NCBI RefSeq assembly: GCF_022045235.1
Contig: NW_027266268.1
Location: forward strand, 39,990,001 to 40,054,000
Length of the DNA: 64,000 bases
Direction: 5' to 3'
Origin: Haliotis cracherodii
Lineage: Eukaryota
The notes below the pieces were generated by a model. It did no database searches and had not been told where the DNA came from. It worked only from the letters and a program-made list of their open reading frames with translations. Within the stretch, counting starts at the first letter, position 1. The number at the start of each line of letters is the position of its first letter. Shown here one piece after another: positions 1 to 64,000 of the stretch. A program made the translations under genes and the position numbers.

Positions 1-878
1 GTAAGAAGCAGCGTTGAGGTTGCCATGGATGACAAGAAGCCTGGAACGTGCATTGCCATAGAAAGCACCCCACACCATGACACTTCAGCCTCAAAATCTG
101 TCACATTCCTGTAAACAACACTGGGCGTAACGTTCAAGACGGCGCCTCCACACTCTCGCCATACCATCAGCAAATCGAAGATTAAATCGAGATTCATCAC
201 AGATGAAGTGTCGCTGTGCCCACAATTGACGTTGACGTCTGTGTAGTCTGTAGTCAGAATCGGCCCGCAGTATGGCCGTCGTGCTTGAAGGTGAGCAGTT
301 CTCAGACGGTTTCGAACAGTTTGCGCACTCAGTCTACCCCTAAACAGTTCATTTCTGGTTGATGTAGCCATCAAAAATCGGTTACAGAGTTTACGAACGT
401 CACACGTTGTCAACCTGGCCGAGGGCGATCAGCGGTGGCACCCGTTTGCTGAAGACGCGTCTGTAAATCATAAACAGTCCGTCGACTACAACCCATGGTC
501 CTTGCGACTTCAGCTACAGACGTTCCCGTCTGCAACATGCCGATGGCACGTTCACGTTGCACATTTGAAAGGCATGGCATGACAAGTGGCCATAAAGACT
601 TTTGTTTTCTTGTGTTTTTCTAATTTTTTTTAATGACTGCTAACAAGTATGGCTGAAAACACGTGCGTAATTATGGCCACGTGACCAGTTGCACGTGGAA
701 AAAACACTTTGCCACTATAGTGCTGTGCACATGATTTTTATCGATTCACCTTTACAAAAACGGGTGTTATCTGAAGACAATACGAGGCCTTTACTGTTTA
801 AATACACAATAAGGGCCCACAATGATAACTGGTCAAAATGTTAAAATTTTAGGATTGTGAAGTTTTTAATTTGGTTCA

Positions 879-879
<1 letters not shown>
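1..879 (-). mobile_element. Decayed Tc1/mariner DNA transposon (5' part; runs off window start)
   Basis: Minus-strand translation from ATG 580 gives MPCLSNVQRERAIGMLQTG..DRPRPG* (paired-like HTH) and later DESRFNLRFADG..VWRR..SVMVWG, with stops and frameshifts. The terminus CTGAACCAAATTAAAAAC abuts TA at 880. Confidence 0.85.

Positions 880-940
<61 letters not shown>
880..940. repeat. (TA)n microsatellite, about 30 units
   Basis: Direct reading. Confidence 0.98.
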
Positions 941-942
<2 letters not shown>

Positions 943-1039
943 TTGTTTTTCATCTATCTATGCAGTCCTAAATGTTGCCACCTTTTGATTAAAGAAACTT
1001 GGAGACTAAATTGTAATTGAAATTCATTGCTAACCTCGG

Positions 1040-1985
1040 ACCAGACTCAGTTTTTCAAGGAGAGGCTATCTGAACGACCACTGCATCGATCTTATGTGCA
1101 CTGTGATGAAAAGATGAGCAACTCTGCAGGGTCCTTTGCTTAGATGAAGTCGGCTGGCCTGTAAAGTGAAACCGAAGCCTGTCTGTTTGCTGCTCAGGAC
1201 CAGTCACGTTCCACTCGAAACCGTCAATGTGTGATTTTGCATCAAAATGTGAATATGAAATGTAGATTATGCAATGAATTTAATGAGACTGTCCAACACA
1301 TTGTCAGTGGATGCCCAGCTTTGTCACAAACACAGTATCCTAAGCAACATGAAAGTGTGGCTCGATCATTTTATTACCATCTTCGCCATGCTTGAGCTTT
1401 TGACACAGAGGTCCGTCCATGGTACGACCCGGAATATGCAGAGGGCGTAATGGGAAGTGATAAATACAAAATACAAAAATACAGCCTTGGGCGTAACCAG
1501 GCCAACAGACCTGATCTTGTCCTTTTGGATAAATCCAATGAAATCATTTATATGATTGACTTTTCTGTCCCTTTTGACACTAATGTGATTGACAAGATTC
1601 GGGAAAAAACATTGGAAATATGCGGACCTCGCTTTCGAAATGTCACGCATGAATCCCAAGTACCAAGTTGTCCGACTACCCATCGTTCTTGTTTGGTACC
1701 TCCCAATCTGTTGACTGACAGTGGGAGAGTACCCAGGTTTGCTACCAGGAATACAGCCCTTCTGACAATCTGGATAATGCAGAAGACTGCAGTGTTGGGA
1801 GGTCTTCACAATAACATTTGACTAGACAGCGCTTCCTGAAAGAAGTCCCATTCGCTGTCTGGGCTGCGTGAAGAGGAGGGCCCTGAGCTAATGATGAGCC
1901 CAACCAGCCTGATTGTGCCAGGATCACCCAAATCCTCTTTCCTGCCAGCATCTTTTATTTTAAGCTGTACATAATGATAATAGAA
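1040..1985 (+). mobile_element. 3' fragment of RLE-type non-LTR retrotransposon (R4/Dong-like)
   Basis: Translates to LFAAQDQ..CRLCNEFNETVQHIVSGC (CCHC knuckle), then RPDLVLLDK..IYMIDFSVPFD (PD-(D/E)xK endonuclease) and MQKTAVLG. Frameshifted; TAA-like tail near 1971. Confidence 0.8.
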
Positions 1986-3529
1986 TAAAGAGACAAAACC
2001 CTTTCCATATCCAAAAGAAATCTCGGCATAAAGCAGAGTCGATTGTACAATTCCGACTAGATCATGAGCATGTGTTTATGAATCACTATCAAATAGTAAC
2101 AATAGACCACCTGCTGCCCTCCATCCTTTTTTACACAACGAATATCTGTAAGGGATCAATTACCTGAGTAGACAACTTGAACCATCTCCTATGTTGTTAC
2201 TAATTATGCATAATATGACATTAGTTGTGGACACTGTAATGGAACAGCTGAACAGACAGAAAAATGCGGTAATGCGATTACAAATTTTGAGGCGGAAGCA
2301 GGCAGACTAGTGCTGCCCTGATCATTGAACACCAAAAATCCTGTTTTAACCAAGTGTAGAGTCACGATGGTCCAGATTTAACTTCGTCACATCAAAAACA
2401 AACAAGGACTGCATTCAAGCTTTTGTTCTTTACTCCCGCTCCACATGGCGTACAGACCTTCTGCGCATGCCCGCAGCCAATAATAAACCGGATAGACATC
2501 CGTTGTTAGAATCCGGACGATCCCGAAAATAACCATGATAACCAGACAATAACCAGAGTCGGTGTTAACATAGTTAGTACTGTAAACACTACACCAAGCA
2601 TGGGTAATCCTTTCAGTGGCGAATTGTTTTCGTTTCGGGGACGATTTTTTCATCGTTTATTTTACACTATTTTCGTTTTTCAAACTGAAGTTTGGTCAAA
2701 CATTTGAGATTAAGCTTCCCCATAGTCTTAAAATCTGCAAAGTTGTTATGTAGACAATTATTGGCCCTTAAAGATTAGGACCCCATGTTGTAGCCCTGTG
2801 CATACGCCGTCTACCTGGTGATGCGTGAGTTCCGTTGATGCAGGAGACACAAATGTCAAACTTACATATTTCAGCGGACAACTTTCAAATCATAGTGACA
2901 ATGATGTCATAGTTAGTGATGGCTTTATCTTATAATTTCACTTGAGTTTATGTATGTAATTAATGGTAATAAGATTGGTTAATTTCATAATTTTAATCAC
3001 AGTCCAAGACATGATAATCCTGTGAGTTGACAAAAATCTCCAGAAGCTGACAAAGATAATATTGAACTACTGTTATTAGGTCAACCTTTTCTTTTGTAGC
3101 AATCATTTCTGATGATTGCTAGTGGCCAAAAAATGACCACTGCCACAAGCTTATTAGCATATTACGTGAACAGGCCTTTCTCCTGAGTGTAAACGAAACG
3201 CAAAATTCTGAAATCTAACCGTAATGACCGTATCGCTAACTATCCCTAAGACTTCAACGTCTGCATGTGAAGAGGCCATTTTACGACGATGTCGTTTTGG
3301 CCATATTAGCCATACCCAGGAATACATAGTGAAAGGTATCCATTGTGATGAAAGAATCACAGTCCTGCTTGACTGTATTGATTTTTCTACATCACAAGTG
3401 ATAACTATTTCAAAGTTTCATCGGTCAAAGATCTTTTAACAGTATCAGCTCTCATCTGATTCTTGAGATAAATTTGTTAAATAACTGTAACTGTGTTTTG
3501 TAATTAGTACATGATCGGTTTAATATTGG

Positions 3530-3947
3530 TGGAATAAATTTGATATCAAAGATTGTTCATGGTTGTACCTCAATGGGGGTTGAACTAGTGAAAAAGGATT
3601 GTCCCCCGGAGATGGTACTTAACGCCACGTCATTCACAGTATATTTATTACTGCCACGGTTTTAATCGCAGAATATGTGTTCTTTTAATTCGGCTAAATT
3701 TGTCAATAATCGCCAACACCTGAAGAGATTATGTAGATCCTGCTGGGGTCCATGCAGGAAGCAAAAGTACTGTAAGTCCCAATGGTCCCTAGTATGGTGA
3801 TCTGCCCTCACTTGTTGATTATAAGGTATTGTGATATATGAATATGGTTCCATGCTAGTTTTAAATATGAATCTGTGATGAGTTTAGCTATTTTACTGTT
3901 CGTTGTTGACAGGTTCTAATAAATTTAAACTCACTCACTCACTCACT
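3530..3947 (+). mobile_element. 5'-truncated 3'UTR copy of the I/Nimb-type LINE
   Basis: Matches 12900-13420 (ttgtcccc..ggtacttaa; atcctgctgggg..gtaagtccc.atggtccct) and ends in (CACT)n. Confidence 0.75.
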
Positions 3948-4296
3948 GCCTAGCCAATCTTAGAACTTTGACTACTGTCGCCGCTGGGTGAATATATATA
4001 ATTATTACTGATTTTTGCTATCACGACTGTATTCTTGTATTTGCTACTGGCCTCTACCATCATATCATATACTATCATTGGATATTGTACAACCGCTCCA
4101 TTGTGTACTGCCATTGTAACGTCTGTGCATTAATTTGTGTTGATTTGTTAACCTAGTTAATTTGGAAATATATGTGTGGATTGTATACCACTTGTTGATC
4201 GTCTGTTTCACTCTAGGTTCCTTTGCATGAAGATTTCTACGTCCAAATATTGTTTCAATTTGGAAATTGACTCGTAACAATTTATAACAACTTATT

Positions 4297-4727
4297 GGGG
4301 GGCATGAGTGTCCTAATCGTCTAAGGCGACGCGATTCGCTGTGCAGAGTTGCGTCCCTTGGGCAGCCGGAAACCTATAATTGTGGGTTTGAATCCCGGTT
4401 CGCCCTGTTTATGGTTCTAGGTTTGTCAGCACCATACCCGTGCTTGTGGGTTTCATCGAAGTGGTAAACATCTGAGACCTGCATCACTTCGTGCTTTCCT
4501 CCCATATTAAGCTGACACGCCGTGAAATAGTGAGTGGGTGAGTATGGTTTTACGCCGCTTTTAGCAATATTCCAGCAAGATCATGGCGGGGGACACCAGA
4601 AATGCGCTTCACACATTGTACCCATGTCGGGAATCGAACCCGGGTCTTTGGCGTGATGAGCAAACGCTTTAACCACTAGGCTACCCGACCGCCCCCGCCG
4701 TGAAATAACTCAACTCACTCACTCACT
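4297..4727 (+). mobile_element. tRNA-derived SINE family B, interrupted by a nested family A SINE
   Basis: B-box-like GGTTTGAATCCCGG; body shared with 13878, 21665, 36796 and 47348; (ACTC)n tail. Confidence 0.8.
4530..4695 (-). mobile_element. tRNA-derived SINE family A with 12-bp TSD CGCCGTGAAATA
   Basis: A box TAGCCTAGTGG and B box GGTTCGATTCC on minus strand; TSD at 4518-4529 and 4696-4707; near-identical to 55118-55283. Confidence 0.9.
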
Positions 4728-5726
4728 CTGGTTTATTGCACGTTTTGATGAAGACTCTTCCACAGTTTTCAAGCAGGGGTGACAGCAACCAAATGATGAG
4801 ATTAATATGCATATGTTGTGATGAGCAGCAGATTAATATTGACAACAACAGGTAATAGATAACAAGTAGCATACAGATACTTGGAAATGTACAGTGAGAC
4901 TGACAGATATCACACAGGTCATGAAGCACACGAGTAATGAAACCAGATGTACAGTATGGATAAGGATAAGGTTTAAACAGTTGTGACCAGCTGATTGGAT
5001 CCTAATTAAAATAGACTATTGCTTAATTAGATCTTCATAGGCAGACGACATGTAATACCCCTGATCCCTGTTGATCAATGGTTTGTGACGGCGGATTTCT
5101 ATAGCTACTTAGAGTTGGTAAAGTTCATTTGGTAAAGTGATGATGTTTTGTTGTGAGGATTTGGGCTTTGGTCAGTGAAGATGGTATCTATGCCTGCTTG
5201 GTGCTTAAGTAGTCTTTGATGAGAGGTCTTGCGAATGTAGGGTAAGAATCTACATGGAAACGTCATTATGTGCAGTATACCTGAAGTTGTTATCCATTAA
5301 GTTGCACATTTTCTTAAATATATTTGACATTTATACGTGTATCAAAAATGTACATTACTAACGTAATTTGGACATGATCAATAATATATGGTTGGTGCAT
5401 AACATTCCGTTATTAATAATATATTGTTTCATTATTTTTATAAGGCTTAAACTTCCTCGGAATTCTGACTGTTTTTAATCAGTTTTTATTCACAGTTAAC
5501 ATTAACATTTGGTATGCATATTCACAATTTGTTTATTGATAAGATTCTCCCAGATTGTTATCAGCACCATACATATTTTTCACGAATGTACAACATTCTC
5601 TTGTGTATGAGAATTTGACAAACTGACAAACATATTTCGCATTTGAAAGGGAGTTAGCACTTCATACGTTACCCTGTTGTTCAACACATTAATCTGTGTA
5701 CAGACACAATGTACAGACATCTTGGA

Positions 5727-5968
5727 CCCTTGAAGATTCCTGAGTAGAATAGGTCTTCAGCAACCAATACTTGCCGTTAAAGGCGACTAACGGAATCGGG
5801 TGTTCAGACTTGGTTGATGCATGTCATCAATCCCATTTGCGTGGATCGATGCTCATGATATTAATCACTGGATTGTCCGGTCCAGACTCGATTATTTACA
5901 GACCGCCGTCATATAGCTGGAATATTGCAGAGTGCGGCGTTAAACAACCAACCAACGAACCAACCAAC
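5727..5968 (+). mobile_element. SINE-like family C (non-tRNA structured head, LINE-like 3' tail)
   Basis: Dispersed copies at 7467-7770, 16958-17272, 30048-30210, 32703-32830 and 53080-53264. The 3' end GCTGGAATATTGC.GAGTGCGGCGTTAAAC is followed by (CAAC)n. Confidence 0.8.
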
Positions 5969-6529
5969 AGACATCTGGTGTGCGTTGCAAAGCGCCAGTC
6001 GCTTGCAAGCGATGTACAGCAATTCGCCTCACAATGGGATCCTAACTTTCAGCCACTTGCAATCGTACCAATCGCTGACTGAAGTCGATTCGTTCTCAAA
6101 CCTGTAGGAGCACTGTCCACGACAGGTGGTTGTTGTTTTTGTAAACAGTTGTATTTGATTTTAATTAAACTTGCCACGACAATTCTTATCTGAATTTACA
6201 CAACGAGATTATTCAGCATTTACAGACTCGCAACACCTGGCGTGATATGCCACAATCTGGTAGTATCTAATTCAGTATTACTCGAACTTACAGTGAAAAG
6301 GTCGATTTGAATTGTGTGGACACGGAGTAACACTACTGAATTGTCAGGGCTCCAAGCCTAAAAGAATGTAGAGCCCTATTGTAATTGTTGTGTTTCTTTT
6401 TATTATTATTCCGCCGTTTTTTGGTTTTGTTTCCGACTCTACCTCGACAACCAGTGGCCAGAATCTCTCCAAAATCGACAGCAACATCGGCACCAATGTG
6501 AAGCAGTAACCACAAAAATCCCAATGGCT

Positions 6530-7200
6530 AAGGGCAGATAACTCTTCAAAGTTTCAACTTCAGCAGCAACAATCTTCGAAACTCATTGTCCAGTGACGTC
6601 CAAATCTGCCATGCTGCAGCGCAATCAGATGCCCATCATTTTGTATTGTAGTACCACGATAGCTACAAGGCACCGTTTGGCAGCCATATTGGATTGAACG
6701 CTTTCAACATGTTTTTAACAATTTTCTCACTATTTGGCTGCCCAAAGCATCTTCTCTCACCATATCACAGCAAAAGCTTCAAAACCTTGAAGACTTTGTC
6801 TCTGTGCATGATACCACAGCGCTCTGAAGCCACTTTTTGCGATTTGTCTTCGATGGCCGCCACATTGAATGCTAATTCCAGTCGAAAGTTGTCACAAGCA
6901 TTTCTGCGTGATTTCAAAATGTCATTTTGACAAAGTAGCAACTGCTTCCTATGTGGCTATTGGCCACTGAACATTTCACGCAAACAATCTCCTTCGACAA
7001 TCCGACAGATACCTGAAGTCCTGACAAATTCAGAACACCACTTTGACTGTAACTCAATTGACAAAGATGTTCAAGGGGGAACTCTTTCTTCCCTGAGACC
7101 ACTTGGCACCCTACCATAAACTTGACATATAGCAGACCTCGAAACACTTGCATCTCGGTTAATACTGGCCCGATTTCGACCAAATTTTCCGTGTGTGTAT
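6530..7200 (-). mobile_element. Possible highly decayed DNA transposase remnant (Mutator-like/Kolobok-like)
   Basis: Fragments GLSKEIVCVKCS and SKIVAAEVETLKSY resemble that class; many stops; weak. Confidence 0.3.
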
Positions 7201-7466
7201 GTGGACTGGGCTTGTGGATAATCCTGGTGACTACGGAGAGAAAAAAATTCATGTATAACAACATCATTTAACCTATTGTACCTCACCATATCGTCTAATA
7301 ACTGTCAGACTAGGCACTCTTTAGTATTTACATATGCAAATCGATATTCAAATGTAACAAATCCCAAGTCCTACATACACTAAACTGTAGATCTGACATG
7401 TTTTGATAATGCCATTTTGTGGTGTGACAAAGAGGGTTTACAACACTACAAGCTACACTACAATCA

Positions 7467-7770
7467 GCATGTCGTAAGAGGCAACTGATGGGGTCAGAGA
7501 CTTTATTATCCAGCGCACTACCATTGGACCACGAACGCCATCACATGTAATCCTGGTTTGCAATGACAGACCGACATCATATAGCTGGAATATTGCTGAG
7601 TGCGGCGTTTAACAACATACAACCAAACAAACTAGGATATGATAACATGCATAAACTAAGTCAGCGTGCCTGACCACCCGATCCCGTTAGTCACCTCTAA
7701 CGACAAGCATAGTCGCCTTTTACGGAAAACAATGGTTTTAAAGACCTATTCTACCCCGGATCTTGACGGG
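7467..7770. mobile_element. Two partial family C copies in opposite orientations
   Basis: 7467-7630 is plus strand (gtcgtaagaggcaact..gctggaatattgctgagtgcggcg). 7650-7770 is minus strand (head cccgtcaagatccggggtagaataggtctt). Confidence 0.7.
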
Positions 7771-8419
7771 TTGAGATGCTAGTAGCCATCTGCGCCCGGT
7801 AGATTGCCCTGTTGACTATACCGTGCATAACCATGCGAACACTTAATGCTTAGTAACTGTAAGCAGCGTTTTCGGCTTCAGCTGTTGATCCTGGCGGTCG
7901 TAGTGGCAGGTTGTGTGTGCTCCAATTTCCAAGGGGGCAAATACGGTTCTCTTCCTTAATAATGCCAAACTAGGCCAGCGTCAAAACGGCCATATTTTTG
8001 TCAGTCAAAACGAACCAGAGAAATATCACATTGTTAATCAAGACCATATAATAATCATGTACACCAGTGCACATATCCTTCATGATACCGGAAATGACTT
8101 ATGAGTGAACAGGGACAATTGCCCTTATAGTATTCACCTATGGCCATTAAAAACTCGGTTTCATTGTTTTAGTTGTCTGTATAACCAACGCGAGATATTG
8201 TGAAATGAACTTCCATGAATGTAAAGCAGGATCCGCTACTATATTTCAGTAACACTTGGAGCCTGCATCTTTGCTTGCAACTATATTTATATAGCATTTT
8301 CTGATTATCAGATTTAGTATCAGTAGGAGACAAAGACAGGGTTGTGCCTAGGTCCTAGATACTGATTTTACTGCTTATCAAGAGAACCCATGAAGTGAGA
8401 GAAGCGATAGTAATAACAG

Positions 8420-9054
8420 CTTCGTTAATTTTCTCTTCTTTAATGTTTCAGGCATCACATATAAGTTAACAGATGATGACTTTGTCAACTATGTGAATAA
8501 ATTTGATAGAATTGGTGTCACCAACACTTGGTTGGATAATGTAGAGCACGTGAAAGTCACTTTCACAGAATTTACCATTTATAGTAAAGATGCTGATAGA
8601 CTGTCTAAGACAGGCAGACTTTCAGGTGGGATAAAATTACTTGTAAAGAAGCAACTACAGCAACATATTAAATGGTGTAAAATAACGGAAAATGAAATAT
8701 ATATTGATAATTCCTTGCTCGGCTGTCAATCTGACATATTAAATGCATATGTATATTTTTATCCTGAGGGATCGAGCTGGTATAACATTTTATCTGTTGA
8801 TTGTAATAATGGCATCACTATATTTCAAAACAGTTTGGACATTTTATCAGAATTATGAGATGCTGTTGATATCTGTGGTATCTGCTAGAACAGGAACAAA
8901 GTCGGATTTTGTAGAAGATGACATTATTGAATATATCGAAAGGCTGGGGCGAGGTAACTCAAGCTGGGATCTTATGGGCAATTATTTTAGTTTAAATCGT
9001 TTCTCAAGTGATAAAAATGTAAACAACTTTGGTAAATGTTTCTTAGACATGTGA
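8420..9054 (+). mobile_element. Decayed APE-type LINE endonuclease fragment
   Basis: FNVSG..FDRIGVTNTW..GRLSGGIKLLVK..SARTG..SSDKNVNNFGKCFLDM, split by frameshifts. Confidence 0.75.
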
Positions 9055-9439
9055 TTGTACAGAAACTATGAGGAATTTATCAATGTTCTTTTTTCGTGCT
9101 ATGAAACTAAGAAAATGTATGAATTTGTAACACGCCCCAAACAATGTATAATATGCCTTTGGCCTCATCAGTATCATGAATAAAGAATGATTGATTGAAT
9201 CACTATCAAATCTAACACAGTTGTAGGATTTGTTCAAGTCAATGAAGCAATCTATGCGTTCACGCAGTTAATATTTTTATATATCATGACATGTGCACAG
9301 AAAAAGATCATACAGGATCCTCCATCATGATTATGATGGTTCGGTGTCTTCGTCCTGTTTTAAGCATGCATGAAGGTTTTACCTGAACTTGACACTGCCG
9401 CTTGAAACTGTATCTTCGCCATAGCATTTGGAAATTTTA

Positions 9440-12400
9440 ATATATTGACCAGTCCTATTAACGTTCAAGGAGCATTGTTCACGGTCCTCTCCCACTTAAC
9501 ACGAATCTGCAGGCAGTTGCAGTTAGACTTACACTGCATATTGCCTTCACACTTTGCTCCTTATACATTCCTCCTTCTTCAAGTCTTCAGCAAAATGATC
9601 TACAAAAACTCAATGACCAACTCCCAAAGCTCTGTATCATCATGGGCGATCTAAATGGGCATAATCCATTATGGGGAAGTTCAATACTTAATCAAAAGGG
9701 GGAAGTGATCGAGGATTTCGTTTCCGATAATGATCTATGCATTTTTAATGATGACTCAGACACTTACTTACACCCTGCAACTGGTACACTATTCATCATC
9801 AGATCTGTCTCTGACGGATTCAGTTTTGTTAAACGAGTTCTCATGGTCAGTCCACGATGACCTATGTGGGAGTGACCATTTCCCCACCGTGCTTAAACCC
9901 ATTAATCCCACCGATGATCCATCTCCAACTTGATGGAATTTTGTGAATGCTGATTGGTTTTTATTTCAATCTTTATGCAAAGATAAATTACAACCTGCAA
10001 CTTTTCAGAATGTTAATGACCCATTTTCAATTGCTGATGAATCAATTCCTAAGTCCTCTGTCAACCCACGTGTTATGGTTAGATGAAAATTGCAAACAAG
10101 CTAGGAAATGTCGTAAGAAGGCGGAGAAATACTTCCGTAAACATCCTTCTGTCCATAACTTGAACACTGTCAACATTTCAAACGCTAAAGCGAGACGTCT
10201 ATTCAAACAAAATAAACGTTAATCATGGAAGAATTACTCGTATATCTCAAAAATAAACTCTCGTACCCCTATGTCCAAGGTATGGAACATGATTAAAAAG
10301 ATCAAAGGCAAGGAATCAAATTCTACAGTTAGCCATTTGAAGGATGGTGATACTTTGTTAACTGATAAACCTGCCATTGCCATCAAAATTCTTCTTCATC
10401 TAATTACGTTCCTGAATTTCAAAAATATCAGCTCCAACAGAAAAAGAAAATCAGTAAATTTTACATCTGATAACGGTGAAGATTACAACGAAGTATTTTC
10501 ACTACATGAGCTATATACTGCCTTAGGGCAAGCTCATGGTACAGCAGCAGGCGCTGACAATATTCATTATCAGCTGCTGAAACACTTGCCCGAATCATGC
10601 CTTGAACTATGATAAATATATTCAATGATATTTGAACATCAGGGACGTTTCCAGCTTCATGACATAATGCCATTGTTATCCCCATACCCAAACCTGGGAG
10701 GGATCATTCTGATCCATCAATTATCCGACCTAAATCTCTCACTAGCTGTGTTTGTAAAACTATGGAACGCATGGTAATTAATCTATTAGTGTGGTACTTG
10801 GAAACAAATGATCTTCTTACAAATATACAATGTGGTGTCCGGAAAAACAGAAGATAATTTAGTGCGTTTAGAATCGTTCATTCAAAATTCCATTGTAAAT
10901 AGACAACATCATGTATCGATCTTTTTTAACTGAGAAAAGCTTATGATACAACATGGAAACATGGTATTTTAAAAGATCTTCATGATTTTGGATTAAGAGG
11001 CCGTCTGCCTCATTTTAAATCACAGTTTTTAACAGACAGGCAATTTCAAGTCCGAGTGGGTAAAATCCAGTCTGATCATTATAATCAGGATCAGGGTGTC
11101 CCACAAGGCAGTATTTTGTCTGTCGCTTAATTCAGTATAAAAATTAACAGTTTGTCAAACGTTTTAAATGATTCAGTTGGTGGATCACTTTTTGTGGATG
11201 TTTTTGATATATCTTGTCGTGGTAAAAATATGCACACAATAGAAAGGCAATTACAATTGTGTCTCAATAAAATTCACAAGTTTTTGTCTAGAGAATGGGT
11301 TTAAATTTTCCAAATCAAAAACTAACTGCATACAATTTTGCAGGAAATATAAACCGCATAAAGACCATGCTATTTTTAAATGGCACCCGTATCAAAGTGG
11401 TGAAGGAGGCAACGTTCTTGGGTCTTATTTTTGATAACCATTTAATTTTCCTCCCACATATTAAATACCTAAAAGCTAAAGTCTGAAGGCACTCGACTTA
11501 TTGAAAGTGGTTTCAAATTCAATGTGGGGAGGGGATCAAAAACCCTCTTGAAACTGGTATAGATCACTGATCCGTACAAAACTTGATTATGGCTTCATCG
11601 TCTATGGTGGAGCCTGCAAAAGTAATTTATAAAAAACTAGATACTATATATCATCAGGGCCTGAGGCTTTGCCTTGGAGCCTTTATAACGTCTCTCATTC
11701 AAAGTCTATATAAAGAAGCAGATGAGCCTTCCCTTAAACAACGCTGTCTTAAATTATCTTTACAATACATCAATAAATTATATTCTAATCAGTCAAATCC
11801 AGCTTTTGAATGCATATTCAATCCTCTCTACGAAGATCTTTACAATAAGAAATCAACACTCTCTCCACCACTCGGAATCAGAATTACATCAGCAATATCA
11901 GCTTCTAATATTAATCTCCAAGATATAGCTCCTACTCAACTTTTCTCATCTCCTCCTTGGCAAATGGTCAAGCCAGAGGTAGACCTTACATTAACAAAAC
12001 TAAAGAAATCAGATACTAACCAATTAATTTACCAACAAGAATACCATCAATTAAGAAACACTTATGACACTTACAGATCTATATTTACAGATGGATCCAA
12101 GGATGGTGGCGCAGTTGCTATTGCGACTGTCATTGGATCCAGAACAATATCTTCACGATTACCTGATAACAGTTCAATATTCACAGCAGAAGCAAACGCC
12201 ATTTTCAAAGCACTGAGATATATCAGTAATCAATCTAAACATAAACAATTCATTATTATTCCTGATTCACTTTCGTGCCTTCAGGCGATTAAAAATATGT
12301 CTTCGAAACATCCACCTTTAATCCAAATTCTCGAATTAATTAATGATCCTGCTACTGGCCAATATGACATCGTCTTTTGTTGGTTACCAAGCCATGTTGG

Positions 12401-13420
12401 TATCATTGTTAACACAATGGCTGATGCTGTTGCAAAAGCAGCACTCAACAAATCTGTGACACCATTTCTTATCCCATACAGTGATTATAAGCCTGTTATT
12501 AGATGTTACATCAGGGATCTCATGCAGAAGAAGTGGGACACCCAAGTAGGTAGCAATAAATTACATGAAATTAAACCAACTATCGGTTACACCTACTTGG
12601 GCTGTCAGTCCAGATTTGGAGAGGTCATTATGTCGTTTTGGCCACAGCTGATATACCCACGAATATTTATTGAAATGTAAGGATCCTCAATTTTGCATCC
12701 TTTGTCATGAGAGAATCACGTTCAAGCATATCCTGCTTAACTGCATTGTTTTTTTCCATCACAAGGGATAAGTATTTCAAAATTACATCCATAAAGGATC
12801 TTTTTAATCATAACAGTGCTAATTTTATCATCGTTTGTTTTAAAAGAAATAGAATTAACAGATAATTTTTTATTATAATATGTATAGTATAAAGTAAAAG
12901 ATTTTTAATTTGGTGGAATGAAATCATAACTGAGATTGTTAGTGGCTGTATCTCCACAGGGGGTTGAAGTATCGTAAAACAATTGTCCCCAGGGAAGGTA
13001 CTTAAGTCTGGTATCATTCAACGTATCTTTTCATTTCTCTGTGATTTTAATTGTAGTATTTTTGTTGATTTTAACTCTTTGGCTAATCTTTCTGATCAAC
13101 ACCAGTGGCCAGAGGGATGGTGTAAATCCTGCTGGGGCACCATGTAGGTAGCAGAAGTACCGTAAGTCCCCATGGTCCCTGGCCATGGTATGGTGGCCTA
13201 ACTTTGGTTGCTGGCGATCTAAAGTCTGTTTATATATTGTATCGTCTGATTATTTTATTGTTCTAAAACTAGTTTTACATTTATAATCTGTGATATTTTG
13301 CTAGTTGTTGTACTGTCATTCGACGACAGGTTTAATATATTATATAAATACCTAACTTGCCTAAGTCACGATATGGCTGAAATAATGCCGATGTGACTTT
13401 AAATATTAACTCACTCACTC
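9440..13420 (+). mobile_element. I/Nimb-type LINE ORF2 pseudogene (APE, RT, RNase H) with 3'UTR
   Basis: APE: MGDLNGHNPLWGS, GSDHFP. RT: AAGADNIHY, IPIPKPG, KAYDTTW, GVPQGSILS. RNase H: IFTDGSK, SIFTAEANAI, DSLS, WLPSHVGI. Ends in (ACTC)n. Confidence 0.92.
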
Positions 13421-13877
13421 CAATACTCATTTCCTATGATTATGGAAATACATCTTTTATTTAGTTTAAAATTTATTTCGCATTGCTTCAGACTCATTCC
13501 TTGAGCTGCTTTAGAGAAGAGGGAAAATAATGGACAGTCAGACAGTTCAGTGGACATATTATGGATAGAAAGGCGATGGACAATACATGTTTAACATATA
13601 TCGCTAGATTTTGAGCCCCACTAAGAAGGACTTGAGTAATAGTGAAATCTTATGTTGTGGCCACCACATGTGATAGAGGAAGATCCACAAATACGTGTCA
13701 ATTGAGTAAATCTTTGCGCCATGAGTCAGTTAAATAAGCTAGGACGTGATAAAATAGCGTTGCACGGGTAATTTATGTTTACGGCCCAGCAAGATTACCA
13801 TTGCTCAACTCTTGGACAAACGTTTCAGGTTCTTGTGAAAAGATGTTAAAACAGTTACTGTTGCACCTAAAAGACTC

Positions 13878-14095
13878 CGTGCCCCAGTCGTCTCAGACGT
13901 CGTAACTGTGTCCCTGGGGCACGCTAGAAACACATGATCACATGTATGAATGCCGGTTCTCCCCGACCATACCCGTGCTCATGGGTTTTCACCAAAGTTG
14001 TAAACGTCTGATATCTGCATCGCTTCAGGCTTTCCTACCACAGTAAGCCTCTGTGATAAAACTGGAATTTTATGCGAAGTGCATTAAACCCAACT
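13878..14095 (+). mobile_element. Degenerate SINE family B
   Basis: Homology to 4297-4520 (accatacccgtgct..aaacgtctga..ctgcatc). Confidence 0.65.
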
Positions 14096-15650
14096 CGTTA
14101 TTGTCGTATATAAGGAAGTTGTCTTGAAAGTAAGGCACTCTGATATAATAGGTGTGCATGATATGATAGCCCTTCAGACTTTACATCATCATCACGTTTG
14201 CAAATATTGTTTGTGCATATTGCAAAATATTCTGATTGCGTTTGAAAGGACAGTCTTACCGCATCTCCAAGCTTTAAGCGATAATGACATTAATCATGTC
14301 ATTGATTATGCTCTGCAATGGAGCAGTTCAGACCCTAAATATTAGGACATAATACAATATTTGAGGCGCTGTTAAAGGTTTTGTTTCCAGATTAACACGA
14401 CCTTCATACAACGTGAAATGGGAAATATTGACAGGTCACAAAAAGGCATGACAAAGATGTGTGACAACAGCTGTTCGTGAAATAGAGACAACCTACTGGT
14501 CTCGAGATGAATCGAAACAATAATGTCGAGTTTTGACAGTAGTAAATAAAAAGATCATGTTGGATTTTGAAATCCATGACAATACAATTAATATTTCAGT
14601 GGCTGGTGGAATGCGTTGGTAGCTGCTTGGAAACTTGAACAGTCCCTTATTATTGTAGGGACCATACACGGGTTCGTGAAAATTTGGTATAATTGACATT
14701 TTGAATATTGCCACATATACCGCCAGTCAACGCAGGAAGAAATCAGCAAAAAACACGCATCAGTACTGTCAACTTTGACAAGACAGTAAAACCTGATGTT
14801 AAATTCCTCTTTTGTACTGGATTCCAAAGCCCCAGGAAAAGGAAACGTGCAAAGAGAGACACATGTAAAATAATTTAGAGTGAAACAAACAAAACAACCA
14901 ACAATTGGTAAGGAATCAACAAATGACCAGGTAATTAGGTTCACAAATCGATACAAATTACTGTCACAATACACTGCAATAAACTTCCACAGAATCTCAA
15001 CAGAAACAATGTATTACAGGTACAAGCATTATTTCATAATAAATTATATGAACATCTGGCGTCATTACTAAATTTCAGTGATCCATTCATGTACTTTCCA
15101 CCACTTTTTGTCTTTTACGCCCAATGAAATCTGTTTCCTTGTATAACTTAGAAATCAAGAATGGTTATTATCTGGCTCGGACGTTATATATTTAATGGAC
15201 TGGGATGCCTTGCGAAGCAAACATATTTTGAAAGCCTTTCTTTCGCAAATAATGCAGTAATCACTGATTTTCATTGTTCCAGTCAAGTTTACAGCTATAT
15301 TGCCTTTTACGCCCAATATAATACGTTTCGGCAAATAAACGAAACTGGCAAAATCTCCGGCCTTGAAGTTTTAAAGATTATGCAAGGATGTTGTGACATT
15401 GGCAAGAATGTTGTTATAGTGATCTTTCTAAGTCATCAGACCTTGAAGTGTCATTCTATCTGGCAGTACAATCTGCGCGTGCGCGTTGGTAGTCTTCTAC
15501 TCGTCATATACTTAGCACTTCTCTTGTGATCTTCTGGCAGTCTCTGGATGTTAGTGCTGGTAACCTAACCAGTCTGCGTATCCTGTTCTCGTATGTGAAC
15601 ACATCAAGATGATACCACTGAGTTCGTGTGAATCCTTGAGCCTGCTCCAG

Positions 15651-15893
15651 GCATTCACAATGTTACTGATGTTTGCATTTCCCGTGTGCAGTACAGAACA
15701 ATGTAGCATTCGTTCTTCTGTCGTTTTCAGTACCATTTCCATCAAGTTGTGTGGAAAAAAATGTATTGATTATGGCCTAACTTTGGATTTCGAACATATC
15801 AATGAAGGTTTAATCTGTCGTCAGTCGAGTAATGAATCAAAGAAGATTGAGACGATTGGAATGTACATTGCCTTTCCAAAGGACAAGTCCTAT
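15651..15893 (+). CDS. Candidate exon of a secreted Cys-rich (PAN/apple-like) host protein
   Basis: Acceptor CTCCAG at 15650, ATG 15660, hydrophobic start MLLMFAFPVCS, motif CGKKCIDYG..ICRQ, phase-0 donor GTAAGT at 15894. Confidence 0.5.
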
Positions 15894-16957
15894 GTAAGTA
15901 CATGGTTTAAACAATATATTTCTTTGGATTAACATGGGTCGTCCGATAAGACAATGCTGCTGACATGTGCTTATGTTAGTCCCTCTTGCAGCAGAGAAGT
16001 AAGGGATTTGAGACACACAGTATTAACATAATCGAAAATATGAGCTGATAATATGAGATAGATGGTTATAGAGCATACAGCCTATTGAAGTGCCGTTTGT
16101 AATGTTATGAAGTTTGTGTATGTTCAGACAGCTTTCAGTTGCTCTAATAGGGAATCACAGGTACCTTGTGGAATATTTCTTGAAAATAAAGAACTGATCT
16201 GGAAATGCCTTTAATGCTGCGCGAACGAGATTATGGATACCCGCTCCATTGTTAATACATCGTGAAAGAATGTGTTTGTTTGTTTTATACATTTTATTCC
16301 ATTTACAAGTACATGTTAACAAATATATAGAGAGGGCAAGTACGTTCACAATCGAGGTAGATGACAATAAAAACCTTTACTGGAAGACCCTTATACATTG
16401 TTTGAGGTCGTCCTTGATAATACATGGATGAGATATTTTATGAACGCTTCATGATTATTGACAAAGGAGAAGAAGTCGGTCGCTTACATTTCGTATGATA
16501 ACAATGCATTCTGATGTTAATGATGTTTTTGACTGCAATATGTTCTTCACTTTGACAAATGTCACTCTATCATTTAATGAATACATCAAATAGCGATATT
16601 TGTTAATTAATAGATAAATGAATATTTTTACTGATAGCAGAATATGGTTAATTACATGGTCATATCATATGTAGATGATCCAAACATGACAGTTATTTTT
16701 TGTAAATTCAAGATCAATATTGAAATTACTGTTAATATATATATGAGCCTATGACCAGAAGTCCATGACGTGTTCACATTTCTAATAAAAATGTGACAAA
16801 TCTTCCCCACAGCATTTACAGATTGTACAAATATCATTATCAACTAAGTCGAGCACAAGTAATTCTTTCCTTTTTTAGATTGTCCTTAGTACATTTCTGT
16901 ACTCTGAAAAATCATCTTTCCAATTGAAAGGAAGGTGAAAATATCACTCTTATAGGA

Positions 16958-17272
16958 TCCGTGAAGATCCGGAGTAAAACAGTCTTCAGCAACCCATGCT
17001 TCCCGTAAAAGGCGACTATGCTTGTCGTAAAAGGCGACTATCTTTGTCATAAAAGGCGACTATGCTTGTCGTAGTAGGCGACTAACAGAATCGGGTGGTC
17101 AGGCACGCTGATCTGGTTGATGCGTTTCACATTCCCAATTGCTTGGATCAATGCTCATGATGTTAATCAATGGATTGTCTGGTCAAGACTTGATTATTGA
17201 CAGACCGCCGTCATATAGCTGGAATACTGCTGAGTGCAGCGTTAAGCAACAAAAACACAAAACAAAACAAAC
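16958..17272 (+). mobile_element. Family C copy with a 22-bp hairpin unit amplified four times
   Basis: ATGCTTGTCGTAAAAGGCGACT in tandem at about 16996-17083. Confidence 0.8.
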
Positions 17273-17699
17273 CTTACAGAACAAATTGTCACTGCATGTT
17301 ATACATCAATTCCAAGAGTTTCCAAAGAATTTCCAAATCTTCAAAAAACTGTTGGACACAATGATTAATTTCTTTTGTATCTCTTGGAAACTACTCCTTG
17401 GATTATTTTTAAAGAGACATGAGTAAATTGTTTTAACAAATATCTCCAATATATTATACGACAGTGGTATTCAAGAAAAAAATGACTTATTCGTTTGTGT
17501 GTTTGCTAATTTTGACACGTAGAAAGTGCTTCTTTCAAAAATGAAACGTCAAAACGGCAACTCCAGAAAATAGCCAGTCTCCATAATCTGCCAAAACAGA
17601 TTTCAATCACAATTAAAGTTAACCACCATATTCACAAGAAATCTCTGCCAAAAGCAAAGTCGATTGTACGACTCCGCCCGCATGATGAACATGTGCATA

Positions 17700-18240
17700 C
17701 GAATCACTATTAAATAGTGGTAATACCAAGTAGTTGTGAAAGGGTGAGCGTGTCCTGCCCTTCCGGTGGTACCCATACCAAAGGCAAGTCAATTGTTAAC
17801 CTGGAAAAATAAAACTTGAATATATTATACAAGTTGAAATAAGGAACTCTATCGGACTTCATTTTTGTAACTGATGCGTCAAATTTGGAAATGACTTCAA
17901 CATGCCAACATAAACACCAAAGGGCTGGAGCTGCAGGAATAAAGTTGACAATTGGAAAGTTGAAGTCATCCCTCTTGTCATACAATCTTGTGGAGAGTGT
18001 TTTGTCACTCTGAAATTTTATGCATAGATCTAAATATGAAACAGAGGTTTCAACAGACTTAAAGCAGAGAGCAAATCCGCCCTCTTCGACCACCAGCAAA
18101 CGTTCCCAAGCAATGAAATCCAATTTGACTAAGTCCTAATCCTTTCTACCAAATACCAGGACTTCACAAAAAGATAGCTCTAGGAAGCCATAGACATCCG
18201 CCGTCACAAACTTTTGATTAACAGAGATCAAGGGTATTAC
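17700..18240 (-). mobile_element. Penelope-like element fragments
   Basis: Minus strand YLDLCIKF..LSTRLYDKRDDFNFPIVNF..PAAPA (RT C-terminal region). Plus strand LINRDQGYY matches the PLE end at about 39790. Confidence 0.65.
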
Positions 18241-19903
18241 AAGGGTATCATCTTATTGCCGCTTACTGTATATCTGGCCTCATTACGTGTGTGCTGTTTG
18301 ATATCATGTTCTTCTTCATGTCTGGTGTTGACCTATATTTACTTGATTATCAGCACGTCCACATTTTCACAGCTACATGGCTTCTTGATGTTAAATTTAA
18401 TCTGTAACTCTCGAAATTCTGAACAGACTTGGCAGACAGGCAAATTATTATTTTCACACGAAAGCTGGTTCCAAAGCCATGAAAAGCGTGAGAGACGAAA
18501 TGTTTGGGAATTATGAAAATACGCTCTTGTCAAACATCCTAACTAGCTACAGCAAGTTTCTATTAAGTGCCTTCACCAGCCTAGCAGCACTAGAACATTA
18601 CAACATTTTCAATGTTTCTGTTACATTCTCTCACCATCCGGGGTATGAAAAAACGAAAGTGTACACTGCTATAAAACATATGTAACTGTACAGAATATGT
18701 TGATTGCTCTAATTGAGTTAAACACGGCTGTATGTTAAGCCCTCTATTATTGTCCTTTTTCATGAATGAATTGTCAACTGATGTTTCATGAGATTAGAGC
18801 ACGGCATACATTTATTTCCAGACACCAGTTCGAAATATGATTATTGTTTGCTCAATTTCCTTGAAAGGTTTCACAGATTCACATGGACAACAGTCAGTAG
18901 GTCATTTTCGTAGATAATATGGTATACATATACGTGTAGTGAAAAGGATGGTTCAACACACGTGTTCAAATTTTCGCAATATGTTTAATTTTGATTTGTA
19001 TGTGACCTGAGCAAATTGACCATGCTCTTACATTCTCCCAAAATGTGTCTCCTCGCACTGTTAACATCAACCGCTGAGACACCACTGTGTCAATGAATCT
19101 GCTACCTCACATGCCTGTTCCCACCAAAGAGGACTCACCAATGTTTCAAGAGGTTTGAATCTATTGAAGATAGCTTTGTGTCGTCACTCAGCCATTTTTG
19201 TACAAAATGTACACTTCTGACAACGACTTTTCTAAAGTGGCTGTTTGTGTTGACATTTTAAACTGTTGATTACATACCCAGGTGAGCTACAGGACCATGG
19301 CACTATTTTATATATTCTATGAATGTAGATAAATTTAACTTCAAATCATAAATGATTCACTTACATGCCAGGTATGGAACTTCTTGGATCTGACAACATA
19401 ATTTTGACAGCTGTGATCAGACGCGGAAAAAAACAACATGGAATTCTTAGTATGCATAACATCCGGTACATTCTTGTAAAAAGCTGTAGATAAAACATTC
19501 TAGAGAGAAAGACATTCCAAAAGAGTGTAATCCTATAAAAACGAAATAAATAATAGATTAACTTTAATGGAACTATATGATATTACTATATCATGTTCAA
19601 ACCATTTGCGCTGAACATTTCATGGTGGATACAACCTTAATAATTTATAGTTGCAAATGTCACTGCTAAGGCCAAAACAGCTTTGGAATATTAAATATTG
19701 GAATATATTCAGCGATAAAATACTAAAATGAGTGCGATATTCCCCGATTGTGTAAATTAAAATGCCTTCCCATATCCACTGTTTCTTACTATTTGTGACT
19801 TATATAACAACGTATTCATGCTTTTCAAACATGTGACAAAACATGGACACATTAAAATAACCGTTCATGTAAATAAGTAACACGTTCTGAATGATGTTTT
19901 CAG

Positions 19904-19970
19904 TGCGAGACTTGCCGTCTGGCCTTCCGATGCTATGAGGCTGCTTCCGGGAAAGTGACTTGTGTTGACG
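19904..19970 (+). CDS. Candidate next exon, EGF-like Cys-rich (CETCRLAFRCYEAASGKVTCVD)
   Basis: TTTTCAG acceptor and GTAAGT donor; starts in phase 0, matching the donor at 15894. Confidence 0.55.
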
Positions 19971-20139
19971 GTAAGTGTCACCACCTTTTGTCTGTCTCTA
20001 CTTTGCACACATATGGTTACACAGAGTAACCACTACTTGATACATTTATACATTTCAATATGGTCACTATATCCCCACTACTGAAGCAGATTCATTCTCT
20101 ATAGTTTTCCATGAACCATCGACTGAAGTAAATTCATTG

Positions 20140-21075
20140 AAACACAAGGGTAAGGGTAAACATGTCACGTCTTTAAACTCCTGTCCTGTTTGGAAACAGG
20201 AAAAGGATATATCAACAGTCATTACTTGCCAGGATGCTCAAAAACACATTGCGAGCCAGTCACCTCCATTAACACAAACCTATGCTGCTGCTGTTTCTCG
20301 TCTTTCTACCACTAGATCTATAGAATATCAGACTGACTTGACACGGGCACACTCTGAACACCCTTTCCCTATGACAAGTCAGACAAATTAGTCAGATGAT
20401 CAAACTTGTAACATTTCTTCAGCATCTGAGATTGTGAGTCAGGCTTTGACCCCATCTACACCAACTCCTGAAATACCAGCTACCATCAAACAATCAACTG
20501 AACTGTCCAGAAAACAAAACAAAACAAAAAACAACCCAGGAAAATGACAACAAAGATCTCAACCCCAACTGAAATATCTTGAGATGTTCATAACTTCTTT
20601 GACCATCTCAAGAAGGATTTTATTCCAACTTCACATCACAACAGTTGTAACTTCTCCTCACGTTCACGTGAGAGATCTCCTGTTGAACCGCCATGAACCA
20701 TTCAAATATACTTCAATAGATTTCAGAGGACGTAGACACAACTTCAATTAACTGCAGTTATTAACAACAGATACAAACAATCAACAATTTGTTTACAAGA
20801 AACGTACCTTACACATTCAGATAAATATGTTTGAAGGCAGTATTGTTAAAATAATTCCATATCTCTCCAGGTGAAGCTACTAGATGCACATCTATTTTGG
20901 TGCAGTTGGGCGTTGTTCACAGCCCTGTTCCCCTTAACACAAATTTGTAAAAGGGTAAAGTGATCGAGGAATTTGTTTCCAACAATTGGCTACGCATCTT
21001 TAATGATGGCTCCGACACTTATGTGAAATGGATTCTCATGGCCAGTCCACGATGACCTATGTGGAAGTGATCATT
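20140..21075 (+). mobile_element. Decayed I/Nimb-type LINE (ORF1 end plus APE start)
   Basis: SCPVWKQEK..TYAAAV; ICLQETYL; GKVIEEFVS..IFNDGSDTY; HDDLCGSDH. Homologous to 9700-9880. Confidence 0.7.
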
Positions 21076-21664
21076 AGGTTATTTCTCATAATTTCCACAA
21101 TTACCTCACTTCTGTAGTTGTTGATTTCTTTGTGATCCCACAGTAGCTACAGAGTAGAAGACAATGTCGGGACACAGAGTAGAATTTTTTTGCACTCCAC
21201 ATTTATAGTCTATTGGTTAAAATATCGATTCAATCACAACTTCTACATAAAACAAATAAATGACCAATAGAAATTGGTTTTAGATTCTCAAATTTCAAAA
21301 TCATGATCTACACAAAATACAAATCTATTGAAGGTATTGAATGATTTATTGATGCAACGTATTTTACAGTTAGTAAAAATGGTAAACCTTGTTATCATCA
21401 TCTCACCTTTCCACCACGTGTCACAGATTTGATAAACAACTGCGTGTTGACAGGATTTCTTGCAAACCCACTCCAATTTTGTCGATATAAAGTGATTGGA
21501 CACATGACCAAGTCATGCCCTGGCAGCACAGTGCACGTCCGTTAAACAGTCAGATGTCATCAATGTCAGTGACCTCAACATAAAAACACAATTCAAACCT
21601 AATTTGAAATAATCATTCGTTCAATATGTTTTATATGATCATCCTTCTTATACAGCCGACCTCC

Positions 21665-21800
21665 GGGGGGACGGGTGGCCCAGTCGCCTAAGGCCCCACG
21701 ATTCTTTGTGCAAAGTTGTGTCCATTGGGCACGCCAGAAACCTATGATTGTGGGATCCAATCCCGGTTTGCCGCGATTATGTTTCTAGGTTTGTCAGCCG
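21665..21800 (+). mobile_element. SINE family B head fragment
   Basis: gggggacgggtggcccagtcgcctaagg..aatcccggtttgcc. Confidence 0.7.
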
Positions 21801-21964
21801 CGAAAGAAACGTCACCATGGACAGATATATGAGAAACCTTAATTGTCCAAACACTGTAAACATACTTTGAGACATATTAAAAACATGAAACTGATCATCA
21901 AGGTTGAAATTAAATTGTCAGATGTTCTTAAAGTGAAACACAAAACTTGTCTCTGAAAAAGGCA

Positions 21965-22830
21965 TCATAAGTCAGTATCTCGTGTGTCAACCATGTGCAT
22001 TGATGACTGCCAATACATGGAATGAATGAAGCGGTTGATGAAGGTCACAGGCACTTGAGCCAACACTCTGACGAACGCCTGATGCAGTTCAGCTGCAGTT
22101 GTTGGCCTTGGTCGGACGTCATTCAACCGTCTTTGAATCTCGTCCCACAGGTGCTCAATGGAATTTAAATTGGACAGTGTGCAGGCCAATGCATGGTTCT
22201 GATGCCATTTGGCTGGGGGAAGTCTCATGTTGCTCTCGCAGTTTAGACACGGGCGTTATCATGCTGAAACTCATGGTTGTGGCGACGTGCCAAAAGAGAT
22301 ATGGCGTGTGGTCTCAAGACTTGATCAATGTATCTAGCTGCTGTGACAACATTGCCTCTCCCTAGACCGATATTCTGGAAGACCACAGGGCCGACCCTCT
22401 GTGCAAGACAAATTCCACCCCACACCATCATGCACGATCACCTCACGAGTCTCTCTAAAAAACACAAGCATCCGAATAACGTTTTCCACGGCGTCACCAG
22501 ACTATCTCTCTCTGCCCTCTGCTGTTCAGATATAGTAACGGCTCTCGTCTGAGAAGAAGACTCTTCTCCACTGGTTGCGCCAATGCTGGTGCTGTGTTGC
22601 CCACTGAAGATGGTTACGGCGATGACGTGGTGTCAGAATGGGTCCTCGGTGTGGCTGTGACAGTGGAGGTGTCTGCTCGTCAATCGTCGACGCACAATGT
22701 CCTCACTGTGTCGCTGGTGTGTCCCCATGGTCTGTCGAGCAGTTTCCGCAGCAGTAACAAGGCGACCTTGAAGATGCTGTCTCACAATCTTCACACTTCT
22801 TTGTGAGCAATCCGTATCTAGCTGCAATAG
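21965..22830 (-). mobile_element. Decayed Tc1-like transposase
   Basis: MMVWGGI..YIDQVLRP..FQHDNAR; NSIEHLWDEIQRRL; C-terminal GHTRY. Confidence 0.85.
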
Positions 22831-25800
22831 CTTAAATCTAACTTATCAAACTTCAAACCTGATTGTTAGACCTTAGAGAAAACATTTTATTTGTTTTAGC
22901 TTTAACTGACGACCAGATCAGGGAATACAATGTACAAAACACTGCGGTGTTAACAAAATGAACAAGTAAAAATCGAGTACAAGAAACAGTGTCCTTTTGT
23001 TGTGCCTACTAATATGTTTTCTCACACACTGCATTAGATGCATTCTAAGTACCTAACAGTAACCAAACATTTATCTTAACACAACCCTACAACTGGAATA
23101 GACTGCCTCACTTTTACCTAAACGTTACCCCACTACTGGAATAAATATTCTCCTCTTCAACCAAAAGATATACCCATTGCAATAATAAATTCCCCCTTTA
23201 TAACCTAAACATAACCCCATTAAGGAAGGAATATGTTCCCTCTCTATGGCCTCATTGTAACCCTCATCTCCCAATAGACCGATCCAGTACCGACCGATAA
23301 GCCACGCCCACAAGCTGCCGTCCTCGTTTTAGGCGTTAGGGGGGACAACCGCTGGCCATTCGCTATGGCGTCACAGCCGGCGAAACTTGAATGGGCGTAG
23401 GTTGAATTTGGCTCAGAATGCTTTGTTACGTCGTGTGTCAAAAATATCTGAAGAGAGTTAACATGATTTGTTTTGGGTTCTATTTTAGTTGTCACATTGC
23501 ATATCGGAGTGAGAATGTGTCATCAGTCCGATGTAACAGTGTATCAGTCAATGAGGAAGTCACCATGGCTGAAAGGTGCTAAAGCGTGCACTTCTTCGAA
23601 GCACTGATGACTATATTGTCAATAATATATAACTAAATTTTGTTTTAACTCTCCATCGTAATTTAAATGTATGGAAAGTACTGGAAACCGTAAACACAAG
23701 CACAACAAAGTTACAAATCATATGGATATCTAAAAATAGAAAGTCAACAGCTACATAAGCTAAAAGGGTTAGTGTTAGTGGGTCTTTTTAATGAATAAAC
23801 ATAAAAGAGTAGTTGATACATTCGAAGCAGTACATTATTTCCCCTCACTGCTACATTCGTTTTTATTATATAATAAATGAATCATAACGTATATTTTATT
23901 TGGGCATCTGGAGCATGGGGTGAGGCAGACCCCAGGGGCTGATATTCGGCTCCAAATGTGCATCAGATGTCAGTAAACTGTCCCTCTTCAAACGTTTTAA
24001 CATATCTATGTCATCCTTAAATAATGCAGAATGTAAGGAAATTATGTTACTATTTTTTTCCAAAATCTGTTTGCCGAGTGCACTTAGTTTGGAAATCTAA
24101 ATTTAGATAAAAATCCCTGATCACACTTCAAGAATTTTGGACTAAATAAACTGCCAGTATTTAGGTACATGGATGTGAGAATAGTTTAAAACATTGAGAA
24201 GATCCAAGATAAAATGAGCACCTATAACTGCCATGGTTATATTAAATCAATGGGATCCGTTTTCCAGAAAAGGGAAACGTGCTAAGGAAAAAGTATCTCA
24301 AGATAGGGTCTCAAGACAGGGTCTGCAGTATGTCCCATCAACTGACTTGCATTGATAAAATTTACAACACAAATTAAAATTTATTTATGATCTTTCATTC
24401 AAAAGACTTGTCATGAATCCAAGAATTATTACTGTTAACAACTAAACCTGTAACTTAAGTACAACAAATATCTCATAAGGAAGAGAATTTATGGATGTCA
24501 ATTTCTTAATTATGAGGAATACCACCATCCTTAAATTCTCTTCCTTATGTGTAACACTTCTAAATGCCACCAAAAGACTTAAATATGTCATAAGTTCAAA
24601 GTTTTCATCAACAAAATTACCTATTGACATCATGACTGTCACATAAGATATAATTCCTTATTGCCCCAGAAACCACATGCCTATAGGACATAACACTAAA
24701 CAATGTATCACATTTTAAAATTCACATGTGAAGTGACAAGTATTACTCATGCATGGAACAACATACATTAAATGCAAAAATCAGGTTGCCGGACACCTGG
24801 AGATGATTAGATACTTAAACATACATCCGAAGATCACTTCACAAATACTGGTGTGAACATGACCTTTCCTTAAAGAATTAAAACACACACAAACAGGGAT
24901 TGAGACCAGTTCCTTTTCTAGGATACTGACTGATTGTCATCCATAATGTCCTAAAGTTGTTCTAAAATTTAGTAAAGTGATATCAAAATATAAAAACCCC
25001 ACTTGAAAATGTCCTGAAGCCAGCAAAAGCACTGTGAAGTAAATATAAAGCTCATTCTCAACATAATCATAACCAATTCTTGAACAATATGTAAATAACC
25101 AACATCCTTAATAAACACTAGCTCTTGCTCAATTATCAAATATTGACAATCGTGAAATAAGTATCATGCCTTATGATACAGGTAATCACTTTCAACACTA
25201 TCTTTTTCAAAAATATATTATTTAAAAAGATGTTTTTTAATAATATTATGTCCTATAGAAAGAGCTAACAAGCTAAGTTTTATACCAGGTGGATGTTGTA
25301 CCATCAAACATTTAGTGTTTATTAGTGCAATTAAATCATATTAATCTTACTTTTATACGGCATCAATTAAATAACTGGTTGGAACAATTATTAATAACTT
25401 GATTAGATTATTTTTTTATTTCAGTCTGTCAAATATTTCAGTAATTCACTTCCTTCTCACGAAATGTTCCTCTTCACAAGAAAAGGATCAGGTAATTCAT
25501 TACTGCATGGGTCCTGTCTCTTCATAGAAATGCTGAAATAGTCAAGGCATGATTTAATGGGAACTTATATGAATTAAATTGATTAGATTTTGTGGAACGA
25601 AAACCATTGACAATGATTATATTTCTATGTCTACTGTTAGAGTAACTTGCAATATTATGCTCGAGTAATTTGTAATATTAATAGATAGACTTATTGTGAT
25701 TTTGAAATTAAATCATATCTAAAAATATGTAACAAAATAAATCATATCTAAGAGAGAGGAATTCAATTTCCACTAGATTGTACTTCAATGTAAATAATAG

Positions 25801-27519
25801 TAAATTTCGGTCTGCACTAACCAAAATCAGATCACTGTCATATTTGTTTACAGTGTGTCACATTTCAGCAATATGACCTGCTAACTCAATGACCGATGTT
25901 GCCAAAATGTACAAGCATTATGCTTGTTTATAACATGTGTAAAATCATAATTTGATACGTGTTGTCATTTACCTGTATTGAGCATGCATATGTGAAAAGT
26001 GCGAAAATTCGTACAAATTCTCACCTTCCAGTGGAAGATGGTGGCGACATTTAACTGATGGTGTGAGGCCAACCGCACATCTTGATCAGCCTCAAACATT
26101 TTTCTCCCGACCCTGTGGGTGTGGGTAAAGGTATACATATAATCCAAGCGATAATTAATGAACATCGCGAGTGAAAATAGCACAAACCGTTGCCACGTCG
26201 CTGCTTGGGTATGGTTTGACCCCGGAAGTAAGTCTGACAAATCCACAAAGCCCGCCCGGCCTTCTGATTGGCTCAAACTGACGCATGCTCCAATTTTGAC
26301 TGACCGACTGGATCGGTCTATTCCCTCTCTTTAGCTTGAACATAACCCCACTACCGGAATAAATTCCCGCCACTCGTTCTTTGTGGGTAATCCTTGCCCA
26401 ACTGCAGTAGCTTAACGTAAACTCAACGAACTTCGAAGCTGAGTGTTGCCACAATTTTGTTTTCAGTAGTTCATCAATATGTTATCAATATATTTCAATA
26501 TGATAATTCTTCTTCTTTAGCCAAAGATGTGAGTTCCGATTCTGATGACTCTGGCGATGGCGATTATGGAGGTGAGACCTAAGTTCACACATATCAACAT
26601 ATGCCACTGTAATTTGTCAGTGTCCTCATTTTGCTTATCAAAGAACAAAGTTCTAGTCTCATGAAACCATATCAAGATGTAATGCTGTTTAATTATGACG
26701 CACGTGTAAGTGCAGGTATGTGTTATTTTGCTAGTTAGTTTTACTGTCCTTTGTTGACCAGATATAATATAATATGAATGTATTGCCAGCCTCATGAGCT
26801 TTATATTTTACGAGAAGATGTCAAAATCGCAGTAAAGAAAAACGGGGCTGCATGAAGGTGAAAAGTTCGTAGCTTAATACAAAAAATATCATATATGCCA
26901 AGACAGGTATTATTCCGCACATGTTATTTGGAGACACCATAGCTTGGATTATTCATACAATATTTCAGTTTCTTTGAGTGGCATTTAGAAGTTGGAGTGA
27001 TGAAGTAAGACGAGTTCTATGGATGAACAACTCCTTTATTACAATTAGTGTTAGATCCTAACACCTTTATCAAGCCAGTGATGGATAGGGATAAACAACA
27101 TAGGTATATATACACTTATTGACATCTAAGTTGTTACAGTGACTAGTTGATGGACACAGAGAGGTGGATTAAGCTAATTGGAAGCCAGTGGATGACTAAT
27201 GAACACAGAGTATACATGCAGAGTAAACAAGCAGACGATTGCAAAGCAATAATTCAGCTGCCCAGACCTTGTAGTTCACAGCAGATGTCAAACATGCAAT
27301 AACAATTGCAAATATGGGATACACAGTCAAAGGTTGATGAACATAGCTTGATCTGCAATCGTAATAAAGATGCCAAACGTATATTATGCCGCAAACCAGA
27401 TATGCTAAAGATTAAGTTCCATAATGATGTATGCAGAAATGTTCGAGTAATTGGCACATATGACAGTTTCAACATGATACTGCTACATTATACATATATC
27501 CATTCCATCCATAGACAAA

Positions 27520-28563
27520 CTACTGTTCCCCGAGTTGTCAAAAAAGGCGGCTCAACATTTCGGAGCTGAAACTGATTCCTGTGACTTCATGGGGAACCCA
27601 GAGTCAGAGAGTGCCAAGATCAGTACCTGGGTGGCCGAACAGACCCACAATAAGGTCCAGGGAGTGATCTCACCCTGTCTCTCACTGAAGACACATCAAT
27701 GATTTTAGTAAATGCAATCTATTTTAAAGGAAAATGGTCAAATGTCTTTGATAAGGATTCAACAAGGAAGGACTCGTTCACTATCTTCTCCTCAAAGAAG
27801 GTCGTCGTTAATATGATGAACACCATAGACACGTTTGAGCACAGTGAGATCAAAGACTTGGATTGCACACTGCTGGAACTACCTTATGTTGGGGACAAAC
27901 TCCTTCCAAGAGAATCCAGTGGTTTGACTTCCCTGGAACAGAACCTAAAGCCTCATCATCTTCAGTTCTTGCTGAATTCATTGGAGGAAGAGAATGTGTC
28001 CATGCACATAAAAGTAAAAGATGGAATCCAGTTTTGAGCTAGCGGATGTCCTGTCCACTTTAGGCCTGACTACAGCTTTTGATCCCGTGGAGGGCAACTT
28101 TTCTGGGATTTATCCCTAAGGGTTGTTGACCGTGTCGAAGGTGGTCCATCTTAGGTTTTCACTGGCGTATACATTTAGTTTTCAATAACCAACCCAAATC
28201 AATGCCGGGGGAAAAACCATGCGGTTTATTACATAATGATCTCACACTCAAGAGAGCAAACAAGGGAGGTAATTCTAATGCACGTATTGGCACTGATAAA
28301 GTAGAGAGTCTGTGGATCGATACTGGTCATGGTATTTTATCTTTTATACATACACAACAGTCCACAAGAGCTTTGTGGAGGTCAATGAGGAGGGGACAGA
28401 AGCAGTGGCATATACCATGATGCACTGAGTTGATGGGCATGACACCAAAGGAGATCATCTTCAAGGCCCATTATCCATTTCTATTCTTCATCCGAGACAG
28501 ACGAAGTGATATAATCCTTTTTCTGGGGTGGATTGTGAATCCAGAAGGAATGAAAAGAGATTA
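27520..28563 (+). pseudogene. Intronless intracellular-type serpin pseudogene (left arm)
   Basis: MILVNAIYFKGKW, LLELPY, VSKVVH|KSFVEVNEEGTEAVA (hinge), YPFLFFIRD..ILFLGWIVNP. Frameshifted and split by a solo LTR. Confidence 0.92.
28149..28359 (-). mobile_element. Solo LTR of the Gypsy element, TSD GTCCA
   Basis: 211 bp homologous to LTRs 55397-55606 and 59719-59929; TSD at 28144-28148 and 28360-28364. Confidence 0.93.
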
Positions 28564-28569
28564 ATTCAT

Positions 28570-30047
28570 CTAGGTTTTGATATTTAAGATCCATTCCAGT
28601 TTCAAGTTTCCAGTTTCCAACAGTTTCCAGTTCCAGTTCCAGTTCCAGTTCCAGTTTTTGTTTTTGCCAACGGCCATTTTCAGGGCCACCCGACTCTCAC
28701 AAAAGACCACTTTGATCATTGCAAACCCTACAACCCCAAAAGACCCCCATATCATCCCCGCCACACCGTGCATGCATTTTGACGTGAGTGATACCACGTT
28801 TGCATGGATACACAAGTAAAACACCACGTATGTATATAAAAGACAACCTATGTTTGTAGACACGAGTGACACCACGTTTGCATGGATACACCAGTAAAAC
28901 ACCACGTATGTCTATAATCGCGTCACCATATCTCCCCGAAAAAACGTGATCGGAAAGGCAACCAATCAGAAGTTAGAACAGCGGATTGTGATTTCTCTCC
29001 AATGGAACATGACTTTTCGTATGAAAAAAGAAACACAAGAGTCAAACCGGTTTGGAAAACGTACTGAGACCAGCACTGAAATGGACCAATCGGCGCGCTT
29101 CGTTTTGGACCAATCAGCATGATGAGGGTTGGAGGAAAGACTCGTAGTAAGAGTGGCCCGACTACATCCCTGTCAACAGCAGACCCCCAAGTCTGTTCAT
29201 CAGAGCACCCCAGCTACATCCATAGGAAGGAGGAAAGGCTCCCCGTCAACAGCGGATCCCAAAGGCTGCTCGTCAGGGCACCCCGACACCATCCACGGAG
29301 AAGGAATGGTTCCCCGTCAACAGCGACCCACCAAGGCTGCTCGTCAGAGCACCCCAGTTACATCCCCCAGAGGAGGAAAGGCTACAGAAGGTGTGTGTTA
29401 AGATACATATTGTGTAATCAGGGACGATGGTGTCACCATCGGAGGAGTCGGTGACTCATGCACCATTAGAGTGGATCGAATCATTGACTCGTGCTGCCAA
29501 CGATCGCGAGTTCAAGCCAAAGCCAGAACACCACAAGACGCTATGCTATAACTGTAACTACTTTGGTGGTTGGCAGGTCCATCGGCCAAAGTAGCTAGGA
29601 TGAAGTTTCCGTTCCTGTTTCCGTTCCCGTTCCATTGTTGGTGTTTTTTCTTCTCCAAACGGCCCTTTTCAGGGCCACACAACTCTCCCGTAAGTAAACT
29701 TTCGTCATTGCTTTGCCAACAAAGAAAAATAGTACCTTCCTCCTCCTCCTCCTCCCTCCTCCTCCCTCCTACTCCTCTTCCTCTTCCTCGTCCCTCCTGA
29801 TGCCCATGATAGCCTTACTTGCTCCTTGGAGGATTTTAAGTGCGCTTCTTTTAGAGAAGTGGAGTATTTTGCGTGCGCTTCTCCTCGCACGCCTCCCGGA
29901 AACGGACATGCCGCCATCTTGGAGGCATGCGCAGGTTTCCCCAGCATTACCAAGCATGCCCCTCTTTGCGCATCCAAGATGAGGGCACTTCCGGTAGGGG
30001 AGATAACTCCTGCTGGTTTACGGGTTAGGGTACTGTCCTTAACTACT
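28570..30047 (-). mobile_element. One-ended Maverick/Polinton-related remnant (family 2), left arm
   Basis: Ends in ACTACT at 30042-30047 inside a family C repeat. Shares internal minisatellite, CCAAT module and subterminal module with the 43553-50494 element. Confidence 0.7.
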
Positions 30048-31129
30048 GCCGTCGGTCTGTAAATAATCGAGTTTGGACCAGACAATCCAGTGATTGACAT
30101 CATGACCCTCGATCCACGCAATTGGGATACGATGACATCCTGTTAGTCACCTCTTACGGCAAGCGTAGTAGCCTTTGATGGCTACCTATCTACCCAGGAT
30201 CTTCACTGGTCGCTATAATGGAAATTTTATGAAATGAGGCAATAGTTCTGGTATCTTATGAGCGAACGCTGGTAAGATATCAGAACAATTTACGAGTTGT
30301 TGTGTTCCCTTGCTTTCTCACCTCATACCCAAACTCGAATGTTGAGATACTTTTAGTTTCAGAATTACATCAATCTATTATAAGTATTATCACAACGTTC
30401 TTTTCATTCAAAGAAGTCGGAAGAATGGTAAGACTGAAATAGCATTGAGACTCACTTTTACGCATTTTAAATTGTCGGGGCATTGAAACCTGTAAGACAA
30501 ACCAAGTTTGCTCACCTGAATACCTGTCTTCATAACCAAAACATCTTTTACATATGGAACAAATAAAGTAAATAAACAGATACATCACCACACCGATAGT
30601 ATCTAAGACATCACTGTCCCTGAAATTCTGTAGTGCAGCTCTTTAATGTTATTTTTGTATCTCTAGTGGATATTTCGCGATTAAGACATGCGGTAAAGGT
30701 GGAACCAATTGTGGTCTCAACACATTTTTACTGAACATCCAGCTTGTTGAAGAAGCATTTTATTTTTTCAAACCTGTCAATGCCCCTGAATATTTCAGTC
30801 GGTCATACATTTTTCATAGCTATGTTGCCCTTTACGTCAAATAAAATCTGTGTATAGAAGGTGTCTTATATAGACTGGTTCTCTTGCATTTCTAACTAAT
30901 ATATCAGAACATCCAGCGTGTAGTTATATGTTTTCAAACATGTCAAAGTACCTTAACATATTAGTCCCTTCTGCATTGTACCTGATATTGATCCACACAT
31001 GGATGTGGGATTCGTAACCAGAGTCAAGCAATGTCAGCACCATGACCAAGGTCTAACAGGTCTAAATAACATTAGTGTTTGAAATTGGTGCATTTCGGCC
31101 TGTTAACAAAGTGAATCGTTGTGTTACAG

Positions 31130-31713
31130 GGTCAGAGTCTCCAGTGTACAATAAATCAGAACACAAGAATGTCAACCTCCATATTGCCACCATCTTGGGT
31201 GATCTGGCCTCAGTTCGACGCTTCTTGTCTGAGGATGGGGCGGACATTTCCAGCGGTTTCAGAAGGGGGTGGAATCGCAAATTATATGCAGTCCAGAAAA
31301 AAAATTGTTATATTGTCAATCATGGTTTTGAATTTTTGGAGTTTACTATCCTTCACTGGGCCTGTTACAGAGGATTTGTGAGGATCGCGAAGTATATCCT
31401 CTCTCAGGACAAAGTGGACATCAACAGTAGAGATAGGCGGGGGCAAACACCTGTGATGGTTGCAGCAAAGAAAGGACAAAGGGATGTGTTGAAATTAGTT
31501 GTTAGTAAAGGAGCAGATGTGTCACTTGTTGATAAGCGCGGAAACAACATCCTTCATGGCGCCTGTAGAGGAGGAGATGTGGAGACTGTGAAGTATATCC
31601 TTTCACGAGTCATGGAAGACCTTAATGTCAGAGACAGATATGGGCAGACTCCAGCTGATATTGCTAAATGGCATAAAAAGACGGAAATATTTAAGCTTCT
31701 CCAAGCAATGTAA
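31130..31713 (+). CDS. Ankyrin-repeat protein, probable terminal exon (about 4 ANK repeats), open frame
   Basis: TILHWACYRG, GQTPVMVAAKKG, GNNILHGACRGG, GQTPADIA; acceptor GTTACAG at 31129; upstream exons not identified. Confidence 0.88.
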
Positions 31714-31719
31714 ACATTT

Positions 31720-31900
31720 CCTCTCCATGTACTGTTGTGTGTCCATCAGTAGAATCAGTTCCATGTACTGTTAGCGTGCGTGCCGATCGGTAAAGCAGTT
31801 CAATGTACTGTTAGCATGTGTACCGATCAGTAGAATCATTTCCATGTACCAGTGGTCATGCGGCGTTACCGACATGTTTGTTTGCCGATCAGTAGAATTC
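31720..31900. repeat. About 40-bp minisatellite between the ankyrin exon and cassette
   Basis: Unit TCCATGTACTGTTAGCGTGTGTACCGATCAGTAGAATCAGT; same family as 42295-43256 and 51300-51585. Confidence 0.85.
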
Positions 31901-32250
31901 AGAGGATTTGTGAGGATCGCGAAGTGAATCCTCTCTCAGGACAAAATGGACATCATCAGTAGAGATAGGCTGGGGCAGACACCTGTGATGGTTGCAGCAA
32001 TGAAAGGACAAAGGGATGTGTTGAAATTAATTGTTAGTAAAGGAGCAGATGTGTCACTTGTTCATAACCACGGAAACAACATCCTTCACGCTGCCTGTAA
32101 AGGTGAGAAGTGGAGACCGTGAAGTATATCCTTTCACACGTCATGGAAGACGTTAATGTCAGAAACAGGTATGGGCAGACTCCAGCTGATGTGGCTGGAT
32201 ATCATGGAAAGATGAAAATCGATATCATAAAGCTTCTTCAAGCAATGTAA
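31901..32250 (+). pseudogene. Partial ankyrin cassette (tandem copy of the last repeats), with stop and frameshift
   Basis: RGFVRIAK*ILSQDK..GQTPVMVAAMKG..GNNILHAACKG, then a frameshift. Confidence 0.88.
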
Positions 32251-33625
32251 ACATTTCCTCTCTGATTTGGATTGTTATTTCTAATATCTACTATCAAGAT
32301 AAGGATGAGCATTCTGTTATGTGACAAAATCATGTAATTCATTAATACATAGGTATCCCAACATTTTAGGAATGTATATATGTGTTTATATAATGGAACA
32401 CTTTTGTTCGAAATGGTTCATGAAAATGTAACCAAGTATAATTTATTCTCTAAATAATGGCTGGGAATAATCCTGTAAAACTGCAAATGTAACAATTGCT
32501 GAATTGATATACAATAAAAGATGTGAATACATAGCGTCATGAAACTGGATTTATAAGTTATTCTCCTCAGGCGGCGGACCCTGTCCTTGTTTGAACACAA
32601 GTTTGTCTGACTTGGAACTGTTCAGCTACAACATGTACACGAAGAAAAATTATAAAAATAAAATATTATAAGTTATAAAACATTAATACATTCCTGATTA
32701 CAAGACCTGTAAAGAGCTGGGGTAGAATAGCTCTTCAGCAACCCATGCTTGCCGTAAAAGGCGACTGACGGGATCAGATGGTCAGGCTCGATGACTTGGT
32801 TGATACATGTCATCGATCCCAATTGCATAGGTGACCTGTGCAGGGCGTTGTGGGCCATGCGTGCGCATCCAAGATGACGACACTTCCGGTACCGGTGGCG
32901 TATACGACTCCAAGATGGCGACACGTCCTGTTCCGAGGGGCGATCTCCCCATCCAAGATGGCAGCACGGCACCTCAAAGATGGTGGGAGGAGAGGGGACG
33001 GGAAGGGTGGGGAAGGCGGTAAGGCGGTAGGGCGGAGGTATTTTGGGGTGGGGTGGGGGTTTAGTGGGTGGGTGGTGAAGAGGGTAGTAAAAGCAATGGA
33101 TAAAAGCGTTCTTTCGGGAGAGCTGGGTGGCCCTGAAAGGGGCCGTTTGATTCTGAAGAAGAAGAAGAAAACGTATGTGGCGCTGTCCGAGAAGCAACAT
33201 CAAAAAATGTTTGTTGGAAACAGGAAAGGAAACAGACTGAATCATCCATAACACCAGCAGCAACAGCAACAGCAGCAGCAGACGGGAAAACGGAAGTGAC
33301 AGAAAACCCCGGAGATGAAACCTGCAACACCTGTTACTTTGGACTCAGTGTTAGCTTCATTTACCTCTTCACCCACATTACTGCAGTGCTACACTTGCAG
33401 GGATGAATCGTTATCTTTCGTCTCACAGGACACTTGCTTGTGTGGCATAATCGCTTCATGTACGTGTCCTTCAGGACGGTGTTGCAATACAGGCACTGGA
33501 ATGTTCCATCACTTTCCTTCGTCCCAAGAGCATACACAGGCAGACAGCCTTGACACCTATCACATTGCCATGGAGGAGACGATAAATCAAAGAGAGCAGG
33601 CGTTCATCAGGCACTCATCGCCATC

Positions 33626-36600
33626 ATGACGAGCAAACAGAGTACACCGTACCGTTTGGAGAGGAAAGACACAACTCGTTCCAGGCGGTTAAGAACCGCT
33701 AACCATACTTATCCTTTGACATTCAACCCGGACTACTTGGAAACCCAACCACGGGACAACGTTCACATAGAACTACCCCTTTTAATTGACAGAGTGATCG
33801 ATAACTTCTATCAACAGATGTCCTGCCAGAAAGGGGATCATATTGGTCTAGGTATCGACCACTCCACTTTGAACATTCCCATACGGATTCCCTTTCATCG
33901 CTTTGAATATCGCCAGGGCCTAGATATCTTACATGCCGTGGAAAAAGTCCAGCAGTCCAACAAAGCCCTTAACATCGATGCCACCATGGTTGTGACTTTA
34001 GTACACGTAACAGATCCCGACAGGGTAGGATCAGGTGGCAATCAACTAAAAAACATGGTTGGATTTGAAGCATTTTTAAAATGCAAAAAGGTCATTATAC
34101 ATCAATCCTGATTGGTCAGGGCCTTATGGTGGCACATCATTATGCCCAGAAGCCCAACCCTCTGACCCAAGAATGGGAAAGCCAGAGAAAGAGACTGACG
34201 AGAACAGATCAAGTCGACGTTTAAGGCATACAGGCACATGACTTGTTTTGGCGCCTTGGCATTCCTGAAGGCCCCTGTCGGGGCCTGGACGACCTAGCGC
34301 ACGTGGGACGTGCCTTGATCCAAATCAACTATCAACTGAAAGTCTACAGTCAAGAGGTGGATCGGAGACTGATGTACAAGTGTGATGAGGCTCCACCCAA
34401 CGCCACCGTGCTGCATTTATTCCATCATGATCACCACTATGATGTGATCACTTCCATGCCAGCCTTTTATGCGTCTAACCATTACTGCGAACTCAGCGAC
34501 CAACGTTATGATCATCCCGAACTCCATCCCTGCACCATGCAATACCGCTACCACCGCTGCCTCCACTCCAGCTATTGCGCGCCCAAGGAAGAGCACAAGA
34601 TCCCTTGCTTGACATGTCAACGCTGGTTCCCAAATCAACACTGTTACACTCAACATCTCCAGTCACCATCAGAGGAAAAAACCCTGCGCCTGTCAATCGA
34701 TTTGCAGGTGCCCGACCTGTTTACAGCTTGTCCGTGTCTTGGAGACCCCCATGGCTCATCAGGAGTGCTCAGATGAAAGACATCCCTGCTTAGTGTGTTG
34801 AGAACCCATATCCCCAGACCATCGCTGTGTACGATGCATCGGTCAAGCGACAAAAGAGTTGTGCGAATACTGTCCATGGAGACAAGAAGGTTGCGGTCCC
34901 AGCCACGAGATAGTGTTTCGAGGTCTCAACACTCTACATGATGTGTGTGTCTGGTTGACGGCCTTGGCCGAAAAACCCAAGAAGAAGAAGAACCAAGAGG
35001 AGGAGGAGGAGGAGGGTGCATGCAAGGGGACAACGGCACGCCTAGGCAAAAAAAACCCCAACAGGATGGAACCCTCTCAAGCCATCCTACGACAAAACGT
35101 CAGCAACGTCCATCACACCAGGAGGAGGAGGAGGGGGATGCCATGGAGGTGGACGTGCCTACCCTGTTGGAGGAGGAGAAGGACACGAAAAAGACGAAGA
35201 AGAACACCACCGTCCAATCGCCCGAGAAGGAGGAGCTCATTCATGTGATGGCACATAAGGTGCGAGCTTATGACCTGCACTTGATCATGAAGGGCCTGTA
35301 CTCACATCTGGTGAAACTCCCCACCAAGATTTGGAATGGACTACCGATTTTACATGCAACCCTGGAACGATTGTGTTTTGGGGACAGTTTGAACTTCATA
35401 CCCTACCCGCTGAAAGCATTTCCAAAGACCTTTGGACTGAATGAACTGAAGAGAGGGTATTTTCCTACTTTTTAATACCAAAGCCAACCAGACCTACAGA
35501 GGTGCCTATCCACCAAACGTCATGTACGATCCCGATGGCATGTCTCCCGTGGAATGCACTGCCTTCCTCCAGTGGCATACCAAGAAAGTTCCAGAAGGAG
35601 TCTGTTTGACTTGCAAGAAAAACTCTTAGCCTAAAAACTATTCACATGCCTGTATGAACTGGTTAAGTTATCTCAGTTATCTGCACCTCCAGCACGCCAG
35701 GAATGGTGGTGAAAAGGAGTTCACGTGCCAAGAGGGTAAACATCATTACATTGTGGATGGCTACGATCCAGCGACAGGCACCATCTATGAATTACTGGGG
35801 TGTTTCTGGCATGGGTGTCAGAAATGTCACAAGACTGAACGTGGAAAACCTCATCCCGTCTTAGGCACGTCGATGGGAGCATGTTATACCGACACCCGCT
35901 ATCGCCTAAGTCTCTTGAACCAACACCATGATGTGAAATGTGTCGTGACCCTGTGGGAATGTCAGATAAAAAAATGCAACAGAAGGACTCCGCTTTGCGT
36001 GCTTTCTTGCAGGGACCCCACTGTTTCAACTTACCTAGTCTGCTAAACCCTCGTGACACCTTCTATTGAGGACAAACTAATGCCACTTGATTATGCTACA
36101 AAGCCCAAGAAGGTGAAACAATCAAGTAAATCGATATCTGTTCGCTTTATCTCTACATTTGCAAGACAGGTGCGTTTCCCACGGGACACCCGACACTTCT
36201 CCATCCTTCTCCGTCTGCGGGTACGTTTTTTGATCCGAAAGGACTTATCCAATCTCGTGTCCTACCCCCGAAACGACTCTCCGATACTGCCCTACAGATC
36301 AGGTGGAAAACTTCTCTGTCCTTTGTGCCTCACGTGTGCCAGTAGCCGGTCAGACCCACCCTGCGAGCACACGGACGAAGAGAGGTCTTGGGTGGGTACG
36401 TAGGCCACCGTAGAACTCCATGAAGCTGTGAAGAAGTATGGCTACAAAGTGCTTCAGATCTTCAACGTTTGGCATTTCGACACCTTTCCAAAGCATGACC
36501 CCGAGACCCAGCAAGAAGGAATCTTTGAACCCTATATCGACCGTAATTTCAAGGAGAAGCTCAAAGCCAGCAGATACCCCAAGGGATGTACAGATCACGG

Positions 36601-37545
36601 TGCTTACCTCCGGGAAATCTATGACAAAGAATGCAATTAGTTGGACAAGGACTGCATTGCCAAGAACCCAGGACGCCGCGCTTTTGCCAATCTCTTTCTT
36701 AATTCACTCTGGGGCAGGTTCGGACAGCGGTTAAACTATAGTCAGACCGTCTATATGAACGACCCTGCGCAGTACTTTGCCTTGTTGAGAGATGAGTCAG
36801 TGAATGAGTGAGTAGGGTGTAATGCCGCTTTTATCAGTATTTTAGTTATATTGCAGCCTGTCAGCTTAATGTCGGAGGAAAGACCGAAGTGATGCAGGTT
36901 TCAGACGTTTACCACTTCGGTGAAACCACCGAGCACGAATATGGTGCTGACCTAGAAACATAATCGGGGCGAACTGGGATTCGAACCCAACATAGGTTTC
37001 TGGCGTGCCCAAGGGATGCAACTCTGCACAGCGTATCGCAGCGCCTTAGACGACTGGGCCACCCGTGTCCCCTGTTGAGAGATGAACGAAATACCATCAA
37101 TGATATCACCGTCGTCAACGAACACATGGTGGAAGTGACCTACATCCGCAAGTGAGAATTCCAAACCACTCATTCTCATTTCAACGTCGCCGTAGCTGCT
37201 TGGGTCACCCACAAGCGCGCCTGGTGGATTGCAGGGCCATGTACTTCGACACCGTCAGCGTCATTTACATACATCGACCCCACGAAACGAATCCAGAGCT
37301 AGCCATTCATTGGGTGAGTTTACAGACGAACTGGACGGAAACACCAACAAGACGTTTGTGTCAGGAGATCCCCAAAACTATGTCTATGAGGTAATGAACC
37401 CCAGACCCGATGGAACGTGCACGACCTGCAAAGTGCAAAGGTTCACCTTGAATTACAGAAACCAACAACACCTCAACTTTGACACCATGGAAGGACTGAT
37501 ACTGGAACAACAGTCTGGGAAGGATGGGGAGAAAATCAGCTTGGA
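33626..37545 (+). pseudogene. Protein-primed family B DNA polymerase (Maverick/Polinton pPolB) pseudogene
   Basis: N-terminal VEKVQQSN region; Cys/His fingers; MAH..YD and DSLNFIPYPLKAFPKTFGL..KRGYFP; DGY..IYELLGCFWHGC; DICSLY; LNSLWGRFGQ; YFDT..LGEFTDEL; CKV..FTLN. Many frameshifts. Confidence 0.93.
36796..37072 (-). mobile_element. SINE family B inserted in pPolB, 13-bp TSD TGTTGAGAGATGA
   Basis: TSD at 36783-36795 and 37073-37085; same insertion site as 47348-47567. Confidence 0.9.
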
Positions 37546-39040
37546 GGCGGATGAAGTGATGTGCGACATGATACGTTCGAAGATGAGGAAACTGACTGAA
37601 CCCAAGAAAATAGAACCGAAGAAGAAGATAAAGAAGACCCAGAAGAAAATAACAAGCAAACCAGCAACAACAGCAGCAACCACAGCGGCAGCATACACAA
37701 CCATAACAGCACCAACCACAACAACAACAGCAGAAGACAGCGAAATGGAAGGGACAAACTTTTTCAAACCTGAAACACCTGAAAAAGGCGACCCAGGAAG
37801 AAGTTGTCTCTGAAGATTCCTCATCAAGAACAACTGTAAGTACCATGCTATTCTTTGGGATGTGTATAACGAATGCATGACGATGATCGTGGGAATACTT
37901 AAGGGTTCTTTTCTTGTTGGATTGACAGGACACTCATCCTTCCTTCCCTCAATGTCAGTTCAGCGCAGACCCTGTTGGAACAGTGGTGGGAACAAACCCC
38001 TCGGGAGCCAACCTTTTCACCTAATGTGCCTGTGATGATGACGATGATGACCATGAAGCGCTCAAACAGGCAGCCCTCCTTTCCATGGATCTCGACACAC
38101 CCTCCTTGCTTGATGCTTCTTGGTCACCATCATCACTGGATGATGTCTTTTCCTCAGGTTTGCCAATGGTCTGTGAAGACGAAAACGAGAACGATCCTTA
38201 TGGAGAAACTGTACCTGTTTTATTGATGGGCCCGTAACATGGTTGGGACCTGTTTGGGACAGTATGATGGAGGACCACATCTTATGGTGACCTCATCTTC
38301 ACTCGAAGAGCTTGAAGATTGAAGATGAAAGGTTTTCACGTTGTTGAAGGGACATGCAAAGCACTCCCTCCTCATTATTAAACAGTGATTGATTGAACTG
38401 ACTCTTTGTGTCTTGATTGATCTCAACTCCAATAGGGTGCACTTACAGTGGCCTGTAAACATATTCCTTTCAGTGAGTATAGACTCACTGCATATAAATA
38501 CTTCACTTACACTGCTGTGATAAGGTTATTTATCTCACACGGTGTATGACTAACTCCTCTTCGGTGATCGTCTAAACTGTAGGTTTGTAGATCTCTGTAC
38601 GAAAAGATAAATCTTACGTCTTTTGTGTTTTACCGTTTTGAAATCGCAGAAGACATTGTGAAAGTTCCTTTTATTTATAATCTCCAAGATGACTGTTCTG
38701 TTGTGAACACATGTTAAACATACGACTAGACACATAAGATGGTATTTTGTAACATTTATTGACCACAACATTGTGAAATTATGAACATACTTATTGTAAC
38801 TTTAATGAAACATCACGCTGCGGAAAAGGCACATGACTTTATGAATCACATTTAGTGACAGACAAACAACTGCATATAATTGAATTGTGAACATTATTTT
38901 GTGTAGTCTCCTTATGACGGAATGCCGTCCCCCGCTTCATCCAACGTGGAGTTGAATTTGCAGAAAATGAACACCATGTAAAACCACTAGGGCATACAAA
39001 AAAATGTTACTGAAAACAGCAATGTGACAATTACCTATCT

Positions 39041-39289
39041 ATGGTGATGACACTGCTTGCTGATGACACTACAATAATCAGCGCCACACCTGCAGGTCTA
39101 CAGGTGGCTCTGAACACTGTTATACAGTATGCTTATGACTGGAGATTAACTTACAATGCTACTAAAAGCCAAGCTGTTATATTCAGAAGATTGAATTCTC
39201 AACATAATCCCTTCAAATTTCAACTAGGTAGTGTTCCTATTAAAACATCAGATTGTATAACATATGGGGAAGTCATTCTAAACACTTAA
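39041..39289 (+). mobile_element. LINE reverse transcriptase fragment
   Basis: LLADDTTII..LQVALN..WRLTYNATKS. Confidence 0.75.
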
Positions 39290-39324
39290 TTGACATGTAA
39301 AAATATGATAGCGCGATGTTGTCA

Positions 39325-40160
39325 GAAGGCAAAGTATGTTGTGGCTTGGGTTGTCACGGATGTGGTCTGATAGAGCTGATTTTGAGTCATCTTTGGAGAC
39401 TGAGCTTTGATGTTCTTTAATTCGGGTTTTGAGGGGCCTGGATGTTTTTCCTATGTAAGCTTGTCCACAATTGCACGGAATGTGGTACACTGCTCCTGAT
39501 GGTTCTGGCTTGTGGCTGGATGGTGGTTTCCCTGTGGAACAGTTAGCCACAAAATCCAGAGACTCTTAAAGAAACAGGCCAATATTGATGTAGTCTTCAA
39601 AAGAAGTCAGACTATTCAGAACTCTATTAAAGCCACAGGGAAACCACCATCCAAAGAACATCAAAGCTCAGTCTCCAAAGATGACCACAACATCCAGTGG
39701 GAGAGAGTCACAACCCTCGCCACCAACCTCAAAGACTTCAAGATCAGGAAACTACAAGAAGCCATCAACATCAAAATACTTCAGCCCTTAATCAACCGTG
39801 ACCAAGGCTATTACATACCCCTGGCGTACCATCAACTCATCAAAGACCTCAATCAGCCATAATCCCGTTGTTTACATTACTGGCTTCATCCTTTGTATCA
39901 TGGCACTGACTTCACCCATGGTCATCATCACTGCCCTTGTGTGTACACAGCAGGCTTCGCTACTCCAGTATATCTACCCTACTGTATAAACATTGCCTCC
40001 TACGTGTATATATACTTGCTTACTGCACTCTGTAAATCACTTGCTTGATAACGGTGTTAGAACCTATACCGAAACGTCGCTCTTAATTGTAATAAAGAAG
40101 TTGTTCATCCATAAATTCTTATCCTTACTTAGTACTCCAACTTCTAAATGCCTATCAAAG
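39325..40160 (+). mobile_element. Penelope-like element 3' end with inverted GIY-YIG segment
   Basis: Minus strand GAVYHIPCNCGQAYIGKTSRPLKTRIKEH; plus strand RKLQEAINIK..LINRDQG; hammerhead-like motif and AATAAA downstream. Confidence 0.85.
40043..40080 (+). ncRNA. Minimal hammerhead-ribozyme-like motif in the Penelope terminal repeat
   Basis: CTTGATAA, stem CGGTGT/ATACCG, GAAAC, GTC; non-canonical core. Confidence 0.5.
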
Positions 40161-40255
40161 AAGAATCTGTTGTATGCAAATAGTGCTCGCTTGTGTACAT
40201 AGTAAATAACGAAAATATATGCGTGTGTGTATGTGTGTGTGTATATATATATATA

Positions 40256-41745
40256 CTAGCCACATAAAGAAATTATGCACGGAGAAAATATAGATATAAG
40301 GGCACACCGTCCACATATGAAATATAGGTTTGAACACAGCAATTATTGGAGACATTCAAACGCTCATGCACGTGCCATGCGATATGACGTCATTGATGTG
40401 GGCCTTTGGACGTGCAATGTGTTACTGCACTTGCATTCTGTGCAGCTGTACACAGCATGTGCAACTCAAAATTCGCTGTCACTTTGGAAAGCATTCAAAA
40501 ATTCAAATTCAAAGGCGCAGACACAAGGATATCACAAGCAAATCATGCAAAGATTGACAGCTGCACAGCGTCATGAAGCCATTGGAATGATCCGAGCGGG
40601 AATGAGGCAACAACAGGTGGCACCACATTTCCAATGCCATCGTAATACGATATCCGCATTGGTGAGGCGTTATCAGAACACAAATGACGTTGCCGACCAC
40701 CCACGTTCAGGACGTCCCCGAGTCACGACGCCAAGACTGGATTCGAGTTACACATCTCCGACACAGGTTCCAAACGGCGGTAACGACGTCCCAGACAATT
40801 CCTGGACTGCGCCGTATCCATCCCAACACTGTCAGGAATCGTTTACGTCAGTACGGGATTCGACCACGACGCCCTGCCATACGTCCCATCCTGACACACC
40901 GTCATCGCGTCAACCGTCTAACATGGTGTCGAAATCATGTTCGCCAACCTCGAATATGGTGGAGAAATGTTGTCTTTCTGGATGAATCGAGGTTCAACAT
41001 TTCCGACAGTGACGGGCGCCAACGTGTCTACCGGCGTTTGGGAGAACGTTATGCACGCAACTGTATTGTGGAGAGGAACCGTTTTGGAGGTGGCTCTGTG
41101 ATGATTTGGGGTGGGATAACAGCACGGCACCGAACCCCTTTGGTTGTTTTTCAGGGCAATCTCACCGGTGTTGGCTACAGAGATCAGATTCTGAGGCCTG
41201 TGGTCATTCCTTTCCTGCAACGTCATGGCCCGGGATTGACATTTCAACAGGACAACGCTCGTCCTCACACGGCTAGGGTCGCAATGGATTTCCTTCACTA
41301 TAACAATGTCATGTTACTGCCATGGCCTGCAGATTCTCCAGATCTCCCCAATAGAGCATGTGTGGGATGAAATGGAGCGCCGTCTGCGTCGTCTTCCACA
41401 TCCTCCAGCTAACGTCCGTGACTTGGCACAGGATTTGAGGAGGATATGGCAGGCCGTTCCCCAGGCCTTCCATGCCCATTTGGTGGACTCCATGCGTCGC
41501 CAATGCACTGCTGTGATTCACGCACAGGGTGGTCATACCCGTTATTGACTTTGTGACTTTGTCGTTTGACCCCTACTCCATTTTGATCTTCTGACGTCAT
41601 CGTAACAGATGTTGTTCAGGTCCCGTTGACATTTTCTAATGGTCCGATCATTCAGCTGCTACAGCGTCTGCATCATTTTGTTCTTGCTGTGTTGTATTTT
41701 AATCCAGAATATATTTTCTCCGTGCACAGTTTCTTTATGATTTAT
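40256..41745 (+). mobile_element. Near full-length Tc1 (DD34E) transposon; transposase 40545-41548 with two frameshifts
   Basis: TIRs CATAAAGAAATTATGCACGGAGAAAATATA and TATATTTTCTCCGTGCACAGTTTCTTTATG; TA flanks; FLDESRF, QQDNARPH..SPDLxPIE with 34 residues between D and E. Confidence 0.95.
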
Positions 41746-42294
41746 ATATATATGTATTTGTATTTTATGTGTTAATGATGCACCGATCTTTATAAATACT
41801 AGCACAATGCATTTGCTCTGAGAATATAAAAGATTTTGTAAATCTTTGGATATAACTTCTGGAAGAAATAAAGAAACTCATTTATTCATTCGTTCATTCA
41901 TTAATTCTACAACAGCTATGAATGTACAGAGCATACATTAGTGAAACAAGTCGTTGGCAATGTAAACCGAAACCGAATAGAATTCAATAGGAATATTTTA
42001 CCAGAAATATGTTTGATTATGTGTATCACACATTTTAATATAATTGGTTTGCTGTCTCAATGTACCAGTATCAGTATACACTCGGAGGATATAATATGAA
42101 ATAATCTTATTTAAAACCGTATGTTGAGGCAAAACGTATAGAAAGTAGTAACTTTACATATTCTCCAGTAGTTGGGACAGTTTTGGCTATTTGATAACCT
42201 CTTTCATTCTGATATTTTGACCTTGAGACGTTGACTACAAAGAGACAGAGTGTAAATGGAAAATTGCCGAGACTGTTAAATATTTTACACATAT

Positions 42295-43256
42295 TCTACT
42301 GATCGACACACACGCTAACAGTACATAGAACTGATTCTATCGATCGGCACACAAATATGTGGGTGACACCAACAAGCCAACATGGAATTGATTCTACTGA
42401 TCGACACACACGCTAACAGTACATAGAACTGATTCTATTGATCGGCACACAAATATGTGGGTGACACCAACAAGCCAACATGGAACTGATTCTACTTATC
42501 GACACACGCTAACAGAACATTGAACTGATTCTACTGATCGACACACGCCAACAGTACGTGGAACTGATTCTATCGATCGGCACACAAATATGTGGGTGAC
42601 ACCAACAAACCAACATGGAACTGATTCTACTGATCGACACACGCCAACAGTACGTGGATGTGATTCTATCGATCGGCACACAAATATGTGGGTGACACCA
42701 ACAAGCCAACATGGAACTGATTCTACTGATCGACACACACGCCAACAGTACGTGAAACTGATTCTATCGATCGGCACACAAATATGTGGGTGACACCAAC
42801 AAGCCAACAGTACATAGAACTGATTCTATCGATCGGCACACAAATATGTGGGTGACACCAACAAGCCAACATGGAACTGATTCTACTGATCGACACACGC
42901 TAACAGAACATTGAACTGATTCTACTGATCGGTACACACGCTAACAGTACATGTGGGCGACACCAACACGCCAACAGTACGTGGAGCTGATTCTACCGAC
43001 CGGCACACAAATATGTTGGTTACACCACCACGCCAACAGTACGTGGAACTGATTCTACCGACCGGCACCGGATATGTTGGTTACACCACCACGCCAACAG
43101 TACGTGGAACTGATTCTACCGACCGGCACACAAATATGTGGGTGACACCAACACGCCAACAGTACATGGAAATGATTCTACTGATCGGCACACAAATATG
43201 TTGGTTACACCAACATGCGTACGCCAACGGTACATTGAACTGATTCTTCTGATCGT
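42295..43256. repeat. Minisatellite array of about 40-bp and about 62-bp related units
   Basis: Recurrent GAACTGATTCTAC(T/C)GATCG(A/G)CACAC and AAATATGTGGGTGACACCAACA. Confidence 0.95.
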
Positions 43257-43793
43257 TACACACTATGCATTAGTGGAGGGCATCACCATGCTAGCAGTTA
43301 TAGAGAATGAGTATATAATCCAGTAACATGGTTACTGTTGGGTTATGTAGAAGTATATTGATCTTACTCAATCGTGCAGTACTCAACTGTTTCTGTGACA
43401 ATGCGATGCCAGGAATATAAAGAACTTTACAGAAAGAACAAATTGATAGCATATGTCATTTTTCTTATTCCTGTCGTCTTACGACATACTATGTCTAGCA
43501 AAGGATAAAAAAAGCCACCTCACAAACCTTCAAAATTGTCTTTGTAGATGTTAGTAGTTGGGTGCATGTCTCGAGGACCGCTCCTGGCTTCTGATTGGTC
43601 GGTTTCTGTGATGACGTCACATCCGGTTTCGGTTTGGTGACCTGGGCTAGGCATTGTTGGTCATGCGTGCGCATGCAAGATGGCGGCACGTCCGGTTCCG
43701 AGGGGCCATCTCCCCATCCAAGATGGCGGCACGGCGCCTCCAAGATGAAACACTGGAAAACTGGAAAAACAGTGGAGCATCATGTGCGATGCG

Positions 43794-44183
43794 TTAGTCA
43801 CTTTGCTCAGATGATCTATCTTCTTCACCCTCCACCTCCTCGGACTGATGACGTCGTCGTCGCTTTAAAGGGTGCTTTCTTGAGGGGCTTCTGTCCCGTT
43901 TTCTTTTGCCTAGAGGTGGTGTGACGCCCGCATGAAGTTGTGCAATACATTCTTTCAGGACACGGACCTCGATATGCATGGCTTCTATGAGGTGAAAAAC
44001 TTGTGTCACTTGTGTGGCCATGGACGGCGCTGTTGAAGCCTTCTTTCGACTGGGTTCTGGACAATCTGCAGCCAAATGACCCACGTCTTGGCAGTTGTAG
44101 CAAGGGCCCTGGGGAGTCTTTTGCTTATCTTTACTGCTTATCTTCGGACAGACATAGTGGCGGCGACCTTGAGTGTGGTACAT
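43794..44183 (-). CDS. Maverick-borne small CCHC zinc-knuckle protein (129 aa)
   Basis: CYNCQDVGHLAADC, an amphipathic helix, basic KRKR..KRRRR and an acidic tail; lies downstream of a TATA/CCAAT module. Confidence 0.6.
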   Translation of the reverse strand: MYHTQGRRHYVCPKISSKDKQKTPQGPCYNCQDVGHLAADCPEPSRKKASTAPSMATQVTQVFHLIEAMHIEVRVLKECIAQLHAGVTPPLGKRKRDRSPSRKHPLKRRRRHQSEEVEGEEDRSSEQSD

Positions 44184-44309
44184 GTCACTTAAGGGCAGTA
44201 CAGGTAACTGTGACTGTTGGTCTGACACTTCATACAGTTGTATCAAGACGACATGGTTGATCTCACCTTCAGTGTTAGGACTGTGACGGTGTGTGTGGTT
44301 TAGCTCTTG

Positions 44310-44560
44310 TTTTATAGGCGAGGCACTGACACCCTGCTTCCTGATTGTCCAAAACGCAGCGCACCGATTGGTCCGTTCCGGTGCCTGACCTGCACCTCGC
44401 TTTTCCAAAACGGACCAACTCTTGTGTTTCCTGTCCATAGGAAATGGATTTTACCATGGGAGCGAAAGCACCACCCTGGTTCGACCAATCAGAGCCCAGA
44501 ACGGTCCCAGCGAGCCCTCCACAACCGGTCCACAACCCAGGCTTCTGATTGGTCGGATGT
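44310..44560 (-). promoter_or_regulatory. CCAAT/TATA promoter module A
   Basis: CCAAT boxes followed by GTCAGTGCCTCGCCTATAAAACAAGAG on minus strand; inverted homolog of 49400-49630. Confidence 0.6.
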
Positions 44561-44686
44561 CAATCCTGTTTTTTATCCCTGGGGTGTGGATGCTGATCTC
44601 CCTATCCTAAAAAGACAACACAACACTTTTTTTGTTCAACTTTTTTAATTCGCCTGCTTTTCTGAAAGTCTCTACATCTCATTTGT

Positions 44687-45362
44687 TCAACACATACACG
44701 ATGGGCATCTCGGATCTTGAAACAGGCTGGCACGTACGCGATGGTCTTGCAATGTGGTGGGTTTCAAGTCCAAGAACAGGTAAGTGTAAGGCTCTCGGGT
44801 GGCGTCTTCATAGGCTTCACGCATAAAAAGAACTTTGCCTGGAAACACCTGGCGAGCCATACTGTCGATCTGCAATGCATTTCTGGGATTTTTATAGAGG
44901 TCCATGCAGTTAGCATTCAGACTGATGGCGCGGTGTTGCTGTGATTATGCAAACAAGTTCTGAGTGAGATACAGCACGTATTTGTTTCGGTGATGACTTT
45001 TCTTGGTGAACCATCACAGCACTTTCGTTTCTTCTTTCCTATCGTTGCCCACCAAATCATCGATGACGAGCCAATGCGGGGCCACCCCTTTTTCAGGCAA
45101 GGCACGATCCGCTTCTTTATGCTCTGCACAAAGTCAAGAGTGACCCCTAAGTGGTCTGCCATCTCTTCCAACTCATTATGAAGCGATTGCCATTCGCTGT
45201 ACACCCACACGATGCCATGGGGTGTTGGATTCAACACCTCGGGGCGATGCATCTGCTCCATACATGATTTTCCGCAATGAACATCGAAAAAGGATGACGT
45301 AGGGTCAAAGGGTAGGTAATGACCTCTTCATCATCATCATCATCATCACCACGTGACGCCAT
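44687..45362 (-). pseudogene. A32/FtsK-HerA-like genome packaging ATPase of Maverick/Polinton
   Basis: LRHPFSMFIA, partly deleted P-loop then GKS; WLVIDDL (Walker B); FTKKSHHRN..LTQNLF; ISLNAN..KNPRN..ARQVFP..AYEDAT..YLFLDL. Confidence 0.9.
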
Positions 45363-45609
45363 CCTGTGTTTGGGCTGACTGACACCCGGCAGCGGCGGTG
45401 GTGGTGGCGGCGGTGGCACTGGTCTCATAGGTGATGGTTTTAGTGATAAGCCATGGACGTGGTTTTTTTTATGACGAACTAAGGCATCTCTTCTAGAAAA
45501 TGTCTTCTAGAACACGATGTAGACTTAATGACGTCTTGCATGTCACTGATGATATGATAAGACTCTATTCTGTATTCTCTTGTATCTATTCTTTTCTTTA
45601 TTTTGTCTT

Positions 45610-48600
45610 TACTTTTACCCGGGTGGGTCGGGTCACAAGAGCATTTCCATGCTGAGGTCCTTTACGAATGATCTTATGAGGGTAATTCAAGCTGATTTTC
45701 TCCCCCTCCCTCCCAGACTGTTGTCCCAGTATCTTTGGTGTCAAAAGTAAGGTGTTGTTGTTTTCTGTAATTCAAGGTGAACCTTCGCACTTTGCAGATT
45801 GTGCGCGTTCCATCAGGTCTGGGGTTCGTTAACTCATAGCCATAGTTTTTGGGGCCTCCTGACACAAACGTCTTGATGGTGTTTCCGACAGGTTCGTCCC
45901 TAAACTCACCCAACGAATGGCCAAGTTCTGGATTCGTTTCGTGGGGTCGATGAATGTAAATGTCCGTGTCGAAGTACAAGGCATGTCACTGACGATAGGC
46001 TAAGACTCTATCCTGTGTTCTGGGTGACTGACACCAGGCAACTGATCTTTCAAGCATGGCCTTTCTCTTTTATCTATTCTTTACTTTATTTTTTCTTTAC
46101 TTTTACAACGAGCATGTGCACAGACATGACAGACAGACAGACAATGTAGACAACATTGGAGTTGAGATCAATCAAGACACAAAGAGTCAGTACAATCAAT
46201 CACTGTTTAATAATGAACAACAACAACCAGATACAAAGGCTTCTCCATAAGGATCGTTCTCGTTGTCGTCGTCACAGACCATTGGCATACGTGAGGAAAA
46301 GACATCATCCGGTGATGATGGTGACCAAGAAGCATCAAGCAAGGAGGGTGTGTCGAGATCCATGGAAAGGATGGCTGCCAGTTTGAGCACTTCATGATCA
46401 TCATCGTCACTGGTCGTCATCATCACAGGCACATTAGGCGAATAGGTTGACTCCCGAGGGGTTTGTTCCCACCACTGTTCCAACAGGGTCTGCGCTGAAC
46501 TGACATTGAGGGAAGGAAGGATGAGTGTCCTGTCAATCCAACAAGAAAAGAAACGTTAAGTATACCCACGATCATTGTCATGCATTCGTAATACTCATTA
46601 TCATCAGAACGGCATACACATCCCACAGAGTAGCAACGTACTTACAGTTATTCTTGTTGACGAATTTTACAGACAACTTCTTCATGGGTCGCCTTTTTGC
46701 AGGTGTTGCAGGTTTCAAATAGGTTGTCCCTTTCGTTTTGGTGTCTACTGCTGTTGTTGTTATGGTTAGTGCTGTTGTGGTTGTGTATGCTTCTGTTGTG
46801 GTTGCTGCTGTTGTGGCTGCTGCTGCTGTTGTTGTTGTTGCTGTTGCTGGTTTGCTTGTTATTTTCTTCTGGGTCTTCTTTATCTTTTTCTTCGGTGCCA
46901 CTTTCTTGGGTTCAGTCAGTTTCCTAATCTTCGAACGTATCATGTCGCACATCACTTCATCAGCCTCCAAGCTGATTTTCTCCCCATCCTTCCCAGACAG
47001 TTGTCCCAGTATCAGTCCTTTCATGGCGTGTGACTATAAACCATAACTCACTCACTCCTTTCATGGTGTCAAAGTTAAGGTGTTGTTGGTTTCTGTAATT
47101 CAAGGTGAACCTTCGCACTTTGCAGGTCGTGCACATACCATCGGGTCTGGGGTTCATTAACTCATAGCAATAGTTTTTGGGGTTTTGTACAGCTGGAGAC
47201 GCGCTTGTGGTGTGATCCAAGCAGCTATGGCAACGTTGAAATGAGAATGAGGGTTTTGGAATTCTCCCTTGCGGGTATAGGTCACTTCCCCCATGTGTTC
47301 GTTGATGACGGTGATACCATTGATGGTATTTCGTTCATCTCTCAACAGGGGGCACGGGTGGCCCAGTCGTCAAAGACGCCGTGATTTGCTGTGAAGAGTT
47401 GCATCCCTTGGGCACGCCAGAAACCTGTGATTGTGGGTTCGAATCCCGGTTCACCCTGGTTATGTTTCTAGGTCAGCACCATACCCATGCTTGTGTGTTT
47501 CACCAAAGTAGTAAACGTCTGAGACCTGCATCACTTCGGTCTTCCTCCCACATTAAGCTGACCCGCCTCTCAACAAGGCAAAGTACTGCGCAGGGTTGTT
47601 CATATAGACGGTCTGACTATAGTTTAACCGCTGTCCGAACCTGCCCCAGAGCGAATTAAGAAAGAGCTTGGCAATAGCGCGGTGTCCTGGGTTCTTCGCA
47701 ATGCAGTCCTTGTCCAACTAATTGCATTCTTTGTTATAGATCTCACGGATGTAAGCACCGTGATCTGTACATCCCTTGGGGTATCTGCTGGCTTCGAGCT
47801 TCTCCTTGAAATGACGGTCGATATAGGGGTCAAAGATTCCTTCTTGCTGGGTCTTGGGGTCCGATCATTCCAGGGTCGCATGTAAAATCTGGTGTCCATT
47901 CCGAATCTTGGTGGGGAGTTTCACAAGATATGTGTACAGGCCCTTCATGATTAAGTGCAGATCATAAGCTCGAGCGTTATGTGCCATCACATAAATGAGC
48001 TCCCCTTCTCGGGCGACTGGACGCTGGTGTTCTTCTTCTTCTTTGTCTTCTTCGTCTCCTTCTCCTCCTCAACCAGGGGAGACATGTCCACCTCCATGGC
48101 ATCCTCCCCCTTCCCCTCCTCCTCCTCCTGGTGTGATGGACGCCGCTGACGTTTTGTCGTAGGATGGCTTGAGAGGGTTCCGTCCTGTTTATTTTTGCCT
48201 AGGCGTGACGTTGTCCCCTTGCATGTACCACCCTCCTCCTCCTCTTGGTTCTTCTTCTTCTTCTTGGGATTTTGGCCAAGGCTGTCAACCAGACACACAC
48301 ATCGCGTAGCGTGGTGGGGCCTCGACACACTATCTCGCAGCTGGGACTGTAACCTTCTTGTCTCCATGGACAGTTTCCGCACAACTCTTTTGTCGCTTGA
48401 CTGATGCATCGTCCACATCCTAACTGCAACACGCACAAATTTGGGATGTGCTCCCCCGTCTCTTGCCTACATTCAATATCATAGAAGACGTATTTGACGT
48501 TGTCTTGTCGGATTTGGTTGTTGGATTACTCCTTTTCCCCCTCCTCCTCTTCATTGTGGGCTTCACCGAGGGCAGTCATGTAGCAGCGATGGTCTGGGAT

Positions 48601-48725
48601 CATGGGTTCTAGACACACTAAGCAGGGATGTCTTTCATCTGAGCACTCGTGATGAGCCATGTGCGTCTCCAAGACGTGGACAAGCGGTAAACAGGTCGGG
48701 CAACTGTGGATCGATTGACAGGCAC
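45610..48725 (-). pseudogene. Fragmented pPolB (right copy) with duplicated C-terminal block
   Basis: YVFYDIEC (ExoI); LFLNSLWGRFGQ; NVAIAAWIT; C-terminal block CKVRRFTLNYR present at both about 46960-47190 and 45610-45980. Confidence 0.88.
47348..47567 (+). mobile_element. SINE family B, same insertion site as 36796-37072
   Basis: Flanked by TCTCAACA at the same pPolB position; B box GGTTCGAATCCC. Confidence 0.88.
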
Positions 48726-48759
48726 AGAGTTTTAATATTTATAAACGTTTGTTGAAGAC

Positions 48760-49270
48760 ACACATGACACCACGTTTGCATGAAGACATGCGTGACAACA
48801 CATGGTAGCACACATCTAGACATACATGATTGCGAACTCCTCGGGGTAAATGAACGAGTGACAACGTCATGCATGTGTATCGATCTCTCTGTGTGTCCTT
48901 ATCCATCTAAATAGTATAAATAATAGTATTTATAAACGTATGTTTGAAGACACGCATGACACCACGTTTGAACGGAGACACGAGTAAAACACCACGTATG
49001 TTTATCGATCTCTCTCCATCCTTATCCATCTAAATAGTATAAATAATAGTATTTATAAACGTATGTTTGAAGACACGCCTGACACCACGTTTTGCATGGA
49101 CACACGTGTGACACCACTTTACATGGAGACACGAATGATAGCACGCATGTAGGCATACACCTGTGCCAACTCATCAGCATGTATGAGCGAGTGACAACGT
49201 CACGCATGTCTATCGATCTTTACTACTATAAACGTCTGATTTGTAGTCACGTGTGCCACCACGTTTTGCA
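48760..49270. repeat. Maverick internal minisatellite (ACACCACGTTTGCATGGA-type)
   Basis: Degenerate tandem units; also at 28780-28910 and 54400-54800. Confidence 0.8.
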
Positions 49271-49399
49271 AGCAGAAACGAAATACATCATGTAGGCATT
49301 CCTACATCACATCCATGTCTGTCCATGACGGTCAACCTTTAGAATTCCACAACATGATCAGGGTGACAGTGGACATTACTATCCAAAAACAGGATAAAA

Positions 49400-49630
49400 A
49401 AGGCTACCAATCAGAAGCTGGGGTTGTCATCCAATCAGAGGCCGCGTAGAAACCAGGGGTTGTGCTTTCTCTCCCATGGTAAAATCCATTTCCTATGGAA
49501 AAGAAACACAAGGGTCGGTCTGTTTTGGAAAACAAGGTGCAGGCCAAGCACCGGAACGGACCAATCTGCGCGCCGCGTGGCGGACCAATCAGGAAACAGG
49601 GTGTCAGTGCCTCTCCTATAAAACAAGAGT
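49400..49630 (+). promoter_or_regulatory. CCAAT/TATA promoter module B
   Basis: CCAATC at about 49407, 49431, 49561 and 49585; TATAAAA at 49617-49623. Confidence 0.6.
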
Positions 49631-49656
49631 GAAGCTCTCAAACTGCATTGTATGAG

Positions 49657-49699
<43 letters not shown>

Positions 49700-49725
49700 A
49701 GCAAAACAACGCAGAGAATAGGGAT

Positions 49726-49951
49726 ATGGAGTTGGTTTCGATTGAAAGGCTGCCGCTGTGCAAAGACACCCGTTGGGACATGGAACTCACTTCTACGAAG
49801 ACAGCACCATCACCATCATTGCCATCGTCTCCTCCATGGCAATGCGATAGGTGTCAAGGCTGTCTGCCTGTGTATGCTCATGGGACGAAGGAAAGTGATA
49901 ACGATGCATCCCTGCATGTGTAGCACCTCAGTAATGTGGGTGAAGAAGTAA
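49726..49951 (+). pseudogene. Unknown Cys-rich small protein gene (internal deletion here; missing part intact at 33361-33582 minus)
   Basis: Composite of the two arms gives one open frame of about 106 aa with 10 Cys. Confidence 0.6.
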
Positions 49952-50957
49952 ATGCAGCTACAACTGAGTCCAACGGTCAAAGAAAAAGGTTTTGCAGGTT
50001 TCATCTCCGGGTTTTTCTGTCACTTTTCCCGTCTGCTGCTGCTGTTGCTGTTGCTCCTGGTGTTGTGGATGATTCAGTCTGTTTCCGTTTCCTGTTTCCA
50101 ACAAGCTTTTCTTAATGTTGCTTCTTGGGCAGGGCCACAAAAGTTTTCTTCTTCTTCAAGATCAAACGGCCATCCAACTCTCCCGAAAGAACGCTTCCAT
50201 TGCTTTGACTACCCTCTCCACCACCAACCAAAACCCGCCCTACCGCCTTACAGCCTTCGCCACCTTTCCCACCCTCTCTCCTCCCACAATCTTGGAGATG
50301 CCGTGCTGCCATCTTGGATGGGAATATGGCCCCTCGGAACAGGACGTACCGCCACCTTAGGTGCGCACGCCACCGGAACCGGAAGTGCAGCCATCTTGGA
50401 GTCACTTGACCAAACCGAAACCGAAAGTGACGTCATCCTAGAAACTGACCAAGCAGAAGCCAGGAGCGGTCCTAGAGACATGCACCCAACCACTGATGTT
50501 TCTGTTCTGGTGGCTTTTGTAATTTGGCTTTTCACAGGTCTTGCAATCAGGAATTTACTAATGATTTACAACTTGCCATTCCATGTCAGCAAGTGTAATG
50601 CATTTCATTCAGGTGGGGTGATTCATACTATGTTTATTTTTTCTTTCTTTATACATTGTAGCTGAACAGTTCCAAGTCAGACAAACTTGTGTTCAAACAA
50701 GGACAGGCCAGGGTCCGCCGCCTGAGGAGAATAACTTATAAACCCAGTTTCATGACGCTATGCGCTATGTTTTCACATCTTTTATTATATATCAATTCAG
50801 GAATTATTATATTTGCAGTTTTACAGCATAATTCTGAGCCATTATTTAGAGAATAAATTATGCTAGGTTACATTTTCATCAACCATTTTGAACAAAAGTG
50901 TTCCGTTATATAAACACATTTACACATTCCTAAAATGGTGGGATACCTATATATTAA

Positions 50958-51305
50958 TTAAATGTTTACATTGCTTGAAGAAGCTTTAAGATTTCCATGA
51001 CAGCTAGCCACATCAGCTGGAGTCTGCCAATGCTTGTTTCTGACATTAAAGTCTTCCATGACGTGTGAAAGGATATACTTCACGGCCTCCACATCTCCTC
51101 CTTTACAGGCGGCGTGAAGGATGTTGTTACCGCGGTTATCAACAAGTGACACATCTGCTACTTTACTAACAACTAATTTCAACACATCCCTTTGTCCTTT
51201 CTTTGCTGCAACCATCACAGGTGTCTGCCCCAAGCTATTTCTACTGTTGATGTCCACTTTGTCCTGAGAGAGGATATACTTCTCGATCCTCACAAATCCT
51301 CTGTA
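50958..51305 (-). pseudogene. Partial ankyrin cassette (right arm)
   Basis: RGFVRIEKY..GQTPVMVAAKKG..GNNILHAACKGG; same junction to the minisatellite as 31901. Confidence 0.88.
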
Positions 51306-51602
51306 TTCTACTGATCGACACACATACATGTCAGTAATGCCACAATGCCACTAGTACATGGAAATGATTCTACTGATCGGTACACACGCTAACAGTACAT
51401 TGAACTGATTCTACTGATCAACACACAAATATGTGGGTGGCACCAACACGCCAACAGTAAATGGAACTGATTCTACTGATTGGTACACACGCTAACAGTA
51501 CATTGAACTAATTCTACTGATCGGTACACACGCTAACAGTACATTGAACTGATTCTACTGATCGACACACAACAGTACATGGAGAGGAAATGTTTACATT
51601 GC

Positions 51603-52178
51603 TTAAAGAAGTTTTAAGATTTCCGTCTTTTTATGCCATTTAGCCAAATCAGCTGGAGTCTGCCCAAGCATGTTTTTGACATTAAGGTCTTCCATGACGT
51701 GTGAAAGGATATACTTCACGGTCTCCACATCTCCTCCTTCACAGGCGGCGTGAAGGATGTTGTTACCGCGGCTATCAACAAGTGACACATCTGCTCCTTT
51801 ACTAACAACTAATTTCAACACATCCCTTTGTCCATTCTGTGCTGCAACCATCACAGGTGTCTGCCTCTTCCAATCTCTACTGTTGATGTCCACTTTATCC
51901 TGAGAGAGGATATACTTCGTGATCCTCACAAATCCTCTGTAACAGGCCCAGTGAAGGATAGTAAACTCCAAAAACACATTACCATGATCCACAATGAAAC
52001 AATGTTTTTTCTGGACTGCATATAATTTGCGATTCCACCCCCTTCTGAAACCGCTGGAAATGTCCGCCCCATCCTCAGACAAGAAGCGTCGAACTGAGGC
52101 CAGATCACCCAAGATGGTGGCAATATGGAGGTTGACGTTCTTGTGTTCTGATTTACTGTACACTGGAGACTCTGACCC
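51603..52178 (-). CDS. Ankyrin-repeat protein exon, right-arm paralog, open frame
   Basis: 197-aa ORF collinear with 31075-31713. Confidence 0.88.
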   Translation of the reverse strand, partial: GSESPVYSKSEHKNVNLHIATILGDLASVRRFLSEDGADISSGFRRGWNRKLYAVQKKHCFIVDHGNVFLEFTILHWACYRGFVRITKYILSQDKVDINSRDWKRQTPVMVAAQNGQRDVLKLVVSKGADVSLVDSRGNNILHAACEGGDVETVKYILSHVMEDLNVKNMLGQTPADLAKWHKKTEILKLL

Positions 52179-53264
52179 TGTAACACAACGATTCACTCTG
52201 TTAACAAGCCAAAATGCACCATTTTCATACCCTTATTATATTTAGACCTGTTAGACCTTGGTCATGATTAGCCCATTCGCGCATGGTGCTGACATTGTTT
52301 GACTCTGGTTACGAATCACACATTCATGTGTGGATCAATATCAGATACAATGCAGAAGGGACTCACACGTTAAGGTACGTTGACATGTTTGAAAACATAT
52401 AACTACACGCTGGATGTTCTGATATATAAGTTAGAAATGCAAGAGAACCAGTCTATATTATACACCTTCTATACACAGATTTTATTTGACGTAAAGGGCA
52501 ACATAGCTATGACAAAATGTATGACTGACTGAAGTAATCAGGGGCATTGACAAGTTTGAAAAAAAAATATGCTTCTTCAACATGCTGGATGTTCAGTAAA
52601 AATGTGATCGCTAAATATCCACTAGAGACACAAAAATCACATTTAAGAACTGCACTACAGAATTTCAGGGACAATGATGTCTTAGATACTATCGGTGTGG
52701 TGGTTTATCTGTTTATTTACTTTATTTGTTCCATATGTAAAAGATATTTTGGTTATGAAGACAGGTATTCAGGTTAGCAAACTTGGTTCGTCTTACAGGT
52801 TTCAATGCCTCGACAATTTAAAATGCGTAAAATGTGAGTCTAAATGCTATTTCAGTCTTACCATTCTTCCGACTTCTTTGAATGAAAAGAACGTTGAGAT
52901 AATACTCATAATAGATTGATGTAATACTGAAACTAAAACAATCTCAACATTTGAGTTTGGATATGAGGTGAGAAAGCAAGGGAACACACCAACTCATAAA
53001 TTGTTCTGATATCTTACCAGCGTTCGCTCATAAGATACCAGAACTATTGCCTCATTTCATAAAATTTCTATTATACGCGACCCGTGATGATCCTGGGTAG
53101 ATAGGTTGCCATAAAAGGCGACTATGCTTGTCGTCAAAGGCGATTAAGCTTGTCATAAGAGGCGACCAACGGGATGTCATCGTATCCCAATTGCTTGGAT
53201 CGAGGCTCATGATGTCAATCATTGGATTGTCTGGTCCACACTCGATTATTTACAGACCGACGGC

Positions 53265-55010
53265 AGTAGTTAAGGACAGTACCCTAGCCCGTAAGTCAGC
53301 AGGAGTTATCTCCCCTACCCAAGGTGCCCTCATCTTGGATGCGCAAAGAGGGGCATGCTTGGTAATGCCGGGGAGACCTGCGCATGCCTCCAAGATGGCG
53401 GCATGTTTGTTTCCGGGAGGCGTGCGAGGAGAAGCGCACGCAAAATCATCCACTTCGATGAAAGAAGCGCACGTAAAATCACCCAAGGAGCAAGTAAGGT
53501 TATCATGGGCAAGCAGTGATCAGGGGGGAGGAGGGACGAGGAGGAGGAGGAGGAGGGTTCTTTTTTTGTTTGTTGGCAAAGCAATGATGAAAGTTTTCTT
53601 TCGAGAGAGTTGTGCGGTCCTGAAAAGGGCCGTTTAGAGAAGAAAAAAACACCAACAATGGAAGGGGAACGGGAACGGGAACAGAAACAGGAACGGAAAC
53701 TTCATCCTGGCTACTTTGGCCGTTGGACTCAGGAGTAGTTGCATGCCTGCCAATGGCCAAAGTAGTTACAGTTGTAGCATAGCGTCCTGTGGTGTTCTGG
53801 CTTTGGCTTGAACTCGTTGGCAGCACGAGTCAATGATTCGATCCACTCCGATGGTGACAACATCGTCCCTGATTACACAATATGTATCTTAACACACCTT
53901 CTGTAGCCTTTCCTCCTCTGGGGGATGTAGCTGGGGTGCTCTGACGAGCAGCCTTGGTGGGTCGTTGTTGACGGGGAACCTTTCCTTCTCCGAGGGATGG
54001 TGCCGGGGTGCTCTGACGAGCAGCCTTTGGGATCCGCTGTTGACGGGGAGCCTTTCCTCCTTCCGATGGATGTAGCTGGGGTGCTCTGATGAACAGACTT
54101 TGGGTCTGCTGTTGACAGGGATGTAGACGGGGCACTCTTACTACAAGACTTTCCTCCAACACGCACCATGCTGATTGGTCCAAAACGCAGCGCGCCGATT
54201 GGTCCATTTCGGTGCTCGTCTGAGCCCCTGTTTTCCAAACCGGTCCGACCCTTGTGTTTCTTTTTCCATAGGGAAAGTCATGTTCCATGGGATAGAAATC
54301 ACAATCCGCTGTTCTAGCTTCTAATTGGTTGCCTTTTCGATCCTGTTCTTTCGGGGGAGACATATCCACCAACCCCATTTCCTCTCGGTGGTATGGTGAC
54401 GTGAGTAAAACCATACGGGGTGTTTTACTCGTGTATCCATGCAAACGTGGTGTCACTCGTGTCTACAAACATACGTTGTTTTTTATGGACATACGTGGTG
54501 TTTTACTCGTGTATCCATGCAAACGTGGTGTCACTCTTGTATACATACATACTGGTTGTCACTCGCGTCTAAATGCATGCACAATGTACATATGGACACG
54601 TTTATATATATATATATATACATACATACATACATACATGTACGTGGTTTATGAATGCATACGTGGTGTACTCCGTGTATAAATACAGTCGTGGGGTAAC
54701 TTGTGTATGACGTTTATCAGTACATGTGTGTTGTCACTCATGCATCCATGGAAATGTGGTGTCACTCGTGTATACATCCTTGCGTGGTGTCACTCGTAAG
54801 CGTGCGCCTCCAAGATTGCGGGGAGGATGTGGGTTGTAGGGTTTGTAATGCTCAAAGTGGTCTTTTGGAAGAGTTGGGTGGCCATGAAAATGGCCGTTGG
54901 CCAAAACAAAAACTGGAACTGGAACTGGAAAAGGATCTGGATCTTGAACTGGAACTGGAAACTGTTGGAAACTGGAAACTGAAATGGATCTTAAATATCA
55001 AAACCTAGAT
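53265..55010 (+). mobile_element. One-ended Maverick-related remnant (family 2), right arm
   Basis: Begins AGTAGTTAAGGACAG at 53265; mirror of 28570-30047. Confidence 0.7.
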
Positions 55011-55117
55011 GAATTAATCTCTTTACATTCCTTCTGGATTCACAATCCTCCCCAGAAAAATGATCATCTCACTTCGTCTTTCGCAGATGAAGAATAGAAA
55101 TGGATGACCAGGCTTGA

Positions 55118-55283
55118 GTGAGTGAGTGAGTATGGTTTTACGCCGCTTTTAGCAATATTCCAGCAATATCACGGCGGGGGACACCACAAATGGGCTTCAC
55201 ACATTGTACCCATGTCGGGAATCGAACCCGGGTCTTCGGCGTGACGAGCGAACGCTTTAACCACTAGGCTACCCGACCGCCCC
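55118..55283 (-). mobile_element. SINE family A, 12-bp TSD GACCAGGCTTGA, right arm only
   Basis: TSD at 55106-55117 and 55284-55295; empty site at about 28465. Confidence 0.92.
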
Positions 55284-55396
55284 GACCAGGCTTGAAGATG
55301 ATCTCCTTCGGTATCATGCCCATCAACACAGTGCATCATGGTACATGCCACTGCTTCCGTCACCTCTTCATTGACTTCCACAAAGGCCTTGTGGAC

Positions 55397-58300
55397 TGTT
55401 GTGTATGTATAAAAGCTATAATACCATGACCAGTATCGATCCACAGACACTCTACTCTATCAGTGCCAATACGTGCATTAGAATTAGCCCCCTTGTTTGC
55501 TCTCTTGAGTGTGAGATCGTTATGTAATAAACCGCATGGTTTTTCACCCGCCATTGATTTGGGTTGGTTATTAAAAACTAAATGTATCTGAAGAGAAAAC
55601 GTAACAATCTGACGACGAGGATTGTTTTTGTTCACGCCACTAGTGACAAACCAACGTTTAGCTATAATGGCAGCCATTGGAAACATTGAAGCATTTGACG
55701 AAGCAAACGGCACATGGGATGTGTATGCTGAACACATGGATGCGTATTTGAAGGCGAATGCAGTTGAGGAAAACTTACTTGTGAGTTCATTTCTGGCTGT
55801 AATTGGAAACAGAACTTATACTTTACTCAGAAGTCTTGTATCACTGGCGAAACCGGCAGATAAATCTTTGGAGGAATTGACGAATGTTTTAAAGGAACAC
55901 TACAGTCCGAGACCTGTTGTAATTTCTCAGAGACATAGATTTAGAAACTGGCGCCAAGAAACAAGTGAAACTATCGACAAGTATGTTGTTACATTTCGTG
56001 AGTTGAGTAAACATTGTGATTTTGGGACAAATCTGAATGACCAATTACATGATCAGTTAGTTTGTGGTCACAGATCGGATTCTATACAAAAGAGACCTTT
56101 GTCAGAAGACTTCAGTTTCCCTTGTGAGAGCTACCAATTACACTCAAGAATTACACAACAAGGTAAATTCAGAAGTAAACAAGTTATCAGTAAAGAAGAG
56201 AACTTTCCACAGAGATAAGCATGACAAGCGTCACACATATCCTACTGTAGTCACTGCTCCAAGACAAATCATCATGCTAATGACTGTTGGTTCAAAGACA
56301 TTGAATGTTACAAATGTGGCAAATCTGGACACATTAAAGCTACCTGTAGATCTAAACCAAAAAAATCAGATGAGAGGAAGAAACACGCTTATGACAAACA
56401 CAGGGTTCATAATCTAGATGAAGAACAAGGTGATGATATGAATGAACTTCCACTTTTCTGTGTGAAAGATCACGACCTCGACAACATTTGGGTGTATCCG
56501 AAAATCCACAACAGAGAACTGAAGATGGAGCTTGATATTGGATCAGCCTTATCGATCATATCAACCAAAGAATATAAATCTAGATTCAGTGATCTCAACC
56601 TGAACAAAACTGATGTTGTTCTAAAGACTTATACAGGTCAACCAGATAAACCTGAAGGCAAGTTAGACGTTATCGTCGAATATCAAGGTTAGAGGGAGAA
56701 CTTAGAGTTGTATGTGGTTGATGGTCCAGGGCCGTCTCTACTGGGAAGATCTTGGTTACACAAGATACAACTTGACTGGCAATCGATTAAACAGTTAACA
56801 GCCGTACCCAGAGAAACTAAAGGCGAGTTACAGGACATTTTACAAGCTCATGCACCAGTGTTTCGTAAGTAGCTTGGAACAGTGAAAATGTTAAGGCAAA
56901 GATAGAAGTAGAAGATGGAGTGACGCCAAAGTTTGTTAAAGCACGACCAGTCCCCTACTCTACGACCAAAAGTGGATGAAGAAATTGACAGGCTGGTACA
57001 GGAGGAAATCATTGAACCTGTTGACTTTAGTGACTGGGCAACGCCAATAGTTCCCGTGGTGAAGAAGAATGGTAAAATAAGACTTTGTGGAGATTTCAAT
57101 GTCACCATTTATCCTGTATTAAAGCGTGTGGAACATCCACTTCCAAGAATAGAAGATTTGTTCTCCAATTTGGCTGGTGGTCAGAAATTTAGTAAAATAG
57201 ACTTGTCCAATGCATACCAACAAATGTTATTGGAAGATGATTCAAAGAAGTTAGTTGTTCTGAGTACCCAGAAAGGATTGTTTACATTCAGTCGCCTACC
57301 CTTTGGTGTGTCTTCAGCACCCACACTATTCCAGCGTACAATGGAACAGATTCTACAGGGACCGGAGTACTCTGTTACATGGATTATATGCTCATCACAG
57401 GCAAATCTGCTGCAGACCATTTGACTAATCTCAAAAATGAGCTTCAGAGATGGGAAAACTGGGGTATAAGAGTGAGCAGAGAGAAATGCTTCTTTTTCCA
57501 GTGGAATATCTAGGACACAAGATTGACTCAATGGTCTTCACACGTCAAAAGACAAGGTAGAAGCAGTAGTGGAAGCTCCCGCACCTGCACATGTCACACA
57601 GCTCTGCAGCTTTCTAGGACTCGTCAACTATTATAACAGGTTCCTACAGAATCCATCTACAGTGCTCCGACCACTCCACAAGTTGCTCGAGAAAGATGTT
57701 GAATGGAACTGGACCAGAGAAGCTGATTGTGCCTGTAAGAAAGCTAAAAGACTGTTGTCATCAGCGGATGTACTTGTACATTATGATCCAGAGTTACCAG
57801 TTACGTTAGCATGTGATGCCTCTCTATATGGGGTTGGCGCAGTGTTATCACATGTAACCAAGAATGGAGAAAAACCTATCGTTTTCACATCCAGAACATT
57901 AACGAGCACAGAGCTCAACTATGCTCAAATCAAATCGAGGCTTCGGCCCTGACATTTTGTGTGAAGAAGTTCTCACAGTATCTCATTGGTAAGAAATTCA
58001 CACTTGTTATAGATCAACGCCCTCTCACCAAGATATTCGGACCAAAGACTAGTATTCCAAAGTTAGCGGCAGCTAGACTACAACGTTGGGCAAGTCAGCG
58101 TATGACTACAATTTAGAATACAGGACATCCCAAAGTAACGCCAATGCAGACGGATTTTCCCGTTTACCGTTACCTGCCAAAGCCAAAGACTATGACAATG
58201 AAGACCCAGCTAGTATCTTTAACTTGTCACAGATATCAAGTGTACCAGTTGAAGCTTCCAAAGTGACCACAGAGACCAGGAAGGACATTGTATTGTCAAA

Positions 58301-59929
58301 AGCAGTTGACAATGCTCTCACAGGATGGTGTATGACTGTTAACCAATCTCTAAAGCCATTCTACAGACGCAAGGATGAACTAACAGTTCAACAAGGTTGC
58401 CTCATGTGGGGCATGCTTGTCGTAATTCCTCACAGTCGCAGACCGACGGTGTTGACAGAATTACATGAAGGTCACCAAGGTGTCGTCAAAATGAAGGCCC
58501 TCGCACGAAGCTACGTGTGGTGGCCAGACATTGACAACGACATAGAAGAGACAGCCAAAGAATGTGATGAATGCCAGAGACATCAGAACTTGCCACAATC
58601 TTCACCTCTGCATCCATGGCAGTATCCACCAGGTCCATGGCACAGACTGCATGTTGATTTTGCAGGCCAATTTGAAGGTAAAATGTTTTTTGTGGTGATT
58701 GATGCTTACAGCAAGTGGCCAGAGGTTGTAATTATGAATTCAGTCACAGCTTCTAAGACTATAGAAGCTCTTCGCAGCATATTCAGTAGATTTGGATTAC
58801 CTCTACAAATCGTAAGTGACAACGGACCTCAGTTCACGTCCGAAGAGTTTGCTCACTTCGCCAGCAGGAATGGGTTCCAACACATAACGTCAGCGCCCTA
58901 TCACCCTGCCAGTAACGGGTTAGCTGAGAGGTTTGTTCAGACCCTGAAACAAGCTTTACGTGCAAGTTCATCCCAAGATTCAACTATCCAACAGAGACTG
59001 TCAGTGTTCTTAATGAGATATAGGAACACACCACATTCTATCACTAAGGAACCACCATCAGTGTTGTTAGTAGGTAGCAGATTAAGGTCAAGATTGGATC
59101 TTCTAAAGCCAAGTGTAGCTCAAACAATGGCTATTTCGCAGGAGAGACAGATCCAAGACCGAGCCAATCAAAGGATTCGAACACAGGAGTTTGAGTCCAG
59201 TGATACCGTTATGGTAAGGAGCTACCGTGATGGTCCCAAATGGATACCAGGATCAGTTGTTCAACGCACAGGACCTGTTTCATATCAAGTTCAAGTAGAT
59301 CCGAACACTACATGGTGACGTCACTCAGATCAACTTGTGTCACATACTCCGTCAAAACAAGCTACACCTGATCAACGCAGTAGCATCAACATTCCATTCC
59401 TTGAGGGAGAAAGTTGTACAAGTGTTCAAGATACAGTGAACGCAGAACAGTATGTAAATGACAAGGTTGTCATTCCTGAACGTCGGTATCCAGTGCGCGA
59501 AAGAAAGGCTCCAGTCCGCCTTGATTTGTGACTTTAATGTCAGCAGTATTAATCTTTAATTGAAATGATTTGTTTTGTATGAACCAGTTGAAAGACATTC
59601 AGTTAAATGTGTTTATTTCAGGGAACAAAGACTTCTAACCAGTAAAGAATTTCATTGACTCTTGTTACTAATGTTCACAATTAACAGTGGTGAACATGTA
59701 AGCTAACTTGGGAGGAGATGTTGTGTATGTATAAAAGATTTAATACCATGACCAGTATTGATCCACAGACTCTCTACTTTATCAGTGCAAATACGTGCAT
59801 TAGAATTACCTCCCTTGTTTGCTCTCTTGAGTGTGAGATCGATATGTAATGAACCGCATGGTTTTTCAACCGCCATTGATTTGGGTTGGTCATTGAAAAC
59901 TAAATGTATACGCCAGTGAAAACGTAACA
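55397..59929 (+). mobile_element. Full-length decayed Ty3/Gypsy (Mag-like) LTR retrotransposon
   Basis: TG..CA LTRs 55397-55606 and 59719-59929; TSD TGGAC; PBS-like TGACGACGAGG; PPT GGGAGGAGA; gag with two zinc knuckles, protease LDIGS, RT, RNase H (ACDAS), integrase (HVDFAG, SDNGPQF). Confidence 0.97.
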
Positions 59930-61237
59930 TGGACCACCTTCGACACGGTCAACAACCCTTAGGGATAAATCCCAGAAAAGTTGCCCTCCACGGGATCAAA
60001 AGCTGTAGTCAGCCCTAAAGTGGACAGGACATCCGCTAGCTCAAAACTGGATTCCATCTTTTACTTTTATGTGCATGGACACATTCTCTTCCTTCAATGA
60101 ATTCAGCAAGAACTGAAGATGATGAGGCTTTAGGTTCTGTTCCAGGGAAGTCAAACTACTGGATTCTCTTGGAAGGAGTTTGTCCCCAACATAAGGTAGT
60201 TCGAGCACTGTGCAATCCAAGTCTTTGATCTCACTGTACCCAAACGTGTACATGGTGTTCATCATATTAACGACGACCTTCTTTGAGGAGAAGACTGTGA
60301 ACGAGTCCTTCCTTGTTGAATCCTTATCAAAGACATTTGACCATTTTCCTTTAAAATAGATTGCATTTACTAAAATCATTGATGTGTCTCCAGTGAGAGA
60401 CAGGGTGAGATCACTCCCTGGATCTTATTGTGGGTCTGTTCGGCCACCCAGGTATTGATCTTGGTTCCCCATGAAGTCACAGGAATCAGTTTCAGCTCCG
60501 AAATGTTGAGCCGCCCTTTTTGAGAACTCGGGGCACAGTTGCTTGTCCTTTCTCACAAACAGTTTATTAGCCACAGCTAATTCACAGCCTTTCACTTTTC
60601 CAGTCATAACTGACAAGTACTCCTGCAAAGCGATATGAACGGTACGTGCCCCCTACGGGTGAATGGATATTCTCAGATAATGTAGCAGTATCATGTTGAA
60701 ACTGTCATATGTGCCAATTACTCGAACATTTCTGCATACATCATTATGGAACTTAATCTTTAGCATATCTGGTTTGCAGCATAATACATAATATGTTTGG
60801 CATCTTTATTACGATTACAGATCAAGCTATGTTCATCAACCTTTGACCGTGTATCCCATATTTGCAATTGTTATTGCATGTTTGACATCTCCTGTGAAAT
60901 ATTGTATGAATAATCCAAGCTATGGTGTCTCCAAATAACGTGTGTGGAATAATACCTGTCTTAGCATTTATGATATTTTTGGTATTAAGCTACGAACTTT
61001 TCACCTTCATGCAGCCCCGTTTTTTTCTACTGCGATTTTGACATCTTCTCTTAAAGTATAAAGCTCATGAGGCTGGCAATACAATCATATTATATTATAT
61101 CTGGTCAACAAAGGACAGTAAAACTAACTAGCAAAATAAACCAAACCTGCACTTACACGTGCGTCATAATTACATCATGATATGGTTTCATGAGGCTAGA
61201 ACTTATTTTGTATGAAAAGCAAAATGAGGACACTGTC

Positions 61238-61850
61238 AAATTACAGTGGCATATGTTGATATGTGTAAACGTAGGTCTCACCTCCATAATCGTCATCGCC
61301 AGAGTCATCAGAATCGGAACTCCCATCTTTTGCTAAAGAAGTAAAAGGATCAAATTAAAATATATCGATAACATATTGATGAAATATTGAAAACAATATT
61401 GTGGCAACACTCAGATTTGAAGTCCGATGAGTTTACGTTAAGCTGCTGCAGTTAGGCAAGGATTACTCACAAAGGAGTAGTTGCGGGAATATATAAAGTC
61501 TGGCGTCATGTTTTCTTTCGTTTGTATGACAAATTAACATTGTCGTGGCATGGCAATGTTCTTGATTATGGCCGTTTGTTAAGCAAAATGAGGGCATTGG
61601 CAAATTACAGTGGCATATGTTGATATGTTTGAACTTAGGTCTCACCTCCATAATCGCCATCGCCAGAGTCATCAGAATCGGAACTCCAATCTTTTGCTAA
61701 AGAAGAATTATCATATTAAAATATATTGATAACATATTGATGAAATACTGAAAACAAAATTGTGGCAACACTCAGATTTGAAGTTCGTTGAGTTCGCGTT
61801 CAGCTACTGCAGTTAGGCAAGGATTACTCACAAAGAAGTAGTGGCGGTAA
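61238..61850. repeat. About 250-bp local direct duplication, right arm only
   Basis: AAATTACAGTGGCATATG..GGATTACTCACAAAG occurs at about 61238-61490 and 61602-61850; single copy at about 26370-26615. Confidence 0.8.
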
Positions 61851-64000
61851 TATATTCCGGTAGTGGGGTTATGTTCAAGTTAAAGAAAGGGAATAGACGG
61901 ATCCAGTCGGTCAATCAAAATTGGCGCATGCATCAGTTTGAGCCAATCAGAAGGCCGGGAGCTCTTTGTGGATTTGTCAGACCATACCCAAGCAGCGACG
62001 TGGCTACGGTTTGTGCTATTTTCACTTGCGATATTCATTAATTATTGCTGGGATTAGATGTATACCTTTACCCACACCCACAACGTCTGGAGAAAAATGT
62101 TTGAGGCTGATCAAGATGTGCGGTAGGCCTCACCATCAGTTAAATGTCGCCACCATCTTCCACGAGACTGCTCGAAGGTGAGAATTTGCACGAATTTTCG
62201 CACTTTTGCACATATGCATACTCAATACAGGTAAATGACAACACGTAGCAAGTTATGATTTACGCATGTTATAAACAAGCATAATGCTTGTAACTACAAA
62301 ATCGTTTTTGAATTATGTATTTTGGCAGCATCGGTCATTGAGTTTGCAGGTCATATTGCTGAAATGTGACACGCGAGACGGCCGTGACACACTGTAAACA
62401 AATATGACAGTGATCTGATTTCAGTTAGTGCAGACCGAAATCTACTATTACTTACATTGAAGTACAATCTAGTGGAAATTGTACTCCTCTCTCTTAGATA
62501 TGATTTATTTTGTTACAGATTTGTAGATATGGTTTAATTTCAAAATCACAATAAGTCTCTCTATCAATATTACAAATTACTCGAGCATAATATTGCAAAT
62601 TACTCTAACAGTAGACATAGAAATATAATCATTGTCAATGGTTTTCGTTCCACAAAATCTGTCAATTTAATTCATATAAGTTCCCATTAAATCATGCCTT
62701 GACTATTTCAGCATTTCTATGAAGAGACAGGACCCATGCAGTAATGAATTACCTGATCCTTTCCTTGTGAAATCATCCCTTTAAGGTTAGAAAGAAGAGG
62801 AACATTTCGTGAGAAGGAAGCGAATTACTGAAATATTTGACAGATTGAAATAAAAAAATAATCTAATCAAGTTATCAATAACTATTTCAACCAGTTATTT
62901 AATTGATGCCGTATAAAAGTAAGATTAATATGATTTAATTGCACTAATAAACACTAAATGTTTGATGGTACAACATCCACCTGGTATAAAACTTAGCTTG
63001 TTGGCTCTTTCTATAGGACATAATATTATTAAAAAAATCTTTTTAAATAATATATTTTTGAAAAAGATAGTGTTGAAAGTGATTACCCGTATCATAAGGC
63101 ATGATACTTATTTCACGATTGTCAATATTTGATAACTGAGCAAGAGCTAGTGTTTATTAAGGATGTTGGTTATTTACATATTGTTCAAGGTTTGGTTATG
63201 ATTATGTTGAGAATGAGCTTTATATTTACTTCACAGTGCTTTTGCTGGCTTCAGGACATTTTCAAGTGGGGGTTTTGTATTTTGATATCACTTTACCAAA
63301 TTTAGACCAACTTTAGGACATTGATGACAATCAGTCAGCATCCTAGAAAAGGAACTGGCCTGAATCCCTGTTTCTGTTTGTTTTCATTATTTAAGGAAAG
63401 GTCATGTTCACACCAGTATTTGTGATGCGAACTTCGGATGTATGTTTAAGTATCTAATCATCTCCAGGTGTCCGGCAACCTGATATTTGCATTATAAATG
63501 TATGTTGTTTCATGCATAAGTAATACTTGTCACTTCACATGTGATATTTCAATTGTGATATATTATTTAGTGTTATGTCCTATAGGCATGTGGTTTCTGG
63601 AGCAATAAAGGAATTATTTCTTATGTAACAGTCATGATGTCAATAGGTAATTTTGTTGAAAACTTTGAACTTATGACATATTTAAGTCTACATAAGGAAG
63701 AGAATTTAAGGATGATGGTATTCCTCATATTTAAGCTGACATCATAAATTCATTTCCTTATGAGATATTTGTTGTACTTAAGTTACATGTTTAGTTGTTA
63801 ACAGTAATAATTCTTGGATTCATGACAAGTTTTTTTAATAACAGATCATAAATGAAATATAATTTGTGTTGTAAATTTTATCAATGCAAGTCAATTGAAG
63901 GGATGTACTGCAGACCCTGCCTTCAGATACTTTTCCGTCACAGGTTTCCCTTTTCTGGAACATGGATCCCATTGATTTGATATAACCATGGCAGTTACAG

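Follow-up and report, generated by a model that had tools for sequence, protein, structure and literature searches.

How does a block of DNA come to stand twice, in mirror image, and does the transposon lying across its inner breakpoint have any part in the event? A stretch of 64,000 nucleotides, analysed here as a whole and called the window, raises both questions. Protein matches point to abalone (Haliotis), a genus in which segmental duplications are well known, and our verdict is that the locus is one more of them: inverted, unremarkable, in decay and probably formed by fold-back.

Layout of the locus

Self-BLAST and a global alignment show the left arm to be inverted with respect to the right arm, which reads 64000-46155. 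They confirm a preliminary description of arms of at least 14.2 and 17.8 kb around a 7.7-kb spacer, and move the end of the left homology from 38423, as given there, to 38433.

24222..38433, + strand: left arm, 14,212 bp, minimum extent (24222 is the mapped position of the window's right edge)
38434..46154, unstranded: spacer, 7721 bp, single-copy
46155..64000, - strand: right arm, 17,846 bp, minimum extent, continuing beyond the window edge

Homology is collinear and inverted across every part that the arms have in common, and the window is free of gaps (0 N). The arms differ at 655 of 9572 aligned sites (6.8%); the count covers 22 blocks picked by hand, without gapped positions. In the global alignment at least 13 indels of at least 80 bp are confined to one arm or the other, and the largest simple deletions between the arms measure 1.1-1.3 kb. 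Both arms consist mostly of dead transposons and broken genes, and a clearly working gene pair is absent. Hidden symmetry inside the spacer was sought and not found: the best local score for inverted homology between its halves is 29, where ten shuffles give 24-33. The spacer hosts repeats of its own.

39014..40162, unstranded: RT fragment and Penelope-like piece, with GIY-YIG under the Pfam cut-off
40243..41757, + strand: Tc1/mariner element (PF01498, E 2.4e-9; PF13358, E 7.8e-8), its ends 82% inverted
42293..43265, unstranded: tandem array of 39/62/98 bp

The array matches the right-arm ankyrin repeats at 51305-51580 in motif and orientation. The sequence 11 bp to the right of the left junction, which we take to resemble a Tc1-like end, has three matches in the window (itself included, at most three mismatches) against 2.15 expected, and was rejected.

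Insertions common to both arms or confined to one

The insertions that had been described as older, namely both Maverick families, the Gypsy site, the SINE in pPolB and the ankyrin cassette, are all present in both arms.

27478..28570, + strand: serpin pseudogene, left copy (PF00079, E 1.7e-26), split by the solo LTR
28149..28359, - strand: solo Gypsy LTR, 211 bp, TSD GTCCA on its flanks
55397..59929, + strand: degraded full-length Gypsy of the right arm, with gag, CCHC, RT, RNase H and integrase
28600..30047, unstranded: Maverick-like remnant A, left copy, with a single end ACTACT at 30042-30047
about 53265-54975: Maverick-like remnant A, right copy
31066..32254, + strand: ankyrin-repeat pair, left copy, a 41-bp repeat separating the units
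50961-52232: ankyrin-repeat pair, right copy
36856..37072, - strand: SINE in pPolB, left copy, with its right counterpart at 47348-47566

The site and TSD of the pPolB SINE are identical in both arms, as is the 5-bp TSD of the Gypsy site (GTCCA), which points to one ancestral locus. The right serpin copy (54975-60652) is split by the Gypsy element, whose LTR pair differs at 17 of 210 sites; this interrupted pseudogene had gone unnamed before. Remnant A is missing its second end in both arms. The closest named relatives of the ankyrin pair are Haliotis proteins. Between the arms, pN/pS is 0.65 for the ankyrin frame (31.5 and 13.5 changes) and 1.35 for the serpin piece (10 and 2 changes), values that are uninformative on selection.

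Further features distinguish the arms. The SINE at 55118, the solo LTR and the family C copy at 32703 are arm-specific, as previously described.

26964..27274, unstranded: 311-bp block, left only
32703..32826, + strand: family C SINE piece, left only, replacing the outer TIR end and TSD of the left Maverick
55118..55283, + strand: SINE, right only, with an 11-bp direct repeat
61342..61702, unstranded: tandem duplication block of 361 bp, right only

The left-only block corresponds to an indel first given as 315 bp at about 26968-27280; the block is real, and its size and position are corrected here. Part of it shows 77% similarity to a Penelope-type sequence of the spacer (40036-40162). For the duplication, placed earlier at 61238 and described as later than the arms, that order is not confirmed: over 275 sites, the tandem copies and their left counterpart stand in a star-like relation, with 8, 14 and 11 private changes and one three-way site. 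Judged from these sequences, it may be older than the arms and have collapsed on the left.

The Maverick at the inner junction

The inner end of the left arm lies inside Maverick B, and the two copies of this element are very unequal.

32830..38433, + strand: Maverick B, left copy, with a partial TIR and a broken pPolB, ending abruptly at 38433
33626-37546: left pPolB, amino acids 1-1221 of P0053, with gaps
43553..50494, - strand: Maverick B, right copy, 6942 bp, non-autonomous, with AGTAGT-type TIR ends and a 6-bp TSD
48734..49823, unstranded: block of Maverick sub-terminal-like repeats, right only
48732-46965: broken pPolB of the right copy
45982-45604: second pPolB end of the right copy
45311-44702: broken A32-type packaging ATPase of the right copy
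44450-43797: CCHC frame of the right copy

The right copy does run on to an intact TIR and TSD, as had been claimed: one TIR begins AGTAGT at 43553, its partner finishes at 50494, and GATGTT stands on both sides. The (AGT)2-type motif is exact at one end and has one mismatch at the other; the TIRs (43553-43746 and 50494-50289) differ at 29 of 192 sites. In tblastn the right pPolB is 45-77% identical to P0053, a PF03175 protein, and the packaging ATPase is 73% identical to P0068, a PF04665 protein (E 5.9e-30), the match mapping to 45311-44711. An Atlas lead of high confidence had pointed to the ATPase piece and was later borne out by this match. The only rve match among 245 frames is that of the Gypsy element, and tblastn with the Gypsy integrase finds no second site. 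General Pfam profiles give no match to a capsid or protease in 245 frames of at least 68 amino acids, and 6.9 kb leaves little room for them; at E values up to 1, Pfam adds nothing new for the 18 Maverick frames except the CCHC match.

Mavericks in genomes are mostly degraded copies, according to the part of Barreat and Katzourakis (2021, PMC8097293) at hand. The right copy resembles such defective Maverick/Polintons in its (AGT)2-type TIR end, 6-bp TSD, pPolB and packaging ATPase, but it is just 6.9 kb long and internally rearranged, and integrase, capsid and protease were not found. The sub-terminal-like block stands in place of the N-terminal part of pPolB that the left copy has kept. Near the junction, 45575-45618 resembles 46063-46106. 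The left copy ends 2.6 kb short of the extent of the right one. Since the right Maverick is complete, with TIRs and TSD, and the left copy is cut, it is the left arm that is derived.

A hybrid repeat was looked for at this junction and not found: homology stops abruptly and the innermost three blocks are no more diverged, with 63 of 912 sites different (6.9%). This value does not exceed the Maverick mean (8.5%) and is below that of the TIR pair (10-15%), so the junction shows no sign of being a hybrid of two insertions.

Divergence between the arms

The outer stratum, 24222..28369 of the left arm, differs at 152 of 3240 sites (4.7%) and the inner part at 503 of 6332 (7.9%). The change point lies near the Gypsy site (support 28103-31554), and none of 200 permutations reaches the step. 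It persists against non-Maverick inner DNA (177 of 2435 sites, P 5.6e-5), where GC is similar. On the evidence of these counts, the step may mark a conversion tract of some age: a further round of homogenisation in the outer 4 kb is the probable cause, a lower mutation rate there the alternative. Recent conversion was not accepted, the longest identical run being 132 (in the ankyrin frame, permutation P 0.057).

Mammalian sex-chromosome palindromes are maintained by conversion and have near-identical arms. Near-identity of this kind was looked for and not found here, given the 655 differences in 9572 sites. The available part of PMC1803023 describes inverted gene pairs of C. elegans that conversion maintains; our locus is like these in its long inverted arms, its spacer and one step compatible with past conversion, but unlike conversion-maintained palindromes it has arms that are 92-95% alike, many unshared indels and no clearly working gene pair.

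Short-read contigs

Short-read contigs were examined for 4 of 17 runs, chosen by match to the spacer; X9-X16 (shares below 0.2), X3, X4, X6, X8 and X17 were left out. The pieces examined number 32 of about 270,800. The left junction is bridged in at least one of the four runs (organism B, which carries a second species label), with 42 and 361 letters on its two sides, and both right Maverick ends are bridged in all four. No contig crosses 46155 among the matches listed, which is uninformative either way, as is an organism B piece ending at 45797. Organism B differs from the window at 106 of 2752 letters (3.9%) in 8 pieces among those listed, and two other runs, of organism A, at 24 of 2264 and 32 of 3091 (1.0-1.1%). 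Organism B thus differs less from the window than the arms do from each other. Its possession of the left junction shows the junction to be old.

Run X1 has both left-specific and right-specific pieces, each with 0-1 differences. Set against the right ankyrin region, another piece of X1 has 22 differences in 325 letters and one of X2 has 38 in 462, and both are without the 19-bp gap of the left arm. At this distance of 7-8% their sequences suggest a third copy, in which case neither arm is necessarily the immediate source of the other. The X2 piece has a depth of 15.6 against 3.4-6.5 for others, although summed contig depth is not taken as copy number.

Origin of the duplication

We lean, though only slightly, towards an old inverted segmental duplication by template switch, with the right side original. 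The right side preserves the original layout: host DNA, a serpin killed by Gypsy, the ankyrin pair and a non-autonomous Maverick between its TSDs. A break near 38434, or a fork stalled there, would have been followed by a template switch to 46155 and reverse outward copying, leaving the intervening 5-8 kb as a single-copy spacer. One switch, as a single event, would explain why the spacer halves have no inverted homology. The switch point may have fallen in an already dead Maverick simply because such DNA makes up about a third of the region, the element not being the driver. Both arms have since decayed through point changes, the arm-specific indels, new SINEs and the reduction of one Gypsy to a solo LTR.

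It is plausible that fold-back or a template switch gave rise to the duplication, as the spacer halves have no inverted homology and the spacer size lies in the range of human fold-back inverted duplications, 1,866-70,466 bp in the part of Hermetz et al. (2014, PMC3907307) available. The preliminary description had proposed such an event within the element; fold-back, with a truncated left copy, stands as plausible, and nothing supports the Maverick as its cause. The locus is like the fold-back duplications with disomic spacer in that source in having two inverted copies, a few kb of single-copy spacer and one sharp inner junction, a likeness read with neither microhomology nor an adjoining terminal deletion in view. 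Unlike them, it has no hybrid repeat and is old, with arms 6.8% apart and with fixation reached, or nearly so, under two species labels. The fold-back signature, an inverted microhomology of 2-8 bp, is readable only from an unduplicated ancestor, and the outer junction lies beyond the window.

Could the palindrome once have extended further inward, until 2.6 kb or more was deleted on one side, trimming the left arm into the Maverick? Asymmetric deletion of the centre occurs in long palindromes, a general background that fits, and the end product would be identical to that of a template switch. Sequence has often been lost from both arms (the 13 indels of at least 80 bp), the left Maverick is also without its outer TIR end and TSD, and one run (X5) has a 1328-bp loss across 46155. 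That said, the deletion would have to surpass the 1.1-1.3 kb of the largest simple deletions seen and also cross the old centre, since the spacer halves have nothing in common, and the junction was already there in organism B. We consider this history unlikely, if still a serious one.

Could the left arm instead be another copy of a multi-copy segmental duplication, inverted, from this or another paralog, with the two divergence levels reflecting a mosaic source? The ankyrin pieces of X1 and X2, the depth in X2 and the divergence step would suit this. The accessible part of Hirase et al. (2025, PMC12627906) reports segmental duplications and an expansion of ankyrin genes on non-syntenic Haliotis chromosomes, and the locus is similar in being abalone-type DNA with a duplicated block of ankyrin-repeat genes and signs of more copies; that account is at the scale of gene blocks, and 'maverick' has no occurrence in the text available. 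However, mirror-oriented neighbours 7.7 kb apart are simpler as a local event, and the third copy is seen over about 460 bp only, of a very large gene family. This reading is improbable.

Still more doubtful is a duplication caused by the Maverick, through fold-back between two inverted copies or a switch during its own replication. The junction does fall within the element, near its internal repeats and second pPolB end, and in the part of PMC3907307 at hand, three of the 21 human junctions passed from one inverted repeat to another. Against this, the nearest TIR is 2.6 kb from the junction, which is not at a TIR, divergence is not raised at the inner end, and a random junction would hit a Maverick about one time in three (27% of 38434-64000 is B and 34% A and B together). 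The pPolB SINE predates the duplication, so the Maverick was already dead.

Least credible is an error of assembly that put two haplotypes together, head to head, within the spacer repeats: abalone haplotypes can be strongly non-syntenic (PMC12627906, part available), choosing runs by the spacer favours samples with both halves, and the reads examined were short only, but the contigs make a mis-join unlikely, as the window has 0 N, the arms are more distant (6.8%) than the organism A runs (1.0-1.1%) or organism B (3.9%) are from the window, X1 has pieces specific to each arm, organism B has the left junction as well as the two ends of the right Maverick, and alleles 7% apart would need to last across two species labels.

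As described here, the locus is a well-layered example, with several internal clocks, of a duplication-rich mollusc genome growing and decaying. It would be weightier if inverted-duplication junctions were enriched in Mavericks genome-wide, or if conversion were stopped by transposon mismatch. In the literature covered we found no paper linking Maverick/Polinton to inverted-duplication breakpoints, or treating Maverick and ankyrin together in a Haliotis genome. It is a long shot that dead Mavericks are preferred template-switch sites that mirror-copy flanking host genes, giving ankyrin and serpin expansions on the duplication-rich chromosomes of abalone, and that later conversion between the arms was halted by the 4.3-kb mismatch of Gypsy and solo LTR, giving two strata. 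As a separate observation, the divergences of the TIR pair, the LTR pair, the tandem copies and the arms all cluster near 8%.

Anatomy of the inverted repeat

By self-BLAST and global alignment, positions 24222-38433 are the inverted partner of 64000-46155, with a spacer of 7721 bp between the arms and no N in the window. This bears out the long inverted repeat around a spacer of about 7.7 kb reported in the preliminary description. The inner left boundary proposed there also stands, but not its exact place (38423), as homology reaches 38433, 10 bp further right. Because 24222 merely mirrors the window edge, arm lengths are minima. The arms differ at 655 of 9572 gap-free sites (6.8%) in 22 hand-chosen collinear blocks, a count that excludes short-repeat regions and two replaced blocks. 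Besides these two blocks, global alignment gives 13 arm-specific indels of at least 80 bp, six left-only and seven right-only.

A Maverick cut on one side

As had been described, the right Maverick reaches an intact TIR and TSD:

43553-50494, 6942 bp: right Maverick, with TIRs, the end AGTAGT and TSD GATGTT on both sides
Content: broken pPolB (aa 359-1221 of the PF03175 protein P0053), a second pPolB end and an A32-type ATPase

No integrase was found in it by Pfam among 245 frames of at least 68 aa, and by the features given in PMC8097293 it is a non-autonomous remnant. The left copy ends at 38433 and has a more complete pPolB (aa 1-1221 of P0053, with gaps); its outer TIR end and TSD are lost to a family C SINE, confirmed as left-specific. 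The SINE in pPolB has the same site and TSD in both copies and is shared, as claimed; it proves that both stem from one ancestral insertion that had already died when the duplication arose. The paired TSDs of the right Maverick show that the right side is the original layout and the left side is cut.

In the right arm only, repeats of 27-28 bp, a run of ATC and a 180-bp segment matching 44304-44481 at 88%, inverted, take the place of the pPolB start at 48734-49823. The ATPase piece at 44690-45121 matches the C-terminal part of P0067, a Haliotis rufescens protein named TRIM56-like, at 80% identity. That entry probably reflects a gene model into which a Maverick was fused, or else capture of the domain.

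Support from short-read contigs

Seventeen runs matched the spacer, and four were compared with 32400-52399 as contigs (32 pieces listed), with bridging counted at 31 or more letters on each side. Among these pieces, the left junction at 38433 is bridged in one of four runs (X7, from organism B, one of two species labels; X5, with 22 letters only, was left out), and both the inner (43553) and outer (50494) Maverick ends in all four, while none bridges 46155. In organism B, a high-depth joint of 46133 to 46697 suggests that other family copies also connect both sides of 46155.

Where 29 letters and 45 gap columns separate the arms, a left-specific piece in run X1 has no differences from the window; right-specific pieces have 0-1 differences at similar depth. 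X1 may be near the window's source and is not independent support. Differences from the window all stay under that between the arms, at about 1% in runs X2 and X5 and 106 of 2752 letters (3.9%) in organism B. It is therefore unlikely that two alleles were joined into a false palindrome, on runs chosen for containing the spacer and on contigs only, with no long molecule connecting the parts.

One X5 contig (one of four runs) joins 45761 to 47090, losing 1328 bp (45762-47089) in register of an internal direct repeat, between two pPolB-end repeats, and removing the right arm's inner end. This may be a deletion allele or, as the join lies within a 36-bp identical stretch, a graph artefact. At 51938-52399, X1 and X2 contigs diverge by 7-8% from the right ankyrin region and have no 19-bp gap as in the left arm; they probably come from a third copy, elsewhere, of the 5′ part of the ankyrin region.

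Relative ages and a step in divergence

The Maverick TIRs differ at 29 of 192 sites (15%; outer part 9/88), the Gypsy LTRs at 17/210 (8.1%), the left solo LTR from the two right-arm LTRs at 13/211 and 16/210, the ankyrin units by 7.6-11%, the 361-bp tandem copies at 23/275 (8.4%) and the inner arms by 7.9%. Three-way comparisons of LTRs and of tandem copies are star-like, so the Gypsy insertion, tandem copies and inverted duplication are close together in time, and the proposal that the duplication at 61238 is the younger of the two is not borne out against the arms.

The suggested scan of arm identity placed one change point, at 28369 in the left arm (support 28103-31554; matched by 0/200 permutations), with 152/3240 sites differing outside (4.7%) and 503/6332 inside (7.9%). 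The step remains when the inner DNA compared is limited to non-Maverick sequence, similar in GC (177/2435, P 5.6e-5), where A/T to A/T changes are 2.6% against 1.2% outside. Such a step could also come from rates that differ between regions, or from mosaic sources; we prefer an old conversion tract, because the best change point adjoins the solo LTR, and the 4.3-kb mismatch at the Gypsy/solo LTR would halt strand exchange. No clear recent conversion was seen between the arms (longest identical run 132, P 0.057).

Mechanism

The spacer halves have no inverted homology to each other. The anatomy, polarity, shared and unshared insertions and local junctions are observed. We infer that copying switched template once, at a chance position, going from 38434 to 46155, which would account for the unrelated halves in one event. 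A later one-sided deletion trimming the left arm would leave the same end picture, but it needs at least 2.6 kb removed, passing the old centre, while the largest simple deletions observed measure 1.1-1.3 kb. There is little support for an active Maverick role, as first proposed: the TIR is distant from the junction, the innermost differences (63/912 sites, 6.9%) do not point to another, independent copy, and 27-34% of the region consists of Maverick DNA.

Judged on its arms, single-copy spacer and inner junction, the locus works like a fold-back inverted duplication; 7721 bp falls within the range of spacers in human fold-back examples (1,866-70,466 bp) in PMC3907307. Conversion-maintained palindromes, such as those of sex chromosomes, are another class for comparison. 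The locus does not belong to it (compare PMC1803023), with arms 6.8% apart and no clear recent conversion. For Haliotis, PMC12627906 reports that segmental duplication is extensive and ankyrin enriched; among the papers searched we found none joining Maverick/Polinton elements with inverted-duplication breakpoints, nor Haliotis Mavericks with ankyrin.

Host DNA and other content

The best named matches of the ankyrin frame (among 50) are Haliotis proteins, as are 12 of 16 for the polymerase piece, which points to abalone-type DNA. Pfam, on the same 245 frames, finds serpin (E about 1e-26) and ankyrin repeats in both arms, the latter in line with the shared cassette described, with a Gypsy polyprotein confined to the right arm; the spacer holds an RT fragment, a weak GIY-YIG, a Tc1 transposase and a CCHC knuckle. 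The Gypsy interrupts the coding sequence of the serpin and is flanked by TSD GTCCA, and the 211-bp left solo LTR has the identical TSD, confirming a shared site and an arm-specific solo LTR. The serpin was therefore already broken when copied.

The first ankyrin frame is open in both arms (31066-31710, 215 codons; 51606-52232, 209 codons). The two copies share an identical run of 132 bp, and their pN/pS of 0.65 does not reach significance at these counts. A tandem array at 42293-43265 has the motif and orientation of the repeats between ankyrin units and no adjoining ankyrin frame; the Maverick insertion falls between it and the ankyrin pair. Elsewhere there are a LINE-like remnant at 9462-12677 (frames for endonuclease, PF14529, and RNase H, PF00075), Tc1/mariner-like remnants at 3-619 (Pfam HTH matches) and about 22000-22900 (by eye and a 73-bp match to arm sequence 61767-61839), and a perfect (TA)30 microsatellite at 880-940.

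Follow-up and report, generated by a model that had tools for sequence, protein, structure and literature searches.

An ankyrin gene cluster of Haliotis cracherodii with binding-face change in two copies and decaying partial duplicates

In each arm of an inverted duplication in the genome of the abalone Haliotis cracherodii, an ankyrin (ANK) exon is followed by a partial copy of itself, raising the question as to whether this is a diversifying receptor locus in which the partial copies act as silent donor cassettes, as a sequence-only reading had proposed. The window, which is the whole stretch of DNA analysed, comprises 64,000 nucleotides (assembly GCF_022045235.1, contig NW_027266268.1, positions 39,990,001 to 40,054,000), and the coordinates below refer to it.

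The ankyrin cluster and its genes

The four homologous blocks that had been described are all present, but they are an incomplete inventory: they belong to a segmentally duplicated cluster of 444 kb with 10 local copies of the ANK block, comprising eight full exons and two broken partials (L2 and R2), in addition to one relic. The features of the two arms are as follows.

24099..38433, forward strand: left arm of the inverted segmental duplication
46155..64000, reverse strand: right arm of the inverted segmental duplication, running past the window end
31130..31713, forward strand: L1, terminal ANK exon, phase 1, 193 codons plus stop, Pfam Ank_2
51603..52177, reverse strand: R1, terminal ANK exon, 190 codons, with the strongest binding-face acceleration of the copies
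31900..32250, forward strand: L2, broken 3′ partial duplicate with an in-frame TGA, a 1-nt deletion and a 6-nt insertion
50958..51303, reverse strand: R2, broken 3′ partial duplicate with an 8-nt deletion
30150..31129, forward strand: intron upstream of L1, the neutral reference

The L and R units are sisters by 20 of 29 informative sites, and the number of repeats is constant across the eight full exons. Homologs of the cluster copies are Haliotis ANK proteins; a first look across the genome gave 3253 Ank_2 candidates, 150 of which were scored, and no paralog scored from beyond the cluster exceeds 78% identity (40 of 226 candidates scored). With intact paralogs standing alongside decayed copies in segmental duplications, we regard the locus as a birth-and-death ankyrin cluster in which positive selection has been episodic.

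Pfam Ank, Ank_2 and Ank_4 all score above cut-off in L1 and R1, which consist of 33-residue helix-turn-helix repeats; in the L1 exon an N-terminal repeat with a long loop is followed by four more repeats. A stacked ankyrin fold is predicted for L1 (pLDDT 90.4, pTM 0.87), and the top PDB matches of the model are designed ankyrin proteins, a DARPin-like fold. Both main exons are open as had been noted, but the decay of neighbouring genes with which this had been contrasted is no control for the ANK exon. These neighbours comprise one serpin copy as well as fragments of mobile elements, in part within the predicted intron; the proper control is the intron itself. A search for the start codon of the L1/R1 gene did not locate one, a search for an annotated full-length member of this ANK subfamily found none, and no NTPase or effector domain was found in the gene. 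Candidate features towards its two ends are:

26521..26571, forward strand: candidate micro-exon upstream of L1, 51 nt, phase 1, acidic, with AG..GT ends
61282..61332, reverse strand: candidate micro-exon copy upstream of R1
61646..61696, reverse strand: second candidate micro-exon copy upstream of R1
32513..32518, forward strand: first AATAAA downstream of the L1 stop, beyond L2

The candidate micro-exon is frame-compatible with the ANK exon, and its phase-1 frame contains no stops in 37 copies, with 5 silent versus 29 replacement changes and hence no silent excess; an alternative, hydrophobic frame has two stops. The sequencing runs at hand were contigs from other samples. Among them no run recorded as RNA was listed for the ANK exon, and four runs gave the micro-exon no cover, neither of which says anything for or against expression. 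A low-depth contig of 743 nt from run X1 (∼92% alike) covers 31310-31758 and joins this to 32266-32544, where it ends, skipping the cassette; we rejected it as an L1 transcript, as it is a U3-like paralog under another organism label and of unproven RNA origin.

Change at the predicted binding face

The variation that had been seen at the predicted binding face is real, and all five motif series at hairpin tips and exposed helix positions read in L1, R1, L2 and R2 as first stated. With binding positions assigned by repeat numbering and model secondary structure, 9 of 17 hairpin/helix-1 codons are changed in R1 compared to 3 of 82 other codons, and 5–7 of 17 compared to 2–4 of 82 in L1; on the published position set the changed codons number 9/17 in R1, 7/17 in L1, 1/17 in U1 and 0/17 in D1. 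Among distant repeats (40 of A-type, 47 of B-type), high entropy falls at these positions too. Measured against the intron, R1 carries 12 nonsynonymous changes in 39.8 binding sites where 1.05 are expected (P = 1.5e-9) and L1 carries five where 1.54 are expected (P = 0.02), rates approximately 11-fold and 3-fold over the intron respectively, while U1 and D1 have one such change each. Collapsing the R1 changes to five clusters still gives P = 0.0045. Clustering of this kind would also be expected of local hypermutation, or of short conversion tracts whose donor is unseen.

Codon models were fitted to four independent lineages on a star-like tree, a setting in which recombination can inflate such tests. 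A branch-partition analysis gives a dN/dS of 2.9–4.0 at the binding sites of the L1 and R1 branches (p = 0.0004–0.014), and remains significant with doublet mutations allowed (p = 0.002–0.014); on other branches these sites give 0.6–1.1, which does not amount to a dN/dS above 1. The rest of the exon is under purifying selection (∼0.5–0.6), and the whole-exon value is 0.77. Site-wise dN/dS thus rises above 1 as the sequence-only reading had anticipated, on the L1 and R1 branches, but not as a property of the whole tree: the M1a/M2a comparison is significant across the tree (p = 0.0005–0.001) until doublets are allowed (p = 0.23), and a 28-site partition with doublets gives p = 0.15. Diversifying selection on the predicted binding face is therefore supported for the L1 and R1 lineages specifically.

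Could these changes reflect relaxed constraint and clustered, multi-nucleotide mutation with no positive selection, R1 perhaps simply drifting? Doublet models do fit far better (lnL ∼−1235 versus −1251) besides abolishing the M2a signal, M1a places ∼44% of codons at a dN/dS of 1, and R1 ends at a TAA three codons ahead of the L1 stop. The neutral rate is nonetheless the ceiling under this explanation, and both L1 and R1 exceed it; the branch-partition result survives doublets; and the early stop costs only three residues and is also present in D1. Because U1 and D1 show no excess and the cassettes have changed little at the same sites, a site-bound hotspot is also argued against, and we consider relaxed constraint an unlikely account.

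Short conversion tracts from distant or unassembled ANK paralogs could also have altered the L1 and R1 hairpins, possibly to be selected afterwards. The R1 changes fall in about five clusters, distant repeats often have W-K at positions 2–3 and N at position 14, and some silent changes in L1 adjoin binding codons, all consistent with such events, but a genome-wide search with the exact pattern of the R1 first hairpin and its flank matched R1 alone, and no non-cluster paralog among those scored is close in sequence. Cross-arm exchange would also fit the 5′ parts of L1 and R1, which, as had been described, are nearly identical, with one amino acid (2 nt) different over codons 1–57, and which contain a tract of 13 consecutive identical polymorphic sites (global p < 0.001). 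Only one silent difference is present there in 38.7 sites, compared to a hand-computed expectation of about 2.5. Because L and R are sisters and purifying selection is a confounding factor, we do not accept that this identity requires conversion. Micro-conversion as a source of the binding-face changes appears to us decidedly improbable.

Cassette decay and tests of gene-cassette conversion

L2 and R2 lie in the predicted 3′ UTRs of L1 and R1, ahead of the first AATAAA, and each follows a minisatellite:

31724..31898, forward strand: ∼40-bp minisatellite from the L1 stop to L2, with a short CAG microhomology at the L2 join
51305..51583, reverse strand: the same ∼40-bp minisatellite from the R1 stop to R2
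42293..43263, reverse strand: larger array of the ∼40-bp minisatellite close to the middle of the inverted duplication and lacking an ANK exon

The two cassettes start at the identical base after the minisatellite, and the common junction that had been reported is thus confirmed. The cassettes have gained stops and frameshifts at roughly the neutral rate, and their scaffold has changed at that rate as well, with 8 and 6 replacements in 183.7 sites where 6.2 are expected under neutrality; non-triplet indels number two in the cassettes, none in the U, D, L and R exons, and 6–8 per pair in the intron. Silent-cassette systems typically keep their donors free of decay, which L2 and R2 are not, and there is no donor array, each gene having one partial copy and five of the eight full exons having none behind them. 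We think it likely that L2 and R2 are decaying leftovers rather than donor cassettes.

The donor proposal is that L2 and R2 are retained to feed segments to L1 and R1 by germline or somatic conversion. Genes and cassettes are ∼89–91% identical, F2 also carries a degenerate partial copy after its stop, and, despite the identical junction, L1 and L2 have three derived bases in common (codons 137, 169 and 170) and R1 and R2 have two (codons 113 and 135). The arm-grouping sites originally listed stand in part: the silent GGA/GGT difference at codon 137 and the two bases in codons 169–170 are derived in L1 and L2, but ATCGCGAAG fails as an arm marker, being ancestral and present also in U1-3, D1, F1 and F2. 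Since R1 and R2 each altered a different base of it, there is no grouping by arm at this site. Both of the R1+R2 bases, moreover, are also found in L1 or L2. Within the four-copy block two substitution sites group by arm and two by gene versus cassette, setting aside three end-of-alignment or post-stop columns, and 68 of the 84 variable columns are singletons.

Across the 98 bases of the supposed tract L1 differs from L2 at 12, more than L2 differs from R2 (8); a tract test on the four copies finds no significant gene-cassette run (global p at least 0.49), and an AU test rejects none of the quartet trees (0.81, 0.41, 0.15). An excess of 11 homoplastic steps is borderline under HKY+G (p = 0.05) and not significant under HKY+I (p = 0.19). 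PHI is significant in three of four settings (p = 0.009 and 0.039 with six copies, 0.028 and 0.31 with eight), so some mosaicism is possible, and occasional old exchange between copies may have occurred. The claim of within-arm conversion accordingly does not reach significance in tract, topology or homoplasy tests, with PHI alone partly significant. Nor does the claim of silent donors hold, as most derived bases of the genes are absent from the same-arm cassette, which contains only 3 of 16 for L1 and 2 of 16 for R1; cassettes that lack most of the changes acquired by the genes cannot be the source of their diversification. We give the donor proposal hardly any credence.

Proposed history and comparison with known systems

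The account we favour, and think probably correct, is that L1 and R1 belong to a set of eight paralogs with a full exon, and that their predicted binding faces have outpaced the adjacent intron several-fold, likely under episodic positive selection that favoured different partners. L2 and R2, on this account, are broken and decaying partial duplicates whose likely origin is a microhomology template switch. In the order we infer, the minisatellite would have inserted right after the stop codon, and a replication or recombination switch from the minisatellite into the middle of an ANK exon would then have placed a copy of the 3′ half of that exon in the 3′ UTR. Copying of the unit would next have given the U, L, R and D blocks, of which two are inverted, after which L1 and R1 would have gained replacements at repeat positions 2, 3, 10, 13, 14 and 33, with U and D remaining near the ancestral face. 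Occasional ectopic exchange may, incidentally, have shifted a few bases from one copy to another. The likeliest driver is a putative recognition of a partner that itself changes quickly, for instance a protein of a pathogen.

A more elaborate possibility is that the cluster shuffles natural, DARPin-like immune binders in the germline or the soma: the 3′ UTR minisatellite and the palindromic arms would repeatedly swap the C-terminal binding half, and U1-U3, as tandem terminal exons behind shared micro-exons, would add a choice of splicing. It draws on the 3′ end of D1, which resembles the cassettes, and on the older relic held by F2; we find it very improbable.

In the available text of a study of abalone ANK expansions (PMC12627906), these lie in segmentally duplicated chromosomes, a link to host defence is cited from earlier transcriptome work, and a defence role is proposed from domain counts and expression. 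Its alternating TPVM/NILH repeats and segmental-duplication setting are as seen here, but the present subfamily is short (five repeats), with a long loop behind the first of these and a candidate acidic micro-exon that is itself repeated, and where that text gives domain enrichment we have analysed site-level selection. We found no report of site-level selection on Haliotis ankyrins in the literature searched, mostly papers outside subscription.

As far as the accessible portions of the following papers describe them, other families offer partial parallels. Sea urchin Sp185/333 (PMC5103432) is likewise a cluster of genes resembling one another, with short tandem repeats where duplications and deletions have their edges and with instability in the germline, but it is a documented immune family whose repertoires differ among animals, features that would be putative for the present cluster; that paper has a section headed 'no pseudogenes', whereas broken partial copies are present here. 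Fungal NLR repeat domains of high internal conservation (PMC13449251) likewise combine a scaffold and a few hypervariable positions with diversifying selection and suspected ectopic exchange; here, by contrast, repeats within a gene are not near-identical and their number is fixed among the eight exons. Borrelia vls (PMC11499132) and lamprey VLR (PMC13428168) also place a full gene beside ∼90%-identical partial copies of its variable part, but they have donor arrays and demonstrated one-way templated transfer, as opposed to the single, decaying copy that each gene has here, the several recipients, and gene changes mostly absent from the copy. The idea of a mollusc receptor locus fed by cassettes is not supported. 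DARPins (PMC4308713) have the same fold (TM-score ∼0.75 over the query), and the variation here falls at positions randomised in their libraries, although L1 and R1 are natural germline paralogs. Because the faces of L1 and R1 are altered and those of U and D near-ancestral among such close paralogs, the cluster is a small and tractable case in which a comparison of ligands is directly testable.

The ankyrin cluster

The four ankyrin (ANK) blocks described by a sequence-only reading are correctly placed, and its five series of variable motifs all read as written. The blocks belong to the two arms (about 24.1-38.4 kb versus 46.2-64+ kb) of an inverted duplication, with arm-to-arm substitution divergence of 3.9-9.7% across four shared blocks, the ANK exon excluded.

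31130-31713 (+): L1, terminal ANK exon, left arm
31900-32250 (+): L2, cassette (broken 3' partial ANK duplicate) adjoining L1
50958-51303 (-): R2, cassette adjoining R1
51603-52177 (-): R1, terminal ANK exon, right arm
26521-26571 and 61282-61696, with contig positions G000:C5:39964800-39968460, 40170100-40177100 and 40231900-40247400: 51-nt candidate micro-exon

L1 and R1 both start at a phase 1 splice acceptor, and the R1 stop lies three codons before that of L1. Ten copies of the exon are present in 444 kb: U1-U3 (upstream), L1, L2, R2, R1, D1 (downstream) and the more distant F1 and F2. The best 14 of 36 matches in a protein search are Haliotis ankyrin proteins, and the ANK family of this genome is very large (3253 first-look candidates, 150 of these scored). 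U1-U3 (G000:C5:39974328-39982917) are three near-identical full exons, each with its own acceptor, behind one shared micro-exon set, and could be alternative terminal exons.

The 51-nt element has a GT donor, is phase-compatible with the ANK exon and lies in 1-18 copies ahead of each ANK unit; the acceptor AG is correctly placed in 27 of 37 copies and missing from about a quarter, and by search the element is confined to this cluster. The element is tandemly repeated, and its predicted peptide is acidic and Ser/Asp-rich; an overlapping frame gives a hydrophobic ATG-led peptide but does not match the phase of the ANK exon.

Probable selection on the binding face

The predicted model of L1 is an ankyrin stack (pLDDT 90.4) whose nearest structural matches are designed ankyrin proteins, and on it the variable residues map to helix 1 itself and to the loops that precede it (helices 107-113, 140-147 and 174-180). 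Two sets of binding positions were used, each chosen independently of these sequences, the first (2, 3, 5, 13, 14, 33) being the DARPin set. The second (2, 3, 5, 10, 13, 33) is from PMC4308713, which describes these positions as a continuous binding surface. Because binding positions are also the entropy maximum in distant ANK repeats (loci L011-L030), the location of the changes is a family-wide property and unsurprising in itself.

The question tested was whether the binding face evolves faster than neutral, with per-lineage intron rates as reference (intron divergence is 5-9% among U, L, R and D). R1 carries 12 replacements in 39.8 binding sites versus 1.05 expected at its lineage intron rate (P 1.5e-9) and 3 in 183.7 non-binding sites. 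L1 has 5 binding-site replacements versus 1.54 expected (P 0.02), U1 and D1 one each, and the cassettes 4 (L2, P 0.047) and 3 (R2, P 0.15), mostly common to a gene. Binding codons are changed at 9 of 17 in R1 under both position sets, and at 5 or 7 of 17 in L1; in this codon count, collapsing the R1 changes to five events gives P 0.0045.

Codon models, run on six closely related genes and thus without F1, F2 or the cassettes, give an M0 dN/dS of 0.77 and, with no doublets, favor M2a over M1a (p 0.0005-0.001), with a binding-partition dN/dS of 1.9-2.0 (p 0.03-0.05). The signal weakens when doublets are allowed (M2a p 0.23; 28-site partition p 0.15; 18-site partition p 0.046). With L1 and R1 as foreground, binding-class dN/dS is 2.9-4.0 (p 0.0004-0.014) against a background of 0.6-1.1; the diversifying selection proposed earlier is supported for these two genes, and neither the background nor M2a with doublets bears it out. 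No exon is frameshifted, versus 6-8 non-triplet indels per pair in the intron. From these comparisons of sequence we conclude that the ANK scaffold is maintained and that selection probably drove the binding face of L1 and, in particular, that of R1. The caveats are that the lineages are few, that the changes cluster and that recombination may be involved.

Variation extends to the long loop that follows repeat 1 (31255-31330, codons 42-66; dN/dS about 1.7, p 0.09-0.11). Codons 45 and 66, both within this loop, have the top posterior for positive selection, and parts of the loop are skipped in contigs from DNA-like runs.

Cassettes and possible sequence exchange

The cassettes are decayed, L2 by an in-frame stop, a 1-nt deletion and a 6-nt insertion and R2 by an 8-nt deletion, and they are absent behind five of the eight full exons. 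Downstream of the L1 and R1 stops, no AATAAA occurs until past the cassettes, which are therefore predicted 3' UTR. A minisatellite of roughly 40 bp, with no match outside the ANK cluster, lies 3' of the stop in U1-U3, L1 and R1.

The sequence-only reading had also proposed within-arm conversion between gene and cassette. Outgroup polarization leaves three derived bases common to L1 and L2 and two common to R1 and R2, both of which recur in L1 or L2; the third arm marker of that reading is an ancestral state and not arm-specific. Since 13 of 16 derived bases in L1 and 14 of 16 in R1 are absent from the adjoining cassette, the donor idea fails its most direct test, and a GENECONV-like run test found no significant gene-cassette tract. 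Distances over the four-copy block are 8.8-11.9% for all pairs, and the AU test rejects none of the three quartets. Some exchange is favored by PHI (p 0.009 and 0.039 with six copies; 0.028 and 0.31 with eight), by a model-dependent homoplasy excess (p 0.05 or 0.19) and by the 3' characters and flank of D1 that are common to the cassettes. The strongest tract joins L1 and R1 across the arms in the 5' exon (global p below 0.001), and weaker ones join U2-D1 and U2-R1 (p about 0.03); coding tracts are confounded with selection. Ectopic exchange that was old and incidental is plausible, the data do not point to a dedicated donor system, and a receptor fed by cassettes is very improbable.

D1 (G000:C5:40070683-40071314) has a U-like 5' end joined to its cassette-like 3' portion and minisatellite-free flank, and may have arisen by gene/cassette collapse. 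Behind the stop of F2 lies a short degenerate partial copy (G000:C5:40250904-40251070) that starts a few bases from the cassettes' start point, at a GATTTG microhomology, and ends like the F1 C-terminus; its sequence suggests that the C-terminal half has been replaced repeatedly.

The set of copies, the microhomology at the junction, the contrasts in rate and the decay of the cassettes are all observed. The proposed order of events would begin with minisatellite insertion, followed by a template switch from which a 3' half-copy remained, then segmental and inverted duplication of the unit, and last divergent selection on L1 and R1. A pathogen protein as binding partner is speculative.

The locus resembles Sp185/333 (PMC5103432) in its unstable cluster with tandem repeats at rearrangement edges and the repeat sensors of PMC13449251 in its hypervariable positions. 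Against silent-cassette systems (vls; VLR, PMC13428168) it fails three tested features. PMC12627906 reports an enrichment of abalone ANK genes in segmentally duplicated chromosomes and suggests a defence role. A literature search, mostly without full texts, found nothing published on this cluster, nor any site-level test of selection in Haliotis ankyrins. The locus is real but of a familiar kind.

Neighboring genes and mobile elements

A broken intronless serpin copy lies within the predicted ANK intron (27514-28593 and 59719-60547); contigs of about 1.5 kb from presumed-RNA runs align with it at about 90%, leaving out an insertion at 28143-28360. Both arms hold fragmented remains (32830-38430 and 45500-50500; Pfam DNA_pol_B_2 E 0.009, below cut-off) that resemble the DNA polymerase region of Polinton/Maverick-type elements. 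Transposase remains near the palindrome center (40260-41548) are of Tc1/mariner type, and a right-arm retroelement with an integrase domain (55613-59318) is Gypsy-like. A stretch at 26027-26324 is CpG-rich, looks like a promoter and may include a minus-strand first exon; covered by contigs in four of four sequencing runs, it may belong to a neighboring gene that both arms, L and R, carry in duplicate.
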